This document shows, piece by piece, positions 1-64,000 of a stretch of DNA of 64,000 bases. This DNA is from a virus (taxonomy: Duplodnaviria; Caudoviricetes). Each line of letters opens with the position of its first letter. Positions within the stretch are counted from its first letter, which is position 1. A program made the translations under genes and the position numbers. Location: the IMG/VR virus record IMGVR_UViG_3300021376_000051, positions 1,205 through 65,204 of that record; one strand, 5' to 3'. The notes under the pieces are model-generated. The model searched no databases, had not been told where the DNA came from, and saw only the letters and a program-made list of their open reading frames with translations.

Positions 1-150
1 CATGGCAAGAGGATGGGTCTTTCTCTTGTTAGTTCCAATACCAACGATACGATTATCAGCAACCACAATTGATACATGGTTGTAGTTTCTTAGTTGACTT
101 GAGTTCTGGTATTCTTCGTAAGCGATATCACGATACTTTGCGATGTCCAT
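1..150 (-). CDS. Partial (5' part) cytidine/dCMP deaminase-like protein
   Basis: ATG at 150; MDIAKYRDIAYEEY...NHVSIVVADNRIVGIGTNKRKTHP resembles the N-terminus of phage deaminase-fold proteins; runs off the window, so the HAE/CxxC motifs are not visible. Confidence 0.45.
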   Translation of the reverse strand, partial: MDIAKYRDIAYEEYQNSSQLRNYNHVSIVVADNRIVGIGTNKRKTHPLAM

Positions 151-529
151 CTTTGATAGTTTCTACGGCTACAGTAAAGTAACCTTCTGTATCTTTGGGT
201 GCCCATTCTTTTGAAATGAACAAAGCCCAGATTTGAGAATCATCTTCCCACAACTTCCCGTTCAATGAATCTAAAATAGCTTTGGAGTAGTTGTCTACAT
301 CAGCCCTTGGATATTCTAGTTTCGTTGTCTTAGGTCTTGTAATATAGCATCTAATATCTACAGCTAACTTACCGCTCAGTGGAGTAAAGTTCCGGCCTAG
401 GACTTGGTTTATAACCTGAGCCGCTAAATGCCGGAACTTCTTATAAGGCCCTGTAAAATACGCGCCAAACTTGCCAACTCTAGGTCGGCTGGCAGCTACT
501 GGGTTTACAGGAAACTTATACTCCATCAT
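128..529 (-). CDS. rusA: RusA-like Holliday junction resolvase
   Basis: PV..SRPR N-terminus; DVDNYSKAILDSLNG..WEDDSQI matches the RusA catalytic motif. Confidence 0.9.
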   Translation of the reverse strand: MMEYKFPVNPVAASRPRVGKFGAYFTGPYKKFRHLAAQVINQVLGRNFTPLSGKLAVDIRCYITRPKTTKLEYPRADVDNYSKAILDSLNGKLWEDDSQIWALFISKEWAPKDTEGYFTVAVETIKDGHRKVS

Positions 530-539
530 GAGTTAATCC

Positions 540-1016
540 TTAGAACGGAATGTCACTGGATACTTCTTCCTTTACCGCAGTAAATTCTGAAGAACCAGAG
601 ACATAGTTACGTTCAATTAGCTGGATTGATTCCATGTAGAATGAAACAGAATTGTCACGGGCAATCAGAGCAGGGGTTACCTTGACTCGGACTACATCTG
701 TACCAAACGGAATCATTTCTGATGGCTTGTTGTCAGGGCCAACGCATGGGAAAGTCTTGATACCTTCTTTGGCCTTGAGTACGTTCTTGAACTTGATGGT
801 CTTAACACCTTCGGCATCCTTGAGGCCGTTGATCTTCTTACCACCTAGCTCCTTGACAGATGCTTGAAGTTGCTTCTGCAACTCAGGAGTTAGCTCCACA
901 GTTACGGAATGGTTTGGGTTTCCGAACTTATCATCTGGTGTCATTAGGTGTGACCACTTGACGGTCACATGCCCAGTGACAAAGGGCTTAGCATACTTAT
1001 TCTTGGCTGTTGCCAT
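540..1016 (-). CDS. Single-stranded DNA-binding protein (T7 gp2.5-like)
   Basis: W.HL..PDDKF motif, IQLIE strand, acidic C-tail ending DIPF; position in the replication module. Confidence 0.8.
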   Translation of the reverse strand: MATAKNKYAKPFVTGHVTVKWSHLMTPDDKFGNPNHSVTVELTPELQKQLQASVKELGGKKINGLKDAEGVKTIKFKNVLKAKEGIKTFPCVGPDNKPSEMIPFGTDVVRVKVTPALIARDNSVSFYMESIQLIERNYVSGSSEFTAVKEEVSSDIPF

Positions 1017-1233
1017 TTGTGTTTTCTCCTTCAGTCTTGGGAGTAATGTTGTTGATGTTGGTGCGTAGATTAAACATGATGTTATCTAGCTGACGGTAAA
1101 CCTCAGATAGATAAGCAACTACAGCACCAGCAGGAATAGCTACAGTTGGTTCTTCCTGCTTGATTTCTTCTGTTACTTCGTTCATTAGCATATCTCCAAA
1201 TATGGTTGATTGCCATCTATTACAATACCACAA
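997..1233 (-). CDS. Hypothetical protein (true start probably MNEVTEE, ~1185)
   Basis: Fills the gap between the phosphoesterase and SSB with overlapping start/stop codons. Confidence 0.55.
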   Translation of the reverse strand: MWYCNRWQSTIFGDMLMNEVTEEIKQEEPTVAIPAGAVVAYLSEVYRQLDNIMFNLRTNINNITPKTEGENTNGNSQE

Positions 1234-1844
1234 CTGACGATGGCTTTCTTCAGATGTGATTTAGAATACTGGAATACAGGATTTGATTGATCAATTCCCG
1301 CGCCAACATTCATACCAAAATACATGGTATTAGGGCCTTTAATCCAGTTTATACTGGCAATGCTGTGGTGGTGGCCGCAGACTACAGACTGTAGCCTAGC
1401 TTTAGCAGCATTGAATGATGGATACATTCCGCCCCATCCATCACCATGTGTATACAGTACACCGTCTACGTCTGTTTCCATAACCCAGTTCCACTTGGGT
1501 GTGTTATAGATATCAGAGAAAGACTTGAGGTACATACTAGGTATGCCATGCTTGTTTGACTTACGATGAACTCTTGCATCGTGATTACCAATACAAACAG
1601 TAGCATTTGGGAATGCTTTGTACCACCAGTACACTTCCCTTAGTGCATCCTTGTACTCTTCAAGAGGACCCGGTAAATCCGGGTTCTTGTCATGCATTGA
1701 GATTGCTTCATGATCGATTATATCTCCAATGAATACAGTGTTATTAGTCTTATACTTTTTCTGCATTGCTTTGCAGAATTCAAGATAATTAGGATGCACT
1801 GCTGGGCAGTGTAAGTCACCGATTACTAGTGTTCGCATTTCCAA
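1185..1844 (-). CDS. Calcineurin-like metallophosphoesterase
   Basis: GDLH, GDIID, GNHD, THGD and GHHH motifs. Confidence 0.9.
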   Translation of the reverse strand: MEMRTLVIGDLHCPAVHPNYLEFCKAMQKKYKTNNTVFIGDIIDHEAISMHDKNPDLPGPLEEYKDALREVYWWYKAFPNATVCIGNHDARVHRKSNKHGIPSMYLKSFSDIYNTPKWNWVMETDVDGVLYTHGDGWGGMYPSFNAAKARLQSVVCGHHHSIASINWIKGPNTMYFGMNVGAGIDQSNPVFQYSKSHLKKAIVSCGIVIDGNQPYLEIC

Positions 1845-2049
1845 ATCTCCTTTTAGCGTCTTCCTTCCATTGAACTGCTAGAGGAGGAAGAGGCTCGCCC
1901 CCATCTTCTTGGGGAATAGGAGCATATACATCAATCTCTCCTCTGCGGTGCATTTCTTGCCACTTATTCAGTGTAATGCTTCCTCTGTCTCGCAGCTCGA
2001 CGGGCTTGTTCGCGACGCTTCTTTTCTTGTTTGGCTTTGTATTTGTCAT
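1816..2049 (-). CDS. Hypothetical protein
   Basis: Co-oriented ORF in the operon. Confidence 0.5.
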   Translation of the reverse strand: MTNTKPNKKRSVANKPVELRDRGSITLNKWQEMHRRGEIDVYAPIPQEDGGEPLPPLAVQWKEDAKRRFGNANTSNR

Positions 2050-2069
2050 AATTAAAGTCTTTAGTATCT

Positions 2070-2480
2070 TTACGTCTTATGTTCTTCTGTTCTGCCATCT
2101 TTCAAATCCGTAATCTCAACGATCATTCTCTTTGGGATTTTATTTACCTGAGCTGTTTCATCAGGACCAATAGTATTTGTTACTGCAAAATGATCTTCAT
2201 CTTCATGTAATACAAAACCAACAGTAACCATGATTGGTAGTGGAGACTTGCTAAATGATTGAGCCTTGCTCTTATCTAGCCACTCCTCACCACCTATAGT
2301 TACAGCATCAATCCAGAAGATCATAACCAAATCTGGACTTTCTTGTGGATAAATTACATTCTTAGGCAAAGAAGTATTCAGATCCGAGTACTTCTGAAAC
2401 ATCAAATTCTGCGTCTGGTTTTGGGCAGTCTGGAAGGAAGATTTGGTATCTTTCTTCTGTTTCTTTCTTGAGTTTTTCAA
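2070..2480 (-). CDS. Conserved-looking phage hypothetical protein (true start probably nearer 2370)
   Basis: W.DA...W / TVGFVLHED / IPK.MI pattern typical of small phage proteins; the annotated 5' part overlaps the RNAP gene. Confidence 0.6.
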   Translation of the reverse strand: MKNSRKKQKKDTKSSFQTAQNQTQNLMFQKYSDLNTSLPKNVIYPQESPDLVMIFWIDAVTIGGEEWLDKSKAQSFSKSPLPIMVTVGFVLHEDEDHFAVTNTIGPDETAQVNKIPKRMIVEITDLKDGRTEEHKT

Positions 2481-4797
2481 GTTGATTCTCCTTATGAATC
2501 TTTACAAACTCTTCTCTTAGAATCTTATGCATTACATCAATGTCTGTAGCATGTGTTCCATATGAATCATGGATCATAGAAAATGTATTAATACCTACAT
2601 TCATCATCCTACTGATAGACATAAACATATGTGCTGCATCTATCGCATGGATAAAGTTTGGAGAAACAGCGAGATACTGTGCTTTACCGTCGAGATCTTC
2701 CGTAACAGTTGAGAATACCAACTGCTGCCTGTTAAATAGTTCGGCATAAGAAACTCTTTCTAGTACTTCGTTGTATACATGGTGTACTTCAAACCCACTA
2801 GGAGTTGTCCATACCAATGGTTTGTTCATTCCATCTAGAACTTCAGCGACTGAACGCAACCATTCTTTACCCTTGTTTGGTGATTCCATAGTTTCACCTA
2901 GACCAGCTTGGATAGCGCGGCTAAGTTCTACTACAGCACCTCCTCTGGATTCTTTTGGAACCCAATCCACATGACCTTCTTGCTTTACATATTTCTGCAT
3001 TCCATAGAATGTAAGACCATATGCATCGCACATTGTAGGTCGTTTTGTTACAGCCCGTGGTAGTTTATTATTCCAGTTTAAAAGGAATACTTGATACCAA
3101 TTATTTTCAGGATGCTCTAGCATATACTGAGTACTAGAGTCTGCAACATACTGGTATAGATCTTCTGGTTTTTCACTGGGCAAGAGATTTGTAAGCTTTG
3201 CTAGCTTCTTGTTTCTCATAATAGCTGACCAATGTTGACCACCATTATTAGCACCATCCATTTGAATAGGAAGCTGAGTCATGCCATCCTTCCGGGCAAT
3301 TTCAAAGATTGCTGCAAGGCGTTGGAATGACTTGTTCTTTTTCTTTAGTGGATCAATCCATTCTTTATTTGAGTATGGATCTTCTGCAATACGCAGTAGC
3401 ATATCAATGTTTTCGTCTACCCACTTAACCCTATCTTCAAATGGCTTTTTGTCTTGGTCAAATAGATTTGCTAGGTGAACCTTAAGCCAGAACAAACCAC
3501 GTTCAGTTTGTTTCTTTGGCATTGCAAACTGTACAAGACCACGATCAAAATCTACTCCTTGTGGAGATAGTAACTCACACACAGAGTATGCACGACCCCT
3601 GAAGTCCAGGGTATATGGCATATAGAAGAAGTCCCAGTCTAGCATTTTCTTTGCTAGCTGTAGCCGTACAATCATTCGACTGCGGGCTTGTTCTTCTTTG
3701 TACCATTCTCCCCAAGCTTCATTGGATTCTTGCATCCATTTGGCTTGCTCTTCTTTTGCACCATCTGTAGGATATGGCCTAGTAAAAGCATAATCCTTGA
3801 ATGTAAATGCTGGTAGATTTGCAAGCTTATGATCGTTTTCAAACATAGTCTTCATAACAGAATAGACTTGTTTGTTTACTGACCATTCAGTTTCACTAAG
3901 GGCATTAAGCCCACGGAGAACAAGTTCACTTGGTTTTGAGTCCCAATCCTTGGGATCTGCACCTACTGGATGATATCTTTTAATCATCTTCTTCCGAACC
4001 CAAGGTGACAAGAAGCCACCATCTTCTTCGGTAGTGTGCTTTACAGGAGGACAGATCATTGGTCTGTAAACTAGGCAGGCAGTCTCAAGCATTTCGTGAC
4101 GCTTGCTTAGTTCTTTTAGAATCCAAGGGGCAAAACAAACCAACAATGATTTCTTGTTCTTACCATTCCAGTGTACCCGTGAGACAAGGATATCACTAGA
4201 AAGTGCAATGCGAAGCATGTTATGACCAAAGTCTTCCTTCTCTTTTGAGTTTAACTTAGGAAGCTTACCAACTTTAGTTGTAAATGCCTTGCACCGCTTT
4301 ACAGTCCAGTTTTTAATAAACTTAGACTGCCTACGCCAATCTTCTGAGAACTTCTTTTTTGCTTGTTGATAAGCAATAATTGAAATAACATCATCAGAGA
4401 TTAACTTTGATACTTGTTGGGCAACCGGAGCATTGCTTGGAATACCCATAGTATCGTCAAAGTTTTGAATTGTATTCCTGGTTAGGAATAAACGCATAAC
4501 ATTTCTGATTGTAATGTCTGCCATCTTAGCAGCACCAACACATAGAAGAGGTGCTAGCCAATCAGGCGACTTACGGTTATTACAACATTCATCAATCCAC
4601 TTCTGATAATAAGGAGTAAGATGTATGACTGCACTTTCAAGCAGAAGTTGCTCAGGCTTTCCTTCATCAACCGCACGATTGTACTCCTTCCAGTATTTTT
4701 CAATACCATTATCTAGTAGATCTTCTTCAAATAGCTTTTGATTTATAAGTCTATTGTCTCTTTGTTCTTTAGATAGTTGTAACCAAGCTGTGCTCAC
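2362..4797 (-). CDS. T7-like single-subunit DNA-directed RNA polymerase (canonical)
   Basis: LDFRGRAY; motif A DGANNGGQH; motif B RAVTKRPTMCDAYG; PNFIHAIDAAH; motif C IHDSYG; C-terminal YFFA. Confidence 0.97.
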   Translation of the reverse strand: MSTAWLQLSKEQRDNRLINQKLFEEDLLDNGIEKYWKEYNRAVDEGKPEQLLLESAVIHLTPYYQKWIDECCNNRKSPDWLAPLLCVGAAKMADITIRNVMRLFLTRNTIQNFDDTMGIPSNAPVAQQVSKLISDDVISIIAYQQAKKKFSEDWRRQSKFIKNWTVKRCKAFTTKVGKLPKLNSKEKEDFGHNMLRIALSSDILVSRVHWNGKNKKSLLVCFAPWILKELSKRHEMLETACLVYRPMICPPVKHTTEEDGGFLSPWVRKKMIKRYHPVGADPKDWDSKPSELVLRGLNALSETEWSVNKQVYSVMKTMFENDHKLANLPAFTFKDYAFTRPYPTDGAKEEQAKWMQESNEAWGEWYKEEQARSRMIVRLQLAKKMLDWDFFYMPYTLDFRGRAYSVCELLSPQGVDFDRGLVQFAMPKKQTERGLFWLKVHLANLFDQDKKPFEDRVKWVDENIDMLLRIAEDPYSNKEWIDPLKKKNKSFQRLAAIFEIARKDGMTQLPIQMDGANNGGQHWSAIMRNKKLAKLTNLLPSEKPEDLYQYVADSSTQYMLEHPENNWYQVFLLNWNNKLPRAVTKRPTMCDAYGLTFYGMQKYVKQEGHVDWVPKESRGGAVVELSRAIQAGLGETMESPNKGKEWLRSVAEVLDGMNKPLVWTTPSGFEVHHVYNEVLERVSYAELFNRQQLVFSTVTEDLDGKAQYLAVSPNFIHAIDAAHMFMSISRMMNVGINTFSMIHDSYGTHATDIDVMHKILREEFVKIHKENQLEKLKKETEERYQIFLPDCPKPDAEFDVSEVLGSEYFFA

Positions 4798-4958
4798 TCT
4801 TCATTATCTCCTTCTTCTGTTGCATGGTGTTCCCATTCAGTATCGTAAAGATCTCTTTCACAATGACCACAAATTTGACCCGCATAGTATGGCGCACCAT
4901 CTACATATCCACACATTGGGCAATCCATTCTTGGATTATTATCTTTATCAATATGCAT
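4794..4958 (-). CDS. 54-aa Zn-ribbon-like protein (not in ORF track)
   Basis: MHIDKDNNPRMDCPMCGYVDGAPYYAGQICGHCERDL...; two CxxC pairs; TGA overlaps the RNAP GTG start (GTGA). Confidence 0.6.
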   Translation of the reverse strand: MHIDKDNNPRMDCPMCGYVDGAPYYAGQICGHCERDLYDTEWEHHATEEGDNEE

Positions 4959-4990
4959 TGAGTTTATTTCCTTAGCTATATACTAGGTTA

Positions 4991-5695
4991 TCAAGCCGTA
5001 TCAACAATTGAATTGCCCCACACTAGGTGCTTCCAAGATACACTCATGCTATCTGGAATTAGATCATACATAGCTTGTGCATATTCTTGGATTTCCTTTT
5101 GTGCATGAGGATCAGTACGCTGTAGGTAAAACCTTGCACAACTAGATAGATTACCAGTCCAGTACCACTCGGTGTAAACACCCTGAGGTAGCACAAACCG
5201 TGCCTGCTCTGGACAAATACCAGCCTTAATTAAATAATTGTATGCAGCAAGTGCATGTTCACAGGCAAGGTTGTAAACCTCATGTGCATTGTTAGATGTG
5301 TAATTATTAAGTTGAGCACCACTACCCTGCTTGACAGATCCTTCAGGTTTGGAACGCCACATAGGTTGCATAATTTCAGGCTCAGTTGATACATATCTAC
5401 GGCTTATTTCATTCTCAACAAAGCCAACTTTGTGCTTGAAGAACTGAGTACGAATTGGCATAGGTGCCTTGATGTGCCAAGTCAAACTAGTATGAGCAAA
5501 TGGAGTCCAGTGCTTGTGCTCTGCAAGATACTTAATTAGTTTCTTATCTTGTGCACTAAGCTTACCATCTACTAGTTGAGAACGCTTGCCAAAGGATACA
5601 CGGGCAGCATTAACAACAGATAGATCTGAACCCATGTAATCTACTAGTGTAATAAACCCACCGTTACCAACCCTAGTTGTTTTGTTTAATTCCAT
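4991..5695 (-). CDS. thyX: FAD-dependent thymidylate synthase
   Basis: VVNAARVSF, H.TPF, KHKVGFVENEISRRY (ThyX motif variant), PEQARFVLP, AQKEI; start placed at MELNK. Confidence 0.93.
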   Translation of the reverse strand: MELNKTTRVGNGGFITLVDYMGSDLSVVNAARVSFGKRSQLVDGKLSAQDKKLIKYLAEHKHWTPFAHTSLTWHIKAPMPIRTQFFKHKVGFVENEISRRYVSTEPEIMQPMWRSKPEGSVKQGSGAQLNNYTSNNAHEVYNLACEHALAAYNYLIKAGICPEQARFVLPQGVYTEWYWTGNLSSCARFYLQRTDPHAQKEIQEYAQAMYDLIPDSMSVSWKHLVWGNSIVDTA

Positions 5696-6125
5696 GTTGT
5701 TTAATAGTATTGTAAAATCTTTCAGGTGTTCCACAGAATACAGGTAAATCATTGAATAGATAGTTTAGTATTCTACTAGAATTATATACACAATCATTTT
5801 TATGTGGTAGATAAAACAAAGTAAACATACCAGAAAGATAACGCATTGCATGATCTTTCTTTGACATATACTTTAATGTTTTTATAAAACCAATAAGATC
5901 TTCCATTTGTTTGTTGGATGTACCAACATACAGTATATTACTAAGTGAATCTAATCTATTATCTGCTTTAGCTGATATAGCTCTTGGATAATTGTATTGA
6001 TCACTGAAGTGAAGTACTGTATTCTCTATCTGAACTGAGCAATGATTGTCCCCGTAAATGCTGGATGCAATCTTGCAGTGTAGTCTGGAGTCCACTACAT
6101 TGTATGTTCTTAGGTAAACTTCCAA
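5673..6125 (-). CDS. Hypothetical protein, possibly permuted papain-like (His early, NDC late)
   Basis: HCSVQI...NDCV...TPE.F pattern; weak. Confidence 0.4.
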   Translation of the reverse strand: MEVYLRTYNVVDSRLHCKIASSIYGDNHCSVQIENTVLHFSDQYNYPRAISAKADNRLDSLSNILYVGTSNKQMEDLIGFIKTLKYMSKKDHAMRYLSGMFTLFYLPHKNDCVYNSSRILNYLFNDLPVFCGTPERFYNTIKQHGIKQNN

Positions 6126-6222
6126 GAGGAATAGCCTTTCTTACTTCTTCATATGGTAAAATCGGACTACCGTCCTCTGAGTAATTGATCCTACGAATAG
6201 TTATGTCTAGTACAGATATCAT

Positions 6223-6256
6223 AAAAAAGGGCCACACAGGTTTCCCCGTGTGGCCC
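6223..6256 (-). terminator. Rho-independent terminator
   Basis: Minus strand GGGCCACACGGG-GAAA-CCTGTGTGGCCC followed by TTTTTT, downstream of the DUF932 gene. Confidence 0.85.
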
Positions 6257-6278
6257 CTAAGGTTAATCAGCCAGATAA

Positions 6279-7211
6279 TCAAGCATGCTGTAGTGCGTAT
6301 TCCATTACGCGGATCTTTGCCTTAGCACGATCCCCGAACAGAATATCATCGAACTTGTTATCAGTCTTGTTGTTGCCACGATAAATCTGGTCGTGATCCA
6401 ACCAGTTAGTCACAGCATTTGCCGCAGTCCAGAGGTTTGCTCCGGTGGTACGGCTTTCTGAATCAAAGGTATTAGACCACTTGATCATGGTGCTAACAGC
6501 CTTTGAGTTGTCATCAGCTTGGTCAGCGTTGACTGGGTTTTCATGGATGCTACCGAACTGACTCATGTAAACATTAGTCCAGAAGGTTTGAACAAAGTCA
6601 GTAGTGACTTCCCGTTGTGCCATAAGGTTAGCTTGCTTAGCAAACTGCTCAGTACGAACACGGAAGAATTCAATACCATCAATCAGCGAGTCAATACGAG
6701 CCTGGATATTTCCAGTGTGCTTGATGGTTACTGACATCTTGCTGCTACGCAGCGCAGCATTAAGAGTGTTCTCACAGATGACACGCACGGTGGTAGGCAG
6801 AACATTTAGGGTATGCTTGCCGTTGTGAGCATTGGTAAGCAGAGTGTAAGGACGAACTTCATCGTCGCGGTTACCAACATTGAAGCTGTCGCCACGCATG
6901 AGGAACCAAATACGCTCACCCTGGTAGAGATTACCTACGGTTTCAACGCGAACATTCTTACCATTAATAGCCTCTGCCATAGCAGCGACTTCAGAGTTCT
7001 GAATAACTCGGTACCCAGAACCAACAATACCAAGCACACGACCAGTATCCTGGCGCACGTTGGCATAGTACTGTCCATCAGCCTTGATCTTAGCTTCATG
7101 CTGATAAAGCACAGGCTGAGTAGTAACAGTCCAATCAAGGTTAGCATGAGCAATGGCCTCGGTCATGCTCATACCATCTACATTACGACCGGCAGTTGTA
7201 AAGATTGACAA
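6279..7211 (-). CDS. DUF932-family phage/plasmid-like protein
   Basis: LDWTV, R.DT..VLGIVG..Y..IQN, ETVG.L..G..IW, PTTVRVICENTL, LW...NAVT..DH; probable TTG start after an AAGGA RBS. Confidence 0.88.
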   Translation of the reverse strand: MSIFTTAGRNVDGMSMTEAIAHANLDWTVTTQPVLYQHEAKIKADGQYYANVRQDTGRVLGIVGSGYRVIQNSEVAAMAEAINGKNVRVETVGNLYQGERIWFLMRGDSFNVGNRDDEVRPYTLLTNAHNGKHTLNVLPTTVRVICENTLNAALRSSKMSVTIKHTGNIQARIDSLIDGIEFFRVRTEQFAKQANLMAQREVTTDFVQTFWTNVYMSQFGSIHENPVNADQADDNSKAVSTMIKWSNTFDSESRTTGANLWTAANAVTNWLDHDQIYRGNNKTDNKFDDILFGDRAKAKIRVMEYALQHA

Positions 7212-7455
7212 TCTTATTCCTTTCAATAAATGTTGCGAGTGGGACCCACTCGCTTGAGGTGTCCAAGACCCACCCATCAAAGGTGTAGTCTAAGATAATT
7301 CCAGCATCAAGAAGCTTGCTTACCATTGATTCCGAAGAGGTACTCAGACCACTTGATGTTTGGGTCTGACTCAACTTCGTTTGGTTCGTCATATTCATAG
7401 TAAAACTCTTCAGTCGGATCCGGCTCTGCGAACGATGGGCGATCTTTGATTTCAC
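7183..7455 (-). CDS. Small hypothetical protein (likely start MVSKLL, ~7326)
   Basis: ORF track; overlaps its neighbours. Confidence 0.35.
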   Translation of the reverse strand: MKSKIAHRSQSRIRLKSFTMNMTNQTKLSQTQTSSGLSTSSESMVSKLLDAGIILDYTFDGWVLDTSSEWVPLATFIERNKIVNLYNCRS

Positions 7456-7492
7456 TCTGGGTCATTGTAATAAGGATCAGGAAGCATATCAA
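7307..7492 (-). CDS. Small acidic hypothetical protein
   Basis: Acidic ORF in the early-gene cluster. Confidence 0.45.
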   Translation of the reverse strand: MICFLILITMTQSEIKDRPSFAEPDPTEEFYYEYDEPNEVESDPNIKWSEYLFGINGKQAS

Positions 7493-7796
7493 GTTTATAA
7501 ACGTAGTTGATAAACTCCTTAAGCTTATTCAATTGATCTTGAGTAAGAACTAGGATTGGCCTATTTTCCATAAAGACAGGACCGAAAGCAATGTAAACAT
7601 TGCGTGGCGAGTAACTGATTTTATCAGTACTAGCTTCCTTTGAAAAGCCAAAGGTGACCTGATTAGTTTCTTCAAGACCCCTAATAATTAGGTGTGCTGA
7701 GTTAGTTGTACTAAACTTGTATTGCTTGTCGTTATTAAACATTTGATTCTTCTTCAAACTGACCAAACGAAACATACTCTTGCATGTCGGGACCAC
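7452..7796 (-). CDS. Hypothetical protein
   Basis: Co-oriented overlapping ORF. Confidence 0.55.
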   Translation of the reverse strand: MVPTCKSMFRLVSLKKNQMFNNDKQYKFSTTNSAHLIIRGLEETNQVTFGFSKEASTDKISYSPRNVYIAFGPVFMENRPILVLTQDQLNKLKEFINYVYKLDMLPDPYYNDPE

Positions 7797-8124
7797 CCCA
7801 ACATTCTGGAATCTCTTCAGAGATTACCTCGTTAAGTCTCTCTGCCATTTCTGAATCAGAAAGACCCTTGTAATCAATAATTCGTACACCAATTTCTACA
7901 AGACCATCAACCCAGTCGCGCCAGTTGGTTTCAGAAACGGTGGTAAGACCGAAACCAACTTCGGCCAGCATCTTAGCATTAGTAGTAAGCTTACCGTTTT
8001 GATCAAGCCAGACGCTTGTTTCAATAAACTTGTCCTTGTTGTCACCGATAAGGTGATTGATCTTGTCCAAGCGGTTCTGCCGCTTACGCTCAACCAGTTC
8101 TTTGTTAACCATTGTAGTTTGCAT
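7735..8124 (-). CDS. Hypothetical protein
   Basis: Co-oriented ORF with an upstream GGA RBS. Confidence 0.65.
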   Translation of the reverse strand: MQTTMVNKELVERKRQNRLDKINHLIGDNKDKFIETSVWLDQNGKLTTNAKMLAEVGFGLTTVSETNWRDWVDGLVEIGVRIIDYKGLSDSEMAERLNEVISEEIPECWGGPDMQEYVSFGQFEEESNV

Positions 8125-8253
8125 CCACTTCCATAATCTCTTCTGAGATCTTTTCTAGTTGTTCATAAATGTGGGTCATGTCACCCACGGTTTCATTACG
8201 CTTTTCAATGAGGATCATAAGATGATTAAATGTTTTGAAAATCTTTTCCATAG

Positions 8254-8703
8254 TTACCACCATCCAAGTATTACACCGTTGTTATTAGCAACGGCATTGA
8301 ACCAATCAGCAAGCATTTCTGCTTCGCTGAGATCTACACCATAGATAGATTCAGTTACCTCAAAGGCAAGGTGATCTGGGTTTTGCTTTATAAAATGGTC
8401 AACAAACTTAGTAAGCTTATCAGCCATCTTCTTAACAACTTCTTCAGGGATAACAGAAGCATACAGGGTTTGCCCTGTAACGTACTCCACATAGTCATTG
8501 TAGACTTTGCCCCTGAATGAGTTATTATTCATTGAGCAAATCCCAGAACACAACTTGTTGTTCTGAAATAGGCTGTTATCCATGACGGTGAATCCACCGT
8601 CTGAATCTCTTGTACATGCAAAGTTATCAAGTCCCATTGAAATATTCCTCACATTTGTTCTTAAAGAATTCTTCGTTGGATGAGAACAACATATGATATT
8701 CAT
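8254..8703 (-). CDS. Hypothetical phage protein (likely start MGLDN, ~8637)
   Basis: MGLD...SFRGKVY...GWW pattern common in phage early proteins. Confidence 0.65.
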   Translation of the reverse strand: MNIICCSHPTKNSLRTNVRNISMGLDNFACTRDSDGGFTVMDNSLFQNNKLCSGICSMNNNSFRGKVYNDYVEYVTGQTLYASVIPEEVVKKMADKLTKFVDHFIKQNPDHLAFEVTESIYGVDLSEAEMLADWFNAVANNNGVILGWW

Positions 8704-9010
8704 TTCGGAAGCATTCCTTAGACTTCCATTCCTGGGTCTTTAGTTCAATCCTAAAGCCTTCCTCGAATGGTCCCCAGATACTTGGGTCATTTTTGTTGTA
8801 TTCTTCTTCTTCATAGGATTGAAAGGCATCACAGAAAGCACAGCTTCCAAAGTGATACCAAACAATCCCAAACAAACCTTCAGAATTCTTCACAAGGTAC
8901 ATGGATGTACCTGAGAAGTCTCCTTCATGTTCAACCAAAACAACAGTGCAATTAACTTCCTTGCACATTCCATCAATCACTTGATATACACTTTTGTATT
9001 TAGTAGCCAT
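8627..9010 (-). CDS. Hypothetical protein with GSCxxCD motif
   Basis: GDFSG..Y...FGSCAFCDAF pattern. Confidence 0.65.
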   Translation of the reverse strand: MATKYKSVYQVIDGMCKEVNCTVVLVEHEGDFSGTSMYLVKNSEGLFGIVWYHFGSCAFCDAFQSYEEEEYNKNDPSIWGPFEEGFRIELKTQEWKSKECFRNEYHMLFSSNEEFFKNKCEEYFNGT

Positions 9011-9143
9011 ATAATCCTTAGGTTTACCTAGGTATTTATTATTACTATAGTATTAATATTACCTAGGTTTGAAGCCCTAGCTATATGCTAGGATATTGGG
9101 ATAAAAACAGGTTGCAAGGATTATTAGTCCTTGCAACCCTAGG

Positions 9144-9389
9144 TTAGAATGGTAGACTGGTTGCCAAAGGCTCAGGAGCCGGCGGCGGTTCGGACTTTGG
9201 CGAGGGTCGGCTAAGCTTACCCTTGAAGGCAGGAGCCTTCGGGTGAGCAGCCCCCGAGTTATCCCACATACTGATGGGATACTTAACGCCATTGATCGTA
9301 ACATAACCATTGAGTGCAGGGCTAGCCGGGTTTTCCGAATTAACCTTCCACACATCTATCCGAATATTAGGTGCGTTTGTTTCTTGCAT
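9144..9389 (-). CDS. Small putative ssDNA-binding protein (DUF736-like)
   Basis: NPASPALNGYVTINGVKYPISMW...KAPAFKG; Pro-rich linker; C-terminal LPF. Confidence 0.6.
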   Translation of the reverse strand: MQETNAPNIRIDVWKVNSENPASPALNGYVTINGVKYPISMWDNSGAAHPKAPAFKGKLSRPSPKSEPPPAPEPLATSLPF

Positions 9390-9476
9390 TTGTAAAACTA
9401 TTGTAAATATTATCTAGGACGTTTCCTAGGATTGATAAACCTAGACAAATTATCAACCCCGATACAAGGTAAAACA

Positions 9477-9545
9477 TTATTCCTCTGATTCGTAGGAAGA
9501 CATTAGATCTTCCCATTCAGCTACTAGCTTCCAGTCTTCTTCCAT
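9477..9545 (-). CDS. 22-aa acidic micro-ORF
   Basis: AGGGAG RBS followed by MEEDWKLVAEWEDLMSSYESEE*. Confidence 0.4.
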   Translation of the reverse strand: MEEDWKLVAEWEDLMSSYESEE

Positions 9546-9569
9546 GAAACTCCCTGGTTAGGATTACGT

Positions 9570-10200
9570 TAACTTCTTAAAAGACATTCCACACATCTCT
9601 GCGAAGAATGCCATATTGAGGATTCCTAGTTCGACCTCAATCTTTATCAGGGGATGCCTGATAACTTTTGGCTAACTAATATGCCAAGGCTAAGGAAAAG
9701 ACAACCTAAGGGTTAGCCTAGGTTGTCCCATGTAGGTCTTTACATTATCTCTTACCAGAGTAGATATAGACCTTAGACTATCTACTCTTGGTTATCCAAT
9801 AACCGATGAAACGGTACATATTAGGGGTGTTTCATGTCCCTAACTGACTTCCGGCTTGAATTGAGTCCCCCATGTAGATCCGTCAACCTACACGGGACGC
9901 ACTATGCTTATGCTTCTATTTAACCTCGCATAGTCGAGGTATCCCTAATGCCGTGTTACCACCCTAGGATAAACGGGTGACACTTGCCTGCCTAAAGGCC
10001 GGTATAATAACCACAATGGTAGGCTTACCCATTGCTACACCCTTGCGGGGCGTTTATTACCTAGGTTTGCGGCCTAGGTAATATCCTATTAGGTTCTTCC
10101 CGTTGCAACGGTTCACCTCCTTAAGTTTGAAAGATATCCCACAGGTTTCCCCGTGGGATACCAGCTAGACTTGTTTCTAGCACGGGTGGAATGTACCACC
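9570..10200 (-). ncRNA. Large structured RNA with hairpins and tandem H-type pseudoknots
   Basis: Near-continuous stem-loops; GAAA/GCAA tetraloops and G-U pairs point to the minus strand; four hairpin loops have exact downstream complements. Confidence 0.7.
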
Positions 10201-10204
10201 TATT

Positions 10205-10321
10205 TGGCGTGGCCTGGCAGGATTCCAGCGGGTACCTGCATCATCCGATTTACGTGACCTAGCTTGGCCCTACGGGTCCTTTGATCAGATCGGTGCTTTG
10301 AATCGTTAAGCTACAGGCCAC
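10205..10321 (-). ncRNA. Aberrant tRNA-like element (8-bp acceptor stem + GCCA, expanded anticodon and T loops)
   Basis: GTGGCCTG/CAGGCCAC acceptor; GCTT/AAGC D-stem; CCGAT/ATCGG anticodon stem; GCAGG/CCTGC T-stem; encoded CCA. Confidence 0.75.
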
Positions 10322-10329
10322 AAGTGGGG

Positions 10330-10358
10330 ATTTTAACCGTGTTTTAAGCCACAGTCAA
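10330..10358 (-). promoter_or_regulatory. Sigma70-type promoter
   Basis: TTGACT-17 bp-TAAAAT; the predicted start (~10323) lies at the 5' end of the tRNA-like element. Confidence 0.75.
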
Positions 10359-10452
10359 CCACTAGTTTGTTGTCCACAATTTATTAATCCCCTATGGACG
10401 TTTGCTTGGGATACCCTAGTTGGCTTAATCCAACTACCCGGGCAGGGTTGGC

Positions 10453-10539
10453 ACCTAGAATGCCATTAGAAGCCACGGAACTGGTGACCCCTACCATGTG
10501 GGGGTTGAGACAGTGCATGACCTCTAATGGAAGCCTAGG
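10453..10539 (-). ncRNA. Long rod-like RNA hairpin
   Basis: CCATTAGAGGTCATG pairs with CGTGGCTTCTAATGG over 15 bp including G-U pairs (minus strand only), closed by CCTAGG/TCTAGG. Confidence 0.5.
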
Positions 10540-10548
10540 GGCTTGGGA

Positions 10549-10590
10549 TAAAAGCAGGGGCACCCAAGCAAGATTGCCTGGATGCCCCTG
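10549..10590 (-). terminator. Probable intrinsic terminator
   Basis: CAGGGGCATCC...GGGTGCCCCTG followed by CTTTTAT, just after the 10609 stop codon. Confidence 0.55.
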
Positions 10591-10608
10591 TTTCGTCTGT
10601 TTCCAGCA

Positions 10609-10812
10609 TTAAAGCTGGGTTTCAATCAGTCCACGGGCTTCAGCCTCGGCCAAGATCCCCTGAATCTTCGATTCGGAGGTGACCTTACCGCGCTGGACCT
10701 GGATGACCAGATTCAGCAGCTCCTTGTCGCCCAGCCGGGTGTAATCCACGGTGAGCTGCGGACGGGGGAGGGCCACAAGGGCCTTCGACGTAAAGGTGAT
10801 GTTGATGGGCAT
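10609..10812 (-). CDS. Small hypothetical early protein
   Basis: AAAGGA RBS before MPINITF; GC-rich codon usage. Confidence 0.6.
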   Translation of the reverse strand: MPINITFTSKALVALPRPQLTVDYTRLGDKELLNLVIQVQRGKVTSESKIQGILAEAEARGLIETQL

Positions 10813-11073
10813 CACCAATCCTTTCTGGGAACCACTGATGATAGTGAACATTCCCTTTGGGTCCAACATCAGCAGCCACTCGCGCGAGTGATCTTACTGA
10901 TGTAAAATCGCAAGAGTGGCGCGGAGCGAAGCGGAGTCGCCACAACGGGAGGGCAACCAAAGGCAAGCCCTGCGCTGAACGGAGCGTGTGGCTCCGTGAA
11001 GTCCGCTCTAGGGGCACTTATCCCTAGGGGATAATATTATTAGTTAATTGAACCTATGAGTCAGGTTATTGGC

Positions 11074-12963
11074 TTAGCCCATGAAGTTGCGGGAAGCCGT
11101 GAAACGATGCTCGTTGATGGGCTTCCATCCCTCCTTCCAGATCTTGTGGTTGAGGTGGACCTGGTACTGAGCCAGGTTGTTTGCAAGGCGGGGTTCGGTC
11201 ATGTACATCTTCTTGTACAGAACCTTCCACGCCATCTTGACGAAGCGCACACCCGCACAGCAAGTGCCGTGCGAGTCATGGATGGGCGAGTAGGGCAACC
11301 CCTTGATTGCCATGAGCCGAGCGATGCCCGACACATGGGCAGCATCTTCCGAATGGATCACCAACGGCGGGGCTGCCGATGCCTGCTTGATCAACTTACG
11401 CTTCATCAGCGTAACCTTGATCTTGCGGTCCCCAACCGTGAACTCCACACGGTTAGGCTTCTCGTCCTTGTCCCAGTCATGCTGGAACACGAACGACTTG
11501 GCCCCGTCATGGTGATGCCAAGTGAAGATCTGTCCTTTATCGTGTGCCTTGCTGTAGGCATCACGGACAAGGCGGATGAACTCCCGAAGCTTCGGGAACA
11601 TCCGCAACAAGGACTCATGGTACGCCTTGGAAACTTCCAAGGCATCGTCCCATGCGGTATCCAGACGATCCACCCAAACATCAACCCAGTCTGGGTTGAA
11701 TGCCTCTGGGTCCTTGGTCAACAATGCCTTGGCCTTCTTCGGGCAATAGTTATTGCCCTCTGAGATGCGGTCCCAGTCATCCCCGTCCTTGAGGATGAGG
11801 CCCTTGGCCAAGCCGCCCGGTCCTGCGCCATAACCAAGGCGCATGACAAAGTACTTGGCCTCTTCAGGGTGGAAGAACTCCAACAAGGTTCCGCCATAGC
11901 CAGCCTGTGCTGACTTGGCAACCTCCTTGTACAATGACTTCTTCCTCTTGGTGCCACCAAGGTTGGTGTACCAAGCGAGAGTTGAGTCACCGCACAACCC
12001 GGCAATCCTCTGGTATCCGTCTGAAGTACAGTCCTGCTGGAAGATGTAAGAGGTTGCCCCCGTGTCTTCCAGCTCGGCCATTGCCACGGCCAACTCAAAC
12101 CGGGAAATGATTTTGGTTACCTTGCAGCCGAACCAGTCGGCTGCACTCTTGAGATGGGCAATAGCCCCATCTCGCGGGTGGAAAGGCTGTTCCTGGGTAG
12201 GAACAAACCCTTCCTTCTCTGCCTCCGCATGGGTCATCGCCATGCGGACGCGGAAGATCAGTTCACGGTAGTTACGGGGAGTAACCCCATCCTCCTTGGC
12301 AACCGCCCAGCAAGCTGCCAAGTTTGCCGCCTTGTCTTTACCAAGGCTGTAAGCCTTGGCGTAGCCCATCAGGCTACGGACGAGCACACCGCCCATGTGG
12401 GCAAGCGTGTCGGGGAAGTAGAACCTCCTCCGCTTGAAGCAGTAGAACCTAAACACATCGGTTCCCTGCTTTTCGGCCTGTGCCACGGCCTTGAGAGCCG
12501 TGGCAAACTTGAGGCCCCCGCCCTCGGCACCGGGCATCTTCTGCCCAATGCTGTACAGGCGAGAGCTACCGAACGCCTTCAGGAATCGGAGAGCTTCCGG
12601 CCTGAAGGCGTACTGAACTCCCTGAAGGAAGTTCAGGGTGTCCGCATCTGCTGCGGACAACCCGGGCATCTCCTCCCAAACAGGAGGTTCAGCCCGGACA
12701 AGGAGCGCAGTCTTGGGCACAACCCAGATGCGCTCCGACCGATGGCCGTCATCCGTGATCACTTGCTCACGGCTGATGGCGTACTCAGGCCGCAGCAGCA
12801 GCTGCTCCACGGCCTTCTTGGCGGCAGCACCCAGCTCTGCCTCGTCGCCAAGGAACGTGCATGCGTCCTTGGCGACGGCCCAGCACCGCTGGATGGTGAG
12901 CGGGTATGTTACCCGCTGAACCAGCGCGCTGAGCATTGCACTGACAATCTTCTTATTGGTCAT
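11074..12963 (-). CDS. Second, highly divergent T7-superfamily single-subunit RNA polymerase
   Basis: Motif A QQDCTSDGYQR; motif B AKYFVMRLGYG; FTW; PPLVIHSEDAAH; motif C SPIHDSHGT; all in the correct order; GAGG RBS. Confidence 0.85.
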   Translation of the reverse strand: MTNKKIVSAMLSALVQRVTYPLTIQRCWAVAKDACTFLGDEAELGAAAKKAVEQLLLRPEYAISREQVITDDGHRSERIWVVPKTALLVRAEPPVWEEMPGLSAADADTLNFLQGVQYAFRPEALRFLKAFGSSRLYSIGQKMPGAEGGGLKFATALKAVAQAEKQGTDVFRFYCFKRRRFYFPDTLAHMGGVLVRSLMGYAKAYSLGKDKAANLAACWAVAKEDGVTPRNYRELIFRVRMAMTHAEAEKEGFVPTQEQPFHPRDGAIAHLKSAADWFGCKVTKIISRFELAVAMAELEDTGATSYIFQQDCTSDGYQRIAGLCGDSTLAWYTNLGGTKRKKSLYKEVAKSAQAGYGGTLLEFFHPEEAKYFVMRLGYGAGPGGLAKGLILKDGDDWDRISEGNNYCPKKAKALLTKDPEAFNPDWVDVWVDRLDTAWDDALEVSKAYHESLLRMFPKLREFIRLVRDAYSKAHDKGQIFTWHHHDGAKSFVFQHDWDKDEKPNRVEFTVGDRKIKVTLMKRKLIKQASAAPPLVIHSEDAAHVSGIARLMAIKGLPYSPIHDSHGTCCAGVRFVKMAWKVLYKKMYMTEPRLANNLAQYQVHLNHKIWKEGWKPINEHRFTASRNFMG

Positions 12964-12983
12964 GGTTACCTCTAAGAAAACTT

Positions 12984-13067
12984 GTGGTCATTTAAACTGT
13001 TGACCACTTGCAGTTACCCCAAAGGGGAAGCCCAAGGTAAGACACTTAAGCCTTACCTTGGGGTAGT
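12984..13067. repeat. Structured direct repeat, copy 1 (three hairpins)
   Basis: 37-bp core CCCAAGGTAAGACACTTAAGCCTTACCTTGGGGTAGT at 13031-13067 is identical to 13489-13525. Confidence 0.9.
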
Positions 13068-13088
13068 CATCGAACGCAGGAGATCAGG

Positions 13089-13439
13089 TTATCGAACGCA
13101 TGAAATCAGGCGGTCGATATTAAATGACCGCTTCTGTGGAGGCTTTGCCTGTGTGATTTCAATCCCGATCACGCACTTCCCAACCACTTCGATGACAACA
13201 AACTCGTCAAACCTCCGAAGTGAACCGTCGATCTTCATGAATCGGACTAAGTACAGCCGGTCACCAGGTTGAAAGTTGTGCCCGATGAACCAAGGCGTTG
13301 GGTTACGATTGTATCCCGCTGCCTCCTTCTCCTCGTCCGAGGTTGTGAGGAGGATGGCAATAACGCCACCCAGGATGAGGAGGACAGCCGCAAAGCAGAT
13401 GTAGAACAAGATTTCCATCTGAGTCTCGCTTTCAATCAA
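13089..13439 (-). CDS. Membrane-anchored early protein with a small SH3/WYL-like beta domain
   Basis: N-terminal TM helix; F.PGD...RF.K.DG..R...RSFNIDRL. Confidence 0.6.
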   Translation of the reverse strand: MIESETQMEILFYICFAAVLLILGGVIAILLTTSDEEKEAAGYNRNPTPWFIGHNFQPGDRLYLVRFMKIDGSLRRFDEFVVIEVVGKCVIGIEITQAKPPQKRSFNIDRLISCVR

Positions 13440-13444
13440 GGCTA

Positions 13445-13525
13445 GGCCATTTGAACTGTGGCCCTTACAGTTACCCTAAACAGGGAATCCCAAGGTAAGA
13501 CACTTAAGCCTTACCTTGGGGTAGT
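13445..13525. repeat. Structured direct repeat, copy 2
   Basis: Same 37-bp core plus covarying flanking hairpins. Confidence 0.9.
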
Positions 13526-13539
13526 ACTGCGACTATCTA

Positions 13540-14013
13540 TCAACCACCAAACGAAGAATGCTTGTGCTGAGCCGAAACAACCTTTTGATGTGGAATCACC
13601 ATATAAGGTGCTTCCACAAAACCATAAAACTTGTTAACCCACGGCGCGGGAATGCTCATCTTGTCCCATGTAACATAGGCAAAGTACCAATCCCGCATGA
13701 CCCATGTGGATGTAACCACATCCAACAGAGTAACCGCCTCCCCGTTGAACTCGACATAATCCAAGTATGGACCTTCGTCCCACACCCACCCCTTGATGTA
13801 GGTGTTATCTCCGCGAACGATCCGGTGAAGGAGTGAACGAACACTCCAACATCGTCGAACAAGGCGCACCCAGCGAACCCGCTGGTTGCGTTCGCGGCAG
13901 TGCTGCGTTTCTGACGAAACAATGGAGAGAATCAAACGAACCCACAGCTGAATGGTAACAAAGAAGTGCTTCACGATCAAACTCGCTTTCTGGTACAAAT
14001 GTACCAAATTCAA
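13540..14013 (-). CDS. Hypothetical first early protein (start uncertain)
   Basis: Longest minus-strand ORF before the repeat; aromatic-rich C-terminal half. Confidence 0.45.
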   Translation of the reverse strand: MNLVHLYQKASLIVKHFFVTIQLWVRLILSIVSSETQHCRERNQRVRWVRLVRRCWSVRSLLHRIVRGDNTYIKGWVWDEGPYLDYVEFNGEAVTLLDVVTSTWVMRDWYFAYVTWDKMSIPAPWVNKFYGFVEAPYMVIPHQKVVSAQHKHSSFGG

Positions 14014-14097
14014 GCCAAAAACCCAGGGCTACGGGGGAAAATTACCAACGATGATAATCTATCCACCCCGACGAATTTTTTTGACCCCTAAGTCGAT

Positions 14098-17000
14098 TTA
14101 CAGTAAAGCTTCTGGTGCCTGTATTGGCTGGTTAGCCTTTTGTAAATCTACGGATGTGGAAGTTTGTTGTGGTTGTGGTTGCTGTGGTTGTGGCTGTGGC
14201 AACTGTGGTTGCTGTGGTTGTGGCAATTGTGGTTGCTTAGGTTGTGGCAATTGTGGTTGCTGTAGTCTTTCCGAACTACGCTTCAAGTATTCTTCTAGAT
14301 GTCTTTTTGGGATATTGTTATATTGTGTTTCTTTTTGCAATACTGTTGGATACTCTGGGAACATTTCTCTAATTAGTGCATTTGTTGTATCTTCTACTGG
14401 TGTAGACATAGAATCTATAATTGCTGATATGTCTCCCTTGGCTCCTCTATACGAGCCTCCTGAGGTTGGCGAGCTAGTTCCCCATGCTTGTGCTACGGCT
14501 ACTCTAATTGGTAGTGAGTAACCGTTGGCAATTAGCCAAGGCCCCAATGCTTTATAAGCAGCCCAGGTTTTGGCATCCCAAGTTTCTTGTGGTGATGCAA
14601 ATGCTTCAACCATTTTGTATATATCTCTAAATTGTTGCATTAATCCAGCTTCAGCAACAGAGCTAAGCATACCACCCTGTGATCTACCAGTTGCTGCTGC
14701 TAAACTAGCATTAGCAATTAACCCTAGTATGTTATTACTAAATGCTGGATTACGCATGATGTATCTACCAATTTCGCTGATATTATCTTTTCTATTAAGT
14801 TTTTCTAGAATATCTTCATAACTTAATGTGCCTCTAGCTAAAGCAAGGACAAGATTATAAGTAAAGTCTAGTAAACTTGAAGTTGCAAGCATCATACCCA
14901 TTTTTGGAAAACTAGCTGTACTACCCCTTCTAATTATTTGCTGAGCAACAAACAAAGAAGTATATGATTTATAGAATGTTAGCAGATCGGTAGCTAGGTT
15001 ATCACTTCGTGGGGCATCTAGTGCTTTACGGACAACCATACCTCTTGTTGTGTTAAATTCTTGGAATTTAGCCATAGCTGTTTTAGCTAGACTTAGTTCA
15101 GCTAGTAATTCATTCCTAGTTAAGAATGGTCTTGGTACTGGTCCGGTTGATCTTGGTGAGGTTGAGTCTTTTAGTTCTAGTTCGACATCCATCATATCTT
15201 GGAATAGAATAACACCTCTAAATGTATTCTTTTCTGTTCTAATATATCGCAATGCCTCTAGTCTCTTGCCCTCTAGTAAACCAGATTGAATTATATATAC
15301 AGCAACTTCTTGGTCAATGAAACCTAACTTGTTTTGCCGTAGTAATTCCTTAATTTGGCCAACTGTGGTTGGTTTAATTGCAGCAGCCCTATAGGCATCT
15401 CGGAATCTATTGAGATGTCCCATTCTTTCTAGTTTAACTATTAATCTATTACCAGCAGCATCCATAGCAACTCTTACAGATTTCATTGCACTGGAGTTGG
15501 AGCGGGATCTATTTAGTTTCCATCTATCCCAGAATCCTAATTTTTCAATTAGATCTGAAGATGGATCCATAGATAAGAGATTGCTTGGTAACATTGGTGA
15601 AGTAGTTTCTTCAACAAATGATAAAGTATTTTGAGCAAGTCTTCTAATCTTTCTTTGTCTGATTGGGAAGAATTGTCTTTTTGTTCTTCCACTTGCGTCT
15701 GTTACTTTTCCTGGGAAACCAGAAGTATCTACTATAGCATTTGCCGCATTAACTATACCATCTTCTACCATATCTCTTAGGAATCTAAAGGAAGATATAA
15801 CACCAACAAACGGGTTGCTTTCTTGGAACATTTGCGACATTGTACTCATTACACCCTCTACCATATAAGTAGCTGTGTTGATATTCATACCGAATCGCAT
15901 CAATACTAATGTTTTAGCTCGGTTGTTCCAATCTGCTAGGCTTTGGCCCATGTCTGTGGTATCTCGTACTAGATTACCCTTTGTTTCTAGTAGCGCAAGT
16001 CTAAGTCTATTGATACCTTGACGCATTAAAGCGTTGTTATCAATCTTTAGGTTTCTTTCTCCACGTTGATCAAATAGGGTAATGTTTCTGCTATTGGAAT
16101 TAACTGTTTGATCATTCTCAGCTTCAAACATATCTAAGATCTGAGATATATTGAAGTATGCATTTGGAATACCTGATAGCTGCTGAACCATTTTACGTTC
16201 AATAGCATCATATGCAATCTTACCAGTACCCTTAGCCAATGTTGATAGATTTGTTTCAAACAACTTAAGCATGTTTGGGTTAGTTGATAAGAATACATCT
16301 CTGCTGGTTAGGAATACAGAATCCTGTTTAAATAGCGCAGAAGACTTTGTAACTCTATTTAGAAACTCAATGGTTAGTACATCAGATGGACCCAAGATAC
16401 CAGTCATTTCTCCAGTTAAACCATGTGGCATGTTTCTATCAGAAATACTAAAGTGTTTTCTTACGTCATCTCTTTGGAACTTAGTATTCCATCTTTCGGC
16501 TGTTTTTTCATCTGTAGGAATTAAGAATGCTTTCTTAAAAGCTAGTACAACCATATCCATATTTTGGGTTGTCATCCCACCAAATGTTTTTTCTAAAGTA
16601 ACATCACCATCTCTAGTTTGCCATAGTATTTTATGAATTATTTCCTGCACATCTTTATGGATTCTAACTAAAGATTGTGTAGAAGCATAATCGGCTACTG
16701 TTGTAATACCTGTTCTACCGATTGATTTTTTTGCAGCTGTTCTTACAGCCCAATTTATAATTGCTTCTCTACCACCATTAGCAATAGTATCCTTACCGGA
16801 AATAATATCAGCCACAACCTTGCTTAAAGATGCTTCATCTGCTACTAGCATTTCTTCTGGATTTAGTGGAATTATTCCAGAAGTATATCCTAGTAATGGA
16901 GAGAATGTTGCATACTTTCCATTAGCATCTAACATTGCTATATTCTTACTAACTAGTTCCTTTTTAATTATATCAAACGCATCTCTAGCTAGGTTACGAT

Positions 17001-20000
17001 CCTGTAATAATGAAGTATCTCTTAGTCTAACTGGGAACACATCATTTTTACTGGTTTTTTCTAGCATGCCTACTTGGGTTTGTAGCTCTACGGTTTTATC
17101 TGTTAATAGTCTAAAAGCACCAGTAAGACTTTCAACATGCTTCTGTTCTTTTACTCCGGTTAGGATTGGTCTAATACCTAATAAATTCCTTACTACATCC
17201 TGAATAATAGCGTGTTGCATATTAAGGTTATTGGGATATTCTGAACTTAGGTCTGCCGACTTAATCATTACATTATAAACATAAGGATCAATCAGTAGTT
17301 TATCGTTTTGAATACCACTAACATCAGACTGTAAAGAACCTTTTGTTGTTACAGAAGCCTGGTCAATTAGTTCTGTTAGAATAGCTAATGGTGCAAATGG
17401 GCTATTATAGGTTAATGAAGTTGCATTCATAAACCCTTGTAATAGGTTGTTTTGCAGTATGGTTGAGATCATTAACTCGGAACCAACAAAGGGTATACTT
17501 CTAATAATACCAGCAGCTGTTCCTTCATCTGCTCTTTCTCCTCGTCTATCAATACCACGTTGAATAAGTCCAACTAAGAATGCTCTTCTAAATCCATTAT
17601 CAAGAAGATCTCGTTCTGTTAGTCTTGAACCCTTTGTTGTTGAGAAATCATCTAAATCAGCTAAAGTTCTTGCAACAAACCCAACACTAATATTCATAAA
17701 TGTATTAATGTCTTTTTCTCTAATCTTTTGTTTAAGATCATTTATCTTTGAGTCTATAGCTGCAAGTGTTGCCATATTTGGAATTGGCTTGCTACTTTCT
17801 ATCTTATAGTTTTGTTCTTCTACTCTTAGCTCTGAAATCAAGATATTAAGATCAGCCATTTCTGTTGGTGTTAATTGTCTATTGTTTTCCGTAGCAACGA
17901 CACGTTTAAATGCATTGAGTTGAGCATCAGGATTTCCAACATCAGCTCTAGTAGACATCCCTGTTCCAATAACAGCCATTACAACATCTTCAGCTTCTTT
18001 CATAAAGCTAGAGTATTCTGGGTTATCATTTAGTTTATTAAATGTAATAAGGACTCGTTGAGCCATTTTCTTAATAGCATAGAAAGCATTTTCCCAAAGT
18101 CTATAAGCCCTACCAACTGGTGCATACTTGTCTCTTAGTTTTGTAATAGCTTCCTTCGATCCTAGTACATTTCTTAGTAAGAAGAATGCACCCATATGGG
18201 CAAAGAACTCATCAGTATTGCTAAGTGCATACTCTACTTCTTGTTCTAAGTTTTCGTATGGTTTGCCATTATTCATGGCTAATAGCATTTCTCTAATTAC
18301 TGGTTTTGATCTTGTTGTATCAAATAGTCCAGTAACTTTACGCCACTCGGGTGAGTTTGTTTTTACATACTTTAGTCTAGCAATGTGAACTAATTCTTCT
18401 GCAAATCTAAATAGGATTTCATTTTCTGCTGTAACCTTCATTGCTGTTATGTTTTGACCTATTACATATCTACCATTTCTCTTAGCAGCAAACATAATAC
18501 CGTCTTTACCTTCTCCAGCAAATGATTCTATTGTTAGTTCTTCTACAATATCTGGGTTATGCTTTGCCAGGTTACCAATAAGCATAAGCTTCATATCCCG
18601 TGCTCTTGCTGATATTACACCACCAGAAACAAGACCATCAAGATAGTTTACAAACTTTTCTGCTGATTCTCGGTGTGCTGGGTTGCTAAATGACATTATA
18701 AAGTCATCTGGATCAGTATATACAGCCGGAGAAGATGCATCAGAGTAGATCTCGTCAGCAATTTCTGGTTCTAGTTGTGGTCTGGTAAAGTCTTCAACAG
18801 CCGCTCTGATATTAGACACAACTGCTGGTGTTAGTTCTTTACCGCTTGCTGTGGCCATAGCTCTAACAAACACAGCATCGCTTGTTAGGTTTCTTGGTTC
18901 AGCAACAACTCGTTCCATTGCTGCTCTAGTTACATAGTATTCTTTTGCATTATCATGTGGTTCGTTATCCATGACGTACATTAATGCAGATACAACATCA
19001 TCAATTTGTTGCTTTTGGCTGGTCTTTAAACCTTCTGCATTAAAGTATCTATATACAGATCGCTCTGCTGCATCGTTTCCTGCTACTTTATACATCATAG
19101 CAGCAATCTTAATTAAAGCATTTGGAGACTTTACAGACTTTGGTAACTGTGTTTTGTTGTTATTTGCCCATACAATAAAATCACCTATTTGAGATGCTTT
19201 ATCTTCAAATCCAAGTTGTTGAGCTTTTACAAGAACTTCAGTTAATACAGTTAAGAATGGAGCATCTGCAACAGAGATGTTAATCTTTTGCTGTTTAACT
19301 GTTTTAAAGGCTCTACCCGCTACTATAGTTGTATCACTATTTGGTATTGTTATTGTAATTGTAGCTGGATTATCTCCAGAAGACCGCAAGTAATACCCCA
19401 AATCAAGAACATCTTTGGACTTTCCATCAATGTTTACCCTTCTGTAATCTTTAAGCATAGCTGGTTTTACAGTACCTGGGTCTGTTTCATACAAGAATGC
19501 AATACTTTCAGATAATTCATCTTCCATATCACGCATTCTTTCAAACATTTGGGCTTCTTTTTCTTGAATTACTGAGTCAATCTCAGTTTTAAACCCATAG
19601 ATTTCTTTGTTTGTTTGAATAGCAAGTTCAATTTCTGAGAATAACTTATAGTTTTCTAGGTTGTTTAGCATCTGAATCAAACCCTGTGGGGTATTAAGCC
19701 ATAGTGTTGATGGGTTATCAACCTGTGATGTTATCTGGGCATACGGATCTGTTGGACCCTGTACGGTAAGCTTTTCTAGTTGCTCGTCTTCTCTAAATAC
19801 TTTATTGTTTTTATCTCTTAGTGTTACTCTATTTTCTGAGTTGACAGCAAAGTAGAAATTCTTTAGCAATTCTTCTGCAATACTTTGCTTTTCAAGTAAT
19901 GTAGCATTCCAGATTTTCTTATATAAAGCCGAGTCTGTTCTTGGATCAAGACTTTCAAGAATAACAAACCCGTTAGAATCATATTTTACATTTGGATCTG

Positions 20001-23000
20001 TTTCATATGGCGTTCCGACAATCATCTTAGTTGCTACTTGCTTAGCAGTTTCGGATGCACCTATTACTTGGTATAGTTGCATTACTTCTCTACCAAAGGC
20101 AACTACAGGAATCTGGGTTGTAGATGGGATTCCGGCTCTACCCTGTCTTCCACGGACAATTACTCCAGGATCTAGGGTAATTCCAAACTCCATGCTCATT
20201 AATCTTTCGATCTTACCCCTAGTACCTAGATATGTTAGTACTTGTAACCAACCAGGTTCTTCACCGAATGTTGCTTTGATATCGTTAATGGTGTCTAAAC
20301 TTAGTGTTCTTTCCTCTAATGTTGCCATTAGATCGAGTGGAGAGAATCGCTTTAATCCACTAAGAGTAGCAGAGCTAATTCCAGCTGTTCTTAAGAACCC
20401 ATCAATATATCTAATTCTAGCTTCTCTAACTAGTTCGTCTTTTTCTAGAACTTCATCAATTGATGTTTTAGACTGAGATGCCTTTTGTAGTGTGTCAATA
20501 GCTGGGTTTAGTGCTTTATTTCTTAGTTGCATAACTGCAAAGATTCTACCCCAATCCTTTGCTTCTAATGACTCATCTAAACCATGTAACTTAGCAAATT
20601 CTGTTAAGACATTCTGTAGTCTAATAGCATTTTGCTCTACTCTTTCTTTTTGGCCAAGAGCAATAGCTCCAATTACATCATCAGAACTTTGTGGAATCAT
20701 TGGCATATTTTGAGGTTCATAAGGTGACTTATATCCTCTCAATGACTCTGGAACAAATCCGTTTGGATTAGAACTTAAGGCACCCTCAACCTCTGCTAGT
20801 TGTTGCAAAGCTTGGTTTTGTTTAATTCTGGCTGCGTGTTGTGCTGCTGCTAGTGCATAAATACCACGTTGTGTAAAGTCAATATCTGCATATGCTGGTC
20901 TTAAAGCACCGTATCCATCGACAGTAGGATCTAGAATAATCTCTTCTCTGCTACTTACTGCATCAGAAGCAAGAGTTCTAAATCTAAGTCTAGCATATGC
21001 TGTTCCTGCTGCTTTTTTATTTCTATCATTTCTTTCTTTCGCGGTTATTTCAATTCCACCAACAGTATACTTACGAATCTTTGGTGCTTTTTCAAGGTAC
21101 TTTGATACTTCTGCTGCTTCTATTTCTTTTGCGGATCTTGCTTGTAGATCTAAGAAATACTTTGTTCTATTTTCATTTATTTCTGGTTTATATCCAGTAA
21201 CAATAGTTGGTCTATAGAACTTGGCTAGGTTTAATAGTATTTGTCTAGCAAAGATCTGTTCAAAGTCTGCTCTTGCTGCTTGTTTTTCTTCAATCTTCCA
21301 CATACCATAAGGATTGTAATCTCCACCTGGCTCCATAACCCTTGGTTGGGCATACTTTGAGCTTTCTGGACCAAGGCCATACCAACTAACCATGTGGTTT
21401 CTACCGCTTGCGGTTTCTACTCCATATCTAAAGTACACTTCTCTATTCAAGTATCTAGTATAGTCTTCTTTATCAATGTGTACACCCATTACAAATCTAT
21501 GAATGTCTGCTACATCTTCATCTAATACAAATGGAGTAGTAGCTCGTCTATTTAAAGCATAAATCATTAGATGATTTTGTGCTGCTTCTTCGCCGCCAGC
21601 AAGTGCTACATTCATTTCATAGATAAACGTGGCATATTCTTCTGGACTCATGCTATCAACTGCTTTGCCTTCCCAAATAGCAGCAGCTTTATCAAGTCTT
21701 GCTTTCCACTTTGTTAGCAATTCTGACTCAATTTCTTGTTCAATTTCTTCAAGTTTTCTATTACTTGGATTTACAATTCCACGAACTCTTGCTACAGACT
21801 TAGCCGTTTCTTTTGCAGAAACAGAAATAAACTCTTGCATACTACCCAATCGTTCCATTCTTGATCGCGCTTCACCAAGAGCTTTGGAGCCATTCAAAGT
21901 ACTGCTATAGGTGCTTGAGTTTAGTCTTTGTGCGTTGCTTAGTAATATATTTCGTAAGTCTTGGATATTTTCTCTACTAAACCCAATAACTTCATCAATT
22001 AATCTAGAACTTCCAATTAACTGCGATCTTACAGACATACGAGCTAGGAATTCAATTTCATCTTCAGTTAGGTCAAGATTTGTTTCTTTTACCTTTGTCT
22101 GTAAACCCTGTAGAATACCGGGATAGCCTGCTTGATAGAATGCCGGTGTTACAGCACCCTTTAGGAATTCTTTTAGTTGCGCTCTATTCTTTTCATCGCT
22201 TGGATCGCCCATCTTAGCTCTTAATGCTTTAGCTAACTCAGCATCCGCTGGTGTAATATTAAATTTAGATGGATTAGTAGCCATCTCATTTAGCATATTT
22301 GTACCAAAGTATGGGCTATTTTTATCACTGGTTCCAAGTAAGATGTCTATAAACATAAATCTTGGGTCACCTAAATCTTTACCAGCAACAACAACCTTTT
22401 TACCAGCAAATGTAGCTGGAGCACCTGTTTCATCTGTTGCTTTTAGAACCTGTAACAGATCATCCATAACTTTAAAATTGCCGTCATTAAAGGCAATCAA
22501 CATTGCTAGGATGTTATGCTTACCGTTATACTTGTAGTCTGATTTATTTGATGTATTCCAGGCAGCATCCCCATTGGTTCTAAGGATTTCCATACCACGA
22601 TCAAGTACATTTTCAAGCTCCTTAACACCATCTGGTGTCATTAAGCCATAACTAATCATATGTGCTAACTGGTCTACAGCACCACCCATAAGTGCAGCAG
22701 CGGTTGGTCCACCAGCACTTATAAAGTCTTGCATATAAAATACTGGTTGGGTATCTTTAAAGAATCTTGGTGGAGCTTTCATTCCCATGTAAGTACAGTC
22801 ATGGTTAAATGACATAAGTAATCTGGGAATCTCATATAAATGTTCTTCTACTAGCAACCTTCTTTCTGCTAGGTTTGGAATAGCAGCAAATGGACTACGA
22901 ACAGTAACATCAGGACTTATGTCTAGAACCTGTTGTCTAGCAAAGAAACTAATTGGATCTCCTGGTTTTTGAGTTAGTGGAGTCTCTAGCCAAGAGTATA

Positions 23001-26000
23001 CTGAACTTAGGACAGCAGGATCACTAAGGTCCATATCAAGAATAGCATTTACTCTTTGCTGGAGTCTCCATCCCTCATAGGCTAACTCTTCATTATCAAG
23101 AGAGTGTGGCTGTGCCATGTTGACTTTATCTTTACTTGGCATACCAAATATCTTTCTTCTACCCTTGCCACCCCTAGCTAGTAGTGTTCTGTCATCCATT
23201 TGCATAACAGACTCAACTTCATTTCCGCGCTGTAGCAGTACGTCTGTTACTGAAATGTCTGGTTTTTGATCCATCATTACTTGTGCAAAAGCAATACCAA
23301 CCTCGTCTGCTGGCTTCCAGTCTAAAGACCCATTACCAAAGTCTTGTAATGCACTTAGACCTGGGACAAATGGTTTAAAGTAATCAAGAATTACTCTTTC
23401 CCAGTATTGAGACTCTGATTCTGTTTCTTTTCTTGGCTCTGCTTTAACTCTATCAAGCATTGCTTTATTAAATCTATTCTTAACTTCTGACTTAGAAATA
23501 AACTTAATAAATGAATCAAGTACAGCGTTTTCATATCTTTCTGCACTTCTAACAGAGTTGCTGAACAGGCCATCTTGTTTAAACTTTCCGACCGGCATAG
23601 AGCCATCTAGATTGTCATTTATACTAACAACAGCTTCATTTCTATCGTTAATGTTGTAATTTAGTGATAAAACAAATCCATACTTGGTAAATAACTCATC
23701 TAGTAGTGGGTTTATTGCTCTTTGGTTTTCTAAGGCAATGCGTCTAAGAGATCTATCAAAGTTTGTTTCTTCTGCGGCTCTTCCCTCAAGACCATTAATA
23801 ACCGCATTAATCTTAGCTTCGTTAGTTGTTGGATCACCCATTAAACTTTTGAGATACCAGTTAATTAGTATATCATAAACAGCATTAGCATCATAACCAT
23901 AAGAACTTACCATATAGGTTTGTTCTACAATATCAGTTACTTTTGGTGTTATTTTAGTTATATCGCTTAGTGTATCAAGTGGAATTAACCCAGTAAACTC
24001 AATGCTGTTATTTAGCAGTAAATTACTCTTTGGTGGGGTAATTGAAATTGTAGTTACTTCATCTGAGTCAGAACCCTGTAGTGCTAGACTGCTTATACCA
24101 GGATCAGACATATGTAAGAATAAAGCTAGTGTTGTTTCTGTATCGTTTTCTGCATAAGCATCAAACTCAAAGAAGTCTCCAGTTTCTTGTCCTCTTCTCC
24201 AAAGTTCTGTAATACCGCCTTCACCAAGTTTGATTTCTTCACCCGTTACAAGATTAACAGGATAGCCTGTAGTAAATTGAATCCTTGGTTTACCTGTTGT
24301 TGGGTCTGGGTAACTAAGTACTGGTGTTCTTGTTGGTAGATTATTTTTTGCAAGTTCTTTAAGTTTTTTACCCTTAACTCTAGACTTTTCAAACATATTA
24401 ATGCCTGGAGCTTGGCTTGTAATATTAGCAAGCAAGTCAAAGCTTCTTAAAGATACTCTAGCAAGTAAATCTGAGTCACTAGTAAAGAATCGTAGTTGTG
24501 GTAAATCAAAGCCATTACCGTTGTGTGTAATTAGCTTATATCCCATATTCTGTAGTTCTTCGATTCTCTTTAATACGCTAGTAACTTGATCATTAGTTAG
24601 TACTTGTCTTTCTTTTGCTTCTGTTGTTTTAACATCTACAAGATCAGTGCCATTATTTACTAAGACTTCATTTGATCTAGTAAGTGCAGCTGGGTTAGAT
24701 GAATCATATGTAGCAATCTGAATGCTATAGATACCATCTACTTTTCTATCCGGGTCATTAACATCACCAAAGGTTTCAATATCAATTGTAATTAACTTTG
24801 AGTTATCTTTATCAAACCCATCTGCAAAGTCTGGCATTGTTTCAGGATCGCCACCATGAAGCTTTATTAAATTCCTAGACATACTTAATTTATCATCAAT
24901 ACCAACTTGAGATATTACTCTTCTTTGCATTGTTTTTAAGTATGCTTTTTGAAATGCTTCTGGATGGATATCCATAAGACGGTCACCTAAAACCTGTCTC
25001 AATAGCTTTTCATTTATTGTTCCGTTAAAGTACTTAAAGCCGAATACACTTCGGAGTCTTCTAACCGATCCCTCAATGACTCTAGCAGCCTCTCTGTGAG
25101 ACTTTACTCGGTTCTTTGCGGGAATAGTACCTCTATTATTATCTGGGTGTACAGCAACCTGGTCGGCTGTTAAAGACGGGGCAAATGTTGGATCGATTGC
25201 TTCTGGACTAGAAGCATCAACTACTCCACGGCCTACAGCAAATGACTTTAGGGTATTTAACGCTTCTTCTGTTAGTAAGGCTGGGTCTTCTGTAAAGAAT
25301 GATCCATCATAACTAGATAGTAACTGGTTTCTCCAGATTTGACTTGCTTCTTTAACTTCTGCTTCATTCATTGGAGACAAGTCTTCAGTTTTACCGTCTT
25401 CTAGTTTTTCTCTCTTACCAATTACGGTTTTAACCGCAAACTCACCAAACATTTCTTCAACCTGAGAAACAACAACAGCTCCGCTTCTTTCTATTTCATT
25501 ATTTAGATAAGACAATCTAAGATTCATACCCTCAGTAGCAATTGTCATTAACTTTCTTTGGTTAATAATCATTTGCTGGGATGTCATAGATACATCTCTA
25601 ACATCCCTAACTAAAGATGTTAACCCAAGTTCCATCATTCTAGCTTGAACTTTATTAAGTTCTTTTTCAAGGTTAAATTTAAACTTGGTTAGGCTTTCTG
25701 CTCTCTTGGTCATATCAATACCAGTAATATCTTTTAGACTGGCAATTGATAAACTGGTTAATGCTTTTTTAAGTTCGCTGTTTAGTTTTCCGAGTTGTTT
25801 TACAGCTTCTTTTCTATCCTTCTTTGCTTTATCTTTTTCATCCTTAAAGGACTTTTTCTTTGCTTTGTCTTTAGTTAAGATAATCTTAGATTCTAGTGCA
25901 GCAATCTTACCTTCTAACAATCTGATATCTAATTCTTTTGCTTTTATTTCTTGTTGCTTTGCTTCAACCTTAGAATCTGCATCTATTACTGTAGATGTTT

Positions 26001-26616
26001 TACCAGACTCTTCAATTAGTTGTGCAATGTAAATAAAGTTTTCAAGGATAAATTCCTTTTCTAGTAAACCTTGACTTTGGTTTAAAAGGCTTTCTACGTT
26101 TTCTTCTCTTTTCTTTAAACGCTCTTCTTCAATGATTATTTTTTCTTGTAGATCAGCAACTATATCTTCGTCACCAGCTGCTTCGTGAACCTTAACAAGT
26201 TTTTCTAAATATTCAATATGGTTTCTTCGGTTTATAGCAGCCGTAGCAAAACTCTTTTCGCCATCTAACTCAACACCACGTTTCTTAAGTAGATCAAAAA
26301 ACTTAATTGCTTTTTCGTCACCTAAAGCATTTCTAATTACTCTACCAATACTACCCTTTACATTATCAGATGTCAAGAAAGCTTCATCGATAATGTCTGT
26401 TAGCTCGTAGAATATTGTTACTAACTCTTTCTTTTCGTCTTCTGTTAGTGGATTCTTATCTACTTTTGTTAGGAACCCCAGTTTATCTAGTGTTTCAGAA
26501 TCTGATTTAATTGTTGCTTCTGTCTTAACAAACTCCATTGCCTTGGATACGGACATACCTTTGGCTATAAGCTCTATCAACTTTCTCTGTAAACTGGGTA
26601 AATCGCAAAGTGGCAT
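14098..26616 (-). CDS. Giant 4172-aa polyvalent internal virion protein (DEDD exonuclease + polymerase-like motifs + zincin-like segment)
   Basis: Uninterrupted ORF closing the internal virion protein cluster; DIET / HNGNGFD / YAEND; DYKYNG; KGAVTPAFYQAG; EELVH...EFFA. Confidence 0.85.
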   Translation of the reverse strand: MPLCDLPSLQRKLIELIAKGMSVSKAMEFVKTEATIKSDSETLDKLGFLTKVDKNPLTEDEKKELVTIFYELTDIIDEAFLTSDNVKGSIGRVIRNALGDEKAIKFFDLLKKRGVELDGEKSFATAAINRRNHIEYLEKLVKVHEAAGDEDIVADLQEKIIIEEERLKKREENVESLLNQSQGLLEKEFILENFIYIAQLIEESGKTSTVIDADSKVEAKQQEIKAKELDIRLLEGKIAALESKIILTKDKAKKKSFKDEKDKAKKDRKEAVKQLGKLNSELKKALTSLSIASLKDITGIDMTKRAESLTKFKFNLEKELNKVQARMMELGLTSLVRDVRDVSMTSQQMIINQRKLMTIATEGMNLRLSYLNNEIERSGAVVVSQVEEMFGEFAVKTVIGKREKLEDGKTEDLSPMNEAEVKEASQIWRNQLLSSYDGSFFTEDPALLTEEALNTLKSFAVGRGVVDASSPEAIDPTFAPSLTADQVAVHPDNNRGTIPAKNRVKSHREAARVIEGSVRRLRSVFGFKYFNGTINEKLLRQVLGDRLMDIHPEAFQKAYLKTMQRRVISQVGIDDKLSMSRNLIKLHGGDPETMPDFADGFDKDNSKLITIDIETFGDVNDPDRKVDGIYSIQIATYDSSNPAALTRSNEVLVNNGTDLVDVKTTEAKERQVLTNDQVTSVLKRIEELQNMGYKLITHNGNGFDLPQLRFFTSDSDLLARVSLRSFDLLANITSQAPGINMFEKSRVKGKKLKELAKNNLPTRTPVLSYPDPTTGKPRIQFTTGYPVNLVTGEEIKLGEGGITELWRRGQETGDFFEFDAYAENDTETTLALFLHMSDPGISSLALQGSDSDEVTTISITPPKSNLLLNNSIEFTGLIPLDTLSDITKITPKVTDIVEQTYMVSSYGYDANAVYDILINWYLKSLMGDPTTNEAKINAVINGLEGRAAEETNFDRSLRRIALENQRAINPLLDELFTKYGFVLSLNYNINDRNEAVVSINDNLDGSMPVGKFKQDGLFSNSVRSAERYENAVLDSFIKFISKSEVKNRFNKAMLDRVKAEPRKETESESQYWERVILDYFKPFVPGLSALQDFGNGSLDWKPADEVGIAFAQVMMDQKPDISVTDVLLQRGNEVESVMQMDDRTLLARGGKGRRKIFGMPSKDKVNMAQPHSLDNEELAYEGWRLQQRVNAILDMDLSDPAVLSSVYSWLETPLTQKPGDPISFFARQQVLDISPDVTVRSPFAAIPNLAERRLLVEEHLYEIPRLLMSFNHDCTYMGMKAPPRFFKDTQPVFYMQDFISAGGPTAAALMGGAVDQLAHMISYGLMTPDGVKELENVLDRGMEILRTNGDAAWNTSNKSDYKYNGKHNILAMLIAFNDGNFKVMDDLLQVLKATDETGAPATFAGKKVVVAGKDLGDPRFMFIDILLGTSDKNSPYFGTNMLNEMATNPSKFNITPADAELAKALRAKMGDPSDEKNRAQLKEFLKGAVTPAFYQAGYPGILQGLQTKVKETNLDLTEDEIEFLARMSVRSQLIGSSRLIDEVIGFSRENIQDLRNILLSNAQRLNSSTYSSTLNGSKALGEARSRMERLGSMQEFISVSAKETAKSVARVRGIVNPSNRKLEEIEQEIESELLTKWKARLDKAAAIWEGKAVDSMSPEEYATFIYEMNVALAGGEEAAQNHLMIYALNRRATTPFVLDEDVADIHRFVMGVHIDKEDYTRYLNREVYFRYGVETASGRNHMVSWYGLGPESSKYAQPRVMEPGGDYNPYGMWKIEEKQAARADFEQIFARQILLNLAKFYRPTIVTGYKPEINENRTKYFLDLQARSAKEIEAAEVSKYLEKAPKIRKYTVGGIEITAKERNDRNKKAAGTAYARLRFRTLASDAVSSREEIILDPTVDGYGALRPAYADIDFTQRGIYALAAAQHAARIKQNQALQQLAEVEGALSSNPNGFVPESLRGYKSPYEPQNMPMIPQSSDDVIGAIALGQKERVEQNAIRLQNVLTEFAKLHGLDESLEAKDWGRIFAVMQLRNKALNPAIDTLQKASQSKTSIDEVLEKDELVREARIRYIDGFLRTAGISSATLSGLKRFSPLDLMATLEERTLSLDTINDIKATFGEEPGWLQVLTYLGTRGKIERLMSMEFGITLDPGVIVRGRQGRAGIPSTTQIPVVAFGREVMQLYQVIGASETAKQVATKMIVGTPYETDPNVKYDSNGFVILESLDPRTDSALYKKIWNATLLEKQSIAEELLKNFYFAVNSENRVTLRDKNNKVFREDEQLEKLTVQGPTDPYAQITSQVDNPSTLWLNTPQGLIQMLNNLENYKLFSEIELAIQTNKEIYGFKTEIDSVIQEKEAQMFERMRDMEDELSESIAFLYETDPGTVKPAMLKDYRRVNIDGKSKDVLDLGYYLRSSGDNPATITITIPNSDTTIVAGRAFKTVKQQKINISVADAPFLTVLTEVLVKAQQLGFEDKASQIGDFIVWANNNKTQLPKSVKSPNALIKIAAMMYKVAGNDAAERSVYRYFNAEGLKTSQKQQIDDVVSALMYVMDNEPHDNAKEYYVTRAAMERVVAEPRNLTSDAVFVRAMATASGKELTPAVVSNIRAAVEDFTRPQLEPEIADEIYSDASSPAVYTDPDDFIMSFSNPAHRESAEKFVNYLDGLVSGGVISARARDMKLMLIGNLAKHNPDIVEELTIESFAGEGKDGIMFAAKRNGRYVIGQNITAMKVTAENEILFRFAEELVHIARLKYVKTNSPEWRKVTGLFDTTRSKPVIREMLLAMNNGKPYENLEQEVEYALSNTDEFFAHMGAFFLLRNVLGSKEAITKLRDKYAPVGRAYRLWENAFYAIKKMAQRVLITFNKLNDNPEYSSFMKEAEDVVMAVIGTGMSTRADVGNPDAQLNAFKRVVATENNRQLTPTEMADLNILISELRVEEQNYKIESSKPIPNMATLAAIDSKINDLKQKIREKDINTFMNISVGFVARTLADLDDFSTTKGSRLTERDLLDNGFRRAFLVGLIQRGIDRRGERADEGTAAGIIRSIPFVGSELMISTILQNNLLQGFMNATSLTYNSPFAPLAILTELIDQASVTTKGSLQSDVSGIQNDKLLIDPYVYNVMIKSADLSSEYPNNLNMQHAIIQDVVRNLLGIRPILTGVKEQKHVESLTGAFRLLTDKTVELQTQVGMLEKTSKNDVFPVRLRDTSLLQDRNLARDAFDIIKKELVSKNIAMLDANGKYATFSPLLGYTSGIIPLNPEEMLVADEASLSKVVADIISGKDTIANGGREAIINWAVRTAAKKSIGRTGITTVADYASTQSLVRIHKDVQEIIHKILWQTRDGDVTLEKTFGGMTTQNMDMVVLAFKKAFLIPTDEKTAERWNTKFQRDDVRKHFSISDRNMPHGLTGEMTGILGPSDVLTIEFLNRVTKSSALFKQDSVFLTSRDVFLSTNPNMLKLFETNLSTLAKGTGKIAYDAIERKMVQQLSGIPNAYFNISQILDMFEAENDQTVNSNSRNITLFDQRGERNLKIDNNALMRQGINRLRLALLETKGNLVRDTTDMGQSLADWNNRAKTLVLMRFGMNINTATYMVEGVMSTMSQMFQESNPFVGVISSFRFLRDMVEDGIVNAANAIVDTSGFPGKVTDASGRTKRQFFPIRQRKIRRLAQNTLSFVEETTSPMLPSNLLSMDPSSDLIEKLGFWDRWKLNRSRSNSSAMKSVRVAMDAAGNRLIVKLERMGHLNRFRDAYRAAAIKPTTVGQIKELLRQNKLGFIDQEVAVYIIQSGLLEGKRLEALRYIRTEKNTFRGVILFQDMMDVELELKDSTSPRSTGPVPRPFLTRNELLAELSLAKTAMAKFQEFNTTRGMVVRKALDAPRSDNLATDLLTFYKSYTSLFVAQQIIRRGSTASFPKMGMMLATSSLLDFTYNLVLALARGTLSYEDILEKLNRKDNISEIGRYIMRNPAFSNNILGLIANASLAAATGRSQGGMLSSVAEAGLMQQFRDIYKMVEAFASPQETWDAKTWAAYKALGPWLIANGYSLPIRVAVAQAWGTSSPTSGGSYRGAKGDISAIIDSMSTPVEDTTNALIREMFPEYPTVLQKETQYNNIPKRHLEEYLKRSSERLQQPQLPQPKQPQLPQPQQPQLPQPQPQQPQPQQTSTSVDLQKANQPIQAPEALL
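14160..14262 (-). repeat. Pro/Gln coding tandem repeats (QPQLPQPQ)
   Basis: Repeated tgtggttg(c) units. Confidence 0.85.
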
Positions 26617-26631
26617 TAAATAATCCTTTCG

Positions 26632-29600
26632 TTAGCATGGTTTTGTTAATGAGTTTAACAATTCTTTTTTGTCGTTTATATCATCTATATCTTCAATAAG
26701 TGATAAGACATAGGTTAAGCTTAGGTTATTAGCTTCTAATAGTTGTTTAAATCTACCTACCTCATCCTTAGTATAACCTAAGTTCTCAAGTTCAGCAGCG
26801 GCTGCTGCATCTTCTTTGCTATATACTTGGCTTTCGGTTACTGGATCTGGGGATGTAATTGGAGTAGATGGAGTAGTAACAACTGGTTCTGCGGGAGCCG
26901 TAGAGGCTATTACAGGCGTTACAGTCGGCTCTGCTGCTGGCGGTGGGGTAACTACTTCGGGAACCGCAGGAGCGACTGTAGGAGCTGGGGTAACTGCTTC
27001 AGGAGCCGCAGGAGCAACTGTAGGAGCTGGAGTAACTGCTTCAGTAGTGGTAGGAGCAACTGTGAGTGTTGGGGTAGCCGGTTGGCCTACAGTTGGTGCT
27101 AAACTCATGTCTATAAACCTTTGCTGAGCTTGTTCTAGCTCTTCTTTTCCTGTTTGTAGACCTCTTGCAGATTCTTCAGCCATCGTTTGTGCATTAGCCG
27201 CCATTCTATCTAAGTCTTGTCTACGTCTTTCAGCAATCCTAGCTTGTCTGGCTTCTTCTCTTTTTCTAGCTGGTGCATCTAAGATATCTTGTAACTGCAT
27301 AAAGAAGTTACCAAATCTGGAAGATAAACGTGCATTTGATGTTTCAATAGAATCCTGTGTATCCTGATTAAGAACTGTTTCTATTCCTTCTTTTACAAAT
27401 GTTTGTTCAAGTAAAGAAGTTATTAGCTTCATTCGTTTATCTGTATTACCAGAAATAGAATCAACAATCTTTTTATCGTTTTCGTCAGTAGAATTTAGGA
27501 AATCACTGAGGGCTTTGTTTAAATCTGATTCGGCTTGAGCTAAATCTGCGGCTTTACCAGATTGCTGTGCATCTTTTAGTTTTTTAGCTAGTTCACTATT
27601 TACTTTTAGGATATGTTCTTTTATTGCTTTATTAGTTGATTCTCTTGCCATTATGGTTAAAGCGTTTGTTCTAGTATCTGCGCGCATACCAGCACCAACC
27701 AGGGTTAATAAAGCAATGGCACCATCCTCAGTAAACTTAACGCCATTACCAGTATCTTTACTTACAATACCGGCTTCCATTAAATCTTTTAATGAAGTTG
27801 GATCTGCATTATAGTTTGTTTGTAATCCTTCAGCAACCTTACTAACCAAAACACCAGCTTCCATAAGGTTTCCAGTTGATATAGCACCTTCTGTACTTCG
27901 TAGTTGTCCAGCAATTTGAGAAAGAACTGGTATAGCTGTTTCAGCTCTACTTAGTCTACCTTCGCTTACTGAACCAAGGGTGTCTTCTAAAACAATCCCA
28001 CGAACAACCTGTTCTAGTCTAATTTGTTGTTGAATTGGACTTAGGTTTTCATATCTTCCATTTAGTGTATCCATGTAGAGACTTAGTTCTTGCATTCTGC
28101 TTTTGCTAAGATTGAATATACTAGCAACACGGTTGACAACGCCTTTACTTACGGCTCTACCAGAAAGGTGTACTGGAATAGATGCGCCACCAATTATACC
28201 ACCAAGCACTGGTTCCATTAACGCACCCTCAACAGAAGAGTGGTATAACTGTTCCCAGTCAAAGCTTTCTCTTAAGCCAAGTGCTATTTCGTAGTTTTGA
28301 TTAACAATGTCAGTAAATCCTTCTTCTAAAAAACCTTCAGCACTTTGAGATAGAGTCCATATACCCCCGCGTGCTGGTAATCTTGTATACCACTTCATGT
28401 TTTGTATATAGTTAGAAGCACTAGGTAATTTACTTAGTGTTTTTTCTAGTAGGGTTGTTGGAATATTGGCTGGTAACCACCGCACAACATTACTAGTTGC
28501 CCTATTTACTTCAGATGCAACTCTAGTACTACCACCAATGGCTGTTCTTAATGCTGCTGTTCTTGTTGATCCTGTTGCTGCTGTTCTAGCAGAAGCCATA
28601 GCAGTAGCACGCAAACCACCAGCTACTAGTAAATTAGTACCACCAGAAGCTACTGTGATCCCTAGTTGTCCAACAAAGTCTCCAGAAACTAATGTACTCT
28701 GAAGCATATCAGAACCTTTATAAAACTTATCCCACCACCAACCGTCTGTTTTTTCTATAGTAGAAAGGGATCTAGCAATTGAGTTATTAATAAATACTCT
28801 ATTTACATAACCACGGAACTCACCAGCAGTTTGCATTGATCTTAGAGTATTTGGATCTGCACCAGCTTTTACCATTTCTACATACAACTCTGGATCTCTT
28901 TCTATAATTAAATCAACTAAAAGATTAGCATTAATTTTAGGAGATAATTCTCTAGCTACTTCATCTGGATTTGTTGTAGTACCGCTGATTGTACTAAATA
29001 AAAAATCAACGATTGGGACATTATTCGGATCGACAAAACCAAGAACTGATGGATCAGCTGCTCCATAGTCTCCTGCTCTTTCATATCTAGTCCAGTTATT
29101 ATTAGCATCTAAGTTATAGTTATAAAAAGACTCTTCAAATTCATTTCTTCTAAGATATGTTTCTAATCCAAGTTTAGTAACTGTAGCAAGAATAGGCATT
29201 GCATCTTTTGCTAATACTGGATTACCATTTTCATAGCCTATAATTGAGTTTGGTCCTACGGGTTCATCTGGATCATTACCAACTAAAGAAGAACCAAGAC
29301 TACCAAAGGTAACTGGATTACCTGATCTATCAACATAGAAAACATCACCTTGCTCATTTGTTTTTGCGTTCCATCCTGGTATTTGTTCTACTTTAGGTTT
29401 CCATGCTGGACTTGTCTCAAATAATGAAGTTGAGTTGTATAGTCTATTAGATGATGCTATAACACCTTGGTTTGATGTAAGAAGCTCTAATCTACTACCA
29501 GCATAAGAGCCAGCCGCAGAACTTTCATAAAATCCCATAGTGCCTAATCTAAAATTACCGGATTTATCCATTGATAGGATACCAACATCTCCAAAATCTT

Positions 29601-30048
29601 TCTGAGCTTGTTCTTCAATGTCAGATCTTCCACCAAATTTTCTTAAAAACCTTTGAAAAAAGGGTAATTTTTCTTCATCTGTTTTTGGTGCAATGGATGT
29701 TCTTATTGTGAATGATTCTGATGGTGGTGCAAAACTAGTTGCAAGTGCAGCTTCCCTCATTATTGCTAGATTAGTAAAAAACTCTGGTGGTAGTTGTTTT
29801 TCTTTTTTTTCTGCAAATGGACTAGATGATAGAGGAATTGGAGTATCAATAATACTTAAGCCACCAACTCTAAGTTGACTAACCATATTTCTATAGTATG
29901 GCTCAATCTCTGATTGAGTTGCCGTATCAATAGCAAATACTTTTGCTAAATTTAGTATTCTTTCTTTTTCAACTTCACTTAGTTCTCTTGGTTGAAATGG
30001 TTGTATTGGGTTTTGTTCTCGAAATCGTCCAACACTATATTGATCCAT
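26632..30048 (-). CDS. Putative internal virion protein with a Pro/Thr/Ala-rich linker
   Basis: EGFLEEG..D segment and Gly/Ala-rich hydrophobic stretches typical of ejected proteins; cluster position. Confidence 0.65.
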   Translation of the reverse strand: MDQYSVGRFREQNPIQPFQPRELSEVEKERILNLAKVFAIDTATQSEIEPYYRNMVSQLRVGGLSIIDTPIPLSSSPFAEKKEKQLPPEFFTNLAIMREAALATSFAPPSESFTIRTSIAPKTDEEKLPFFQRFLRKFGGRSDIEEQAQKDFGDVGILSMDKSGNFRLGTMGFYESSAAGSYAGSRLELLTSNQGVIASSNRLYNSTSLFETSPAWKPKVEQIPGWNAKTNEQGDVFYVDRSGNPVTFGSLGSSLVGNDPDEPVGPNSIIGYENGNPVLAKDAMPILATVTKLGLETYLRRNEFEESFYNYNLDANNNWTRYERAGDYGAADPSVLGFVDPNNVPIVDFLFSTISGTTTNPDEVARELSPKINANLLVDLIIERDPELYVEMVKAGADPNTLRSMQTAGEFRGYVNRVFINNSIARSLSTIEKTDGWWWDKFYKGSDMLQSTLVSGDFVGQLGITVASGGTNLLVAGGLRATAMASARTAATGSTRTAALRTAIGGSTRVASEVNRATSNVVRWLPANIPTTLLEKTLSKLPSASNYIQNMKWYTRLPARGGIWTLSQSAEGFLEEGFTDIVNQNYEIALGLRESFDWEQLYHSSVEGALMEPVLGGIIGGASIPVHLSGRAVSKGVVNRVASIFNLSKSRMQELSLYMDTLNGRYENLSPIQQQIRLEQVVRGIVLEDTLGSVSEGRLSRAETAIPVLSQIAGQLRSTEGAISTGNLMEAGVLVSKVAEGLQTNYNADPTSLKDLMEAGIVSKDTGNGVKFTEDGAIALLTLVGAGMRADTRTNALTIMARESTNKAIKEHILKVNSELAKKLKDAQQSGKAADLAQAESDLNKALSDFLNSTDENDKKIVDSISGNTDKRMKLITSLLEQTFVKEGIETVLNQDTQDSIETSNARLSSRFGNFFMQLQDILDAPARKREEARQARIAERRRQDLDRMAANAQTMAEESARGLQTGKEELEQAQQRFIDMSLAPTVGQPATPTLTVAPTTTEAVTPAPTVAPAAPEAVTPAPTVAPAVPEVVTPPPAAEPTVTPVIASTAPAEPVVTTPSTPITSPDPVTESQVYSKEDAAAAAELENLGYTKDEVGRFKQLLEANNLSLTYVLSLIEDIDDINDKKELLNSLTKPC
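26950..27065 (-). repeat. 33-bp coding tandem repeats (EAVTPAPTVAP/APAAP)
   Basis: aggagc(g/a)actgtaggagctgg(g/a)gtaactgcttc occurs twice, plus partial copies. Confidence 0.8.
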
Positions 30049-33000
30049 TATCTAACTCCTTGAACAGAAAACATTTTCTTACCGAGCTGTAAATCCCTTA
30101 TTATCTTAAATGTTCTAGTAAATCTAACATTTCTGGATATTTCATTATTGGCTGGTGCATTAGTATCTACATTTGGGAATGCTCCAGGTATCCCATACGG
30201 AACAAGATTATTACCGCGTTTAATTAGTAGTACTGGTTTTTTTGTATCAAATGCTACATCAAACTTAACTTTATTTTGTGATCCAGCACCGATGTTAGCA
30301 TCTTTTAGTATTTTTAAAAGCTCTACACCCTGGCCCGTAGATAAAAGATGCTCAAGTACCGAAGTTGAATCAAGTCTTAAGTTAGGATTTGTAGTTAGGT
30401 TTAGTCCAAACATATCTGAAACATACTTTATATTACTTTCGGTAGCGGGTAAGGACATTAAACCAACAATTACCTGATCTGTTGGATCTAATCCTACTTC
30501 TATACCCCTGCGTTCACTGGGGTCTTTATCTACAATTTCTCTTAGTAATTCTGCATCTGCTTCAATCACATCAGCTATATCTGGTCTATCAACTGGTGAG
30601 TCTGTGCCTATCCAACTATCAAATTTATCTTCTAACTCATCAAAGTTTGGTATTTGTGCGCCACCAGACATTGCTTCTACAGCTTTTTGACGCATTGTTT
30701 CTGGTTGTAATTCACTAGGTAATCTAGGAATATTTGGTAATCTTGTCTGGTAGCTTATTTGAGTATTTGATCCTGGATTTCCAGTAATAAAACTAGAACT
30801 AACCCTACCATTAGTAAATGTAAATGTAGGTGAAAACTTTGGAATACTAGCTCCAGATACCTCGCTATATTTAATACCAGATCTAAATAACTCTTTAACA
30901 CCACTAAATCTCTCTTCTGGTGTACCTATTAATTCCGCTCTGTCCATTACTCCATTTAATATTATAGGAAGTTTCATTAAAGATTTAACAGTTTCTGGAT
31001 TTCCCTTTAATGCTTCATTAAAATAATACTGTAGTTTTTGGTCTGGCGTTAGTTTGTTCCAAGGTAATAGAGTTTCTGTTGATACCATTCTAGTCCCACC
31101 ACCCACACTTTTTTCTTGTGTACTTGATACAGTAGTAACAACTGTTTTATTTTCTGTATCACCGGGTAATGGAATTCCATTTGGTAATAGTGGTTCTAAT
31201 AAACCATGTATTTGCTCTAAAGATGATTGAGCAACTACTTTTGGTGAACCAACAATAGAAGCAGCCGGAACTCCAATTTCCTTTGCCATTGCAATCGTTA
31301 CATATGTTCCAAATTCTTCATCAGAGCCGAGTGGACTTGTGTTACCAGCTTGTAGTGCTCTTGTATATGTATTAACTCTTTCTCCAGCAGTAGTTCCCAC
31401 TGAATATCTAACATCTACTGAGCCAGATCCAGTAACAGCAGCTAAAGATACGTCAAGAGCTGTAGCATATATTGTACTATACTTACTAATATTAGCAGTT
31501 GGTGGTATTTCTTGTGATGCCACAAATTCCATAAAGTTTTGCATTACTGGTTGATCATTAAACACACCAATAGTTTGTTTTGAGTTTTTAAAACCTCTAG
31601 TCATTTCTAGCACGGCAAAGAAATTACTTGGCGTTAGATCATCAATACTCTCAGCCGATAAAGCTTCTAATCTTCTTTTGTAATCAGCTAAATATTCATT
31701 TCTACCAGCATAACCTAAATCACTTGCGATTATTTCTGCTTGTATTCTAAGTTTTAAACCTATTCTTCTACCATCCGGGGTAATAATTCCTGCATTATCT
31801 ACCCAGTTTGTTTGGTCGATTAAAGCAGCATCAACTGGTTCTAGTGGATCAAAGTACTTTAATTCGTCTTTTGATTTTCCATAAAGTGTTTTATAAGCAT
31901 CATCAACTTTAGTTAAAACTTGATTAGCCTCAATTAACCTTATTTGTTCTGTTGTTGCTCTACCCGAACTTAATGCACTGTACGCATCTATTTCTTCGGT
32001 TGAAAGTAATCTCTTACTTTGAGCTGTAAGCAGTAATGCTTGTTCAGTTGCTAATTCAAATGAAGTTTCAAATCTAGTAGCAACGTCATATATTATACCG
32101 GCTTCTCTTCTTGCTTCTGGTGTGGCAAATGGATCATTAAACACATCTAAAGCTTTTTGAACTATACTTGGATCTTTAATTATTGCTTGTTTTGCTGCTG
32201 TTTCACCTGGTATATTTACACCAAGTTTTGATGATCCTGTTCCAGTAGCTCCCCTAGAAGATCTAATACCAGATTCAGATAAGGTTTTAACAAAATCATC
32301 CTGTATTTTTATTAGATTTTCTGGAGTAAGTCCTACGCTATCTAATAGTTTTTTATCCTCGGGGCTTAGATTTCTAATAATATCAGCTGGCATTTCTGTT
32401 CTAAGTGCTACAAATCCATCTTTATCTTTTGTAACAAATAACTGCTCTACTGTTGAGATTGGTAATCCAGTCTGTAAACTAAACTGTGATACAAATTTTG
32501 AAGTTGTATCTTCAAGACTTGGTGGTTGATTACCCATAGCAGTATTGATTTGAATGCTTCTTCTAATAGACTCAGATACTCTAGTTGATGCATCCATTAC
32601 AGCAGAAGAAATACTTTGACCTTCTTTTGTTGTTCTAACAAAATTAATTACATCAGCTGTTTTTAATTTCTTTAAAGATCCTTTTAGGGGTAATGACCTA
32701 AAACCATTATTTAGTCCTCCTTCAAGTATTCGTATTTGTTCTTCTATTGGTAGTTGACTTAATTTACCTGTTTCTAAATCATTTAGTATATCAGTAGCAT
32801 TCCTAGTCTTAAAAACCTTATCTAGTTCTTCTTCAAGTATTCGTATTTTTTCTGCTGGTGGTAGTTGACTAAAGTTTAAGTCACCATTTAATCTACCGGT
32901 TTCTAAACCATATAGTATATCAGTAGCATACTTAGTAATTGTATTTAGCTGTTGTGTTTCGTTTTGATCAGCTAATACTTGTTTTAATGAGGTTGTTGTA

Positions 33001-34028
33001 GACTCTAGATTTTCTGGTGTTGGGTTGGCTCTAAAATTTAAAGATGCTATATCATAAGCAGAAGATGCTCTTCTTAATCTATCTTCTGTTTTCATTCTTC
33101 TAGAAAGATCCCAAATATCCTTTGCAGAGGCATCTCTAATACCCGTGGACTTTACAATAAAATCACCTTGAGCTTTTTCATCTTCAATTTTAAGACCAAT
33201 AAAGGTTAGGTCTTTACCCCATTTTTTGTCAAATGCTTCTTTAAACTCAGCAAAACTTTTAGCACCAGTAGCCATGTTTAATGTTTCAGCATAAATAGGG
33301 TCTGTTTCTTTTAGATTATCTGCCCCAATCTCTCCATCAACAAGTGCTTTTTGTTTATCTGGTGTTAGGGTATAATCAGCAGCCTGACTTATCACAGCTT
33401 GATTTAAAGCTCTCTGGGATTCCATTTCAACAAAGGTTGCTTGAGCTTGTGTAAAGATACCCTCAACCCAAGGAACTCCGGCCAGTGCTGGATTTTCTTT
33501 GATAAACTCATCCATAGCTTCCTGGATAAGTTGTGGACCCATGATATCACTATACTTATCACTTTTGCTCATTACCCACTTATTAAAACTATTTTGAGCT
33601 ACTTCATTTGAGAAATCCGCACCCCAAGATTTTACTACTCTTCTTGTAAACTGCGATTTCCACTCGTTGCCTGAGAATGGTGTTTCTGTTTTATTTAGGA
33701 TCTTATTAAACTCAGAGATTTTTTCATCTGGTGACAAGGTATCATTAGCATCAATCTCTTCCCACTGGGATTCAACTTTTGAAATTGTTCGTCTATCTAG
33801 GGTTTGAGCAATGCTTGAGAAGTTATTTAAACCTTGCTGAACACCACCAGCAATCTCAGCTAGTGCCATATATTGTAGTTCTTCATTACCCCTACCAACA
33901 TAAGTTGGAGCCTTAGCAACGTCTGTCTGTCCACCATAAAACTCAGCACTTGTAAATTCTACTGGATTAGCAGAAACAGATGTTGGAGCTACTTGATCAA
34001 TTCTTAATAGATTTCGTATATCTGCCAT
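30048..34028 (-). CDS. Putative internal virion protein (gp15-like position)
   Basis: Large helical protein following the gp14-like gene; LAEIAGG..Q.L..F N-terminal segment. Confidence 0.6.
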   Translation of the reverse strand: MADIRNLLRIDQVAPTSVSANPVEFTSAEFYGGQTDVAKAPTYVGRGNEELQYMALAEIAGGVQQGLNNFSSIAQTLDRRTISKVESQWEEIDANDTLSPDEKISEFNKILNKTETPFSGNEWKSQFTRRVVKSWGADFSNEVAQNSFNKWVMSKSDKYSDIMGPQLIQEAMDEFIKENPALAGVPWVEGIFTQAQATFVEMESQRALNQAVISQAADYTLTPDKQKALVDGEIGADNLKETDPIYAETLNMATGAKSFAEFKEAFDKKWGKDLTFIGLKIEDEKAQGDFIVKSTGIRDASAKDIWDLSRRMKTEDRLRRASSAYDIASLNFRANPTPENLESTTTSLKQVLADQNETQQLNTITKYATDILYGLETGRLNGDLNFSQLPPAEKIRILEEELDKVFKTRNATDILNDLETGKLSQLPIEEQIRILEGGLNNGFRSLPLKGSLKKLKTADVINFVRTTKEGQSISSAVMDASTRVSESIRRSIQINTAMGNQPPSLEDTTSKFVSQFSLQTGLPISTVEQLFVTKDKDGFVALRTEMPADIIRNLSPEDKKLLDSVGLTPENLIKIQDDFVKTLSESGIRSSRGATGTGSSKLGVNIPGETAAKQAIIKDPSIVQKALDVFNDPFATPEARREAGIIYDVATRFETSFELATEQALLLTAQSKRLLSTEEIDAYSALSSGRATTEQIRLIEANQVLTKVDDAYKTLYGKSKDELKYFDPLEPVDAALIDQTNWVDNAGIITPDGRRIGLKLRIQAEIIASDLGYAGRNEYLADYKRRLEALSAESIDDLTPSNFFAVLEMTRGFKNSKQTIGVFNDQPVMQNFMEFVASQEIPPTANISKYSTIYATALDVSLAAVTGSGSVDVRYSVGTTAGERVNTYTRALQAGNTSPLGSDEEFGTYVTIAMAKEIGVPAASIVGSPKVVAQSSLEQIHGLLEPLLPNGIPLPGDTENKTVVTTVSSTQEKSVGGGTRMVSTETLLPWNKLTPDQKLQYYFNEALKGNPETVKSLMKLPIILNGVMDRAELIGTPEERFSGVKELFRSGIKYSEVSGASIPKFSPTFTFTNGRVSSSFITGNPGSNTQISYQTRLPNIPRLPSELQPETMRQKAVEAMSGGAQIPNFDELEDKFDSWIGTDSPVDRPDIADVIEADAELLREIVDKDPSERRGIEVGLDPTDQVIVGLMSLPATESNIKYVSDMFGLNLTTNPNLRLDSTSVLEHLLSTGQGVELLKILKDANIGAGSQNKVKFDVAFDTKKPVLLIKRGNNLVPYGIPGAFPNVDTNAPANNEISRNVRFTRTFKIIRDLQLGKKMFSVQGVR

Positions 34029-34046
34029 TTTTAATTCTCCTTAAAA

Positions 34047-34697
34047 TTAACCAAAAGCTCCACCAATTGCTGCGCCACCAATACCACCCGCAATTTGAGC
34101 AGCACCAGCAATATAACCAGCTGTTGCATAAGCTGATGAGTTTTCATATATTGGACGTTCTCCAGCAATTCTTAAATTCGGTAAGAAAATGTTTTCTGTT
34201 CGTTGAGACATAGTAGATCTAAATTCTCTATCAAGATTTTGTAGTTCTGTTAGGTAGTTTTTCTTTAGCTGGGTTGCATTATTAATTACATCAATATTTT
34301 GTGCCAAAGATAAAGCCGCATATAAACCACTGTTTGCAGAAATGCCTTTATTTGTTACTGCATTTAGCAAAGAAGCACCGGCTTGTGTAGCCTGTCTTGA
34401 TAACTGTGTGTTTTGGAATGTGTTTATTTCTGCTGCGTTTTGGCCTTTTTCTGTTCTTGTTCTATATGCAGAAGAAGATATAGCCATATTTCTTTTTGTT
34501 TGTTGCGTAAAGTTATATGCTGACATAAACTGTTCTCTAGCATTAAAATTTGCAACTTCTCTTAAGTTTTGCAACCATTGTTGATATGCTGCTTGATTTC
34601 TTTGTTCTGAAGCTGCTTGATTTGCTCTTCCTTGAGCCATTGTACTTATACCACCCGCGATAGCAGTACCAATTAGTGCACCAGCTATAATAGCCAT
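34047..34697 (-). CDS. Internal virion protein (gp14-like)
   Basis: Gly/Ala-rich hydrophobic ends, Gln-rich middle, GISANS; size ~200 aa. Confidence 0.7.
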   Translation of the reverse strand: MAIIAGALIGTAIAGGISTMAQGRANQAASEQRNQAAYQQWLQNLREVANFNAREQFMSAYNFTQQTKRNMAISSSAYRTRTEKGQNAAEINTFQNTQLSRQATQAGASLLNAVTNKGISANSGLYAALSLAQNIDVINNATQLKKNYLTELQNLDREFRSTMSQRTENIFLPNLRIAGERPIYENSSAYATAGYIAGAAQIAGGIGGAAIGGAFG

Positions 34698-35206
34698 TAC
34701 AGACCTCTTTCTAAATAGTTTAGAATTTCTTTAGTTCTATTAGTTAAATCTTCAGTATATACATGTAACACAGAGTTAAATTTATATTTATTAAGTGCTT
34801 CTAAATGATTGTTATAAATAGTTTCTACAGATAAATCCGAAAATAAACTACCAACTTTTGTTTTAATTTCATCCTTCCACACTTTATACATACTGTTTAA
34901 CTGCGCTTGTTTATCTTTTCTTTCAATTATTACGGCAGCACCAATACTATTTGGATCTAGTAGTTTAAGACCTTGGGACCACATCTTTATAATGTATCCA
35001 TCAAGTGCATTGGTTGCGGCTAGTTGTGGTATTATATAGGGATCTAATTCCCAGTATCCACTTGGATTATGTTTTTTTATTGTAAGACCCTTTAAATGTT
35101 TTTTACCCATAATAGGTAATCCAGCTTTACGGGCTTCATTCATTATGTACGAAGTACCAACCCTGGGTCCTACCCCAGTTACAATAGATATCATCTCCAA
35201 CCCCAT
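34697..35206 (-). CDS. Sulfotransferase-like P-loop protein
   Basis: IVTGVGPRVGTSYIM (PAPS-binding loop like G.PRSGTS..M); NPSGYWE; IIER....QL.S. Confidence 0.65.
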   Translation of the reverse strand: MGLEMISIVTGVGPRVGTSYIMNEARKAGLPIMGKKHLKGLTIKKHNPSGYWELDPYIIPQLAATNALDGYIIKMWSQGLKLLDPNSIGAAVIIERKDKQAQLNSMYKVWKDEIKTKVGSLFSDLSVETIYNNHLEALNKYKFNSVLHVYTEDLTNRTKEILNYLERGL

Positions 35207-36852
35207 TGATTTTTCTTAGGTGGTTTATGATTAGTTGATATTAGTTTTAAAGCACCGCTGCTTGGAATATAATCACCAGCCCTAAAGTTTTCAGCCCAGT
35301 TTTTTACTCGCTTTTCCCAAGCTTTCTTCTGATTATCTTCTGAAGCCTTAGAAACATCTAACTTCATATGTTCTTTATAGTATTCTACAGCTGATGCCAA
35401 TACGTCAATCCTATCGTCATGCTTTAGTGCCCCACGTCCACGATGGATTCTAGTCAACTGAACTTGGTTTTCTTGGTCTTTAATTACCTTACGATCAATA
35501 ACCAATCTATGCATAGCCATAACAGGCTCTAGAGTTTCTATAATACGGATTTCTTTTTGTCCTTTTACCTTGTATTCTTCTACACCTACCCTGCCGCATT
35601 CATTCATTAGAAATGGTACTAATACTTTGGTAAACAAACCATCACCAAAGTTAGACTCCGTTCTAACTAGTTTTATTTCATATTCATTGACAAGTTTAGC
35701 AATTTTACCTAGGGTAATGTCATCATATCCGCCATCAATACCCATTAGTTCATGTACAAAGATCATTCCATTTAGTACAGAAACAACGGCAACCCCGGTT
35801 TGGTCTGTTCCTCTACCCGATGGGTCAATACAAAGATGTGTATGTTGATATGGCATAAAGTTATCAGACATGTGCATTGGTTCTGGAATTATGTCTCCAG
35901 TTATACCAAACATTGGCATACCTGATAATGCATTTTGACCCTGCCAAACTATTAGATCTGGAGCTACTGTAGGATTAATATCCATAACAATAAGATCCCG
36001 TAACTTTAGTGGGTATCTATCGGCATCGGCTAAAGAGGTTATAAGACGATATTGTAGAGCATACGCGCTAGGCCCCATTTTAGCCTGTCTGGCGGCTAGC
36101 TCTACTCGGTCGAACCGTTCGGGCTGGGTTGCATCCCCTGGCTCTATATCAAGCTCTAGGACCCAAGGAGCCACGTCCTCAGTCTCATGGGGAGTTAGAG
36201 CATTAGGCATTTCAGCCGGATACTTAATCATAGGATATGATACTTTAAGGACATTATAAATAGAGTCCTGATAATGGGGTGTACCTAGGAATATAACTCT
36301 AGACGGTTTGTTCCTAATAGACTCAAGTTCATTGAGTTTCTTAAGTAAGTTTTCCTTACCTATTGGTGTTTCATTCTTACCAGCAATCTCAATGTCATCT
36401 AGGATAATACGATCTGCGTGAAGACCAGTAATTTGCCCAGTAATACCACGGGCTGCACAACTTAGATCCTGTGTAAACTTAGTCCTAACAGATATGTTAA
36501 AACCAAGTGCGTTATCCTTATCTGCTTCACCTGGAATAAGGTGTTGGCAGTATGGAACAACAGATAAAATCTTTCTAGCTTGGGAAACAAAGTCAATAGC
36601 TTTTCCCTGAGTATTAGACAATACAAGAAAGGTACAGTTAGGATTTCTTAACCACTCCCAACTTGCCATACAAGCTGTAATGGTTGATTTACCAGTACCG
36701 CGTCCTGCGGCTATAATTTGATCTTCTGGACCCTCCTGGATTTGTCTAGCTAGTTCATATTGGATTCGGGTAGGTTCCCCAAGGCCGAGATGCTTAAAAC
36801 AAAAGTAAAGGTGGTTTCTAAAATCATCTACAACTTCTTGGGGAACCCGCAT
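35191..36852 (-). CDS. terL: Terminase large subunit (T7 gp19-like)
   Basis: RGTGKSTIT Walker A; IILDDIE; LGTP; IDPSGRG.D; ESNFGDG; HDDRIDVLA. Confidence 0.96.
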   Translation of the reverse strand: MRVPQEVVDDFRNHLYFCFKHLGLGEPTRIQYELARQIQEGPEDQIIAAGRGTGKSTITACMASWEWLRNPNCTFLVLSNTQGKAIDFVSQARKILSVVPYCQHLIPGEADKDNALGFNISVRTKFTQDLSCAARGITGQITGLHADRIILDDIEIAGKNETPIGKENLLKKLNELESIRNKPSRVIFLGTPHYQDSIYNVLKVSYPMIKYPAEMPNALTPHETEDVAPWVLELDIEPGDATQPERFDRVELAARQAKMGPSAYALQYRLITSLADADRYPLKLRDLIVMDINPTVAPDLIVWQGQNALSGMPMFGITGDIIPEPMHMSDNFMPYQHTHLCIDPSGRGTDQTGVAVVSVLNGMIFVHELMGIDGGYDDITLGKIAKLVNEYEIKLVRTESNFGDGLFTKVLVPFLMNECGRVGVEEYKVKGQKEIRIIETLEPVMAMHRLVIDRKVIKDQENQVQLTRIHRGRGALKHDDRIDVLASAVEYYKEHMKLDVSKASEDNQKKAWEKRVKNWAENFRAGDYIPSSGALKLISTNHKPPKKNQWGWR

Positions 36853-36864
36853 CCGAATCTCCTA

Positions 36865-37086
36865 TTAATAAGTGGCCTGTTTCATCTTGAATGGAGCAGC
36901 ATTTTTCATGGCTTGCTCAACAGCTTCAATAGACTCACTTGGAATCTTGTTAACCTGGTCCTTGTGGTCACTAAGGATACCACGGACTACAGTGTAAAAA
37001 CCAGGAGTACACTTAGCTTCATCACCAAAGTCGGCAATAAGACGAGCAATCAATAACTCCTGTAACTTATTTAAATGCTCCTTCAT
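36865..37086 (-). CDS. Terminase small subunit (gp18-like)
   Basis: Short helical protein directly upstream of terL; L..L..LL...L...TP. Confidence 0.65.
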   Translation of the reverse strand: MKEHLNKLQELLIARLIADFGDEAKCTPGFYTVVRGILSDHKDQVNKIPSESIEAVEQAMKNAAPFKMKQATY

Positions 37087-37087
37087 A

Positions 37088-37189
37088 TCACTTCTTGCCT
37101 AGCTTAGTGATTGGGAAGACATGACCAGCAACATAACCAACTACAAATAACATACCAGCAAACCAAAGACTGCCTAAAAATGATTCCAT
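37088..37189 (-). CDS. 33-aa single-TM peptide (not in ORF track)
   Basis: GGAG RBS; MESFLGSLWFAGMLFVVGYVAGHVFPITKLGKK. Confidence 0.6.
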   Translation of the reverse strand: MESFLGSLWFAGMLFVVGYVAGHVFPITKLGKK

Positions 37190-37190
37190 A

Positions 37191-37736
37191 TTAATTCTCC
37201 TTTTTACTTAACTTACTGTAAGCCGCATCAAAAGCGGGGTCTGATGCCCGTAATGCAGCAACCATTTCCCGGGGGGTAACTGGATCAGACTCGTCTAGCG
37301 TTTTCTTAGCTAACTCAGCCTGCTCTAGTTTAGCCTTAGGAATAAATAAACCTAAAGAATAGAATATACCCTTAAGTAATGTACCTAGTCCGGTATACCA
37401 AAGTATAAAGCAAATAGCAATTATACTAAGAGTAATCATTATATAAGATAATAAACTAGCCCACCAAGGAACCTTGTCTTCTACTTTGGTTAACGCAACC
37501 AATGTAGACTTAGTTAGATTAACTATAGTATCTTGTTCTTTCGTTCCAGCAGATGCTTCTGCTTGGATCGACGCAACATCTATAACCTCGGTTTTTGTGG
37601 CTTCATCAATTCTAATAAACCTTTCCTTAGAAGATTGAGCCAAAGTAGATACTTGATTAGCATCTTTTGCGATTTGTGCTGTTGGTGATTTACAACCAAC
37701 TAGAACTAAACATAGTAGTAATATATACTTATACAT
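37191..37736 (-). CDS. Lipoprotein with a second TM helix (u-spanin-like architecture)
   Basis: Lipobox LVLVG-C; helical region; TM WWASLLSYIMITLSIIAICFILW. Confidence 0.55.
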   Translation of the reverse strand: MYKYILLLCLVLVGCKSPTAQIAKDANQVSTLAQSSKERFIRIDEATKTEVIDVASIQAEASAGTKEQDTIVNLTKSTLVALTKVEDKVPWWASLLSYIMITLSIIAICFILWYTGLGTLLKGIFYSLGLFIPKAKLEQAELAKKTLDESDPVTPREMVAALRASDPAFDAAYSKLSKKEN

Positions 37737-38002
37737 TACTTTCTTCTTTCTAGTTCAACAACTCTGGCTTTAAGATCGTCTAACATTGCTTTGTGTGTGG
37801 CATCATTAGATGATATTTGAATTTGTGCTTTAACCAAGTCTTGAACAATTGTTTTTAGTTCTGATAAGTCTTGATTTGTTTTATCTAGCATTTGGGATCT
37901 TTTGCCAATATCAACAAAAAAAGCACCAACACCAATAGCTAAAACAACCAATTGGAACCATTGAACTAATATAGCGGATGTTTCTTTTTCTTTTGGTGGC
38001 AT
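37736..38002 (-). CDS. Single-TM coiled-coil protein (possible holin)
   Basis: N-terminal TM helix followed by a heptad-rich tail; position after the tail fibre. Confidence 0.45.
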   Translation of the reverse strand: MPPKEKETSAILVQWFQLVVLAIGVGAFFVDIGKRSQMLDKTNQDLSELKTIVQDLVKAQIQISSNDATHKAMLDDLKARVVELERRK

Positions 38003-38011
38003 AAGATCTCC

Positions 38012-41000
38012 TTAAATTTCTGAAATTGTAGTTGTATTTAGACCTTGGTTAGCTGCTACTGTACCTTCAATTAAATCTAAAGTTGCATCAGTATTAAGAA
38101 TACTAAGTCTAATCCATAAATCACTTGGAATACCAACATTTACAAACTTTACAGCGCATTCATTTCTACCTGAAATTGATACATTATTTGCTGAAGTCCA
38201 GGCATTATCTTTATTAGCTGGACTTGCTGCTTTATAGTTGTGCCTTGAAAATACAGTTTTAGTTGATATATTTCCAGTTGCTATTCTATTAGTCCAGTTA
38301 TAAGCTGTATTAAAAGATCCATTATGATATCCTTGATATTGCGAGTTCCACTGTGCCGTATAGTCATCAAAGTTATACCAGTCTACTGCCGAGTTTAAAC
38401 CTGCACCAGCATCAAACGATTCAATACCTGAAGTATAATAATCACTAGAAGCTGTCCCATAGTCTGTGTTGTAAACTTCTAGATCCCAGTTCCAGGGTCC
38501 ATAATCTTTTTCAGTATCTACTGTTACACCATCTCTAATTCTAGCTTGAGATCCTAATGGTGTAAGCTTTCTAAAAATTCTACTGTAACCAATTGATTTA
38601 ACTCTTGGGACAATAATACCTATAGTAACAACCAATCTTGAATCTGAACCTATTTGTTCAATTGCTTCATTTTTTACATAAACTTTAATCTTAGAATGAT
38701 CAACTCTTGTTTTTAAATAGTTACTAGTAGCTGTTTTAATATTATTCCCAAAAACTTGATTCAATGAGGTTAATATAGTATTATCTGAAAATCTGCTATT
38801 AGATGCAAATCCATGCTCTAGTAAAATAGATGTTCTTAGTTTATTACTACTATCTCCAGCATTTCTAAATGTGTTAGTAAGGTTTTTCTTACAAACTAAT
38901 CTAAATACATACTCATCAACAGGATCTGGAACAAATCTGGATGCTTCTGAGAATAATTTATTTGCATCTATATTTAATAGATGTGTTCCAATTAATCCAT
39001 CTGGCCAACTAGAAGCAATACTTGCTACTCTTATATCGTTTGGTCTATAGTGCCAAGGCCACCAATCACCACCGTAAATGCCAACTGGAGATAAAGGATC
39101 TCCATTAGTTGAAATTGCCGATCCTAAGAGAGGATTACCAGCAGCATTGCTTATCCCAGATCTAACTATTGGTGGCGCATACTCTGGTTTTCCTAAACTA
39201 AAAAATTTCATGGTATCGGTTACTTGTATAGTACCAACTTCTTGGGCCATCCAATCAATATCAGCTAATCCAAATACTTCTGGATTTATGCCACCCAGTA
39301 AGTAATACTGACTACTCCACTGGTAATTCCAAGCACTCCAAACACCATCTGCTTTAAATACAGTACCATCATTAAGTTCTGTTGTGGTGCTTTGGGCATA
39401 TGTTAGTTGTGTTGGCTTTGACCAACCTTCCCACCTTAGTTCTTTTTTTAAAGTATTAAAGTTTTGTTCTACTTCAGCAAAGGCTTCTGTTCCAGCTACT
39501 GGTGTTGGTGTTCCTTGGCTTAAACCACGACCGTCAGCAGTTAATACTGGTTGAGTTCCACTAGCAGATAAAGCAAGTGCTTGTCTGTTGTAATAAATGA
39601 TTTGTTTTGGAATTTTCCACAACACAGCAGCTACCGTTTCGTTTCCCTCTAGTCTTTTAAAGTTAACATCAGTAAAGGAATTGTATTCAGCATTTATAAA
39701 AGAAGATTTTCTTCTTCTTACAAATCTTTCCTTTATTATAGCATTATTATCAGCAGCTGTAGAAGGATGGGTATCTGTACTATATTCAAGATTAAATAAT
39801 GGAGTATCCCCAGATACGGCATTTGTTGTTCTATCATTCATAGAAGCAAAGGCAAAATCTCTTAAAGCCGCTAAATAAAAATCATGGTATTTTACAGTTA
39901 CTAATGAATTTTTATCAATTGTATTTGGGTTGGTATTAACTCTAAGTTGTTGTGTTAAACCAGGTAAGGTAGATGTAGATACAAAACTACCACCTATTAT
40001 TACAGGAATGCTTGATAAATTAGAAGTAGCGCATTCAGGTACAGAAAGATAGAAATGTCTTACACCATAGCAACTAATTTTAGATTTAAGGGTTGTTGCA
40101 GCTCCAATTGTTGTTCTTGTAAAAAATGGTGAAGTTTGATATACGTTTCCACCAGATAAAATACCATGATACTTTAATAATGTACCAGCACCAACATAAT
40201 ATCCATCAGCGGTGGTGCCACCAGTAGAAATAGCACTACCATATAATTCTAGTGGTTTATTCCAATACATAGATTGATAACCATCTAACATATTTCCAGT
40301 TGCTGAATCAAGAATATTTTGCCGGTCTTCGTTTAAATTCCATAAGAATTTTACTTTTACTGGATTTGCAATATTACTAGCTACGTTTTGGAACCTAGTT
40401 TCTATTGATGTTAGGTATTGTCTAAGATCTGTAATTACTGGATTATTTGTTTGAACAGCCGGAACACAAGACTGTATAATACTGTAAACAGTTGGTGGAT
40501 CTGGTAAGACCCAGTTATTATTTGCATTTCTAAACTGATCTAGATTAGAGCCAACGTCTACAGCAACTCCACCATTTGTATAGGAAAGGTTTGTTGCTAG
40601 GTTTTGAAAGGCTCTACCTGGTGTAACAACTGGAGTACTAAACAAATTAAAAGAAGCTTGAGTATTTATCCACCTAGATGTTGTAGAATCATACTTAAGA
40701 ATATCATTATTTTCTGGTGGGTTCTCTAATGTTACATCGGTTAAACTAGTTAAGTCTGTAGATACGCCATTACTGGCAACAAACTTAGTTCCATCCCAAC
40801 TAAGGGTAGAGTTTGGATCAAGGTTTCCAAAATCAAATATTACAGGATTTGGGCCACCAATACTAACAAAATTAAACGAAGATGCTGTTACAAGTGTCCA
40901 TTTTGCTGGATGGGTTGTTGGACTTTCTTCAGCTGTTGTTAGCTGTAGACATCGATAAACCGATCCGTTAAATGTAACTACAGAACCAATCTGATAAACA

Positions 41001-41443
41001 GACCCATTACTCCATGCAGGAATACTGTTTAAATCTGTAAATACATTATTATATGTAGATCCACTTAGTTCTTTTTCTTGCGTTAAAAAGAGTAACTGAT
41101 GGAATGCTGAGTTAAGTTCATTAGCCGATAGTTTTGCACCATCACTAAATACAGTAAGCATTCTTTGGTCATTAGTTATTCTTCTAATAACAACCTGACC
41201 AGATGGAGCGGAGTTAAATACAATATTAGTACCTTGGATTGTATATTCAGTATTCTCTACCCGTAGTGTTTCTACGCCGTTTACTGATGGTCTTGTGTAT
41301 ACATAAATCTGATTAGAAATAGGTATTTCACAAATGTAATATAAAGAATCGTATGAGAATGTAGTGCCACCAGCTGCATTAAAAACCGCTTCTACATTGC
41401 TAGCTAAAATAGGTAGATTTGCTGAATAACTATAACAAGGCAT
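38012..41443 (-). CDS. Tail fibre/spike with T7 gp17-like N-terminus and a CBM5/12-like module
   Basis: IRR.T.....VFSDGAKLSANELN....QLLFLTQE; AW....Y..G..V..NG..Y.C...P..W. Confidence 0.85.
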   Translation of the reverse strand: MPCYSYSANLPILASNVEAVFNAAGGTTFSYDSLYYICEIPISNQIYVYTRPSVNGVETLRVENTEYTIQGTNIVFNSAPSGQVVIRRITNDQRMLTVFSDGAKLSANELNSAFHQLLFLTQEKELSGSTYNNVFTDLNSIPAWSNGSVYQIGSVVTFNGSVYRCLQLTTAEESPTTHPAKWTLVTASSFNFVSIGGPNPVIFDFGNLDPNSTLSWDGTKFVASNGVSTDLTSLTDVTLENPPENNDILKYDSTTSRWINTQASFNLFSTPVVTPGRAFQNLATNLSYTNGGVAVDVGSNLDQFRNANNNWVLPDPPTVYSIIQSCVPAVQTNNPVITDLRQYLTSIETRFQNVASNIANPVKVKFLWNLNEDRQNILDSATGNMLDGYQSMYWNKPLELYGSAISTGGTTADGYYVGAGTLLKYHGILSGGNVYQTSPFFTRTTIGAATTLKSKISCYGVRHFYLSVPECATSNLSSIPVIIGGSFVSTSTLPGLTQQLRVNTNPNTIDKNSLVTVKYHDFYLAALRDFAFASMNDRTTNAVSGDTPLFNLEYSTDTHPSTAADNNAIIKERFVRRRKSSFINAEYNSFTDVNFKRLEGNETVAAVLWKIPKQIIYYNRQALALSASGTQPVLTADGRGLSQGTPTPVAGTEAFAEVEQNFNTLKKELRWEGWSKPTQLTYAQSTTTELNDGTVFKADGVWSAWNYQWSSQYYLLGGINPEVFGLADIDWMAQEVGTIQVTDTMKFFSLGKPEYAPPIVRSGISNAAGNPLLGSAISTNGDPLSPVGIYGGDWWPWHYRPNDIRVASIASSWPDGLIGTHLLNIDANKLFSEASRFVPDPVDEYVFRLVCKKNLTNTFRNAGDSSNKLRTSILLEHGFASNSRFSDNTILTSLNQVFGNNIKTATSNYLKTRVDHSKIKVYVKNEAIEQIGSDSRLVVTIGIIVPRVKSIGYSRIFRKLTPLGSQARIRDGVTVDTEKDYGPWNWDLEVYNTDYGTASSDYYTSGIESFDAGAGLNSAVDWYNFDDYTAQWNSQYQGYHNGSFNTAYNWTNRIATGNISTKTVFSRHNYKAASPANKDNAWTSANNVSISGRNECAVKFVNVGIPSDLWIRLSILNTDATLDLIEGTVAANQGLNTTTISEI

Positions 41444-41455
41444 TGTAAATTCTCC

Positions 41456-44164
41456 TTATTCTATACTTGTATTTAACGATCTCCAGTTACCAATGATGTC
41501 TATATTAGTAATGTTACAAGGAGTCGGATAGTCTGATTTAATGAATATTTTGCATGATTCTGAGTAAGATAAGATTTTAGCAAAGTGTTCACCTACGGCA
41601 TCAATCTTAATATTACCTTGAATTGATTGTAAACTGTTAATATCAAAGGGGTAGAATGAAACATTTGTTGATGGTCTACCACGTCTTTGAATTTCAATAT
41701 CGTAAACACCAGAATTAAGGTGTCTGGTTGTAATTCTCTTAAGGTTTAATACACCCTCTACAACCTGTCCTGAACCCTGGCCACCGCCACGGATTACCTG
41801 TTGAGATAGTTCTATAGACATCTCATAAGATCTACCAACCCAAACAGAGTTAGCTGTAATATTACCAGAAACAGTAAGTTTGGTATATCCAGTAACATTA
41901 TCAACAAAGGTATTTACGATATTTATATCTGTATAAGCGTCATTACCCCATGCCGAAGATTTTATAACCGAATCTATTCTTGGGTCATAAAATGGTAATG
42001 TAATTATTGTATTTGTACCATTAAATGTCATAAATGGTGTAGTTATAAGTGTTAACCAATCAATCATTGGTGTAGTAAATGGCACTGTTTCTAAGGATGT
42101 AAAGTAAACTGTTAGTGCTTTATTTGTTGAATTAGAAGTAGCTGGTCTTTTTGATACAATATAAAAGTCTTTTTCGTAGGTTTTAAGTGCTACTATGTCA
42201 TCCTCTGGAGCTAGTATCCATCTATGAAAAGCATTTTGAGCAATCTGTTCGCCATTAGTTCTAAATACAAAGTTAAATAGTTGATTTCTATTATTATCAT
42301 CTACCATGTGAATACTATCTGTAGATGAGCTTGTAGTTAAAACTCTAATATTTTCTGGTAAATAATCTTTACAGTGCTGACTAACATCAATAGCTGTGGA
42401 GTATTCACTAGTAGCATTACCACTACCTAAATACATATACATTTTACTGGCATTAGCAAAGAATATATTGTTACCGAGTTTTTGTGGTTCTGTAATTTTA
42501 GAGGTGCTATAGAAAGATGTAGGTCTAAACTCTACGTTAAACGGAGAAATACCTACATCAGCGGAACCCCCACGAACCTCAAACTGTAAAGACCCAGCAG
42601 TAGCTACAAACAATGTACTCTGGAATGGTACAATGTAAGTAAGTTTATTATAAACACCCACAGTAGCCTGAATATCAATAGGATCTGTTTCTGTTACATT
42701 CTCAATATCGTTAATCCAGAAATCAAAATAATCATTTAGTCTACTAGAAAATATTGTATTTTCGGTAGCAATCCAAAGTCTACTTTTCCATAAAGTAATA
42801 CTTTGAATTTTTTCTTTTCTAGTAAATGCTGTTGGTCCGGGATTACTAATATCTGTACCAGAAATTCGTGGCTGTACCGGCAATGGCCTTACTTTCCAAT
42901 TACCACTACCAGTAACATCTTTATAGATTATAATTGGTAATCTTCTATGATCAAGCACCGAGTTTGGAGATTCTGATCTTACACGCTCATAGTATGGATT
43001 TCTTGAAAATCTAGTTGCTCTATAGTAACTAACTGGAAATGTACTATATGAGTTTCTTGTAAAAAATACCTTACCAAAACCAGGTATAGCACTGTCTCTA
43101 ACCAGTGGTGTTAGTGGAGATGTCAGATAGTATTGGTCTGTATTAAAATCAATATTTGTTCCAGCAGTTCTTGGTATAATTCTTGGATTATCAATTAAAT
43201 GGTATAATGTTCTTGTTGCTTTAAATCCACAAGTTGTATTTGTGTTAGTTTGTACATCGGTTACAGGATATTGTGGAACACCTTCAAAGTTTTCTTTGCT
43301 TTGTCCATCATCTACTTCAACACCATCAACAAGAGTAATATCAATATCATCTCTTACGTTTTTTATATATCCAGGATCTCCGATAATATCTTCTGTTGTT
43401 GGTATTGTTCCTGGTGGAAATGTAGATATCTTATAGTTAATTGTATCACCGGAATGTATAAATTGATTTGTTTCAAATGTACTAGCCCACCCTAAAGCAA
43501 CATTTGAAGGATCTAATGCTGCATTGTCAGGTAAATAATCAATTTCAACTAACTTGTTCCATAAAATTATACCAACATCAAAATCTGTAGAACCAAAAGT
43601 ATCTTTAATATTTGTTGCCGATACTGATCCTTTAACAGAACGAGCTATTCTATAATTAGAAGTACTATTTTTGTTACCATATGTCAAGTACTCAAATATA
43701 GCTCTGTTAAATCCAGATGTATTACTTACTGTTGTACCTACAGATGAGTCAACGGTTTCTTTTACCCATTCAGTAGGTTCAATCCTATAAACAGTAATAA
43801 AATTAGATAGGTTTATTTCTTCATTTGTATTTGGATTAACATAACTATTAGATGGTTCAAAGTCATATCCAGATCTGTTAATTATAATACAATAACGATT
43901 AAATCCATCAATATCTAAGAAATGAAAATATAAATTATCAGCATTAAAGTTAAGGTTAAGGGGAGGATTTAGATTTGGGATATCTAAATATGCGCTCCCC
44001 CCACCCATATTAATACTACTTAGTGGTGGTCGTTTTTCGGCAGACCTCTCCAGCGTAACCAAGCAGTTGTCAATATTTTCTGCTTCGGTTGTCAATCGTT
44101 TAGTAGGAGCCTGTCGCCCTACACCACCACTAAGGCTGTTAATTGGAAGTCTTATAAATGCCAT
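41456..44164 (-). CDS. Tail tubular protein B (gp12-like nozzle)
   Basis: I.SL.GGVGRQ...R; KRPP; RLW; DPID; QNAFHRW; SDYPTP. Confidence 0.92.
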   Translation of the reverse strand: MAFIRLPINSLSGGVGRQAPTKRLTTEAENIDNCLVTLERSAEKRPPLSSINMGGGSAYLDIPNLNPPLNLNFNADNLYFHFLDIDGFNRYCIIINRSGYDFEPSNSYVNPNTNEEINLSNFITVYRIEPTEWVKETVDSSVGTTVSNTSGFNRAIFEYLTYGNKNSTSNYRIARSVKGSVSATNIKDTFGSTDFDVGIILWNKLVEIDYLPDNAALDPSNVALGWASTFETNQFIHSGDTINYKISTFPPGTIPTTEDIIGDPGYIKNVRDDIDITLVDGVEVDDGQSKENFEGVPQYPVTDVQTNTNTTCGFKATRTLYHLIDNPRIIPRTAGTNIDFNTDQYYLTSPLTPLVRDSAIPGFGKVFFTRNSYSTFPVSYYRATRFSRNPYYERVRSESPNSVLDHRRLPIIIYKDVTGSGNWKVRPLPVQPRISGTDISNPGPTAFTRKEKIQSITLWKSRLWIATENTIFSSRLNDYFDFWINDIENVTETDPIDIQATVGVYNKLTYIVPFQSTLFVATAGSLQFEVRGGSADVGISPFNVEFRPTSFYSTSKITEPQKLGNNIFFANASKMYMYLGSGNATSEYSTAIDVSQHCKDYLPENIRVLTTSSSTDSIHMVDDNNRNQLFNFVFRTNGEQIAQNAFHRWILAPEDDIVALKTYEKDFYIVSKRPATSNSTNKALTVYFTSLETVPFTTPMIDWLTLITTPFMTFNGTNTIITLPFYDPRIDSVIKSSAWGNDAYTDINIVNTFVDNVTGYTKLTVSGNITANSVWVGRSYEMSIELSQQVIRGGGQGSGQVVEGVLNLKRITTRHLNSGVYDIEIQRRGRPSTNVSFYPFDINSLQSIQGNIKIDAVGEHFAKILSYSESCKIFIKSDYPTPCNITNIDIIGNWRSLNTSIE

Positions 44165-44826
44165 TAGAACCTCGTTCTTGTAAAGTATGGATCATTACTT
44201 AGGATACCACGGCGATTAACTGCTGCTCTTGTACCGGGATCACCCAAGAATATAGATCTGTTCTTTTTAAATATATCAGATGCCCTGCCTCTAGATACAA
44301 AGACTTGTTCTTGCATAGCAAGCCTTTTATCTATATTAATATCACCTTGAGTAATCATTTGATACTCTCTAGCGGCAGTTTCCATAATTGCTCTTTGTAA
44401 GGGAGAATCAATATCATCCCAACCATATTTACTTTCGTCGTTACCTAGTAAAACAATAACTTCGACATCCAAAGACTGAGTAAAAACATCTGTTTGCTTG
44501 GTGATGTTGAATAGCCTAGCAGTAGGATTGGACTTTAATGTAGTCTGGATCACCTCCCCCGTCGTAGGATCGAACAGAGGCTCAACAACCTGGGCATAAC
44601 AAGCAAGAGATGGTAAGTTAATTTTACCATTAACGTCAGGAGCAATTGTCGTTACATATCTATTATTAGCTAACCCCCTTAATTGATAGGTTTTTATGGT
44701 TTGCTTAAGAATAAACTCTGCAACACTTATATCAACCCCAGCTTCTGCACTAAGGTCATTAATAAGATGTTCACCTGAAACAAGCAACATGTGGTTCACA
44801 GCTTCGGTATAGCTATAGGAACCCAT
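44164..44826 (-). CDS. Tail tubular protein A (gp11-like adaptor)
   Basis: EAVN.ML..SGE..I..L; W..I....Q..I...AAR. Confidence 0.9.
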   Translation of the reverse strand: MGSYSYTEAVNHMLLVSGEHLINDLSAEAGVDISVAEFILKQTIKTYQLRGLANNRYVTTIAPDVNGKINLPSLACYAQVVEPLFDPTTGEVIQTTLKSNPTARLFNITKQTDVFTQSLDVEVIVLLGNDESKYGWDDIDSPLQRAIMETAAREYQMITQGDINIDKRLAMQEQVFVSRGRASDIFKKNRSIFLGDPGTRAAVNRRGILSNDPYFTRTRF

Positions 44827-44993
44827 TACTTAGCTCCCTTCTTTCCATAAGGAACAAGCCTGTTTAATGCTTCTTGGCGTTTCTGACAACCACAGCCTTC
44901 TGTTTGCTTAAAGCCAAGCTTCTTAGCAACATTAGCTACGGTATCACCAAGTCCACGGGACGATTGTTGTACTGGATTGTATGGTTTTAACAT
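44826..44993 (-). CDS. Small phage protein (GLGDTVA...CGC..RQE.LN)
   Basis: GGAGG RBS before MLKPYN; motif recurrent in aquatic phages. Confidence 0.7.
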   Translation of the reverse strand: MLKPYNPVQQSSRGLGDTVANVAKKLGFKQTEGCGCQKRQEALNRLVPYGKKGAK

Positions 44994-45008
44994 ATAATCC
45001 TCCCTTCT

Positions 45009-45046
45009 AAAAAAAATACCTAGGGGATCTTTCGACCCCCTAGGTA
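45009..45046 (-). terminator. T-phi-like terminator after the capsid gene
   Basis: TACCTAGGGGGTC-GAAA-GATCCCCTAGGTA followed by a T run. Confidence 0.88.
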
Positions 45047-45063
45047 CTAATAATTTAAATGTA

Positions 45064-46386
45064 TCAGACTGTGTAGCTGCCCTGAATAGCACCGCAAAGC
45101 TCAGGACGGAGTACGCCAGCACCACCCATGATGCTAGCTACAGTGAAGAATGTACCTCTACGGACATCCTTAACTGTCTCAACCTTCATGCCCTGTAGTC
45201 TAAGTGAGCATACAGCACTGCGCTGCCAAATCAAAGCCTTAACTGGGGTAACAAAATCGCTGGTGTTAATTACACCGTTATTACCAACTACGGCATCGTC
45301 ATTACGAGTACCATCAAACCAGTTAAAGTTATACTTGGCATCACCAAGGTCACCAATAACACCAACATTGCCAGCATTAGCAAGTTTACCAACTGAGCTA
45401 AATGCTGTTCTAACGGTGTTTGCTTGACCCTGCTCAACCTTAGCGTGGTCAAGTTCACCAAGGTGGTTGCTCTTGATGATCTTAACACCCATGTACTCTA
45501 GTGATTCGGTAATACCGAACATGCCATTGCTTAGGCCAGTACCTAAGCCGCCTGCTTCAGCAACGCCGCCGAAGAATGGACGACCAGCACCACCCTGTAG
45601 GCCTGTAGAATCACGGGCAATACCAAGAGCACGAATGTCATGGAAAGCCTGTGGAGTAACAGCGCAATAGACTTCACCCATAGTAGCGTCAATTTCAGCA
45701 AGACGTACCATGTACCGCTCTAGATACTCAAGAAGCTTTAGAGCAGCATCGGTACGCTCAGTAGCGCCTGCACCACGAAGACCGAGTACGTTAAAAGCTG
45801 CGTCTGGTGGAAGAACAGCAGCGGCACCACCAACATTCATACCAGCGTATGATGCTGTGAATGGAGCACGGGCGGCTGTAAATGCACCCTGAGCAATCAT
45901 GCAAGCGATCTGCTTATCACGGATGTAGCTAAGCTTTAGACCAGCCTGACGAGCAAGTTCTGATCTATAGTCCCACTGAGTAAGCATAAGATGAATGTCA
46001 TCAAGTTCAAAGAATGAAGCCATTGGTCTTTGATCAAGTGAGATATCAAACCAACCTGGGTTGTCAATATCCTTTGAACCAATAAGCTCTTCACCAGCAT
46101 TCCATACACCGATGTGACCAACGGTGCCGGTAATTGGGAAACGCTTAGTAGTACCTGATTCAATGGTTTCGGTCATTACCATTGGTTCAAATACATTGTA
46201 TTGATCATAAGCATTTAGAACTTCACCACTCCAGATTGGTAACCAGTAATCTGGATTAGCAGAAACTGCTGGAGTACCGGAAGAAGTCGAAGCTGCAGTA
46301 CCACCCTGTGGCCAATTGCCAACGTTTACACCTACTGGGAAAATGGGATTAGTATCACCATTATTAACAACTGAATAATCTGCCAT
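45064..46386 (-). CDS. Major capsid protein (T7 gp10-like)
   Basis: L.IWSGEVL.AY; TIESG...FP..G; DYRSE...Q.G..L; G.GVLRPE. Confidence 0.95.
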   Translation of the reverse strand: MADYSVVNNGDTNPIFPVGVNVGNWPQGGTAASTSSGTPAVSANPDYWLPIWSGEVLNAYDQYNVFEPMVMTETIESGTTKRFPITGTVGHIGVWNAGEELIGSKDIDNPGWFDISLDQRPMASFFELDDIHLMLTQWDYRSELARQAGLKLSYIRDKQIACMIAQGAFTAARAPFTASYAGMNVGGAAAVLPPDAAFNVLGLRGAGATERTDAALKLLEYLERYMVRLAEIDATMGEVYCAVTPQAFHDIRALGIARDSTGLQGGAGRPFFGGVAEAGGLGTGLSNGMFGITESLEYMGVKIIKSNHLGELDHAKVEQGQANTVRTAFSSVGKLANAGNVGVIGDLGDAKYNFNWFDGTRNDDAVVGNNGVINTSDFVTPVKALIWQRSAVCSLRLQGMKVETVKDVRRGTFFTVASIMGGAGVLRPELCGAIQGSYTV

Positions 46387-46508
46387 GTTTGTTTCTCCTT
46401 AAATTAGAAACTCTCTTTAATCTAAAATAATAACTTAGGAGAAACCATTAGTTGTTCCGTGTCTTTGTAAGAAAAACATATATAAATTTCTTACACGATT
46501 CTACGGAG

Positions 46509-47441
46509 TTAACGATTTCTGTAACCAAATCTACTGGTATTTACTAACATTTGTTCGACAGCTCTTCTAAAATTAGGATCTGTTCTATAGCGGGGGTCTG
46601 ATAAAGCAGCCTTCTGTTCCGCCATGTTTTTAAATACCTGTACTTGTTGAGGAACCTGTGATTGATTCACTCTATTTTGCAAAGCCTGGGGTTCCTGAGC
46701 CTTTGGCTTTTGCTGTGGTTGATTAGATTCTACCCGAGCCTTAAGACCTAACAGCACATTCTTATATGCAGTTGTCTGTAATGCTCTATTAGTGGCATCA
46801 ATTTCTTCTTTAGTAAGATTCTCTTGTGCCCACTTAAACATTCGCTTGAGGTTATCACTCCCTCCGACAACCCCAGCCGCTTCGTCCCATGATTGCTTAG
46901 CTAAAGCTTTACGACCACGGATCATTTGCTCAATAATAACATCATCAGCCCCCATCTTATCCTTAATTTCCTTACGGGTAGCTGCACTTACGGAACCACT
47001 TGAGTCAATTTCTTTGCCCCACTTGGTCCAATCTTCTGCACTAACCTTAGTATTATTAATGGTTGGAGCCTGAGATGGTGTATTGATTTTAAGATCTTCA
47101 GGAATACCAGATAAGTCTTCTGGTTTTTCTGGAGTAGTAGATTCAACCTGACGGGTTTCAACAAAGTTTGGATTTGTTACCCCGGCTTCGGCATACTGCT
47201 TCTTCAGAGCAGCAACTTCCTGTCTGGCCTGAGTAAACCCTTTACGGGCTTCTACAAGACTGTTAAACCAAGCATCTGCATCCTTGAAGTTGGATGGAAT
47301 CTTCTGACCCTGATCTTGAACATACTTGTTAAACATAGCACGTTCATGTGTAATAACAGGATCTTCTGATGGTGTTGGATCAACTATATTTGGCTGAGTC
47401 TCGACAGGTTGAGATTGTTCAGCATTTGTATTATCTATCAT
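46509..47441 (-). CDS. Capsid scaffolding protein (gp9-like)
   Basis: VGG......FKWA.ENL; F....E...A.SDPRY..DP.FR..VE. Confidence 0.88.
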   Translation of the reverse strand: MIDNTNAEQSQPVETQPNIVDPTPSEDPVITHERAMFNKYVQDQGQKIPSNFKDADAWFNSLVEARKGFTQARQEVAALKKQYAEAGVTNPNFVETRQVESTTPEKPEDLSGIPEDLKINTPSQAPTINNTKVSAEDWTKWGKEIDSSGSVSAATRKEIKDKMGADDVIIEQMIRGRKALAKQSWDEAAGVVGGSDNLKRMFKWAQENLTKEEIDATNRALQTTAYKNVLLGLKARVESNQPQQKPKAQEPQALQNRVNQSQVPQQVQVFKNMAEQKAALSDPRYRTDPNFRRAVEQMLVNTSRFGYRNR

Positions 47442-47570
47442 TTAAAACTCTCCTTGCTAAGATTGTTGGTTATTTACGACCAGTCTTAGCTTTTTTGTTT
47501 AACTTGGGTTTATTAGTATCTGGCTTTGGGCCAGTCCGATTCTTAATATAATCTAAGTTAACCTTAGGCT

Positions 47571-47798
47571 TCATCGCTTAAGGCCCTTAGTTTTTTGTTT
47601 TTTCTTTGAGGCCATTTCTTTGGCACCCTGTTCATTCATAGACATGCCACCCATCATACCAGCACCGGGCATTCTTTGGAAAGCTCCGGTTGATTCGGAA
47701 GCCATAGGTCCATCTAATAACATCGTACCATTACCAAGCATTCCTTCCATACCCATACCTTGTATTGGAGATTTCTTTTTATTTTGTTTACTTTTCAT
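47571..47798 (-). CDS. Small Lys/Met/Gly-rich protein
   Basis: Basic termini with a Met/Gly-rich core. Confidence 0.5.
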   Translation of the reverse strand: MKSKQNKKKSPIQGMGMEGMLGNGTMLLDGPMASESTGAFQRMPGAGMMGGMSMNEQGAKEMASKKKQKTKGLKR

Positions 47799-47804
47799 GT
47801 TTAC

Positions 47805-49184
47805 TCACTTTTTTAGTTTGCTAACTATTTTAACACCTGTGTTATGGTAATTTTTTTCAGTCTGGGTTAAAAATCCAGATCCATTTATATCACCACCGTA
47901 CTTATACGAAAGTACAGGAACAACGGTACCACCAGCAGAACCAATACTAAATATAAACGAACTACTTAATCCAGCTAAAAAAGTAGCATTTGGAATCTCA
48001 GAAACATTAATTGTATTATCAAGTGGTGCTGCTTGTGATAGTTTAAGCAACCAAGCACTACCCTTAGAATAGTTATTATTTTTTGGTTTTATGGTTAAAG
48101 TACCACACTGATTTCCAGCAGTTCCTCCACCTGTTACTTCGTCAATAAGTGTAGTATTATTTGCTAAAGAAATCCAAGATGAGATTGTATTTGTATTAGG
48201 TATATATCTACCAGTTGATGCTAAAACCTGTGCTCTATATAAATTAAGTGGAATATTAATTCTAAAGACATTTATACCATTAACTGATTGGTCTAAAAAA
48301 CTAATAGATGCACCACTAGTTTCGGTAAAATCAGTTTCTGTATAGGGTTCAAAATAATCTTCATTAGTTGGTAGTTCTTGAGCCTCAGTTGTATTTTGAA
48401 CACATATATAATATAATTCTAGATATTTTACTAATTCACCAACTATATATAAATTAGAACCAGACCAAGTACTAAGACCTGAAACAGGATAGCTTGCTGT
48501 GGTTTTTAAAATAAACTCCTGTGCTCCTGTATTAAAACCAGACCCAGTACCAGTAGCATTTGATATTGATATTTTTAACCCACTACCAGCTGGATTACTT
48601 CCAAATGTAGAGCTTGAAAAGAATATACTATCGTCATCATATAATCTTTGTATTTCTATTTGGATTGTTCCAGCACCTGTTTTAGCTAACTTAGCTATGT
48701 TATGTGGCCCCTCAACCGAAGTTACTGATATATTTGAAGAAGCTGGTAGAACATCTGGAGATACGGTTTCACCATAAGATGATATATATACAGTATCAGT
48801 ATCAAGTGGTAGTGCTCCAGATAAAGAGTCTGTATCCCAAATAAGTAAACATTTTGAAGAACTGTATACTCTATGAGAACCGCCGTCTTCTTGGTTAGGA
48901 CTTAAAGCTACTTGTTCATTAACAACTTCATTAACAACTTCATTAACTTCAGTACTTGAAGTTGCAGCAGTAAAGGATAAAATACCTGGATTAAATGGAC
49001 TATCAAATATTTCTGCTGGAATTGTTACTAAATCAATAGGAGTATTTGAAAGTAAACCGGATAGTCTATTTTTATTTGTTGGAAGTCCGATAGACCCAGC
49101 TATAGAAAACGATTTATTGCCGCTTGGTGACATATAAGCCCCAAAAGCTAAAGCATATGCTTGTTGATAAGAAATACCTGGCAT
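47805..49184 (-). CDS. Putative virion-surface protein with a CBM5/12-like module
   Basis: Ser/Gly/Thr-rich beta composition; W.....Y.VGELV.Y...YY.C. Confidence 0.55.
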   Translation of the reverse strand: MPGISYQQAYALAFGAYMSPSGNKSFSIAGSIGLPTNKNRLSGLLSNTPIDLVTIPAEIFDSPFNPGILSFTAATSSTEVNEVVNEVVNEQVALSPNQEDGGSHRVYSSSKCLLIWDTDSLSGALPLDTDTVYISSYGETVSPDVLPASSNISVTSVEGPHNIAKLAKTGAGTIQIEIQRLYDDDSIFFSSSTFGSNPAGSGLKISISNATGTGSGFNTGAQEFILKTTASYPVSGLSTWSGSNLYIVGELVKYLELYYICVQNTTEAQELPTNEDYFEPYTETDFTETSGASISFLDQSVNGINVFRINIPLNLYRAQVLASTGRYIPNTNTISSWISLANNTTLIDEVTGGGTAGNQCGTLTIKPKNNNYSKGSAWLLKLSQAAPLDNTINVSEIPNATFLAGLSSSFIFSIGSAGGTVVPVLSYKYGGDINGSGFLTQTEKNYHNTGVKIVSKLKK

Positions 49185-49196
49185 GTTATTATTACC

Positions 49197-51215
49197 TCAC
49201 TTTAGTTTCTTTTTGATAAGTTTAGCCCCGGATCTGTGGAATTCCATATCTACCGGAGTAAGGACATTGTTTTGTAATAGGCTTCCGCCGTTTTTAAATA
49301 CCGATACATTAGTATTTGGATTTGATTCTAGTGCTATTACGTCACTAGATGTTGCTTTCCTAAAAACAATATAGGGAAGTTTTATATCTTTAGTATCAGC
49401 TGGTGGTGGCAGTTGTGGCAAAGAATGAAGCTGATGTACACCATCTGGGTCATCTGTAAGTGGATTATAGCCCTTAAAATTAAACCTATAATTCAGACCA
49501 GTTAATGTAATTTGATTAAAACTTTCAAAGGAAGTACCCCAGTTAAATATATTTTTAGTAGTAAATCTATCCTCTGGTTTAAATCTTTTAAAGGATGGAT
49601 CAGTTGTTTCTAGGTTTATTCCACTTCTTAATGAGAATATTTGTTCATTTGTAATAGGTGGCAAAGACTCATTAGGATCAGAAACATCGTACCAATTAAC
49701 CATAGTATCAACGATATCTGACTCATAAATATTTTTTTCAGGGTTTGCTGAAATAAAATCAGGATGCGTTATTTGCCAGCTTTTATCTTTAAGAATAAAC
49801 TCAATAACTTTTTTTTGGTTTTCCGTAAGAATACCTGGTGCTCCTGTACTACCAAAAACAGCATAAACATGTTGATCTATTGTTTGAGTAACTTCTGTTC
49901 CGTTTAGTCCAATAAAAGTAGCTGGTAAATTTAAAGTTCCGGCTGTGTTTAATTGATTAGAAACACCACCAGAGAACAATCCAGTTAGTGGTAGTAAAAT
50001 TTCTGGGGTTATTGTGCCATTTCTATCAAAGCACCAAAATACTAATGATGAAGAATCGCCCTCTTGCATAGATGAATTTTCATCTGTATTGTTAAACCAT
50101 GCTGGTTTATTTATATAGTTAAACAAATCACCATAAAAGCTAGCTACGGAAAAGACTTCCTTTAGAATACCAAAATTGCTAGAGCTTAATCCTAAATAAC
50201 CCCTATGAAAAGAACTTTGAACTAACAAACATGCGGATGCTTTTAAATTCCTTGTTATAGAGTTGAAATTATGATAGTTAGCAGAAAGCTTTGTTGTCTT
50301 TTTAAATGGAACTTTTGGTTTAATTATATTTACTGGAGTTTTAATAGCTTGTATTGTAAGGTCTGAAAAGGATTGAAATACTTCAAGTGGTACATCTAAT
50401 ACATCTGTAATATCTAATCCAGGATTTTTTAAAGCAAACCAAAGTGGATAAAAACCAATGTCTAGTGCGCCATTTTTAAATGCTGAAGAATAAGGATACA
50501 AACCATTAGGATTGCCGCCAACTTCTTGTGGTGTTCGTTTTGTTATTGTTTGTCTATTACCACTAGCATCAACAGTATAAGCTATATCATTTCGTAATGG
50601 ATAATGTCCATTAAGTATTATGTGTTGAGATGTTAACATGTGTGCTATTCTACAGGATTTACCATTCCATCCAGTATTGGGAGCATTATTTACTCTACCA
50701 CCAGTTACAATACCACTAAAGTGATATGTATTAAATGGGGTTCCTAGCATGAAAGATGTATTCTTACAAGCTGTAGCAGTTGGAATAGCAGTATTAAACA
50801 CATCGTAATTAAATAGTTCGTGTCTTGCTGGATTATAGTTTTCTTCTATAATGCCACGACCTTGGACTGTATTATTTTGGTTATCAACATATGTACTAAA
50901 TGGACCAGATATTGTAGAAGAAACCAATCCAGTTATTGTTCTAAGCTCATATCCTTCTTGGATAATTAAGTTAGAAAAAACAATACCGTTTGTACCCCCG
51001 CCACAAACTTGCATAAAAATTGTACCAGCACTTGAGTTAGGTACTGGTATTATTTCATAAATTCTACTTGTTTGTGTAATCTGGCCGCTGTTTACTGGAT
51101 TGAATACAGCAACAACATCACCAACAAAAAAAGATGTTATGTCGTCTACAGGTATTCCCCATATAGCTCCAGTAGATCCGCCGTTAATTCCTGTAACTCT
51201 TCTACAATGATACAT
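49197..51215 (-). CDS. Putative virion protein with trypsin-like serine protease motifs
   Basis: AHMLTSQHIILNGHY ... SDLTI ... QEGDSSSLVF in His-Asp-Ser order. Confidence 0.5.
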   Translation of the reverse strand: MYHCRRVTGINGGSTGAIWGIPVDDITSFFVGDVVAVFNPVNSGQITQTSRIYEIIPVPNSSAGTIFMQVCGGGTNGIVFSNLIIQEGYELRTITGLVSSTISGPFSTYVDNQNNTVQGRGIIEENYNPARHELFNYDVFNTAIPTATACKNTSFMLGTPFNTYHFSGIVTGGRVNNAPNTGWNGKSCRIAHMLTSQHIILNGHYPLRNDIAYTVDASGNRQTITKRTPQEVGGNPNGLYPYSSAFKNGALDIGFYPLWFALKNPGLDITDVLDVPLEVFQSFSDLTIQAIKTPVNIIKPKVPFKKTTKLSANYHNFNSITRNLKASACLLVQSSFHRGYLGLSSSNFGILKEVFSVASFYGDLFNYINKPAWFNNTDENSSMQEGDSSSLVFWCFDRNGTITPEILLPLTGLFSGGVSNQLNTAGTLNLPATFIGLNGTEVTQTIDQHVYAVFGSTGAPGILTENQKKVIEFILKDKSWQITHPDFISANPEKNIYESDIVDTMVNWYDVSDPNESLPPITNEQIFSLRSGINLETTDPSFKRFKPEDRFTTKNIFNWGTSFESFNQITLTGLNYRFNFKGYNPLTDDPDGVHQLHSLPQLPPPADTKDIKLPYIVFRKATSSDVIALESNPNTNVSVFKNGGSLLQNNVLTPVDMEFHRSGAKLIKKKLK

Positions 51216-51274
51216 AAATTACCTTGGGCTAAGTTTTAAAAAGGTAGCATGAGTCCACTCACCACTAACTGGTG

Positions 51275-51343
51275 TCATTTCTTACCCCCACAACCACAAG
51301 ACATCTTCTTTGTGGACTTTTTCTTTTTCATTTTCTTTGCCAT
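51275..51343 (-). CDS. 22-aa Lys-rich micro-ORF
   Basis: MAKKMKKKKSTKKMSCGCGGKK*; TAATG coupling to the upstream gene. Confidence 0.5.
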   Translation of the reverse strand: MAKKMKKKKSTKKMSCGCGGKK

Positions 51344-51579
51344 TATTTCTTTCCTTTCTTAGATTTCTCCCATCTAACTGGCTTAGAACTCTTCTTAGCC
51401 TTAACACCCTTGGCGGTGCATTGGGCTTTGGTTGGTCGGCAAGCGGGATAAGAGCCTCCTGAAGAGGCAGATTTGCGACCACATGGCCCACCAGTCTTAC
51501 AGTTTACCCAGCCCTTACCATTGTTCCGCTTGAACCAACCATGTAATCCGTACTTCCTTTCCTGAGAAAAGTCAGCCAT
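51343..51579 (-). CDS. Small basic Cys-containing protein
   Basis: L..WF......WV....G.PCGR.......YP.CRP family seen in aquatic phages. Confidence 0.75.
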   Translation of the reverse strand: MADFSQERKYGLHGWFKRNNGKGWVNCKTGGPCGRKSASSGGSYPACRPTKAQCTAKGVKAKKSSKPVRWEKSKKGKK

Positions 51580-51692
51580 TACTTGTAACCCTTCTTAGTC
51601 ATCATCTTCTTCCCTGTCTTCTTAGCTGCTGCCTTAGCATCAGCCTTACCCTTAGCGGTATATGGGAAGGTCTTCTTACCTACCTTTGGCAT
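51579..51692 (-). CDS. 37-aa basic peptide (MPKVGKKTFPYTAKG...)
   Basis: GGAGG RBS; TAATG coupling; well-known small phage peptide pattern. Confidence 0.7.
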   Translation of the reverse strand: MPKVGKKTFPYTAKGKADAKAAAKKTGKKMMTKKGYK

Positions 51693-51693
51693 A

Positions 51694-51834
51694 TTACTTT
51701 CCTCCCTTCTTGGCCTTATTGCCCCAGTTTTTGGCACCTACCTTACGGCATTTGACCATTGCGCCTGAGGCATATGCGCTGTGTTTACCTTTATACCTAG
51801 TCATTACTTTGTGATAACAGGCATCTTTTGGCAT
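51694..51834 (-). CDS. 46-aa basic protein (DACYHKV...SAYASGA..KCRK)
   Basis: AAGGTGA RBS; motif familiar from cyanophage and freshwater phage proteins. Confidence 0.75.
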   Translation of the reverse strand: MPKDACYHKVMTRYKGKHSAYASGAMVKCRKVGAKNWGNKAKKGGK

Positions 51835-51879
51835 AATAATCACCTTTCTATGATTCTAACTGCTTGGTTATTTGAATTT

Positions 51880-53259
51880 TTAGCTCCAAGGACCAATGGA
51901 TAAAACACCATTAGTTCCTACTGGAGTAAATGTTATATAGGTTCCTATCTTTACTACATTAGTACCACCAGGATTTGCACTGAATGCAATCTTTGGTGTA
52001 ATGGTTACTGAGTCTGCTGTTTTAATAATGCCAGTAATAAAGGCATTATAGCTGTTAGTTGAGAATGTAGCATTAGTTATATTGCCACCAAAAGTAGTAT
52101 TATAAAAAGCAGAATCTTGAGTTCTTAATGCTGCACCGCCATTACTTGGTGTACCAATAGTAGCAAAGTGTATTGTTGGTGGATTGACTGTAACACTTTC
52201 AATAAACCTTAATGCTAGGTGTCTTGCTGTAGTTGTACCCATAGTTAAATATAAATAACCCCTAATTTGGTATGTAGTATTGGCAGCAAGTGTTATTGTA
52301 TCTTGAGGTACATCAAATATATTTTGATTACCAGTGGCAGCTAAGATTGTTCTATCAGATGTTAGTATAGATGTTTGTTCACATGGTATAAGACCACGGC
52401 CAGATGAGTTATTACCATAGATAATATTACCATCGTGCTCAATCACACCAGTCACTGAGGTATTTAATACGACTGATGATAGTGAAACCTTAGGAGTTTT
52501 AACTTCTGTGGCTGCCTCTATCTCACCAAATGTTTGTTTGGCTGTGAATGTTTGTGCTACTCCTAGTTTAACTGGAGTCACAGGAATCCAATTAGAGCCG
52601 TTCCAAGCAGGAACCTGATCTGTAGCCGCAGAGCTTTGTGTAAGGTCACTGAGGGGATGTGTATGGGCTGTGGGTGTTCTTGAATTAGTAAGCCTAGGAT
52701 CATTACCCTCACAGATTGTATTGGCAGTTGACCCATATCTATCGCTAATTAACTCTGACCCTACTGATATATCCCAACCAGTATAAGTACCGGGTGTTCC
52801 ATAGGATCTTGTAATACCAAATGTTAAATCACCTACAGTTGGATCATAGTCTTTAACTTGTGCATAAAAATACTCAGTAGGGGAGTGGTTAAATACAAGA
52901 GTTTGGTTTACTCTATATGTATAATTTAATCCAACCCATACTGAGTTTGGTGTTATTGTTGTATCGATTACAAAGTCATTAGATGCAGCTTTAGTCTGAT
53001 CTTTTTTAACTATTTCACTCTTTAGTGAATTAGGATAAGCTTCGTCTTTTTCACTGTTTAAGGCTGTTTGAACTTGATAAGTTAGCTGATCGGATGTGTC
53101 TATTCTTTGGTTTAAGTAGGATGTTGTGTTGTTAAGTTGTAGAGATAGCTGATTTAGCTGTGAGTTTATTAAGGTTGTGTTCTCAAGTAAGCTTGATTGA
53201 ACAGGAGCCAATAATAAACGCATTGCATTTAGTGTTTTTCTATCTCTATCTGCATTCAT
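51880..53259 (-). CDS. Fibre-like structural protein
   Basis: Coiled-coil N-terminus; EGNDPRL...PTAHTH fibre motif; QTFTAKQTF. Confidence 0.65.
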   Translation of the reverse strand: MNADRDRKTLNAMRLLLAPVQSSLLENTTLINSQLNQLSLQLNNTTSYLNQRIDTSDQLTYQVQTALNSEKDEAYPNSLKSEIVKKDQTKAASNDFVIDTTITPNSVWVGLNYTYRVNQTLVFNHSPTEYFYAQVKDYDPTVGDLTFGITRSYGTPGTYTGWDISVGSELISDRYGSTANTICEGNDPRLTNSRTPTAHTHPLSDLTQSSAATDQVPAWNGSNWIPVTPVKLGVAQTFTAKQTFGEIEAATEVKTPKVSLSSVVLNTSVTGVIEHDGNIIYGNNSSGRGLIPCEQTSILTSDRTILAATGNQNIFDVPQDTITLAANTTYQIRGYLYLTMGTTTARHLALRFIESVTVNPPTIHFATIGTPSNGGAALRTQDSAFYNTTFGGNITNATFSTNSYNAFITGIIKTADSVTITPKIAFSANPGGTNVVKIGTYITFTPVGTNGVLSIGPWS

Positions 53260-53555
53260 CCCTTACATTTCCTACCCTTTGGGCAGCTTTGCTTAGAGCC
53301 ACCTGGGCCAGCCCATAGATTTTTGCAGGCCCAATATTTGGCTGTTAGCTTGTTGTTTGCTTGATTACAGTTATGTCTAGCCTTAAAGCTCTTTCTGGCT
53401 TCTGGAGAGTAGTTATGACCATACCCTTTGGCACCAAAGTGAATGATTTTTTCTTGACCATTGGCGCAAGCCTTGACCATTCTTTTCTTACCGGGTGAGG
53501 TAGATGGTCTTGGTTTATTACAGGGCATACTTGATTTGTTTGCTTTCTTAGCCAT
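53256..53555 (-). CDS. Small basic protein (HFGA.GY...RKSFKARH.C...A.YW)
   Basis: Recurrent aquatic-phage motif. Confidence 0.75.
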   Translation of the reverse strand: MAKKANKSSMPCNKPRPSTSPGKKRMVKACANGQEKIIHFGAKGYGHNYSPEARKSFKARHNCNQANNKLTAKYWACKNLWAGPGGSKQSCPKGRKCKG

Positions 53556-55152
53556 TCATACCTCCAAATAGTTTCATTGCTTGTTGTTGTACTTCTGGTG
53601 GAATGTTTGCACCACCAGTATTCTTTAGATCTTCTTGCATAGCAGAGCCAGCAGCATTTGCTGTTTGCTGAGCAACAATCTTTTGTAGTTCCATCTGCTG
53701 CTGCATCTGAGCTTGCTTGTTTTTTTCTTCTTGTATTTCTTCTTGTGATTTAACCCAGTTATCTGGATCAAACCCAAGTGAAGTAATAAGTGCTCTAGCA
53801 AAGGCATCCCACTTAAAGGATGACGCAGCTTGCTCAGGTAGGTTTCTTACCATTTCACCCATTTGGAGTAACTTGGTAATATCTGACTCTCTTGACAATG
53901 ATTGTAAACCAGTCAGGATTTCAATGTTAAGAATACCATTCTTCTCATCAAACTGGTCCTTGATTCTTTCATCTATTTCGTTGTTATCCAACATTAGATA
54001 TACTGTTCTTCTAATAATAGGGATCATAAAGTCTCTAGCAATAGCAGAGAAAGTACCACCAAGGATATTCTCTAACTCATTACCGACAGCTCTAATAGCG
54101 GTAGCTGTTACGCGATCACCTGTAGGCATTGCTGCTGTCTGTAGCAGGAAGCCCTGACCAACCTCTTTGCGCATTGTTTCTACTGCTGAAGCACTTACCT
54201 GAAGTTGTGCATTCATAGTATCTGATGGTGAGATTGTAAATACTTCGTTCTTCTTTGCCGCTACCCATTGACCATTAACGGCCCCGGATAGGTCATCAAT
54301 TTCCGTTACACCGGCTGGGTCTACACCCATAAAAAAAGTAGAACCAGCAGCCATGCCTTGAATTAAGGCTCTGCTGTATGATTCCAAAGTCTTGATATCG
54401 GAGTAGATATCTTCTACATGGGATCTACCATAATCTTCACCAGCAATGGTAGCCCAACGTAGTATTACATACGGAAGAACATCATAGTAACCTACATCTA
54501 TAATCTCTTTTTCTAGTTCTTTTTCTACTTTCCAGCGACCAGTATCTTCTTCTTGGCAAACCCGGATATAAACTGTTTTATACCCGGATTGTTCTTCTTC
54601 ACCAGAAATAAAATCATAATAGTTAGCTGGTTCTACATTGGATGGAGAAACGAATTCTAGGTAGATAAACTCTTTAATAGACCCATTTACATCCCTTCGG
54701 ACTACAAACTGGTCAAGACGGACTACCCTAAATGAATAATCATTTTCCATCACAATAAGAACATCGCCAACAACTATGAGGTGTTGCATGGCTAAATAGG
54801 AAACTTCTCTAAGGTTATTAGATATTAGTTTCTTATATACTTGGAAAGAAAGCTTATCTAGAAATTCTGCTACTTCTCTAGATGGTTCACGACCATTCTT
54901 AAGACCAAATGAAAAGAATGGTGTATCGTTTAGTGGAATTAATACACTGAGAATCTTACTAGCAAGTGATGTTACACCTCTAGATTGAACAGAAGAGAAT
55001 GTCTGAAGTAGGTTATCTTCTCCAGTCATTGACTCATATGGCAACAAAGTAGGAACAGTTATAGCAGAACATGCTCTTGCTTTGTTTAGTTTAGTATCAC
55101 GTTTGGCATTTAAAACTTGCCATCGTTCTTTGATTGTTTTCTCAGTATTCAT
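53548..55152 (-). CDS. Portal / head-tail connector (gp8-like)
   Basis: SRGV.SLASK; PFF; VV.RD..G; GEDYGRS; RVTAT.IR....ELE..LGG. Confidence 0.95.
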   Translation of the reverse strand: MNTEKTIKERWQVLNAKRDTKLNKARACSAITVPTLLPYESMTGEDNLLQTFSSVQSRGVTSLASKILSVLIPLNDTPFFSFGLKNGREPSREVAEFLDKLSFQVYKKLISNNLREVSYLAMQHLIVVGDVLIVMENDYSFRVVRLDQFVVRRDVNGSIKEFIYLEFVSPSNVEPANYYDFISGEEEQSGYKTVYIRVCQEEDTGRWKVEKELEKEIIDVGYYDVLPYVILRWATIAGEDYGRSHVEDIYSDIKTLESYSRALIQGMAAGSTFFMGVDPAGVTEIDDLSGAVNGQWVAAKKNEVFTISPSDTMNAQLQVSASAVETMRKEVGQGFLLQTAAMPTGDRVTATAIRAVGNELENILGGTFSAIARDFMIPIIRRTVYLMLDNNEIDERIKDQFDEKNGILNIEILTGLQSLSRESDITKLLQMGEMVRNLPEQAASSFKWDAFARALITSLGFDPDNWVKSQEEIQEEKNKQAQMQQQMELQKIVAQQTANAAGSAMQEDLKNTGGANIPPEVQQQAMKLFGGMNG

Positions 55153-55161
55153 TTACTCTCC

Positions 55162-55533
55162 TCAGAGTGGTCTTATCTCTTGTTCGTATGCTGGTCTTTC
55201 AATAACCGGCATGTCTAGGTTTAAACCAGCTTCGCCTAGGGTTATCTCACCCTTATCAACCCTAGCTTGAGCGGTCTGCTCTAGGAAGGTTGCTGTTTCT
55301 CTACGACGTTCTTCAGCAATTACACCAGCTCTTCTGGCTGCTGCTTCCTGCTGTAGTCTTTCGTTTTCAATTCGCTCTAGTCGTGCGTTTTCACGCATTC
55401 TAGCTTCTTGTTCTTTTTGTAGCTTAGCTTGCATTGCCATTTGCTCACGCATAAGGCTCATAGCATATGCATCTGGATCTGTGATTTGTCCACTTGGACC
55501 ACGATTACCACCACCACCTCCACCAAAACTCAT
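55162..55533 (-). CDS. Small virion-associated protein upstream of the portal
   Basis: MSFGGGGG start, coiled coil; position like T7 gp6.7/7.3. Confidence 0.55.
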   Translation of the reverse strand: MSFGGGGGGNRGPSGQITDPDAYAMSLMREQMAMQAKLQKEQEARMRENARLERIENERLQQEAAARRAGVIAEERRRETATFLEQTAQARVDKGEITLGEAGLNLDMPVIERPAYEQEIRPL

Positions 55534-55555
55534 AGGTTACCTCCTTTCCTGAAGG

Positions 55556-55828
55556 TCAAACATTGCCCGTATTTTCTGAACTAGTTCTATCTGACCCGCT
55601 TTGAAGCCACGCTCGTAATCCTTTAGCTTTAGATCGTTTGGGTTCAGGGTTATTATTTTTTCCAGCTTCTCTATCAATTCTTTGCTTATTCTCAAGTTGT
55701 TCTCGTTCATTGTTTAATCTTGTTATTTCTTCTTTATAATCTCTAATAAGCTTTAAACATAGCTGAAGATCTGGATCCATTTGTGCATTATGTTTTAATC
55801 TTAATAGTAAATACTCAACTCTGTTCAT
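55556..55828 (-). CDS. Hypothetical protein
   Basis: Co-oriented ORF. Confidence 0.5.
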   Translation of the reverse strand: MNRVEYLLLRLKHNAQMDPDLQLCLKLIRDYKEEITRLNNEREQLENKQRIDREAGKNNNPEPKRSKAKGLRAWLQSGSDRTSSENTGNV

Positions 55829-56042
55829 TTTTAGATACCATAATATTTAGCATAAAGTTTTTTGTACCGGGATCTATTTTATTTTCAGTTAATGCCGTGT
55901 GGAAGTTACTTAAGAATATGTGTGCCATATTCATGTTGTGAAAGCCAACATCTAATTGAGAATCTTTTAGTTTAACGAGCTTAATTGCTTCGTTTATAAC
56001 AAGATCCAAATCATACTCACTTTCAACAAACATTGTAGACAT
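55815..56042 (-). CDS. Hypothetical protein
   Basis: AGGAG RBS, co-oriented. Confidence 0.6.
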   Translation of the reverse strand: MSTMFVESEYDLDLVINEAIKLVKLKDSQLDVGFHNMNMAHIFLSNFHTALTENKIDPGTKNFMLNIMVSKNEQS

Positions 56043-56052
56043 AATATACTCC

Positions 56053-57969
56053 TTAAGTTATTTCACAGGCACCAGCAGAACAAGCTAGTTCGTGTGATGC
56101 CTTGGTTGTATCTTCTTTTTCATATTCTGAAAGTAGATTCCAATTTACATGAGTAGGCATTAACGCCTCAAGTTTACCATACTCTTCTTCAGTAATAGAC
56201 TCAAAGGGTGCTTGCTGGTAGATGTGTTCTACAGTTGGTAGAAATGATACACCAGATACCATGTGCCAGTGTTGCCATAACCAACCACCTACATATAGGA
56301 AGTCATTATCTGTATAGTTTACAGTAACGCTTGGCTTGTGATCGCAGTAGAATAGTTGATAAGCCAACCATAATTGTAGGTGACCTAGTGCATTAATCTC
56401 ATGTCGAGTAACACCAAAGTTTGCCTTAATTGGGAATGAGAATACTGTTGTATTTTCTGGCTTCATAACACAAGGCTCATGTGGAATACCAGCATTAGCC
56501 ATAAACTTGGACATTGGTGAGTTCTTTTCCATTCTGATTCTACGGATATAGAACTTATCAAATCTTGGATGAAGACCGCTAGCTGAACCAGCAACACAGG
56601 ATGTTGTTCCCTCTGGCTTTACACAGGTAATTGACTTTGATGGATTAATACCAAGATATTCAGCAAACTGTTCATTTGTTTTGTGAGCAACAAACTTAAG
56701 TGCTTCAAGAATCTTTTGTAGTTCTTCAATACCATGACCACCATTTGTAAGGTTGTTATCAAAGATACCAGTCATAGATACACCAAGCAATCTTTCTTCT
56801 TCACAGTTTTCCTTGAAAGATGTTTGACCATTCTTTTCAAAGTAAGTAAAGTTAGTAAGAGCACTCTGGAGGGTACCTAGGATTGTAGCTAGTCTGATCT
56901 TCTCAATTAGCTGTGGGCCTTGGTCTTGTGGTTTAACTACAATAGTACTTAGGTTGCAGAACTGATCTGGTCTGAGGATAATCTCACTACAGGGATTAGT
57001 ACCAAACTTGTAATTAGGATTTCTACCAGCCTTTTCTGCAATCTTTTGCATTACTTCTCTATTACAAATACCACGCTCACCTGACCGTGAATTGTAAAGA
57101 GAAGCCCATTCATTCATAAATGTACCGAGACTGGGCTTGCCATTAAATACAGCAGAGTTATTAGCTAATGATCTATGACCATTAGTTTCCCACCAGGGAC
57201 CACTTTTGGCATGGGCCATATCGTAATCATTTAGATCTGATAGGCTGATCAGGGCTGAGCGTCTTACGCCACCACTGATAATGCTATCTGCAATCTGACA
57301 TACAAGATCGTGAACTTCAATTGGCTTTAGTTTACGACCCTTGGCACCATAGAAGATGTTAGATGTAAACTTAATAAGACGTACAAATGGTTCTGGACCA
57401 CTGGCTCTCCCACCAAAAGTCTTAAGTCTTGTACCGGCTGCTCTTATTTTACTTACGTCAACTGTAAAATGCTTACCATTGAACAGTTCTATAATAAAAC
57501 ACTTATAGGCATTAGCCCAACCCTCTCTTGAGTCCTCGACTACAATAGAGTCTGATAACTTTGTAATTGTTTCTGGGATCTGGGGTAGGTTATTAATCTC
57601 TTCAGACTCAACTGAAAAGCCAACTCCAGTGCCACAGGCTAGGGCGTACAGGATATTTGAGAATGATTCTACTGAATTAACAGCAACATAGCAGCAGTTA
57701 TAGGCTGCAACATCATCCTTATCAAGAGCTGGGCCAGCCGTCATAAGAGCGCGCATAGAACCGAATATTTCACGATTCTTCATTGCTTCTCTGGCCTTAT
57801 TAAACTCTTCATATTGCAGTTTAGGTAGCTTAGTGTTTAGATTTAGTCGGCTATCTAGGTAATTAAAGTATCTATCTACAGCCTCATCCCAGGTTTCTCT
57901 ACGGTTTAGGTCATCTACCCAACGACAATACTTATCAATTGCTACTAATTCTTCAAAAATCTTACTCAT
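56053..57969 (-). CDS. nrdJ: Class II (B12-dependent) ribonucleotide reductase
   Basis: RRETWDE; SMRALMTAG; YNC; GGVRRSA; TNPCSEI; VKPEGT; C-terminal CSAGACEI; no NrdB nearby. Confidence 0.92.
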   Translation of the reverse strand: MSKIFEELVAIDKYCRWVDDLNRRETWDEAVDRYFNYLDSRLNLNTKLPKLQYEEFNKAREAMKNREIFGSMRALMTAGPALDKDDVAAYNCCYVAVNSVESFSNILYALACGTGVGFSVESEEINNLPQIPETITKLSDSIVVEDSREGWANAYKCFIIELFNGKHFTVDVSKIRAAGTRLKTFGGRASGPEPFVRLIKFTSNIFYGAKGRKLKPIEVHDLVCQIADSIISGGVRRSALISLSDLNDYDMAHAKSGPWWETNGHRSLANNSAVFNGKPSLGTFMNEWASLYNSRSGERGICNREVMQKIAEKAGRNPNYKFGTNPCSEIILRPDQFCNLSTIVVKPQDQGPQLIEKIRLATILGTLQSALTNFTYFEKNGQTSFKENCEEERLLGVSMTGIFDNNLTNGGHGIEELQKILEALKFVAHKTNEQFAEYLGINPSKSITCVKPEGTTSCVAGSASGLHPRFDKFYIRRIRMEKNSPMSKFMANAGIPHEPCVMKPENTTVFSFPIKANFGVTRHEINALGHLQLWLAYQLFYCDHKPSVTVNYTDNDFLYVGGWLWQHWHMVSGVSFLPTVEHIYQQAPFESITEEEYGKLEALMPTHVNWNLLSEYEKEDTTKASHELACSAGACEIT

Positions 57970-57970
57970 A

Positions 57971-58756
57971 TTACTCCTTGTTTAAATCCAAAATGTTTCT
58001 ATCTCCAAGGTTATTTGGACACCAAAGGGTGATTTCCCTGGTTTCCTTGTTAAAATCACCATTTCTTAGGATTCTAACACACCTAGCCTGAGAAAGAGCA
58101 AAGTCACTAGGTGCCATATCAGGCACCTTACCCTCTGGTCTTTTTGCCCAGTCTTCTGTTAGGTACATATCCATGATAACCTTATCCCATTCTTCTCTGG
58201 GATACTTGTCCAAAATCTTATTAGCTTTTACAGCCCCAACCTTCCATAGACCCCAGATGTTATCTGTAGAATCTCCAGTTAGCCATTGCTGGTAAAAGTA
58301 TCTATCTGCGGCATCTTGTTCAACACAAACAGGTTCTTCTTCCTTATCAGGATTCCAGTGCCAACCAGGAATCTGTCGTAGATCCTTGTCTACTGTTACC
58401 CCAATAGCTTGACCAGAAGAAACCAGCATACCAATCAAGTCATCTGCTTCTAGTCTATCTACACACCGTGATGTAATACCGGTATCATAAATACACTCTA
58501 GAGCATAACTTATTGAGTCGGGTGCCTTAAAGTCATCTCTGTGTTCCTTGTAGGGCTTCCAGAAGACCCTACGGTAGTTCTTGTTTCTTGGGCATGACAT
58601 AGCAATATAAACTTTGTCCACACCCTTGGGAGTCCAATCGCTAATGTCTTTATTGATCCTTTCCGGCAGTGCATCAATACCTTCTTGGTCGGCCCAAAAC
58701 GCCGCACGATAAGCGATAATATCTCCATCTAAAATAGCCTCTGTTGGTTTATTCAT
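57971..58756 (-). CDS. 5'-3' exonuclease (T7 gp6-like)
   Basis: LDGDI.AY; YK..R; LEADD; DKDLRQIPG; GDSTDNI.G...VG. Confidence 0.93.
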   Translation of the reverse strand: MNKPTEAILDGDIIAYRAAFWADQEGIDALPERINKDISDWTPKGVDKVYIAMSCPRNKNYRRVFWKPYKEHRDDFKAPDSISYALECIYDTGITSRCVDRLEADDLIGMLVSSGQAIGVTVDKDLRQIPGWHWNPDKEEEPVCVEQDAADRYFYQQWLTGDSTDNIWGLWKVGAVKANKILDKYPREEWDKVIMDMYLTEDWAKRPEGKVPDMAPSDFALSQARCVRILRNGDFNKETREITLWCPNNLGDRNILDLNKE

Positions 58757-59402
58757 TTTCGTTTTCTTTTGTCCAAGGTAGTTCTTCGATTTCTAGTTTA
58801 CCAGTATCAAGAATCTCATCAATAGCTTCGTTTATGTCTTCCTTTAGTTCCATAAGTGTTTCATTATTGACAATAATAAGGTCAAATAATTCTTCATACT
58901 CACTGTTGGGAAGACCAAAACTATCTTCTACATCATTAGCTAGCTTTTCACTTTCGTGTTTACGCCACTCAGCGTTTTCTTCACTAAGTGTACGACCACC
59001 AGAATCAATAAATATCTGTGTGGCTGCTAGTTCTCTGCCAAGTGCTATCTCATTCATGTACCTAACATCGTCTTGAATAATGACATATTCCCAGTACTTT
59101 TTATTTTCGGACTTGTTATCTACTTCTTTAAGCATATACTCTTGAATGGTTTCAAAGGTTTTTTCAATCCAGTATTCTGGATTTTCTTTACGCTTTGAAG
59201 CACCAAGTTCTTGGCAAAACTTACGATACTCGTCTGGTTTTGTTTCCTTTGAGTATCCAAGATCTGCCGCTGCTTTCTTTAGTGAGTCAGCAAATGGTAC
59301 AATAACTGGAATATAACCCCTATGGTAAGCTAAGGCTTCTATAATCTTAGCTACCGATGTCTTTCCAACCCGGCCCTTGCCGCTGATCTGAATAATTCTC
59401 AT
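58749..59402 (-). CDS. Deoxynucleoside monophosphate kinase-like protein
   Basis: ISGKGRVGKT P-loop; FADSLK; R...Q.LG; DDVRYMNE; HESE. Confidence 0.8.
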   Translation of the reverse strand: MRIIQISGKGRVGKTSVAKIIEALAYHRGYIPVIVPFADSLKKAAADLGYSKETKPDEYRKFCQELGASKRKENPEYWIEKTFETIQEYMLKEVDNKSENKKYWEYVIIQDDVRYMNEIALGRELAATQIFIDSGGRTLSEENAEWRKHESEKLANDVEDSFGLPNSEYEELFDLIIVNNETLMELKEDINEAIDEILDTGKLEIEELPWTKENENE

Positions 59403-59538
59403 TATGTATTTCCTTCCAGTTACGAATAATATAACCTAAACCAATATTACCTTTTTGGTAATCAATAACAATTGGATGTTCTGGGTTGCTAGCTATAAAC
59501 TCGTTTACTTGTCTCATAAAAGTAACAGAGTCATTCAT
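59347..59538 (-). CDS. Hypothetical protein
   Basis: ATGA overlap with the HNH gene. Confidence 0.5.
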   Translation of the reverse strand: MNDSVTFMRQVNEFIASNPEHPIVIDYQKGNIGLGYIIRNWKEIHNENYSDQRQGPGWKDIGS

Positions 59539-59756
59539 CTCTTTGCTCTATTGTAAGACTTGGAAACAACTCTTAGATTCTTAGATGAGTTGTTTCTTGG
59601 GTTACCATCTCTATGATCAATGTCTTTACCATCACCCCTGCGAACAGTTCCCTTACGGAGTCCTGCTCGTCGTGCTTTATTTCGGTGTGCTCGGTCTTTC
59701 TTTGACTTAGTAGATGATTGAAATTTCTTGTACTCGTCTTTGTAATCTCTTGGCAT
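59535..59756 (-). CDS. Small HNH endonuclease
   Basis: RDYK.EY; GDGKDIDH.DGNPRNN...NL......NR. Confidence 0.88.
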   Translation of the reverse strand: MPRDYKDEYKKFQSSTKSKKDRAHRNKARRAGLRKGTVRRGDGKDIDHRDGNPRNNSSKNLRVVSKSYNRAKR

Positions 59757-59763
59757 TTTATTC

Positions 59764-59991
59764 CTATTCTAGAAACCAAACTTTACCTTGACTTTTGAGT
59801 AGTTCTGCTACTCGGAATCTAAGTACTTTGTTTTCTTCACTTAGTTTGTCGATTTCATTTTTAATAATAGTTGGGATTACAACATCCACAACACTCCATT
59901 GGTGCTTTACTAGACTTGAATGTAAAGTATTGTAAAGCTCTTGTTCATCAGCGTTATCAGAAACTTTAACCTCTAGATATACAGTTTTCAT
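59764..59991 (-). CDS. Hypothetical protein
   Basis: TAATG coupling to the DNA polymerase gene. Confidence 0.6.
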   Translation of the reverse strand: MKTVYLEVKVSDNADEQELYNTLHSSLVKHQWSVVDVVIPTIIKNEIDKLSEENKVLRFRVAELLKSQGKVWFLE

Positions 59992-61712
59992 TAGTGTGTC
60001 TCCGACCAGTTGTTACCGATCTTGTATTCAGCTTCGATTAGACAATTACACTTCATTAGATCACCAGCAGTGGTTGCTGATTCACAGATTATATTACCAA
60101 TCTTGTGAGCATACTCTGGATCACACTCTAGCTGAAGCTCGTCATGGACTGAGGCTACCCAAGCAAACTTGGATGGTCCTACTTCTAGTTGCAATCTATG
60201 ATTAGCAACACAAGCCCAAGCCTTGGCAATGTGAGCACCCGATGACTGGAGCAAGGTATTGAGAGCAGCATGTTCCTTACGAACAGGGATAGGTCGCCAT
60301 CCAAATGGCTTGACAACACCATCACTGAGGGTAGAGAAACGACACTGATCAATAAGCTTCTTGAGTCCGGGAATGTTTGACAACAACTTATTCTTTACTT
60401 GCTTTGCCTTGTAGGTAGAGCAACCAATAGTCTTGCCAAACTTCTCATCGCCACCACCATACAAGAAACAATAGATTGCAGTCTTGGCTGTGGATCTAGA
60501 CTCTAGTTCCATAGCCTTTTGGTTGTGTGTATGGACATCACCTTCGCATACTTCCTTGGCATAGGTTCCCCCGTCGTATGGATGTAGGTAATGTGCCAGC
60601 ATCCGTAGCTCAAGACCCTTGAGGTCAGAGCCTACCAGTACCCACCCATCCCGTGGCTTGAATAGAGCACGGGCACGGGGATCTGAGTGAACCTGTTGCA
60701 TGTTAGGTTCCTTAGCAGACATTCTGCCAGTAACAGTACCCAGGATATTTACATAGCCGTGGATACGATTGTCTCGACTTGTCTTGGCTCGGCTAACCCA
60801 ATCAGATACTTGACCCATCAACTTGATAAGGTCGAAATACTTGCACAGAGTCTTTGCTTCTGGATATTCTAGTTGAGATAGAACATCATGGTCAACCTTT
60901 GGGTTTCCCTTGTCTGTTTCTGGTGGTTCCCAACCATACTTTTCCTGTAGTCTTTCAGCAATTTGCTGACGAGAACCAGGATTAAACACCTCAATTTTAT
61001 CCTTGAGTTGTTTACCAGTTTTCTCAGAGACTCGCTTGATAATCTTGTCCGGGAAGATGCGTCGCATTTCATCTTCAATCTGTGACTTTTCAATCAACAG
61101 TTCCATCTCAAGATTCTCTGCCCTGTCTAGATCAAAACTAAAACCATTCTCTACCTGACCAGAGATCATGTCAGCAACAACATGCTCCATCTTGATTGCT
61201 CTTGAGTATGTTTCCCAATACTTAGAGCTAGTCAAGTGGTTGTAAAGCTTAGCAGTTACAACAGAATCCTGCAAGCAATAGTCACCCATCTCCTTAGAGT
61301 ATGCATCCCAACCACCTTGGTAGTCAGACTTACATTCCTTTAGGTATTCACCCCAGGATCTAAGTGAGTTACTTTGGTCAGCTGTTGGCGGTGTTTCTGG
61401 ATACATCATTCTGGCTAGAATAAGAGTATCAATTACACCAGTAAATGGTTCCTTGTTTAGTGGACCATACAATCTTTCAATCAGTGGGATATCAAACCCA
61501 TAGATGTTATGACCAACAATTGTATCTGCTTGTCTTAGTAGTTCAATACCAACTTCAAGGTTGTCTTGTTCAAACAGGAATGAATCTCCTGATAGAATAT
61601 CAACAATAGATAAGCACCAGATCTTGCTGCCTTCCTTGATATAAGTCTTCTTTTTACCAGCAATTACTTCATTGAGTCCATCTGCTTCGATGTCAAATGC
61701 TAATATTTTCAT
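59991..61712 (-). CDS. Family A DNA polymerase (T7 gp5-like)
   Basis: Exo DIE, HN...FD, YC.QD; TGR; motif A DLKGLELR; motif B RSTAKTAIYCFLYG; motif C VHDE. Confidence 0.97.
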   Translation of the reverse strand: MKILAFDIEADGLNEVIAGKKKTYIKEGSKIWCLSIVDILSGDSFLFEQDNLEVGIELLRQADTIVGHNIYGFDIPLIERLYGPLNKEPFTGVIDTLILARMMYPETPPTADQSNSLRSWGEYLKECKSDYQGGWDAYSKEMGDYCLQDSVVTAKLYNHLTSSKYWETYSRAIKMEHVVADMISGQVENGFSFDLDRAENLEMELLIEKSQIEDEMRRIFPDKIIKRVSEKTGKQLKDKIEVFNPGSRQQIAERLQEKYGWEPPETDKGNPKVDHDVLSQLEYPEAKTLCKYFDLIKLMGQVSDWVSRAKTSRDNRIHGYVNILGTVTGRMSAKEPNMQQVHSDPRARALFKPRDGWVLVGSDLKGLELRMLAHYLHPYDGGTYAKEVCEGDVHTHNQKAMELESRSTAKTAIYCFLYGGGDEKFGKTIGCSTYKAKQVKNKLLSNIPGLKKLIDQCRFSTLSDGVVKPFGWRPIPVRKEHAALNTLLQSSGAHIAKAWACVANHRLQLEVGPSKFAWVASVHDELQLECDPEYAHKIGNIICESATTAGDLMKCNCLIEAEYKIGNNWSETH

Positions 61713-63414
61713 GGCGATAAATTACTTCTCCTTCCGGTGTTACAACGAACGGTACATCCATAAGCTTGGCTGTTTGGTCGTTGTAATACAAAGCGGTAGA
61801 GATACCACGACGGCCACCCTTACGGTTCTTTAGTACACGAATGTTAGTTGTGTTAGAGATAAGAGGATCAGGATGCTGAGCATTACGCTCTAGTGCAAAC
61901 ACATTGTCAGAGATCTGTGCAAGAGAACCAGAGCCACGAAGGTCATTGAGATTGATACGATCACCCTCGTCTACATTTTTGTCTGTCTTCTTGATATGAG
62001 CAATGACATGGATAGTAACACCAGTACGCTCAACCAGCTCTCGTAGCTTTTTCATTACTGAATCTAGAACAAGTCTTTCGTCGTTTCCGTAATCAGTCCC
62101 AGCAGATAGGAGCATATTGCCCAGAAGGGTAATATGATCAAGGATGATAATACGACAATCAAGACCAACAGCCATGTACTCAAGACGATTAATAATGTTA
62201 GTAATATTAGAATTACCAATGTGGTCATAGAGATAAAGAGATTTCCCAGCGATCTCAGCCTTAGCGATTTTGTATTCTTCATCTGTTAGGTTGTCCTCTA
62301 CCATATCAACGGTAGCTTTGTTGTTCTTCTTTCTTAGTTCATTAAGCTGACGCTGAGACATGATCTTGCGTACAGGCTTACCAATCTTAGATGAGATTAG
62401 GTCATCTACAGTTTGCTCTGGAGATTCTTCAAGGAACACAGCACCAACATTTCTGTTGTGGTTTAGATGATCCATGATAAGCTCACGAATGATTGTTGAC
62501 TTACCATGACCAGTTGCTGAGGTCCATAGGTTTAGTCTACCAGAGTCTTGACCAATCATAAATGTAGTTAGAGAATCCCAAGGATACTCGTAGACATCAT
62601 TGTTATGCTTGGTTGATTCAGATACTACCTGACTAACATGAAGGATTGAGTCTGGTGAATATGATTGTGCATTCCAGTATGCTTGTAGCAACTGAGCAGT
62701 CTCAGCATTAACCAGCATCTCATTTGGATCCTTGCGAGGCAGAGCCATGATCTTTACCTTGCCGGGTGGAAGAATCTCTGCAACCTCACGCGCAGCCTTC
62801 TGGCCAGGTTCATCCATATCAAAGCAGAGTACAATTGTTTCAAACGAAACAATAAACTCATAGTTATCCTTAACGGCCTTGACCGCAGAGTTAACACCAT
62901 TAGGTACTGAGACTACAGGATACTTGTTGTCAAATACCTGAGCCATAGTCAAGCAATCAATTGCACCTTCTGTGATGGTAATACGCTTACCGCCAGTAGA
63001 GAATAGATGCTGACCATAGAATGTTAGGTTGCTAGTGTCACCAAGCCAAGCAAACTTCTTGCCATCATAACGAATGTGCTGAGCTTGTACTTGGCCTTGT
63101 GCATTGTAGAATGTTTCGATCTCGCTGCCATTGATACCAGTCAGATAGCCATACTGCTTTGTAGTCTTCTCTGAAATACGCCGATGTGGTAGGGGCATAG
63201 CCTCACCTGATCGAAATGTTTCATTAGTATAAACCGGTGCCTCAATAACTTCTGTTGTCATACTTGTCTTTGTTCCTTTAACATAAAACTTACAGGCATA
63301 GCAATAGCTATGGCCATCATCATATACTACTAGGTTGTTACCAGATGTATCTCTACCTTTTGCTGCACATGCTGGGCAACGCTTACGATTAACTACTTTA
63401 GATTCTGTATCCAT
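61693..63414 (-). CDS. DNA primase/helicase (T7 gp4-like)
   Basis: CPAC..CYAC Zn finger; TOPRIM EG..D and DMD; ATGHGKST; LDH; LRGSG; KNR; GGAGG RBS before MDTESK. Confidence 0.96.
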   Translation of the reverse strand: MDTESKVVNRKRCPACAAKGRDTSGNNLVVYDDGHSYCYACKFYVKGTKTSMTTEVIEAPVYTNETFRSGEAMPLPHRRISEKTTKQYGYLTGINGSEIETFYNAQGQVQAQHIRYDGKKFAWLGDTSNLTFYGQHLFSTGGKRITITEGAIDCLTMAQVFDNKYPVVSVPNGVNSAVKAVKDNYEFIVSFETIVLCFDMDEPGQKAAREVAEILPPGKVKIMALPRKDPNEMLVNAETAQLLQAYWNAQSYSPDSILHVSQVVSESTKHNNDVYEYPWDSLTTFMIGQDSGRLNLWTSATGHGKSTIIRELIMDHLNHNRNVGAVFLEESPEQTVDDLISSKIGKPVRKIMSQRQLNELRKKNNKATVDMVEDNLTDEEYKIAKAEIAGKSLYLYDHIGNSNITNIINRLEYMAVGLDCRIIILDHITLLGNMLLSAGTDYGNDERLVLDSVMKKLRELVERTGVTIHVIAHIKKTDKNVDEGDRINLNDLRGSGSLAQISDNVFALERNAQHPDPLISNTTNIRVLKNRKGGRRGISTALYYNDQTAKLMDVPFVVTPEGEVIYRHENISI

Positions 63415-63439
63415 AAAGACCTCCATAAATATCAATAAA

Positions 63440-63512
63440 TGCCCCCAGTAGGGATCGAACCTACGACCTATTGATTAAAAGTCAACTGCTCTACCAGCTG
63501 AGCTATAGGGGC
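63440..63512 (-). tRNA. tRNA-Lys(TTT)
   Basis: GCCCCTA acceptor; TAGCTCAG; loop CT-TTT-AA; GGTTCGATCC; CCA not encoded. Confidence 0.92.
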
Positions 63513-63515
63513 GTA

Positions 63516-63599
63516 TGACTCCGGGGGGAATTGAACCCCCACGCCGTTTAAGGCGGCAGATTTTAAGTCTGCTGCGTCTGCCTGTTCCGCCACGAAGCC
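63516..63599 (-). tRNA. tRNA-Leu(TAA)
   Basis: GCAGA CT-TAA-AA TCTGC anticodon arm; long variable arm; GGTTCAATTCC. Confidence 0.9.
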
Positions 63600-63606
63600 C
63601 TGTATA

Positions 63607-63720
63607 TTACTTCTTTAAACGCTTTATTTGTTTGTATGTAACATAAATGTAACTAATAACAGCAACATTTGCTAGTAACAAAATAACTATAGAGGTTTGA
63701 AGAAAAGTTACTTCATCCAT
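63607..63720 (-). CDS. 37-aa single-TM peptide between tRNAs
   Basis: AAGGA RBS; MDEVTFLQTSIVILLLANVAVISYIYVTYKQIKRLKK. Confidence 0.45.
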   Translation of the reverse strand: MDEVTFLQTSIVILLLANVAVISYIYVTYKQIKRLKK

Positions 63721-63747
63721 TAGTTTTTTCCTTTCCTTTTGGTTAAA

Positions 63748-63821
63748 CATCCCCAGCTGGACTTGAACCAGCAACCTACAGCTTAGAAGGCTGTTGCTCT
63801 ATCCAGTTGAGCTATGGAGAT
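63748..63821 (-). tRNA. tRNA-Arg(TCT)
   Basis: ACAGC CT-TCT-AA GCTGT anticodon arm; GGTTCAAGTCC. Confidence 0.92.
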
Positions 63822-63844
63822 TGGTGTTTAATATTTTACCAAAT

Positions 63845-63876
63845 AAAAAACCCCCGCGCCTTACGGCAACGGGGGG
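63845..63876 (-). terminator. Intrinsic terminator
   Basis: CCCCCG..GCC-GTAA-GGC.CGGGGG followed by TTTTTT. Confidence 0.75.
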
Positions 63877-63897
63877 AGAACCATTGTTTGGTTTGGT

Positions 63898-64000
63898 TCA
63901 GAGATACCAGCGAGGCAGACCATTCAACTGAATATCTGATCGTTGAGGAGTGCATTCGCCAGCATCGATCTGGCCGTTGCAGAGATCATTGTAGTCCTCT
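63898..64000 (-). CDS. 3' end of an unidentified gene
   Basis: Open frame ...EDYNDLCNGQIDAGECTPQRSDIQLNGLPRWYL* ending before the terminator. Confidence 0.45.
   Translation of the reverse strand, partial: EDYNDLCNGQIDAGECTPQRSDIQLNGLPRWYL

What the first reader, a model, noticed from the sequence alone, without database searches (positions are those of the whole stretch)
2362..26616. Possible three-polymerase transcription cascade in a T7-like phage
Seen: a canonical RNAP (2362-4797), a divergent minimal RNAP (11074-12963), polymerase motif A/B-like segments in a giant internal virion protein, hairpin repeats before the first genes, and a small ssDNA-binding-like gene (9144-9389). Known: T7-type phages normally have one RNAP, whereas N4-like phages use an injected giant vRNAP on hairpin promoters and then a minimal RNAPII that needs an ssDNA-binding activator. 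Inference: an N4-like programme (injected polymerase, then minimal RNAP, then T7-like RNAP) built on a T7 virion and replisome.
Basis: partly seen in the sequence, partly recalled or inferred. Interest (0 to 1): 0.88.

Follow-up and report, generated by a model that had tools for sequence, protein, structure and literature searches.

The report
T7-like phage with extra RNA polymerases
An uncultured lake-water relative of phage T7 carries its normal RNA polymerase, a second stripped-down one in an odd G+C-rich gene island, and a giant virion protein that probably hides a third, very divergent polymerase-like part, which points to a staged start of infection not described for T7-type phages.

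Summary
The window is 64,000 of the 65,204 bases of an IMG/VR virus record, a T7-like podophage with all genes on the minus strand.

Two single-subunit RNA polymerases are real:
- RNAP1 (2362-4797) is full-length and T7-type.
- RNAP2 (11074-12963) has a core only and keeps its catalytic residues.

RNAP2 lies in a 54% G+C island in a 38% G+C genome, directly behind the 4,172-aa giant gene. This layout recurs in every relative I could read:
- 10 of 10 regions;
- 12 of 13 loci.

RNAP2 avoids the three codons read by the phage's own tRNAs, and the late virion genes are rich in them. I therefore read the island as the first-expressed block.

The giant protein has:
- a clear PolB-type DEDDy exonuclease domain;
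- invariant motif A-, B- and T/DxxGR-like segments;

Against that, no palm could be modelled, no sequence search links it to any polymerase, and the motif order is odd. A third polymerase is plausible but not shown, and the cascade order is inference.

This scan noted the same lineage before on other DNA. I found no paper describing it.

The parts
2362..4797 (-). RNAP1: full-length T7-type single-subunit RNA polymerase, 811 aa
   Evidence: PF00940 at 286 bits; phrog_414 at E 1.7e-162 over the whole length. Best known relative is 29% identical (Agrobacterium phage Atu_ph03). 34 IMG/VR loci are 64-89% identical.
4971..4987 (-). Candidate phage promoter motif CCTAGYATATAGCTARG, copy upstream of RNAP1
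   Evidence: Two exact copies (here and 9076-9092) plus one with 2 mismatches at 26814-26830. 2 of 100 shuffles reach 3 matches, so this is weak.
9076..9092 (-). Second copy of the candidate promoter motif, just after a terminator-like hairpin (9109-9139)
9144..9389 (-). 81-aa early protein, weakly ssDNA-binding-like (DUF736-like look-alikes)
   Evidence: phrog_18154 at E 0.005. Atlas score 0.94 to viral clusters auto-named DUF736. 56% and 37% identical copies lie in the distant relative L008.
9517..10560 (-). About 1 kb without ORFs, structured, downstream of the RNAP2 operon. It holds the Pistol ribozyme and a tRNA-like stretch.
   Evidence: No minus-strand ORF. 48-54% G+C between 9801 and 10600, 41% in the 9601-9800 bin. 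Depth spike and loose ends at 10104-10327 in lake metagenomes.
9862..9939 (-). Pistol self-cleaving ribozyme
   Evidence: Rfam RF02679 at 43.8 bits (gathering score 34.5). Also found 1.1-1.3 kb downstream of RNAP2 in 4 of 8 relatives' stretches, at 38.9-58.6 bits.
10330..10358 (-). Sigma-70-like promoter TTGACT-17-TAAAAT inside the ORF-free stretch
   Evidence: 10 of 12 consensus positions match. The scan as a whole is not enriched: 6 found against 4.4 expected.
10555..10590 (-). Intrinsic-terminator-like hairpin (16 pairs plus a T run) that closes the RNAP2 operon
10685..11017 (-). orf110, island ORF of unknown function
   Evidence: Conserved only in the close relative L004, at 94%. No family hit.
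11074..12963 (-). RNAP2: core-only single-subunit RNA polymerase, 629 aa, GC3 0.73
   Evidence: The family profile aligns to T7 RNAP residues 304-645 plus a motif C block, so the T7 N-terminal domain has no counterpart.
13007..13067 (-). Hairpin cassette copy directly upstream of RNAP2 (11-bp stem, 10-nt loop, then smaller hairpins)
13089..13439 (-). orf116, island ORF with a hydrophobic N-terminus
   Evidence: 82% identical in L004 only. GC3 0.62.
13464..13525 (-). Hairpin cassette copy upstream of orf116
13540..14013 (-). orf157, first ORF of the G+C-rich island
   Evidence: 83% identical in L004 only. GC3 0.56.
14098..26616 (-). Giant 4,172-aa protein, probably a virion or ejection ('polyvalent') protein
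   Evidence: Last of three huge late genes after the terminase. Late-gene codon usage. 2 Cys in 4,172 residues. Homologues of 3,856-4,375 aa.
24127..24819 (-). DEDDy 3'-5' exonuclease domain of the giant protein (residues about 600-830)
   Evidence: ExoI D612/E614, ExoII N699..F703-D704 and ExoIII Y821..D825 are conserved. The family profile hits the archaeal PolB exonuclease domain 2jgu_A at E 9.2e-6. PF13482 is matched by 9 of 10 members, best E 1.1e-11.
21337..22809 (-). Polymerase-like module of the giant protein (residues about 1270-1760), with motif C-like NHD, motif A-like D1360, motif B-like K1486/Y1494 and T/DxxGR-like R1739
   Evidence: These residues are invariant in 35 sequences, except Y1494, which is invariant in the 16-sequence alignment A4 but not listed among the invariant or nearly invariant columns of the 35-sequence one. 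Motifs were compared. No significant sequence match to any polymerase.
21979..22374 (-). Fingers-like subdomain (residues 1415-1546), the only confidently folded part that matches a polymerase
26632..34028 (-). Two further large late proteins (1,138 and 1,326 aa), presumed ejection or core proteins
   Evidence: No family hit. Position and codon usage match the giant gene.
63440..63821 (-). Phage tRNAs Lys(UUU), Leu(UAA), Arg(UCU)
   Evidence: Their codons AAA, UUA and AGA are rare in RNAP2 and common in the late virion genes.

Best explanation
This is a lake-water lineage of T7-like podophages (records of about 62-82 kb) that runs a multi-polymerase transcription programme.

Shown:
- The genome encodes a canonical T7-type RNAP (RNAP1).
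- It also encodes a second, core-only single-subunit RNAP (RNAP2).
- RNAP2 sits in a conserved G+C-rich island directly behind the gene of a 4,172-aa, almost cysteine-free late protein.
- That protein carries a PolB-type DEDDy exonuclease domain and a very divergent module with a T7/mitochondrial-RNAP-like fingers subdomain.

Inferred:
- The island is the immediate-early block. Its genes avoid the AAA, UUA and AGA codons served by the phage's own tRNAs, so the naive host can translate them before those tRNAs exist.
- RNAP2 then transcribes the A+T-rich early and middle genes, including RNAP1.
- RNAP1 transcribes the replication and virion genes, as in T7.
- The giant protein is ejected with the DNA. 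Its polymerase-like module may make the first transcripts of the island from the repeated hairpin cassettes, as N4 vRNAP does from hairpin promoters.
- The island transcript ends at an intrinsic terminator. The following ORF-free RNA is cut by a conserved Pistol ribozyme.
For: Two RNAPs.

Co-occurrence of RNAP2 with RNAP1:
- The RNAP2 family profile finds a second RNAP frame in 11 of 18 related records, and in 7 of 8 records that are at least 90% complete.
- The eighth such record (G005) has a syntenic 638-aa ORF that hhalign links to the family at 91% probability.
- 10 of 10 extracted regions and 12 of 13 loci with at least 3.6 kb behind the giant gene hold a 586-648-aa ORF at 50-59% G+C there.

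The island is conserved and is not a transfer scar:
- L008 shares only 27% RNAP2 identity yet has the same layout at 55-58% G+C.
- Contigs of independent lake metagenomes bridge the giant/island border (records 8, 16 and 27).

Codon partition, in 11 of 11 genomes:
- RNAP2: GC3 0.53-0.81, TTA 0-0.02, AGA 0-0.14.
- Giant gene: GC3 0.12-0.53, TTA 0.05-0.61, AGA 0.47-0.75.
- The phage tRNAs read exactly AAA, UUA and AGA.

Giant protein:
- Exonuclease domain.
- Invariant motifs.
- Fingers match ranked first twice and filling the top 12 of 400.
- 2 Cys in 4,172 residues.

Hairpin cassettes or long perfect hairpins lie between the giant gene and RNAP2 in 11 of 13 stretches examined. Two of those 13 (L004 and the window) are near-identical.

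Pistol ribozyme.
Against: - There is no expression data. No RNA run was listed for the stretch, so the order RNAP2 then RNAP1 is inference from codon usage and position.
- No repeated promoter consensus was found for either RNAP. The one motif found is weak.
- The non-coding part of the island is also G+C-rich, which codon adaptation does not explain.
- Giant protein: Pfam, PHROGs (including phrog_2206, virion RNAP), PDB phmmer and profile searches, and hhalign against RNAP2 and N4 mini-vRNAP are all negative or non-significant.
- AF2 confidence is low (mean pLDDT 52.7 and 67.6). The putative motif A and C regions have pLDDT 31-48.
- Foldseek found nothing at E <= 0.001.
- The motif order is not the canonical T/DxxGR-A-B-C.
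- The physical genome ends are unknown, so 'first DNA to enter' is not shown.
- A sigma-70-like promoter and intrinsic terminators in the island fit host RNAP as well.
Confidence: 0.5

Rival explanations
1. T7-style start with two polymerases only. Host RNA polymerase transcribes the island and the early genes, and RNAP2 and RNAP1 divide the later classes. The giant protein is an ejection or polyvalent protein. Its exonuclease is active, but its polymerase-like segment is a relic, a nucleic-acid-binding module, or a different enzyme.
For: - There is a sigma-70-like promoter (10 of 12) and hairpin-plus-T-run terminators in the island.
- Host-like codon usage of the island fits host-driven early expression equally well.
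- All sequence-based polymerase tests on the giant protein are negative.
- The palm was not modelled.
- T7 early mRNAs carry inter-gene hairpins cut by RNase III (established knowledge, recalled), which would explain the cassettes.
Against: - D1360, K1486, R1739 and H1272/D1273 are invariant over 35 sequences that are 21-65% identical to the window's protein. Y1494 is invariant in the 16-sequence set. That argues for a constrained active site and not a relic.
- T7 RNAP is the top fold match for both models, mitochondrial RNAP ranks second for the first, and the two fill the re-aligned top 12. DNA polymerases and other helical proteins score lower.
- The promoter scan is not enriched over shuffles: 6 found against 4.4 expected.
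Confidence: 0.33
2. RNAP2 is an exchangeable accessory or counter-defence cassette and not a fixed stage of the programme. It could be a back-up polymerase that escapes host inhibitors of RNAP1, or that serves a few genes. It is swapped between lineages together with its G+C-rich island.
For: - RNAP2 diverges far faster than its neighbours. In G005, RNAP1 is 82% identical and the giant segment 46%, yet the syntenic ORF is invisible to the RNAP2 family HMM and seen only by hhalign.
- The small island ORFs are conserved only in the near-identical relative L004.
Against: - The position, size, strand and G+C excess of the ORF are kept in 12 of 13 loci and in 10 of 10 regions.
- The catalytic residues are invariant in the family.
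- A dispensable cassette would be expected to be missing in some complete genomes. It is found in 7 of 8, and remotely in the eighth.
Confidence: 0.12
3. The G+C-rich block is an assembly chimera or a recent foreign insertion, and RNAP2 does not belong to this phage.
For: 54% G+C against 38% in the rest of the window, with many overlapping spurious ORFs on both strands.
Against: - The same protein cluster sits on contigs of 68,574-72,016 b from several sources.
- Independent metagenome contigs bridge both borders.
- The island recurs in relatives with 25-27% RNAP2 identity. Over that divergence a foreign composition would have decayed (inference).
Confidence: 0.02

Closest known systems
Coliphage T7 / Autographiviridae transcription programme (host RNAP, then one phage single-subunit RNAP)
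   Same: - T7-type RNAP.
- Primase-helicase, family A DNA polymerase and exonuclease.
- Portal, scaffold, capsid, tail tube A and B, and terminase.
- Unidirectional genome.
- Large internal or ejection proteins.
   Different: - A second RNAP gene.
- Records of about 62-82 kb, against roughly 40 kb for T7 (recalled).
- The large proteins follow the terminase gene, and one is 4,172 aa with an exonuclease and a polymerase-like module.
- G+C-rich early island.
- Ribozyme-bearing ORF-free RNA.
- RNAP1 is at most 29% identical to any phage in the GenBank set.
Coliphage N4 (Schitoviridae) three-polymerase programme: injected vRNAP gp50, RNAPII gp15+gp16, then host RNAP (Lenneman and Rothman-Denes 2015, PMC4496689, abstract seen)
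   Same: - A giant virion protein next to two other large late proteins.
- A minimal RNAP without the T7 N-terminal domain.
- Hairpin-forming repeats before the earliest genes.
- The T/DxxGR segment of the giant protein resembles that of N4 vRNAP by eye.
   Different: - No detectable sequence similarity of the giant protein to N4 vRNAP.
- RNAP2 is one chain and not two. It scores far closer to T7 and mitochondrial RNAPs (E about 1e-35) than to N4 gp16 and gp15 (8e-9 and 5e-8).
- A T7-type RNAP, and not the host enzyme, is the likely late polymerase.
- The hairpin stems are 10-13 bp, against 5-7 bp in N4 (recalled).
- The giant protein also has a DEDDy exonuclease.
Phage 'polyvalent proteins' (Iyer et al. 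2017, PMC5512222, passages read)
   Same: - A very large multi-domain protein, presumably delivered with the DNA.
[quoted passage not shown]
- The Atlas look-alikes of the C-terminal 2,042 aa include clusters with LPD38 (95% of members) and LPD39 (11%) at scores 0.93-0.94. This is a lead only.
   Different: - The combination of exonuclease and ssRNAP-like fingers did not turn up in that paper: its only 'exonuclease' occurrence is a reference title.
- No Pfam LPD domain was found in the giant protein.
Family B DNA polymerase 3'-5' exonuclease domain (e.g. Pyrococcus PolB, PDB 2jgu)
   Same: The ExoI, ExoII and ExoIII motifs align. Profile E 9.2e-6.
   Different: Here the domain is embedded in a virion protein, about 530 residues upstream of the polymerase-like module, with no PolB polymerase domain.

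Membership tests
T7-type single-subunit RNAP (PF00940) - RNAP1 | Full-length match including the N-terminal domain and palm/fingers motifs | tested here: met
   PF00940 at 286 bits. PF14700 (N-terminal domain) at 28.2 bits, just under its 30.1 cut-off. phrog_414 at E 1.7e-162 over positions 7-816 of 816.
T7-type single-subunit RNAP (PF00940) - RNAP2 | Pfam match above cut-off, with catalytic Asp (motifs A and C) and Lys/Tyr (motif B) | tested here: met
   46.8 bits against a cut-off of 22. D311, K370, Y378 and D563 are invariant in 22 sequences. The family profile hits T7 RNAP at E 3e-35.
T7-type single-subunit RNAP - RNAP2 | N-terminal promoter-binding domain (T7 residues 1 to about 300) | tested here: not met
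   Profile positions 90-343 align to T7 residues 304-645. About 90 profile positions remain upstream, and they have no match. phrog_414 aligns only from its position 486.
N4 RNAPII (gp15 + gp16) | Closest sequence affinity to gp15/gp16, and a two-subunit split | tested here: not met
   RNAP2 is a single 629-aa chain. hhalign to gp16 gives 96% probability (E 2e-9) and to gp15 95% (E 5e-8), collinear. T7 and mitochondrial RNAPs score E about 1e-35.
N4 RNAPII (gp15 + gp16) | Dependence on an ssDNA-binding cofactor (gp2/Drc type) | not testable with these tools
   The only candidate is the weak 81-aa protein.
N4-type virion RNAP (phrog_2206; PDB 2PO4/3Q0A) | Sequence or profile similarity to the mini-vRNAP domain | tested here: not met
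Single-subunit (right-hand, Pol A-like) polymerase fold - giant protein | Fingers subdomain with an O-helix Lys/Tyr | tested here: met
Single-subunit (right-hand, Pol A-like) polymerase fold - giant protein | Palm with two catalytic Asp in motif order A...C | tested here: inconclusive
   Invariant D1360 lies in a D-x4-G-x-H..A-(L/M) context like motif A. The candidates for motif C (H1272-D1273, D1718) are out of canonical order. The region has pLDDT 31-48.
DEDDy 3'-5' exonuclease (PolB-type exo; PF13482/PF10108/PF03104) | ExoI DxE, ExoII Nx2-3(F/Y)D, ExoIII Yx3D | tested here: met
   Motifs are conserved in at least 8 of 10 sequences. PDB profile E 9.2e-6. PF13482 is matched by 9 of 10 members, best E 1.1e-11. 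The window's own copy is below the Pfam cut-off (19.2 against 22 bits).
Virion / ejection protein | Presence in the particle | not testable with these tools
   Indirect only: gene position, late codon usage, and 2 Cys in 4,172 residues.
Pistol ribozyme (RF02679) | Score above the Rfam gathering threshold | tested here: met
   43.8 bits in the window. 38.9-58.6 bits in 4 of 8 relatives' stretches. Cleavage was not tested.

The most novel reading that the evidence does not exclude
These phages are a living intermediate between the T7 and N4 strategies, with three single-subunit-type polymerases acting in series.
1. An ejected 4,172-aa protein has an RNAP module with a rearranged palm (motif C-like HD before motif A, T/DxxGR after motif B). 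It sits beside a proofreading-type DEDDy exonuclease, a pairing I know of in no RNA polymerase (recalled; not searched). This protein transcribes a G+C-rich, host-codon-adapted island from DNA hairpins.
2. The island's core-only RNAP2 then turns on the early genes and the T7-type RNAP1.
3. RNAP1 makes the late genes, which depend on the phage's own tRNAs.

Infection would then need no host RNA polymerase at all.
Probability: 0.3. Interest if true: 0.9.

Novelty: new variant of a known kind. Interest (0 to 1): 0.76.

Why it matters
T7 is the textbook case of a one-polymerase phage programme, and N4 the textbook case of three polymerases. A widespread freshwater lineage that combines a T7 chassis with extra polymerases bears on several questions.

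- It would show how such cascades evolve.
- It offers a family of very small single-subunit RNAPs (about 580-660 aa; 45 cluster representatives) of possible biotechnological use.
- It gives a natural example of codon-usage partition between immediate-early genes and tRNA-dependent late genes.
- It places a Pistol ribozyme, whose biology is unknown, at a fixed point of an early transcript.
- If the giant protein is an active polymerase, it would be a further, very divergent form of injected RNAP, fused to an exonuclease.

Tried and rejected
Searches that found nothing
- tblastn of RNAP2 and of 3,000 aa of the giant protein against 50,697 phage records: no match.
- The search for related loci in viral contigs with P0002, P0010 and P0012: nothing.
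- Promoter hunting by repeats, exact k-mers and pairwise 20-mers in intergenic regions gave no consensus.
- ARAGORN with introns did not call the tRNA-like stretch on the minus strand.

Structure and profile tests on the giant protein
- Foldseek against the PDB with both giant-protein models gave nothing at E <= 0.001.
- Several T7, yeast mitochondrial and N4 RNAPII chains did appear among the non-significant rows.
- Small-profile tests were not significant. A7 against the PDB gave nothing. A7 and A8 against the RNAP2 family gave hhalign probabilities of 1.5% and 4.1%. In both, the single alignment fell on motif B and on T/DxxGR respectively.

Sequencing runs
- No RNA holder was listed for window 9000-14500, so there is no evidence either way on expression.
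- All four laid runs were contigs, so no molecule ends and no genome termini could be read.

Rejected readings
- Assembly chimera or recent transfer (see the rival explanations).
- RNAP2 as a recent duplicate of RNAP1: no recognisable similarity outside the motifs.
- The giant protein as a member of the N4 vRNAP family.

Literature
- Three searches found no paper on a T7-like phage with two single-subunit RNAPs. One search returned only plant-organelle papers.
- Searches (listing; passages of PMC10747016) showed only a speculative vRNAP assignment in an unrelated podophage.
- Supplements were not consulted.

Not done
- No phylogeny of the RNAPs.
- No complex prediction.
- No reading of the first 1,204 bases of the record outside the window.

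Full report
CONTEXT

The window is bases 1205-65204 of a 65,204-base IMG/VR virus record. The record is classed linear and CheckV estimates it 96% complete. All long ORFs lie on the minus strand.

PHROGs identifies a T7-type gene set:
- primase-helicase (61693-63435), family A DNA polymerase (59991-61712), exonuclease, ribonucleotide reductase;
- portal (53548-55152), scaffold, major capsid (45064-46386);
- tail tube A and B, a fibre, and large terminase (35191-36852).

After the terminase come three very large ORFs of 1,326, 1,138 and 4,172 aa. Then comes a 4-kb block of 54% G+C in a genome of about 38%. Small early-looking genes and the T7-type RNAP follow. Three tRNAs, Lys(UUU), Leu(UAA) and Arg(UCU), lie at 63440-63821.

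RNAP1

The 811-aa product of 2362-4797 matches PF00940 at 286 bits and phrog_414 end to end at E 1.7e-162. Its best relative among 50,697 GenBank phage records is only 29% identical. IMG/VR, however, holds 34 loci at 64-89% identity, many on contigs of 62-82 kb. So this is a populous uncultured lineage.

RNAP2

The 629-aa product of 11074-12963 passes the Pfam cut-off for PF00940 (46.8 against 22 bits) and matches phrog_414 at E 6.7e-20.

An exhaustive HMMER search of 1.84 billion cluster representatives found 45 relatives at E <= 1e-3, mostly 570-660 aa long. In a 22-sequence alignment the motif A Asp (D311), motif B Lys and Tyr (K370, Y378) and the motif C Asp (D563) are invariant, and H562 is nearly so.

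The family profile hits mitochondrial and T7 RNAPs in the PDB at E 2e-36 to 3e-34.
- Profile positions 90-343 align to T7 residues 304-645.
- A second block covers motif C.
- N4 RNAPII scores only 8e-9 (gp16) and 5e-8 (gp15).

hhalign confirms a collinear relation to gp15 and then gp16, at 95% and 96% probability.

RNAP2 is therefore a core-only enzyme. It lacks a counterpart of the T7 N-terminal promoter-binding domain. In architecture it is comparable to N4 RNAPII, but it is not its close kin.

THE ISLAND AND ITS CONSERVATION

The cluster of proteins at least 90% identical to RNAP2 occurs on contigs up to 72,016 b from several sources. Contigs from independent lake-water metagenomes bridge the border between the giant gene and the island. 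The block is therefore not a chimera.

The same layout recurs in distant relatives.
- In L008, RNAP2 is 27% identical. A giant ORF at 35% G+C is followed by 55-58% G+C around the small RNAP.
- All 10 regions taken from related virus records show a 3,856-4,182-aa ORF (or, in one record, a 1,471-aa piece cut by the end of the stretch) followed by a 586-642-aa ORF. That ORF is 12-21 G+C points richer.
- Of 13 further loci with at least 3.6 kb behind the giant gene, 12 show such an ORF at 50-59% G+C, and 10 of these 12 match the RNAP2 family HMM.
- The family profile finds a second RNAP frame in 11 of 18 records, and in 7 of 8 that are at least 90% complete.
- The eighth (G005) has a syntenic 638-aa ORF linked to the family only by hhalign, at 91% probability. 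Its RNAP1 is nonetheless 82% identical to the window's.

RNAP2 thus evolves, or is exchanged, far faster than its neighbours. The small island ORFs (157, 116 and 110 aa) are recognisable only in the near-identical L004.

CODON PARTITION

| Gene(s) | GC3 | AAA per Lys | TTA per Leu | AGA per Arg |
|---|---|---|---|---|
| RNAP2 (window) | 0.73 | 0.06 | 0 | 0 |
| Three giant late genes (window) | 0.17-0.23 | 0.56-0.86 | 0.32-0.50 | 0.70-0.76 |

AAA, UUA and AGA are exactly the codons read by the phage tRNAs. The contrast holds in 11 of 11 genomes examined.

My reading is inference. The island must be translated by the untouched host, so it keeps host-like codons. Late genes rely on the phage tRNAs. 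This accounts for a compositional island that persists over deep divergence. It does not account for the raised G+C of the adjacent non-coding RNA region.

REGULATORY FEATURES

Hairpin cassettes. Two copies of a 43-53-nt cassette lie at 13025-13067 and 13483-13525, with shorter flanking repeats from 13007 and 13464.
- Each has a perfect 11-bp stem and sits directly upstream of RNAP2 or of orf116. None of 100 shuffles gives a match.
- Between the giant gene and RNAP2, 11 of 13 stretches examined carry direct repeats and/or perfect 9-13-bp hairpins. L071 and L077 showed none.
- Four relatives' stretches (L069, L073, L074, L076) share stems of the type GCTCCC(C)TAG, and two more (L068, L070) have related 13-bp stems.
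- The stem sequences differ between lineages, so structure, in DNA or in RNA, seems to be what is kept.
- N4-type hairpin promoters and T7-type RNase III or stabiliser sites are both possible. I could not separate them.

End of the operon. A strong terminator-like hairpin (10555-10590) closes the RNAP2 operon, and a sigma-70-like promoter follows at 10330-10358.

Pistol ribozyme. The roughly 1-kb ORF-free stretch holds a Pistol ribozyme (9862-9939, 43.8 bits). The ribozyme recurs 1.1-1.3 kb downstream of RNAP2 in 4 of 8 relatives' stretches.

Promoters. No repeated promoter consensus emerged for either RNAP. One motif, CCTAGYATATAGCTARG, occurs upstream of RNAP1 and after the orf81 terminator, but it is statistically weak.

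THE GIANT PROTEIN

Homologues of 3,856-4,375 aa exist in all relatives. The protein has 2 Cys in 4,172 residues. Its gene has late-gene codon usage and sits at the end of the virion module. All this fits an ejected protein, but none of it proves that.

Exonuclease domain. Residues about 600-830 form a DEDDy exonuclease.
- ExoI D612/E614, ExoII N699..F703-D704 and ExoIII Y821..D825 are conserved.
- The family profile hits the archaeal PolB exonuclease domain at E 9.2e-6, with all three motifs aligned.
- 9 of 10 members match PF13482, best E 1.1e-11.

Invariant residues. Further on, these are invariant over 35 sequences that are 21-65% identical to the window's protein: H1272-D1273, D1360, G1365, H1367, D1417, K1486, G1497, D1718 and R1739. 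Y1494 is invariant in the 16-sequence alignment.

Motif resemblance by eye (T7 motif text and N4 residue numbers are recalled, N4 residues checked on the fetched record):
- D1360-x4-G-x-H..A-M-L resembles motif A of T7-type RNAPs, including this phage's own RNAP1.
- (R/K)1482-x3-K1486-x7-Y1494 resembles motif B.
- T-A-S-G-R1739...P-E-S-S-K resembles the T/DxxGR segment of N4 vRNAP.

The order is not canonical. The HD lies before motif A, and the T/DxxGR-like segment lies after motif B.

Negative sequence tests. Pfam, PHROGs, PDB phmmer and profile searches, and hhalign against the RNAP2 family and N4 mini-vRNAP all fail to support a polymerase. In the two small-profile comparisons the single reported alignment did fall exactly on motif B and on T/DxxGR.

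Structure predictions. Two AlphaFold2 runs were made.

| Residues | Sequences in alignment | Mean pLDDT |
|---|---|---|
| 1000-2050 | 16 | 52.7 |
| 1150-1850 | 35 | 67.6 |

Only parts fold with confidence, notably residues 1415-1546. For this part:
- Foldseek itself gives nothing significant.
- The stretches holding the putative motifs A and C have pLDDT 31-48.

I conclude that a T7/mitochondrial-type fingers subdomain is likely. A complete active polymerase is plausible, at roughly 55-60%. Membership in the N4 vRNAP family is not supported.

The Atlas look-alikes of the C-terminal half include clusters with LPD38 and LPD39 domains of phage polyvalent proteins. This is a lead only. The paper that defined those proteins lists an N4-like virion polymerase among their phage-specific domains (PMC5512222, passages read).

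THE 81-AA PROTEIN

Evidence that it binds ssDNA is weak:
- phrog_18154 at E 0.005;
- no Pfam hit;
- Atlas clusters auto-named DUF736 at score 0.94.

It is conserved in L008 in two copies, 56% and 37% identical. It is therefore a real early gene.

VERDICT

- Two phage RNAPs on a T7 chassis are firm.
- A third, injected one is an open but serious possibility.
- The order of action is inferred from codon usage and gene order only.

I found no description of such phages in the paper library. Earlier notes of this scan describe the same lineage on other DNA. They disagree on the giant protein. I did not use them as evidence.

Noticed in passing
window 9862-9939 (-); L069 17861-17927; L008 12928-13006; L004 8159-8236; L070 18496-18557: A Pistol self-cleaving ribozyme sits at a fixed place, 1.1-1.3 kb downstream of the RNAP2 gene on the same strand, in the window and in 4 of 8 relatives' stretches. 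This is a conserved genomic context for a ribozyme class whose function is unknown.
   Followed up: partly
window 10104-10327: Summed contig depth jumps to 146-163 against about 2-12 in neighbouring bins in two lake metagenomes. Many loose ends fall at 10127-10130, 10163, 10203 and 10327. One contig of run X6 joins 10251 to 10284, skipping 32 nt. This looks like a tRNA-like element shared with more abundant genomes, with a 32-nt insert here. ARAGORN does not call it.
   Followed up: partly
window 10113-10123 (-): An 11-nt perfect Shine-Dalgarno-like TAAGGAGGTGA lies inside the ORF-free stretch. Its complement equals the usual 3' end of 16S rRNA (recalled). Seen.
   Followed up: no
window 14165-14260: A tandem TGTGGTTG-type repeat encodes the Pro-Gln-rich C-terminus of the giant protein. 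Its depth in metagenomes is very high, so it is shared widely.
   Followed up: no
window 6279-7280 (-): A 333-aa early protein with a DUF932 domain (E 1.7e-39).
   Followed up: no
G018 (82,250-b record), C1:39651-41163: The RNAP1 homologue appears as two adjacent frames of 620 and 259 aa. This could be a split gene, an intervening element or a frameshift.
   Followed up: no
L080 6977-19374: The giant gene of this relative is interrupted: 3,249 aa, then an 860-aa frame at the same low G+C.
   Followed up: no
L073 46-120 (-): In this relative a tRNA gene lies about 1.4 kb downstream of RNAP2, where the window has its ORF-free RNA region.
   Followed up: no
window 26632-34028 (-): The 1,138- and 1,326-aa late proteins have no family match at all, and they have the most extreme A+T-rich codon usage in the window (GC3 0.17-0.18).
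   Followed up: no

What the first reader, a model, noticed from the sequence alone, without database searches (positions are those of the whole stretch)
9570..10060. Array of H-type pseudoknots in a large ORF-free phage RNA
Hairpin loops have exact complements just downstream on the minus strand: ACTATG(C) in the ACCTCG/CGAGGT hairpin (9928-9934) with 9901-9907; ATGAAAC (9829-9835) in the TTAGGG/CCCTAA stem with 9806-9812; AGGTCT (9768-9773) in the AGAGTAGATA stem with 9734-9739; AGGCTAA (9713-9719) with 9687-9693. Weaker cases lie near 9880, 9965 and 10022, and further hairpins at 9615-9641, 9644-9664 and 9668-9686. I cannot match this to a known family. Hypotheses: a new large ornate ncRNA (compare GOLLD/ROOL), nuclease-resistant decoys such as ToxI-like pseudoknot antitoxin mimics, or a template/ligand for RNAP2.
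Basis: partly seen in the sequence, partly recalled or inferred. Interest (0 to 1): 0.88.

Follow-up and report, generated by a model that had tools for sequence, protein, structure and literature searches.

The report
Pistol ribozyme heading a pseudoknotted RNA
The first "pseudoknot" is a known self-cutting RNA (a pistol ribozyme), and the next two belong to a conserved, previously undescribed folded RNA of about 170 bases that lies just past the predicted cut site in a small group of lake phages.

Summary
All four exact loop-to-downstream complements are at the stated coordinates on the minus strand. Pseudoknot 1 is the defining pseudoknot of a Pistol self-cleaving ribozyme (Rfam RF02679, 9862-9939 minus, 43.8 bits against a cut-off of 34.5). 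Rfam also finds Pistol at the matching place in 14 of 19 related loci scanned.

Pseudoknots 2 and 3 belong to a conserved RNA of about 170 nt (9866-9696). It starts at the predicted cut and ends in a hairpin plus U-run of the type this phage uses after genes. Four lineages keep it with heavy compensatory change: 92.9% of cells paired against 74.1% in shuffles, and 31 of 49 pairs changed on both sides. It matches no Rfam family.

Pseudoknot 4 is not supported. Its 3' strand is missing in the closest relative.

The 870-nt ORF-free stretch is a mosaic of separately exchanged modules bounded by terminator-like hairpins, not one large ornate RNA.

Best reading: a ribozyme-processed early phage RNA, either a free small RNA or a structured leader. 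Its function is unknown. Self-cleavage and transcript ends were not shown.

The parts
9862..9939 (-). Pistol self-cleaving ribozyme. It also has a 10-bp P3 hairpin and a two-base junction G9867/A9866 that carries the predicted scissile bond.
   Evidence: Rfam RF02679 scores 43.8 bits against a gathering score of 34.5, over model positions 1-68 of 68. Pistol is found at the matching place in 9 of 14 relatives and in 5 of 5 further loci.
9846..9867 (-). Hairpin H1 of the downstream RNA. It re-uses the bases that form the 3' strand of Pistol P2, so P2 (before the cut) and H1 (after the cut) exclude each other.
   Evidence: Energy-minimum fold. Helix 1 has 6 pairs, 2 of them changed on both sides, but the window-type rows are gapped there, so this helix rests partly on reading by eye.
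9806..9844 (-). Hairpin H2 (9844-9820). Its loop at 9835-9829 pairs with 9812-9806; this is pseudoknot 2.
   Evidence: (p 0.006). In the H2 stem 5 of 7 pairs changed on both sides. PK2 has 6 invariant pairs plus one pair with three Watson-Crick types. RNAalifold predicts H2 independently.
9790..9804 (-). Small hairpin between pseudoknots 2 and 3. It is present only in the window-type lineage.
   Evidence: Fold. The L007-type and L065-type rows have no equivalent hairpin.
9734..9788 (-). Hairpin H3 (9788-9757, with a 12-nt loop). Loop bases 9773-9768 pair with 9739-9734; this is pseudoknot 3.
   Evidence: In the H3 stem 10 of 12 pairs changed on both sides, and all 5 PK3 pairs vary. RNAalifold predicts H3. 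Sister clades have a different hairpin-plus-complement at the same place before their terminator hairpin.
9696..9728 (-). Terminator-type hairpin plus a run of four U. This is the conserved 3' end of the module.
   Evidence: 9728-9699, -16.1 kcal/mol. helix 7: 10 of 12 pairs changed on both sides. Similarity to L002 stops right after the U-run. Hairpins of the same style follow genes at 6257-6228 and 45047-45016.
9687..9693 (-). 3' strand of the proposed pseudoknot 4. Not conserved, and probably not a pseudoknot.
   Evidence: It is an exact 7-nt complement (p 0.006). It is absent in L002 and present in L264.
9579..9686 (-). Lineage-specific hairpins at 9686-9668, 9664-9644, 9641-9615 and 9612-9583, the last followed by a U-run at 9582-9579. 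They lie between the module and the next small ORF.
   Evidence: Fold. Compensatory double changes at 9664/9644 and 9637/9619 in a related contig. The segment is kept in L264 and replaced in L002.
9940..10128 (-). Variable structured spacer upstream of the Pistol.
   Evidence: Joints at 9938/10035 and 9938/10129 in DNA runs. It is 90% alike in L002 and different in L264. The small hairpin at 10111-10100 keeps pairing through changes at four positions in the RNA-library contig.

Best explanation
The region is a chain of separate RNA modules in the early region of a T7-like lake phage, read on the minus strand. The core module (9939-9696) is a Pistol self-cleaving ribozyme fused to a conserved folded RNA of about 170 nt.

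Shown here:
- The Pistol match.
- The RNA's helices H2 and H3, the terminal hairpin, and pseudoknots 2 and 3, all supported by compensatory change in four lineages.
- The constant pairing of ribozyme and RNA.
- The module's sharp recombination borders.

Inferred:
- The early transcript cuts itself between G9867 and A9866. This frees the downstream RNA with a 5'-hydroxyl end.
- The weak P2 helix of the ribozyme then lets go, and its bases refold into hairpin H1.
- The RNA ends, at least in part of the transcripts, at the hairpin plus U-run at 9728-9696.
- The result is a compact, doubly pseudoknotted RNA with defined ends. It most likely acts as a protein-binding small RNA of the early, host-takeover phase.
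- Transcripts that read through the hairpin carry the same fold as the leader of the next small gene.
For: - Pistol scores 43.8 bits against a cut-off of 34.5. Pistol abuts every full-length family member: 11 of 11 rows of alignment A4.
- The distance from the cut site to the end of the U-run is 170 nt in the window type and 170 nt in the L007 type, although only the Pistol region aligns by blastn.
- Structure counts on 11 sequences: 92.9% of cells paired against 74.1 +/- 1.2 in shuffles, 31 of 49 pairs changed on both sides (0 of 500 shuffles reach this), and 27-42% paired when partners are slid by 1-3 columns.
- RNAalifold on its own predicts 32 pairs, 24 of them with compensatory change.
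- The pseudoknot columns were not part of the covariance model. PK2 shows U-A, A-U and G-C at its variable pair, and all five PK3 pairs vary.
- Among the window, L002 and L264, the substitutions inside 9866-9696 (9819, 9746, 9743) fall in linkers.
- Borders: joints at 9938 and 9695/9696.
- Strand: G-U pairs are frequent. The minus strand folds to -82.2 kcal/mol (z -4.9) against -68.3 (z -2.7) for the plus strand.
- A 2455-nt contig from an RNA library, at depth 99, from an L002-like strain covers 9696-10203.
- Published passages say the cleavage-site dinucleotide is only modestly conserved, whereas the two-base junction length is strictly conserved (PMC4604425, passages read).
Against: - Self-cleavage was not tested. 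In the window type only 2 of the 4 P2 model pairs are canonical, and the site reads G-A instead of the usual G-U. The same G-A is seen in L002 and L264.
- No transcript ends were seen. All runs laid were contigs, which cannot show ends, strand or level, and DNA can be present in an RNA library.
- The U-run has only four U.
- In L002, L004 and L003 the next ORF starts 14-16 nt after the RNA's end. Read-through must therefore occur, and the fold could simply be a leader.
- Only four or five independent lineages exist. PK2 rests on a single covarying pair.
- Alignment A4 was fitted to the nested helices by the model, so counts for those helices lean towards the structure.
- The L065-type rows break 2 of the 5 PK3 pairs in that alignment. 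They pair only in a register that I chose by eye.
- No evidence of any kind bears on a binding partner.
Confidence: 0.55

Rival explanations
1. It is only an intercistronic processing and stability element. The Pistol cut separates the upstream and downstream early messages, as host RNase III sites do in phage T7 (textbook knowledge, recalled). The folded 170 nt would then be the protected 5' leader of the next message, with no role of its own in trans.
For: - In L002, L004 and L003 a conserved small acidic ORF starts 14-16 nt after the hairpin, preceded by a ribosome-binding site.
- Many other phage Pistols found by the pattern scan lie just upstream of a ribosome-binding site and a start codon.
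- In relative L022, two hammerhead ribozymes flank a 128-aa ORF.
Against: - A leader does not need a constant 170-nt length, two covarying pseudoknots and a terminator-type end.
- The downstream gene differs among lineages. The window and L264 have about 150 nt of extra hairpins first; L007 has another ORF first; L065 and L098 have unrelated ORFs.
- The module recombines as a unit without its downstream gene.
Confidence: 0.27
2. It is a riboswitch-like attenuator. The pseudoknotted fold would sense a ligand or protein and set how often transcription passes the hairpin at 9728-9696 into the downstream genes.
For: - A structured domain is followed directly by a terminator-type hairpin and then a gene.
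- The L007 and L065 types allow an alternative helix around H2 that competes with H1. One compensatory double change between L065 and L039 supports it (read by eye).
Against: - No part of the conserved fold overlaps the terminator stem, so there is no visible switch.
- The alternative helix is not seen in the window type.
- No Rfam riboswitch matches.
Confidence: 0.08
3. The whole 870-nt ORF-free stretch is one large ornate RNA comparable to GOLLD or ROOL, or an array of ToxI-like decoy repeats.
For: The whole stretch folds with z = -13, and several of its hairpins keep pairing through compensatory change.
Against: - No Rfam match other than Pistol at E up to 10.
- No tandem repeats.
- There are internal terminator-type hairpins.
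- Segments are swapped independently among close relatives.
- Only 9939-9696 is shared beyond the closest relatives.
Confidence: 0.04
4. Apart from the Pistol ribozyme, the loop-to-downstream complements are chance matches among ordinary hairpins.
For: Single-site shuffle p values are only 0.005-0.15. One of the four complements, PK4, is indeed not conserved.
Against: The complement is kept at the same place with different sequences in separate lineages for PK2 and PK3. The same holds for the hairpin before the terminator in two sister clades.
Confidence: 0.04

Closest known systems
Pistol self-cleaving ribozyme (Rfam RF02679; Weinberg et al. 2015, recalled; Harris et al. 2015, PMC4604425, passages read)
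   Same: The part 9939-9862 matches the family model over its full length, with P1, the loop pseudoknot, P3 and the two-base junction. Like many Pistols, it lies among phage genes.
   Different: The site reads G-A rather than G-U, and P2 is very short. In this clade the ribozyme is always followed by one particular conserved folded RNA. The passages and abstracts I read do not describe this.
Theta (minimal HDV-like) ribozymes next to tRNAs in gut phages (PMC10879173; title and start of the abstract seen in the listing only)
   Same: A small self-cleaving ribozyme in a phage sits directly beside a structured RNA, which it is thought to process.
   Different: The ribozyme class is different, the cargo is a tRNA, and the ribozyme lies on the other side of the cargo (recalled). 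Here the cargo is not a tRNA or tmRNA (ARAGORN finds none).
Structured motifs with 3' terminators (DUF3800-I, drum, FuFi-1, skipping-rope; PMC5737381, passages read)
   Same: These are highly conserved, intricate folds that end in an intrinsic terminator. They were judged unlikely to be riboswitches and are thought to act as small RNAs.
   Different: There is no match to any of them in Rfam. Those motifs have no ribozyme at their 5' end.
RNase III processing sites in the early region of phage T7 (textbook knowledge, recalled)
   Same: They occupy the same genomic setting, between early genes of a T7-like phage, and have the same likely effect: cutting a polycistronic early transcript.
   Different: The cut here would be made by the RNA itself, not by a host enzyme, and it is coupled to a conserved 170-nt fold.

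Membership tests
Pistol ribozyme (RF02679) | Covariance-model score at or above Rfam's gathering score | tested here: met
   43.8 bits against 34.5, over model positions 1-68 of 68.
Pistol ribozyme (RF02679) | P1 hairpin whose loop forms a 6-bp pseudoknot with the internal loop between P2 and P3 | tested here: met
   9934-9929 is exactly complementary to 9906-9901. Relatives carry three different complementary versions.
Pistol ribozyme (RF02679) | P3 hairpin, and a junction of exactly two bases between P3 and P2 that carries the scissile bond | tested here: met
   The cmscan alignment shows a 10-bp P3 and a two-base junction. The junction reads G-A. The family paper says its identity varies but its length is strict.
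Pistol ribozyme (RF02679) | P2 helix | tested here: inconclusive
   Only 2 of the 4 model pairs are canonical in the window copy. Several relatives that score 58-65 bits are equally short here, read by eye.
Pistol ribozyme (RF02679) | Mg-dependent self-cleavage | not testable with these tools
   This needs a bench assay.
GOLLD / ROOL large RNAs | Match to the family models. That Rfam holds models of both is recalled, not checked. | tested here: not met
   No such match at gathering score over the window, nor at E up to 10 over 9200-10700.
ToxI-type antitoxin RNA | Tandem direct repeats of a short pseudoknot unit next to its toxin gene | tested here: not met
   Tandem Repeats Finder gives 0 rows for 9400-10700 at minimum score 30. 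I did not look for a toxin gene specifically.
tmRNA (an RNA with a string of H-type pseudoknots) | tRNA-like domain and tag reading frame | tested here: not met
   ARAGORN finds 0 genes in 9000-11000. No tmRNA family appears.

The most novel reading that the evidence does not exclude
The Pistol-plus-RNA unit is a self-contained, exchangeable gene cassette for a trans-acting pseudoknotted small RNA. The ribozyme makes its 5' end, and the clade's standard hairpin makes its 3' end. The RNA serves the phage early in infection by binding a host or phage protein, for instance as a decoy against a defence or a nuclease. Sister clades carry other RNA bodies behind their Pistols with the same design of hairpin, loop pseudoknot and terminator. 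If so, 'ribozyme-headed small-RNA cassettes' would be a general phage device and would give Pistol ribozymes a biological job.
Probability: 0.3. Interest if true: 0.75.

Novelty: new variant of a known kind. Interest (0 to 1): 0.55.

Why it matters
What most bacterial and phage self-cleaving ribozymes do is still an open question. A 2019 review says so for the newer classes (PMC6765202, passages read).

This is a case where a Pistol ribozyme is always joined to one conserved, doubly pseudoknotted RNA. The RNA has a fixed length and a terminator-type end, and the unit moves as a block between phage genomes. That turns a vague association ("near phage genes") into a concrete, testable proposal: the ribozyme matures the 5' end of a specific RNA.

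The attached RNA is also a candidate new structured RNA family from uncultured freshwater phages.

Tried and rejected
Searches and checks that led nowhere:
- blastn of 9300-10500 against 50,697 phage records found no match.
- The search for related loci with the 629-aa polymerase found no relative. The 811-aa polymerase then gave 34 loci.
- tblastn of the 811-aa polymerase found only hits under 30% identity among cultured phages, so no named close relative.
- A pattern scan of viral contigs for the conserved spacer plus hairpin end gave 117 stretches. My script found 125 matches in all loci held, and 17 had a stable hairpin. 12 of those 17 are loci of contigs already in the family, and the other 5 show no family features. 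No new members resulted.
- The metagenome scan gave 30 stretches. 6 were family members (L258, L263, L264, L265, L279, L282), and 24 were chance hits in unrelated sequence.
- Models R1 and R2, run over the window and 142 loci, found no member among the roughly 90 other phage Pistol loci. The weak rows (10-33 bits) are mostly just terminator hairpins.
- ARAGORN found nothing. There were no tandem repeats.
- The simple terminator scan did not list the hairpins at 9728-9699 or 10162-10133. My own scan did.
- A promoter-like element conserved after the RNA in relatives is absent from the window.
- The MAFFT alignment A1 put stems out of register and misplaced L004, so I did not count pairs on it. 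L004 and L003 were left out of A4 because the model aligned only their 3' half.

Sequencing runs:
- All four runs were contigs. They show that the stretch is present in one RNA library, but give no strand, ends or level. Parts without cover mean nothing.

Tools and files that were closed:
The supplements of the 2015 and 2017 ribozyme and motif papers could list flanking motifs that I could not see.

Not in print, as far as my searches reach: full-text searches, and passages read, show no description of an RNA attached to Pistol. This is a limited search.

Full report
SETTING. The window is bases 1205-65204 of a 65.2-kb IMG/VR virus record.

All long ORFs lie on the minus strand. They include:
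- a T7-type primase/helicase, DNA polymerase, ribonucleotide reductase, head-tail adaptor and tail proteins;
- an 811-aa T7-like RNA polymerase at 2362-4797;
- a divergent 629-aa polymerase at 11074-12963;
- ThyX and a DUF932 protein.

The finding lies between the two polymerase genes, among small ORFs. By analogy with T7-like phages this is the early region; that placement is an inference. DNA runs that hold the stretch are lake or freshwater metagenomes (only four runs were laid).

THE OBSERVATION. On the minus strand all four exact complements are at the stated coordinates.
- No ORF of 40 aa or more lies between 9517 and 10383 on either strand.
- The 59-aa frame at 10384-10563 overlaps a strong terminator-like hairpin at 10590-10555, so the non-coding stretch may be longer.
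- The 867 nt fold at -308 kcal/mol against -253 +/- 4.2 for shuffles (z -13, 20 shuffles).
- Shuffling each loop and linker gives p = 0.006 (PK2), 0.036 (PK3) and 0.006 (PK4). This is suggestive, not decisive.

PSEUDOKNOT 1 IS A PISTOL RIBOZYME.
- Rfam's only non-tRNA match in the window is Pistol at 9862-9939 (minus), 43.8 bits against a gathering score of 34.5, over the full model length.
- A permissive scan of 9200-10700 listed 7 matches up to E = 10. All except Pistol had E of 0.2 or more and scored far below their cut-offs.
- The junction with the scissile bond has the required two bases but reads G-A (G9867, A9866). L002 and L264 share this.
- The family paper states that this dinucleotide is only modestly conserved while the junction length is strict (PMC4604425, passages).
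- Only 2 of the 4 P2 model pairs are canonical.

RELATIVES.
- The 811-aa polymerase retrieved 34 loci.
- Rfam found Pistol at the matching upstream position in 7 of 7 loci and in 2 of 7 more distant ones.
- Of the other five distant loci, L022 has two type II hammerheads instead and four have no ribozyme.
- By blastn only L002 aligns widely with the window (94% over 10203-9696). The others share only about 45 nt of the Pistol.

THE RNA BEHIND THE CUT.
- Reading the folds of the relatives showed the same layout after the cleavage site: a small hairpin; a hairpin whose loop pairs downstream (PK2); a long hairpin with a 12-nt loop that pairs downstream (PK3); a short conserved spacer; and a stable hairpin with a U-run.
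- From 6 bases before the cut to the end of the U-run the length is 176 nt in the window type, 176 in L007 and L008, 173-177 in L029, L011 and L051, and 229 in L004.
- A metagenome scan added L264 (window type) and L258.
- A covariance model of the nested helices only (R1) found the window copy at 62.5 bits and a fourth lineage, L065, at 44.8 bits. L039, L098 and L118 share the L065-type sequence.
- Rfam confirms a Pistol abutting the RNA in L065, L098, L264, L258 and L051 (5 of 5 loci).
- A broader model (R2), run over the window and 142 loci, found 15 strong rows (127-190 bits). Several are two loci of one contig. It found weaker rows for L004 (with L038 and L135 of the same type), L003 and the truncated L031, and nothing among the other Pistol loci.

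COVARIATION. On the model-made alignment of 11 sequences (A4), with the two pseudoknots added by me:
- 92.9% of 519 cells pair, against 74.1 +/- 1.2 in shuffles.
- 31 of 49 pairs change on both sides (0 of 500 shuffles reach this).
- Sliding the partners by 1-3 columns drops pairing to 27-42%.
- Pairs changed on both sides, by helix: H2 5 of 7; H3 10 of 12; terminal hairpin 10 of 12.
- PK2: 6 invariant pairs, plus one pair seen as U-A 5, A-U 3, G-C 2 and other 1.
- PK3: all five pairs vary, and two rows are unpaired at two columns.
- Those two rows are the L065 type. They pair in a register shifted by one (read by eye).
- RNAalifold independently predicts H2, H3 and the terminal hairpin: 32 pairs, 24 with compensatory change.

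Caveats on these counts: A4 was fitted to the nested helices, the lineages number only four or five, and shuffles ignore relatedness.

Two further points support the fold.
- Within the window type, the substitutions inside 9866-9696 (9819, 9746, 9743) fall in linkers.
- Two sister clades (L016-L018, and L086, L090, L094, L127) carry unrelated RNAs behind their Pistols. These again have a hairpin whose loop complements a stretch just before the terminal hairpin, with different sequences within each clade (p 0.006-0.045).

PSEUDOKNOT 4.
- Its hairpin is the terminal hairpin of the module.
- The 3' partner at 9693-9687 is present in L264 but absent in L002, which diverges directly after the U-run.
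- Three of the seven 'loop' bases join a longer stem in the energy minimum.
- The linker would be too short to span that stem (my estimate).
- I read this complement as chance or a lineage quirk.

THE 3' END.
- Hairpins of the same style, two of them with nearly the same apical sequence, follow the DUF932 gene (6257-6228, six U), a gene at 45064-46386 (45047-45016), and lie upstream at 10162-10133.
- The terminal hairpin of the module is therefore this phage's ordinary terminator type. It has only four U.
- In L002, L004 and L003 a conserved small acidic ORF starts 14-16 nt after it. Termination there must therefore be partial.

MOSAIC, NOT ONE LARGE RNA.
- A three-way alignment and contigs of related strains show pieces exchanged at 9695/9696, 9938/9939, 10035, 10129, 10203 and 10327.
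- The Pistol-plus-RNA unit is the best-kept piece.
- The hairpins at 9664-9644 and 9641-9615 each keep pairing through one double change in one strain, but they are replaced in L002.
- There are no tandem repeats and no tRNA or tmRNA.

TRANSCRIPTION.
- One metatranscriptome run holds a 2455-nt contig, at depth 99, of an L002-like strain that covers 9696-10203 and 10327-10433.
- Contigs cannot show strand or ends, and DNA can be present in such libraries, so this is only a hint.
- Evidence for the minus strand: gene orientation, G-U pairs in the alignment, and a better fold (-82.2 kcal/mol, z -4.9, against -68.3, z -2.7).

READING.
- Shown: a Pistol ribozyme joined to a conserved, doubly pseudoknotted RNA of about 170 nt with a terminator-type end, moving as one unit.
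- Inferred: self-cleavage at 9867/9866 frees the RNA with a 5'-hydroxyl. The short P2 helix lets go and its bases form H1. Part of the transcripts end at 9696.
- Whether the product acts in trans (my preference, about 0.55 together with the processing claim) or is only a structured leader or attenuator (about 0.35 together) cannot be settled here.

KNOWN AND NEW.
- The ribozyme is a new member of a known family.
- The attached RNA matches nothing in Rfam 15.
- I found no description of it in three full-text searches and the passages read. Supplements were closed.
- The nearest concepts are ribozymes that process neighbouring tRNAs in gut phages, and the 'motifs with 3' terminators' of the 2017 survey.

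Noticed in passing
window 10133-10358 (minus): A sigma-70-like promoter match (10358-10330, 10 of 12 positions) is followed by a stem-closed domain (about 10326-10204) that relatives replace with 87 unrelated letters. The domain ends in a terminator hairpin at 10162-10133. In three lake DNA runs that hairpin alone has summed contig depth of 17-545, against about 1-45 beside it, with differing flanks on both sides. It may be a second small RNA unit, and the hairpin seems to be shared by many contigs.
   Followed up: partly
window 11074-12963 (minus): The divergent 629-aa T7-like RNA polymerase gene has G+C of 0.54-0.64. Just downstream the figure is 0.38-0.50. No relative was found by the search for related loci. 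It may have been acquired from elsewhere.
   Followed up: no
L022 2028-2093 and 2507-2575: L022 is a relative with 66% polymerase identity that lacks a Pistol. Two type II hammerhead ribozymes flank a 128-aa ORF (2117-2503) upstream of the polymerase gene. The ribozyme class differs but the early-region habit is the same.
   Followed up: partly
L008 about 540-640; also L051, L258, L007, L016-L018, and L025 about 5281-5330: A conserved element of about 45 nt follows the module's terminator in several relatives and recurs in a distant relative. It consists of a hairpin, an A/U-rich run resembling the Pistol linker, and then a G-run. It is absent from the window. It could be a phage-polymerase promoter or another RNA.
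   Followed up: partly
window 9477-9545 (minus): A 22-aa acidic ORF with a ribosome-binding site is conserved as a 21-39-aa ORF downstream of the RNA in L264, L002, L004, L003 and L007. It falls below the ORF-list threshold used.
   Followed up: partly
L016-L018; L086, L090, L094, L127: Sister clades carry different RNAs behind their Pistols, with the same design of hairpin, loop complement and terminator. The complementary sequences differ within each clade. R1 did not detect those it was run on, and R2 detected none of them.
   Followed up: partly
L051 12543-12692 (minus); L065 about 14053-14120: The L051 Pistol carries an insertion of about 100 nt in P3, and Rfam matches only part of it. 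L065 has a second Pistol-like sequence, about 1.4 kb downstream of the first, that does not reach the gathering score.
   Followed up: no
window 14098-26616 (minus): A 4172-aa ORF has no PHROGs match at E up to 1e-5. It sits after the tail genes, so it could be a giant virion or ejection protein.
   Followed up: no
window 10100-10111 (minus): A 3-bp hairpin just after a Shine-Dalgarno-like run keeps pairing in the RNA-library contig through changes at 10111, 10110, 10101 and 10100. The Shine-Dalgarno-like run itself changes at 10116, 10118 and 10120, so it is probably not a ribosome-binding site.
   Followed up: partly

What the first reader, a model, noticed from the sequence alone, without database searches (positions are those of the whole stretch)
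10205..10358. Promoter-driven aberrant tRNA-like RNA with a 32-nt anticodon-loop insertion
A TTGACT-17-TAAAAT promoter points into a 117-nt cloverleaf. It has an 8-bp acceptor stem plus GCCA (CCA encoded, unlike the three normal tRNAs), a normal D-arm, a 13-nt T-loop, and the anticodon loop CTGAT[CAAAGGACCCGTAGGGCCAAGCTAGGTCACGT]AA. Removing the insert would give an Ile(GAT) loop; keeping it gives an extended branched arm. The insert is too short for a group I intron. It may be a tRNA decoy against anticodon nucleases or tRNA-sensing defences, an RNase P processing signal for the downstream RNA, or a protein-spliced tRNA.
Basis: partly seen in the sequence, partly recalled or inferred. Interest (0 to 1): 0.85.

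Follow-up and report, generated by a model that had tools for sequence, protein, structure and literature searches.

The report
tRNA-shaped phage RNA with inserted hairpin
A lake phage carries a real, conserved gene for an RNA that descends from an isoleucine tRNA but almost certainly no longer reads codons, one more of the little-understood tRNA look-alikes of phages.

Summary
On the minus strand a TTGACT-17-TAAAAT promoter (10358-10330) points into a 117-nt cloverleaf (10321-10205). It has an 8-bp acceptor helix plus GCCA, a 13-nt T loop and 32 extra bases in the anticodon loop.

It is not chance or plain decay:
- Its 22 stem pairs are all Watson-Crick; 0 of 40 shuffled windows gave such a fold.
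- Searched alone, it scores 36.4 bits on Rfam's tRNA model (cut-off 29). ARAGORN and whole-window scans miss it.
- An insert-free homologue in a 175-kb phage folds as a clean cloverleaf inside a tRNA/tmRNA cluster. It has the identical odd T arm and three two-sided compensatory stem changes.

The anticodon loop is broken differently in the two lineages, so I read it as a non-decoding RNA derived from tRNA-Ile(GAU). The 32-nt piece also occurs about 80 nt downstream of the homologue.

The whole unit is a swappable cassette: a 94%-identical relative has an unrelated 88 nt behind the same promoter.

Expression, processing and function are not shown. The kind is known (phage T5 RNA1, "tRNA-like stable RNA with unknown functions"), and this scan has noted many phage tRNA look-alikes on other DNA, but not this family.

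The parts
10330..10358 (-). Host-type (sigma-70-like) promoter TTGACT-17-TAAAAT. It is shared with relatives that carry a different cassette behind it.
   Evidence: 10 of 12 matches. Identical in L002. The block 10327-10434 is present in contigs of runs X14, X19 and X20. The transcription start was not mapped.
10204..10326 (-). Swappable cassette: the whole tRNA-shaped unit plus a few flanking bases. Relatives have an unrelated 88 nt here.
   Evidence: Alignment to L002. Joint 10203->10327 'skips 123, 88 letters between' in an X20 contig. Contigs of run X4 hold 10203-10327 between different flanks.
10205..10321 (-). 117-nt tRNA-derived cloverleaf RNA: acceptor 10321-10314/10216-10209, D arm 10311-10295, anticodon stem 10293-10289/10249-10245, T arm 10239-10217, tail GCCA 10208-10205.
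   Evidence: Rfam tRNA 36.4 bits over 10320-10209. Homologue L004:2540-2625.
10252..10283 (-). 32-nt insertion after anticodon-like GAU. It contains a small hairpin with a GUA loop. It is homologous to a piece about 80 nt downstream of the insert-free homologue.
   Evidence: blastn matches 28 of 30 bases, E 5e-6, to L004 2705-2734; local alignment score 58 against a shuffle mean of 21.3 (maximum 38.5 of 500). Single copy in the window.
10222..10234 (-). 13-nt T loop: a canonical-type loop with 6 extra bases after its first U and G in place of C56. Identical in both lineages.
   Evidence: T arm 23 of 23 identical. (alignment to the G002 tRNA-Ile-like gene shows the 6-nt gap).
10130..10200 (-). 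Three conserved hairpins directly behind the cassette. The last one (10162-10130, 13-bp stem, GAAA loop, then UCUUU) looks like a terminator or processing site and is a repeated element.
   Evidence: Fold (201 nt, z -4.68, 0 of 200 shuffles). Conserved in L002, which has two copies of the last hairpin. Depth 451 in the 10115-10155 bin of X4 against about 20-50 beside it. Not called by the terminator scan.
10555..10590 (-). Terminator-like hairpin that closes the upstream operon (small RNA polymerase and an 86-aa ORF), so the promoter starts a new unit.
   Evidence: 16-bp stem, 10 G-C pairs, then CUUUUAUCCC.
9862..9939 (-). Pistol self-cleaving ribozyme about 270 nt downstream in the same ORF-free stretch. 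This is context, not part of the tRNA-shaped unit.
   Evidence: Rfam RF02679, 43.8 bits against a cut-off of 34.5. Conserved in L002.

Best explanation
This is a gene-like unit for a small structured RNA that descends from a tRNA-Ile(GAU)-type gene and no longer decodes.

Shown:
- The four cloverleaf helices are kept by selection.
- The elbow was rebuilt before the two known lineages split: 6 extra bases in the T loop, and no G18 G19 in the D loop.
- The anticodon loop is free to break.
- A GCCA end is encoded in both lineages, although the phages' ordinary tRNAs encode no CCA.
- The unit moves as a cassette. In a 175-kb phage it lies in a tRNA/tmRNA cluster. Here it sits just behind an early host-type promoter in a T7-like phage, and it brought along a few bases of its former upstream neighbour.

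Inferred:
- It is transcribed by host RNA polymerase as the first ~120 nt of an early RNA.
- The tRNA frame makes it a substrate for tRNA end-processing (RNase P, 3' trimming) and keeps it stable. Engineered 'tRNA scaffolds' do this for RNAs grafted into the anticodon arm.
- The invariant odd T loop and the grafted 32-nt hairpin are the surfaces that bind a still unknown protein or RNA partner early in infection.
For: - tRNA descent. Rfam tRNA scores 36.4 bits, full model length. The closest tRNA is the Ile(GAU)-like gene of phage record G002: alignment score 73 and 66 against at most 52 for nine other phage tRNAs. GAU followed by AA is kept in both lineages.
- Selection on structure. Of 22 pairs, 18 are the same, 3 changed on both sides and 1 is broken. 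Seven random stem substitutions keep at least 21 pairs with P about 0.002, and give at least 3 double changes with P about 0.0002. The homologue's minimum-energy fold is the cloverleaf (38% of the ensemble, z -2.83, 1 of 200 shuffles). In this window all 22 pairs are Watson-Crick, and 0 of 40 shuffles gave such a fold.
- Non-decoding. The loop is 39 nt here and 6-8 nt without U33 in the homologue. The D loops differ, while the T arm is 23 of 23 identical.
- Cassette. L002 is 94% identical on both sides yet has an unrelated 88 nt here. The same junction appears in 3 of the 4 runs laid (X14, X19, X20). X4 holds the insert-bearing unit, with one base different, between flanks like those of L004.
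- tRNA-cluster context. ARAGORN finds six tRNAs and a tmRNA within 20 kb of G002; Rfam adds a seventh tRNA match.
- Independent transcription unit. A terminator-like hairpin lies upstream and the promoter is conserved.
- The scaffold principle is described in PMC3753655 (passages read).
Against: - There are only two independent sequences, plus one near-identical copy in X4. The three IMG/VR contigs G001-G003 are 100% identical here.
- No expression, end-mapping or partner data exist for this variant. The RNA-library contigs carry the other cassette and could be DNA carry-over.
- The 23 of 23 identity of the T arm could reflect recent transfer rather than constraint.
- The homologue is not scored as tRNA by Rfam at E <= 10.
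- The window sequence is no more stable than shuffles, and its minimum-energy fold is a rod.
- The distance from the helix end to CCA differs by one base between lineages (GCCA against AGCCA).
- The unit is dispensable at this site.
- Neighbouring proteins gave no functional clue.
Confidence: 0.5

Rival explanations
1. Decaying pseudo-tRNA. A dead copy of a phage tRNA-Ile gene, damaged by insertions and carried along by recombination in tRNA clusters, with no function of its own.
For: - ARAGORN never calls it.
- The T, D and anticodon loops are all aberrant.
- The family is tiny. Five viral-contig scans for its parts found only one other sequence type, and the two scans of prokaryote genomes found none.
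- Relatives do without it.
Against: - All 22 pairs are intact here and 21 of 22 in the homologue, with three two-sided compensations (P about 0.0002-0.002 under random stem substitution).
- The T-loop insertion is shared and unchanged, while the D loop, variable region and anticodon loop diverged.
- The encoded GCCA is kept in both.
Confidence: 0.17
2. Decoy or sponge for a host tRNA-directed defence or tRNA-binding factor. It would mimic the tRNA body or its CCA end, not the anticodon, and be made early to protect real tRNAs or blind a sensor.
For: - It sits in an early-promoter slot whose content differs between 94%-identical phages, as expected for arms-race cargo.
- The acceptor helix and GCCA are conserved.
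- Phage tRNAs that counter tRNA-cleaving defences are described in PMC10264068 and PMC11555353, and tRNA-tail cleavage by Cas12a3 in PMC12851939. I saw only the search listing and the start of the abstracts.
Against: - The anticodon loop is not conserved, so it is not an anticodon-nuclease mimic.
- The rebuilt elbow makes it a poor mimic of a whole tRNA.
- No defence or host context is known; the host is unidentified.
Confidence: 0.15
3. Processing punctuation only. A tRNA-shaped signal whose sole job is to direct RNase P or RNase Z cuts that free neighbouring RNAs.
For: In L004 it starts 4 nt after another tRNA-like RNA and lies inside a tRNA/tmRNA cluster. Here it heads a long structured leader that also holds a pistol ribozyme.
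Against: - Relatives with the same downstream leader have no tRNA-shaped unit there.
- At a transcript's 5' end there is nothing upstream to release.
- It does not explain the invariant odd T loop or the grafted piece.
Confidence: 0.1
4. Working tRNA-Ile(GAU) with a small intron. The 32 nt are removed by an unknown phage or host activity, leaving the perfect 7-nt loop CUGAUAA.
For: Removing 10283-10252 leaves a canonical loop with U33, GAU and A37 (read from the sequence). The tRNA model scores above its cut-off despite two insertions.
Against: - 32 nt is too short for a group I intron, and Rfam reports no intron match.
- There is no bulge-helix-bulge, and the site is after position 36 or 35, not 37/38.
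- The T loop has 13 nt with G at position 56, and the D loop has no GG.
- The insert-free homologue has a defective loop, so the anticodon is not under selection.
Confidence: 0.03

Closest known systems
Phage T5 RNA1 (AY543070.1 30501-30644, annotated misc_RNA 'tRNA-like stable RNA with unknown functions')
   Same: - A phage-encoded RNA with a tRNA frame and an enlarged arm where the anticodon arm should be. My fold of it shows an acceptor helix, a D arm, a ~59-nt central arm, an extra hairpin and a T arm.
- It lies in a tRNA cluster, as the homologue does in G002.
- Its function is unknown.
   Different: - No sequence similarity: local alignment is no better than shuffles, with a fraction of 0.80 and 0.40 of shuffles scoring as high.
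- T5 RNA1 has a leucine-type frame with a canonical T loop. This RNA has an Ile-type class I frame with a 13-nt T loop and an encoded GCCA.
- In this window the RNA sits behind its own early promoter.
Phage T4 RNA C and RNA D (species 1 and 2 RNAs of the T4 tRNA cluster)
   Same: Small stable RNAs co-encoded and co-processed with phage tRNAs, of unknown function. One search listed nothing that held the phrase 'species 1 RNA', and the one paper opened did not mention it.
   Different: No sequence comparison was made. T4 is not a T7-like phage, and no cassette behaviour is known to me.
Canonical tRNA-Ile(GAU) (Rfam RF00005)
   Same: Acceptor, D, anticodon and T helices in tRNA register; U8 A9; D stem and flanks as in many phage tRNAs; GAU at the anticodon position; 36.4 bits on the model.
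   Different: - 32 nt in the anticodon loop and 6 extra nt in the T loop.
- No G18 G19.
- An extra base pair below the acceptor stem, and a G between the discriminator position and CCA.
- Not found by ARAGORN.
Engineered 'tRNA scaffold' for recombinant RNA (Ponchon and Dardel approach; PMC3753655)
   Same: The design is the same: acceptor stem, T and D arms kept, and a foreign hairpin placed in the anticodon arm. The paper states that such RNAs are recognised and processed by the cell and escape degradation (passages read).
   Different: That scaffold is man-made and keeps a canonical elbow. Here the elbow is altered, and stability and processing are only inferred.
Anticodon-less tRNA-shaped phage RNAs noted earlier in this scan (for example e1-5759839, e1-6105288, e1-5916872; AI notes)
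   Same: The same general kind: a phage RNA with a tRNA frame, no usable anticodon and private inserts. One note describes inserts in both the anticodon and the T loop.
   Different: Those notes describe leucine-type frames and large families. I did not compare sequences with them.
tRNA genes with group I introns in the anticodon loop; tmRNA tRNA-like domain
   Same: An interrupted anticodon loop, or a tRNA-like frame with a long arm in place of the anticodon arm.
   Different: - 32 nt is far too short for a group I intron, and no Rfam intron match was found.
- No tmRNA was called by ARAGORN or by Rfam on the window, and there is no reading frame.

Membership tests
Canonical tRNA (Rfam RF00005) | Covariance-model score at or above the gathering score (29 bits) | tested here: met
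   36.4 bits, model positions 1-71, E 1.2e-6, when 141 nt were searched. Not reported in the 64-kb and 2.5-kb searches; I infer this is a filter effect. The homologue L004:2540-2625 is not reported at E <= 10.
Canonical tRNA (Rfam RF00005) | 7-nt anticodon loop with U33 and a usable anticodon | tested here: not met
   The loop is 39 nt here. The homologue has 6 nt (or 8 nt on a 4-bp stem) without U33.
Canonical tRNA (Rfam RF00005) | Elbow nucleotides: G18 G19 in the D loop and a 7-nt T loop with C56 | tested here: not met
   The D loops AACGAUUCA and AACAGACCAA have no GG. The T loop has 13 nt, with G where the G002 tRNA has C56.
Canonical tRNA (Rfam RF00005) | Detected by a tRNA gene finder | tested here: not met
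   ARAGORN at default, with introns, and at 90% and 80% thresholds finds nothing at this site. It finds nothing at L004:2540-2625 either. tRNAscan-SE was not available.
tRNA gene with a group I intron | An intron of a few hundred nt with the group I core | tested here: not met
   The insert is 32 nt. No Rfam intron family matches at the site.
tRNA with an archaeal/eukaryal-type intron | Bulge-helix-bulge motif at position 37/38 | tested here: not met
   The constrained fold shows one long imperfect helix with bulges on the 3' strand only. The insert follows position 36, or 35 by the ambiguity of one U.
tmRNA | tRNA-like domain plus tag reading frame and pseudoknots | tested here: not met
   ARAGORN tmRNA modes find nothing, and there is no Rfam tmRNA match in the window. 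A genuine tmRNA lies about 1 kb away from the homologue in L004.
Phage 'tRNA-like stable RNAs' (T5 RNA1 kind) | tRNA-like frame that is not a decoding tRNA, encoded by a phage | tested here: met
   frame; phage; the T5 annotation that defines the kind.
Phage 'tRNA-like stable RNAs' (T5 RNA1 kind) | Located in the phage tRNA gene cluster | tested here: inconclusive
   Met for the homologue in G002 and, judged from its upstream flank, for the X4 copy. Not met in this window, where the three tRNAs lie 53 kb away.
Phage 'tRNA-like stable RNAs' (T5 RNA1 kind) | Accumulates as a discrete stable RNA in infected cells | not testable with these tools
   The single read-laying run used contigs only. None of the 4 runs laid had an RNA contig carrying this variant.
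Phage 'tRNA-like stable RNAs' (T5 RNA1 kind) | Sequence homology to T5 RNA1 | tested here: not met
   Local alignment is no better than shuffles. This is a kind, not one sequence family.

The most novel reading that the evidence does not exclude
Phages use a tRNA chassis as a natural display scaffold, and an early-promoter slot as a docking site for exchangeable small-RNA cargo. Here a portable 32-nt hairpin, which elsewhere lies outside the tRNA-shaped unit, has been grafted into the anticodon arm of a non-decoding tRNA-Ile derivative. It would then be made in quantity at the very start of infection to capture a host factor such as a defence sensor or nuclease.
Probability: 0.15. Interest if true: 0.8.

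Novelty: new variant of a known kind. Interest (0 to 1): 0.5.

Why it matters
Stable tRNA look-alikes have been annotated in model phages such as T5 without a known job. This case adds three handles for experiments:
- A natural pair of forms, with and without the anticodon-loop graft.
- A natural 'knock-out': a 94%-identical phage with another cassette behind the same promoter.
- An invariant, rebuilt T loop that points to the surface under selection.

If the scaffold or decoy reading holds, it would show that the tRNA fold is reused by phages as a chassis for other RNA functions. It would also mean gene finders systematically miss such genes: this one is invisible to ARAGORN and to routine Rfam scans.

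Tried and rejected
1. Close relatives through the neighbouring 629-aa RNA polymerase. Viral contigs gave none. The metagenome scan gave L002 and L003; L003 ends before the site.

2. INPHARED phages: no match to 9500-13100.

3. More family members. In viral contigs:
- The exact 40-mer found none.
- The T-arm 23-mer found 2 loci.
- The D-arm pattern found 51 loci. Three rows are this family, all the same sequence. The rest look mostly like ordinary tRNAs plus some odd ones (by eye, not counted).
- The insert motif found 3 loci of the same sequence.
- The T-loop 17-mer found one extra hit, inside a coding region with no stems.

In prokaryote genomes the T-arm 23-mer found none. The insert motif found one hit inside an ORF of a soil MAG with no further similarity, which I take as chance. 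Whole records G000 and G002 hold one copy each, plus one 3-mismatch hit not followed.

4. The insert as a phage-polymerase promoter. I recalled a resemblance to a cyanophage promoter (letters not given, not verified). It is a single copy in the window, no better than chance at 2 mismatches, and absent from L002. Not supported.

5. The piece downstream of the L004 homologue as a decayed second copy of the insert-bearing form. The flanks of the motif are no more alike than shuffles (fractions 0.70 and 0.21). Not supported. Only about 45 nt (the insert plus the 3' anticodon-stem strand) are shared.

6. The replacement cassette of L002 as another structured RNA: z -0.01. Not supported.

7. A conserved protein partner. 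Of 12 ORFs of L004, one (5803-6213) has a relative in the window (8257-8637, 33% identity, E 2e-20), but L002, which lacks the unit, has it too. No Pfam or PHROG clue in the neighbours.

8. Runs with small word shares were not used for habitat claims beyond 'lake/freshwater' for the three strong holders.

9. RNA-library contigs (X19, X20) cover the promoter block and the downstream leader but carry the other cassette. They say nothing on transcription of this unit.

10. Supplementary files of papers were not asked for. No claim here rests on them.

11. A covariance model of the family was not built. MAFFT misaligned the two sequences, and no viral collection can be searched with such a model.
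Full report
**Setting**

The window is 64 kb of a 65.2-kb IMG/VR virus record, estimated 96% complete. Lake-water metagenomes hold the stretch searched (window 9850-10420): three runs have 0.79-0.98 of its sampled words.

All large genes lie on the minus strand. They include an 811-aa T7-type RNA polymerase, DNA polymerase, primase-helicase, portal, capsid, tail proteins and terminase, so this is a T7-like podovirus with extra cargo.

The finding lies in a stretch of 54% G+C (10000-14000) in a 37-41% backbone. That stretch also encodes a second, 629-aa T7-superfamily polymerase.

Downstream of that gene and an 86-aa ORF comes a strong terminator-like hairpin (10590-10555). Then comes the promoter-like site, and then about 800 nt without a convincing ORF. 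That ORF-free stretch contains a pistol ribozyme above Rfam's cut-off (9939-9862).

**The observation**

- TTGACT-17-TAAAAT at 10358-10330.
- A 117-nt cloverleaf at 10321-10205.
- An 8-bp acceptor helix followed by GCCA.
- A 4-bp D stem and a 5-bp anticodon stem.
- A loop reading CUGAU, 32 nt, AA.
- A 5-bp T stem with a 13-nt loop.
- Three ordinary tRNAs that encode no CCA.

Routine tools do not see the element. ARAGORN fails in every mode tried. Rfam scans of 64 kb and of 2.5 kb report nothing there.

When only 141 nt are searched, Rfam's tRNA model matches over its whole length at 36.4 bits, against a cut-off of 29. It treats 35 nt in the anticodon loop and 11 nt in the T loop as insertions. 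I take the earlier misses to be an effect of the speed filters; this is an inference.

Thermodynamics alone is weak. The minimum-energy fold is a rod closed by the acceptor helix (-38.6 kcal/mol) and the cloverleaf costs -37.9 kcal/mol. The z-score is -1.37.

A direct chance test is clearer. A relaxed-cloverleaf scan of the window finds two real tRNAs, this element with no G-U pair, and G-U-laden artefacts in a TG repeat. Forty shuffled windows gave 0.5 hits on average, and none had a hit without G-U pairs.

**Relatives: the unit is a cassette**

The only long relative of the phage, L002, is an 11-kb metagenome contig with 94% identity. It has the same promoter and the same three hairpins downstream. 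Between them it has an unrelated 88 nt instead of the 123 nt that hold the cloverleaf. The breakpoints fall right after TAAAATCCC and right before the first hairpin.

Contigs of public runs agree:
- In X20, an RNA library, a 2455-nt contig joins 10203 to 10327 with 88 other letters between.
- X14 and X19 show the same replacement as loose ends.
- In X4 two overlapping contigs cover 10203-10327 with one base different, but both flanks are unlike the window.

The upstream flank in X4 is, read on the minus strand, a T arm plus acceptor 3' strand. It matches L004 2511-2534. So the cloverleaf unit exists in at least two contexts, and the promoter is not part of it.

The window's copy still begins with the few bases that, in the other context, end the upstream RNA gene. 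This suggests it was captured from a tRNA-cluster setting; this is an inference.

**The insert-free homologue**

A search for the odd T arm found three IMG/VR contigs. They are 100% identical over the shared loci. One of them, G002, is a complete 174.6-kb phage.

There the unit is 86 nt (L004:2540-2625). Its minimum-energy fold is a clean cloverleaf (38% of the ensemble, z -2.83). It lies between tRNA-Ser and a genuine tmRNA, in a cluster where ARAGORN calls six tRNAs (Gly, Arg, Lys, two Leu, Ser) and Rfam matches a seventh. It starts 4 nt after another tRNA-like RNA.

The comparison with the window copy is the core evidence:
- Of 22 stem pairs, 18 are the same.
- Three changed on both sides: acceptor pair 4 from G-C to A-U, acceptor pair 6 from C-G to U-A, anticodon-stem pair 4 from A-U to G-C.
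- One, the loop-closing pair, is broken.
- The T arm, including its 13-nt loop, is 23 of 23 identical.
- The D stem is identical.
- The D loop, variable region and anticodon loop differ.

If seven substitutions fell at random on the stems, at least 21 of 22 pairs would survive with P about 0.002. Three double compensations would arise with P about 0.0002.

The odd T loop is shared, so it predates the split. The helices have therefore been kept by selection in an RNA that already had a rebuilt elbow.

**What it descends from, and why it probably does not decode**

Among ten phage tRNAs at hand, the best match of both forms is a gene of G002 whose second anticodon-type loop reads CAGAUAA. Alignment scores were 73 and 66, against at most 52 for the others. 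Against that gene the T loop is the usual loop with six bases inserted after its first U, and G in place of C56.

Both forms keep GAU followed by AA at the anticodon position. The loop itself is 39 nt here and 6-8 nt without U33 in the homologue. Neither D loop has GG.

So the anticodon loop is the least constrained part and the T loop the most constrained. That is the reverse of a decoding tRNA. I conclude, as an inference, that it is a non-decoding derivative of a tRNA-Ile(GAU)-type gene.

A GCCA end is encoded in both forms, although their phages' ordinary tRNAs lack CCA. This would make sense if the end matters but the rebuilt elbow keeps the CCA-adding enzyme away. That is speculation, and the one-base difference (GCCA against AGCCA) weakens it.

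**The 32-nt piece**

It is not private to this copy. L004 has a homologous stretch (28 of 30 bases; blastn E 5e-6) about 80 nt downstream of its own cloverleaf. The local alignment of about 45 nt scores 58, against a shuffle mean of 21 and a maximum of 38.5.

It folds into a small hairpin with a GUA loop in both. In the window it also extends the anticodon stem into one long imperfect arm.

The sequences around it are no more alike than shuffles. The window has only one copy. Prokaryote genomes gave only one hit, which I take as chance.

I therefore read it as a portable piece that has been grafted into the anticodon loop. How it moved is open.

**How it most likely works**

The steps that are shown and the steps that are inferred are listed under Best explanation. 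In short:
- A host-type promoter behind a terminator starts an early RNA whose first ~120 nt are this unit.
- The tRNA frame would give it defined ends and stability. This is the principle used in engineered tRNA scaffolds, where a foreign hairpin replaces the anticodon loop (PMC3753655, passages read).
- The invariant T loop and the grafted hairpin would be the working surfaces for an unknown partner.

Rivals are a dead pseudo-tRNA, a decoy for tRNA-directed defences, a mere processing signal, and a spliced working tRNA-Ile. Each is set out with its evidence under Rival explanations. None is excluded by experiment. Expression of this variant is not shown.

**Comparison with what is known**

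The kind is known. The T5 record annotates RNA1 as 'tRNA-like stable RNA with unknown functions', in its tRNA cluster. My fold of it shows a tRNA frame with an enlarged central arm, but it has no sequence similarity to this RNA. T4 RNA C and D are recalled, not verified here.

Papers on phage tRNAs against tRNA-cleaving defences exist (listing and abstract starts only). Searches listed nothing in their titles or abstract starts that describes a phage tRNA-like RNA with an anticodon-loop graft or a 13-nt T loop. These were word searches of open-access text only.

Earlier notes of this scan describe many anticodon-less tRNA-shaped phage RNAs on other DNA. One describes the 206-nt alanine-type RNA that neighbours the homologue.

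**Verdict**

This is a real, selected, tRNA-derived RNA unit: a new small family and a new variant of a known but unexplained kind. Its special points are the rebuilt and invariant T loop, the grafted portable hairpin, and its behaviour as a cassette behind an early promoter. Function is unknown.

Interest is moderate (0.5). It gives good experimental handles, but there are only two lineages and no expression data.

Noticed in passing
window 9862-9939 (-); L002 about 8160-8235: Pistol self-cleaving ribozyme (Rfam RF02679, 43.8 bits against a cut-off of 34.5) in the same ORF-free leader, about 270 nt downstream of the cloverleaf. It is conserved in the relative.
   Followed up: partly
window 10130-10162 (-); L002 7686-7718 and 8003-8037: A 33-nt hairpin (13-bp stem, GAAA loop, then UCUUU) occurs once here and twice in L002, each time ending a variable segment. 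In run X4 its depth bin is 451 against about 20-50 beside it, with several different flanks. It is therefore a high-copy, portable hairpin in that lake sample. It could be a terminator, a processing site or a recombination boundary.
   Followed up: partly
window 11074-12963 (-), and 10000-14000: A second, 629-aa T7-superfamily RNA polymerase lies in a 54% G+C island of a 37-41% G+C phage that also has a normal 811-aa polymerase. Only two relatives were found among 5.8 billion proteins (94% and 52% identity).
   Followed up: partly
L065 14642-14739 (-) (record G002): A tRNA (Rfam 59.2 bits, missed by ARAGORN) with 27 extra nt. These look like a duplicated D-stem strand plus anticodon arm, giving two tandem anticodon-type loops, CUUAUAA and CAGAUAA.
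   Followed up: partly
L004 about 2331-2535: Directly upstream of the insert-free homologue, a tRNA-like RNA of about 205 nt with a G3-U70 acceptor stem, a D arm, an ACG-type loop and about 140 nt before a canonical T arm (read by eye). The copy in run X4 is preceded by the same 3' end.
   Followed up: partly
window 8254-8703 (-); L004 5803-6213; L002 9478-9858: The only protein shared between the T7-like phage and the 175-kb phage locus: 33% identity, E 2e-20, with no Pfam or PHROG family. It is also present in L002, which lacks the cloverleaf.
   Followed up: no
window 10061-10127 (-): A strong Shine-Dalgarno-like AAGGAGGUGA followed by a TTG and a 15-codon frame inside the structured leader. 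It is not conserved in L002, where this segment is replaced. Also noted as e1-6249024.
   Followed up: no
window 13025-13067 and 13483-13525: A 43-nt hairpin-forming repeat (98% identical copies) upstream of the small polymerase gene.
   Followed up: no
loci L009/L011, L021, L023, L024, L028, L037, L038, L052: Several other viral contigs found through the common tRNA D-arm pattern carry tRNA-like genes with long inserts or non-canonical T arms. Judged by eye only.
   Followed up: no
window 14165-14265 (+): A TGTGGTTG-type repeat at the 3' end of the 4172-aa ORF produces false cloverleaves made almost entirely of G-U pairs in a relaxed scan.
   Followed up: no
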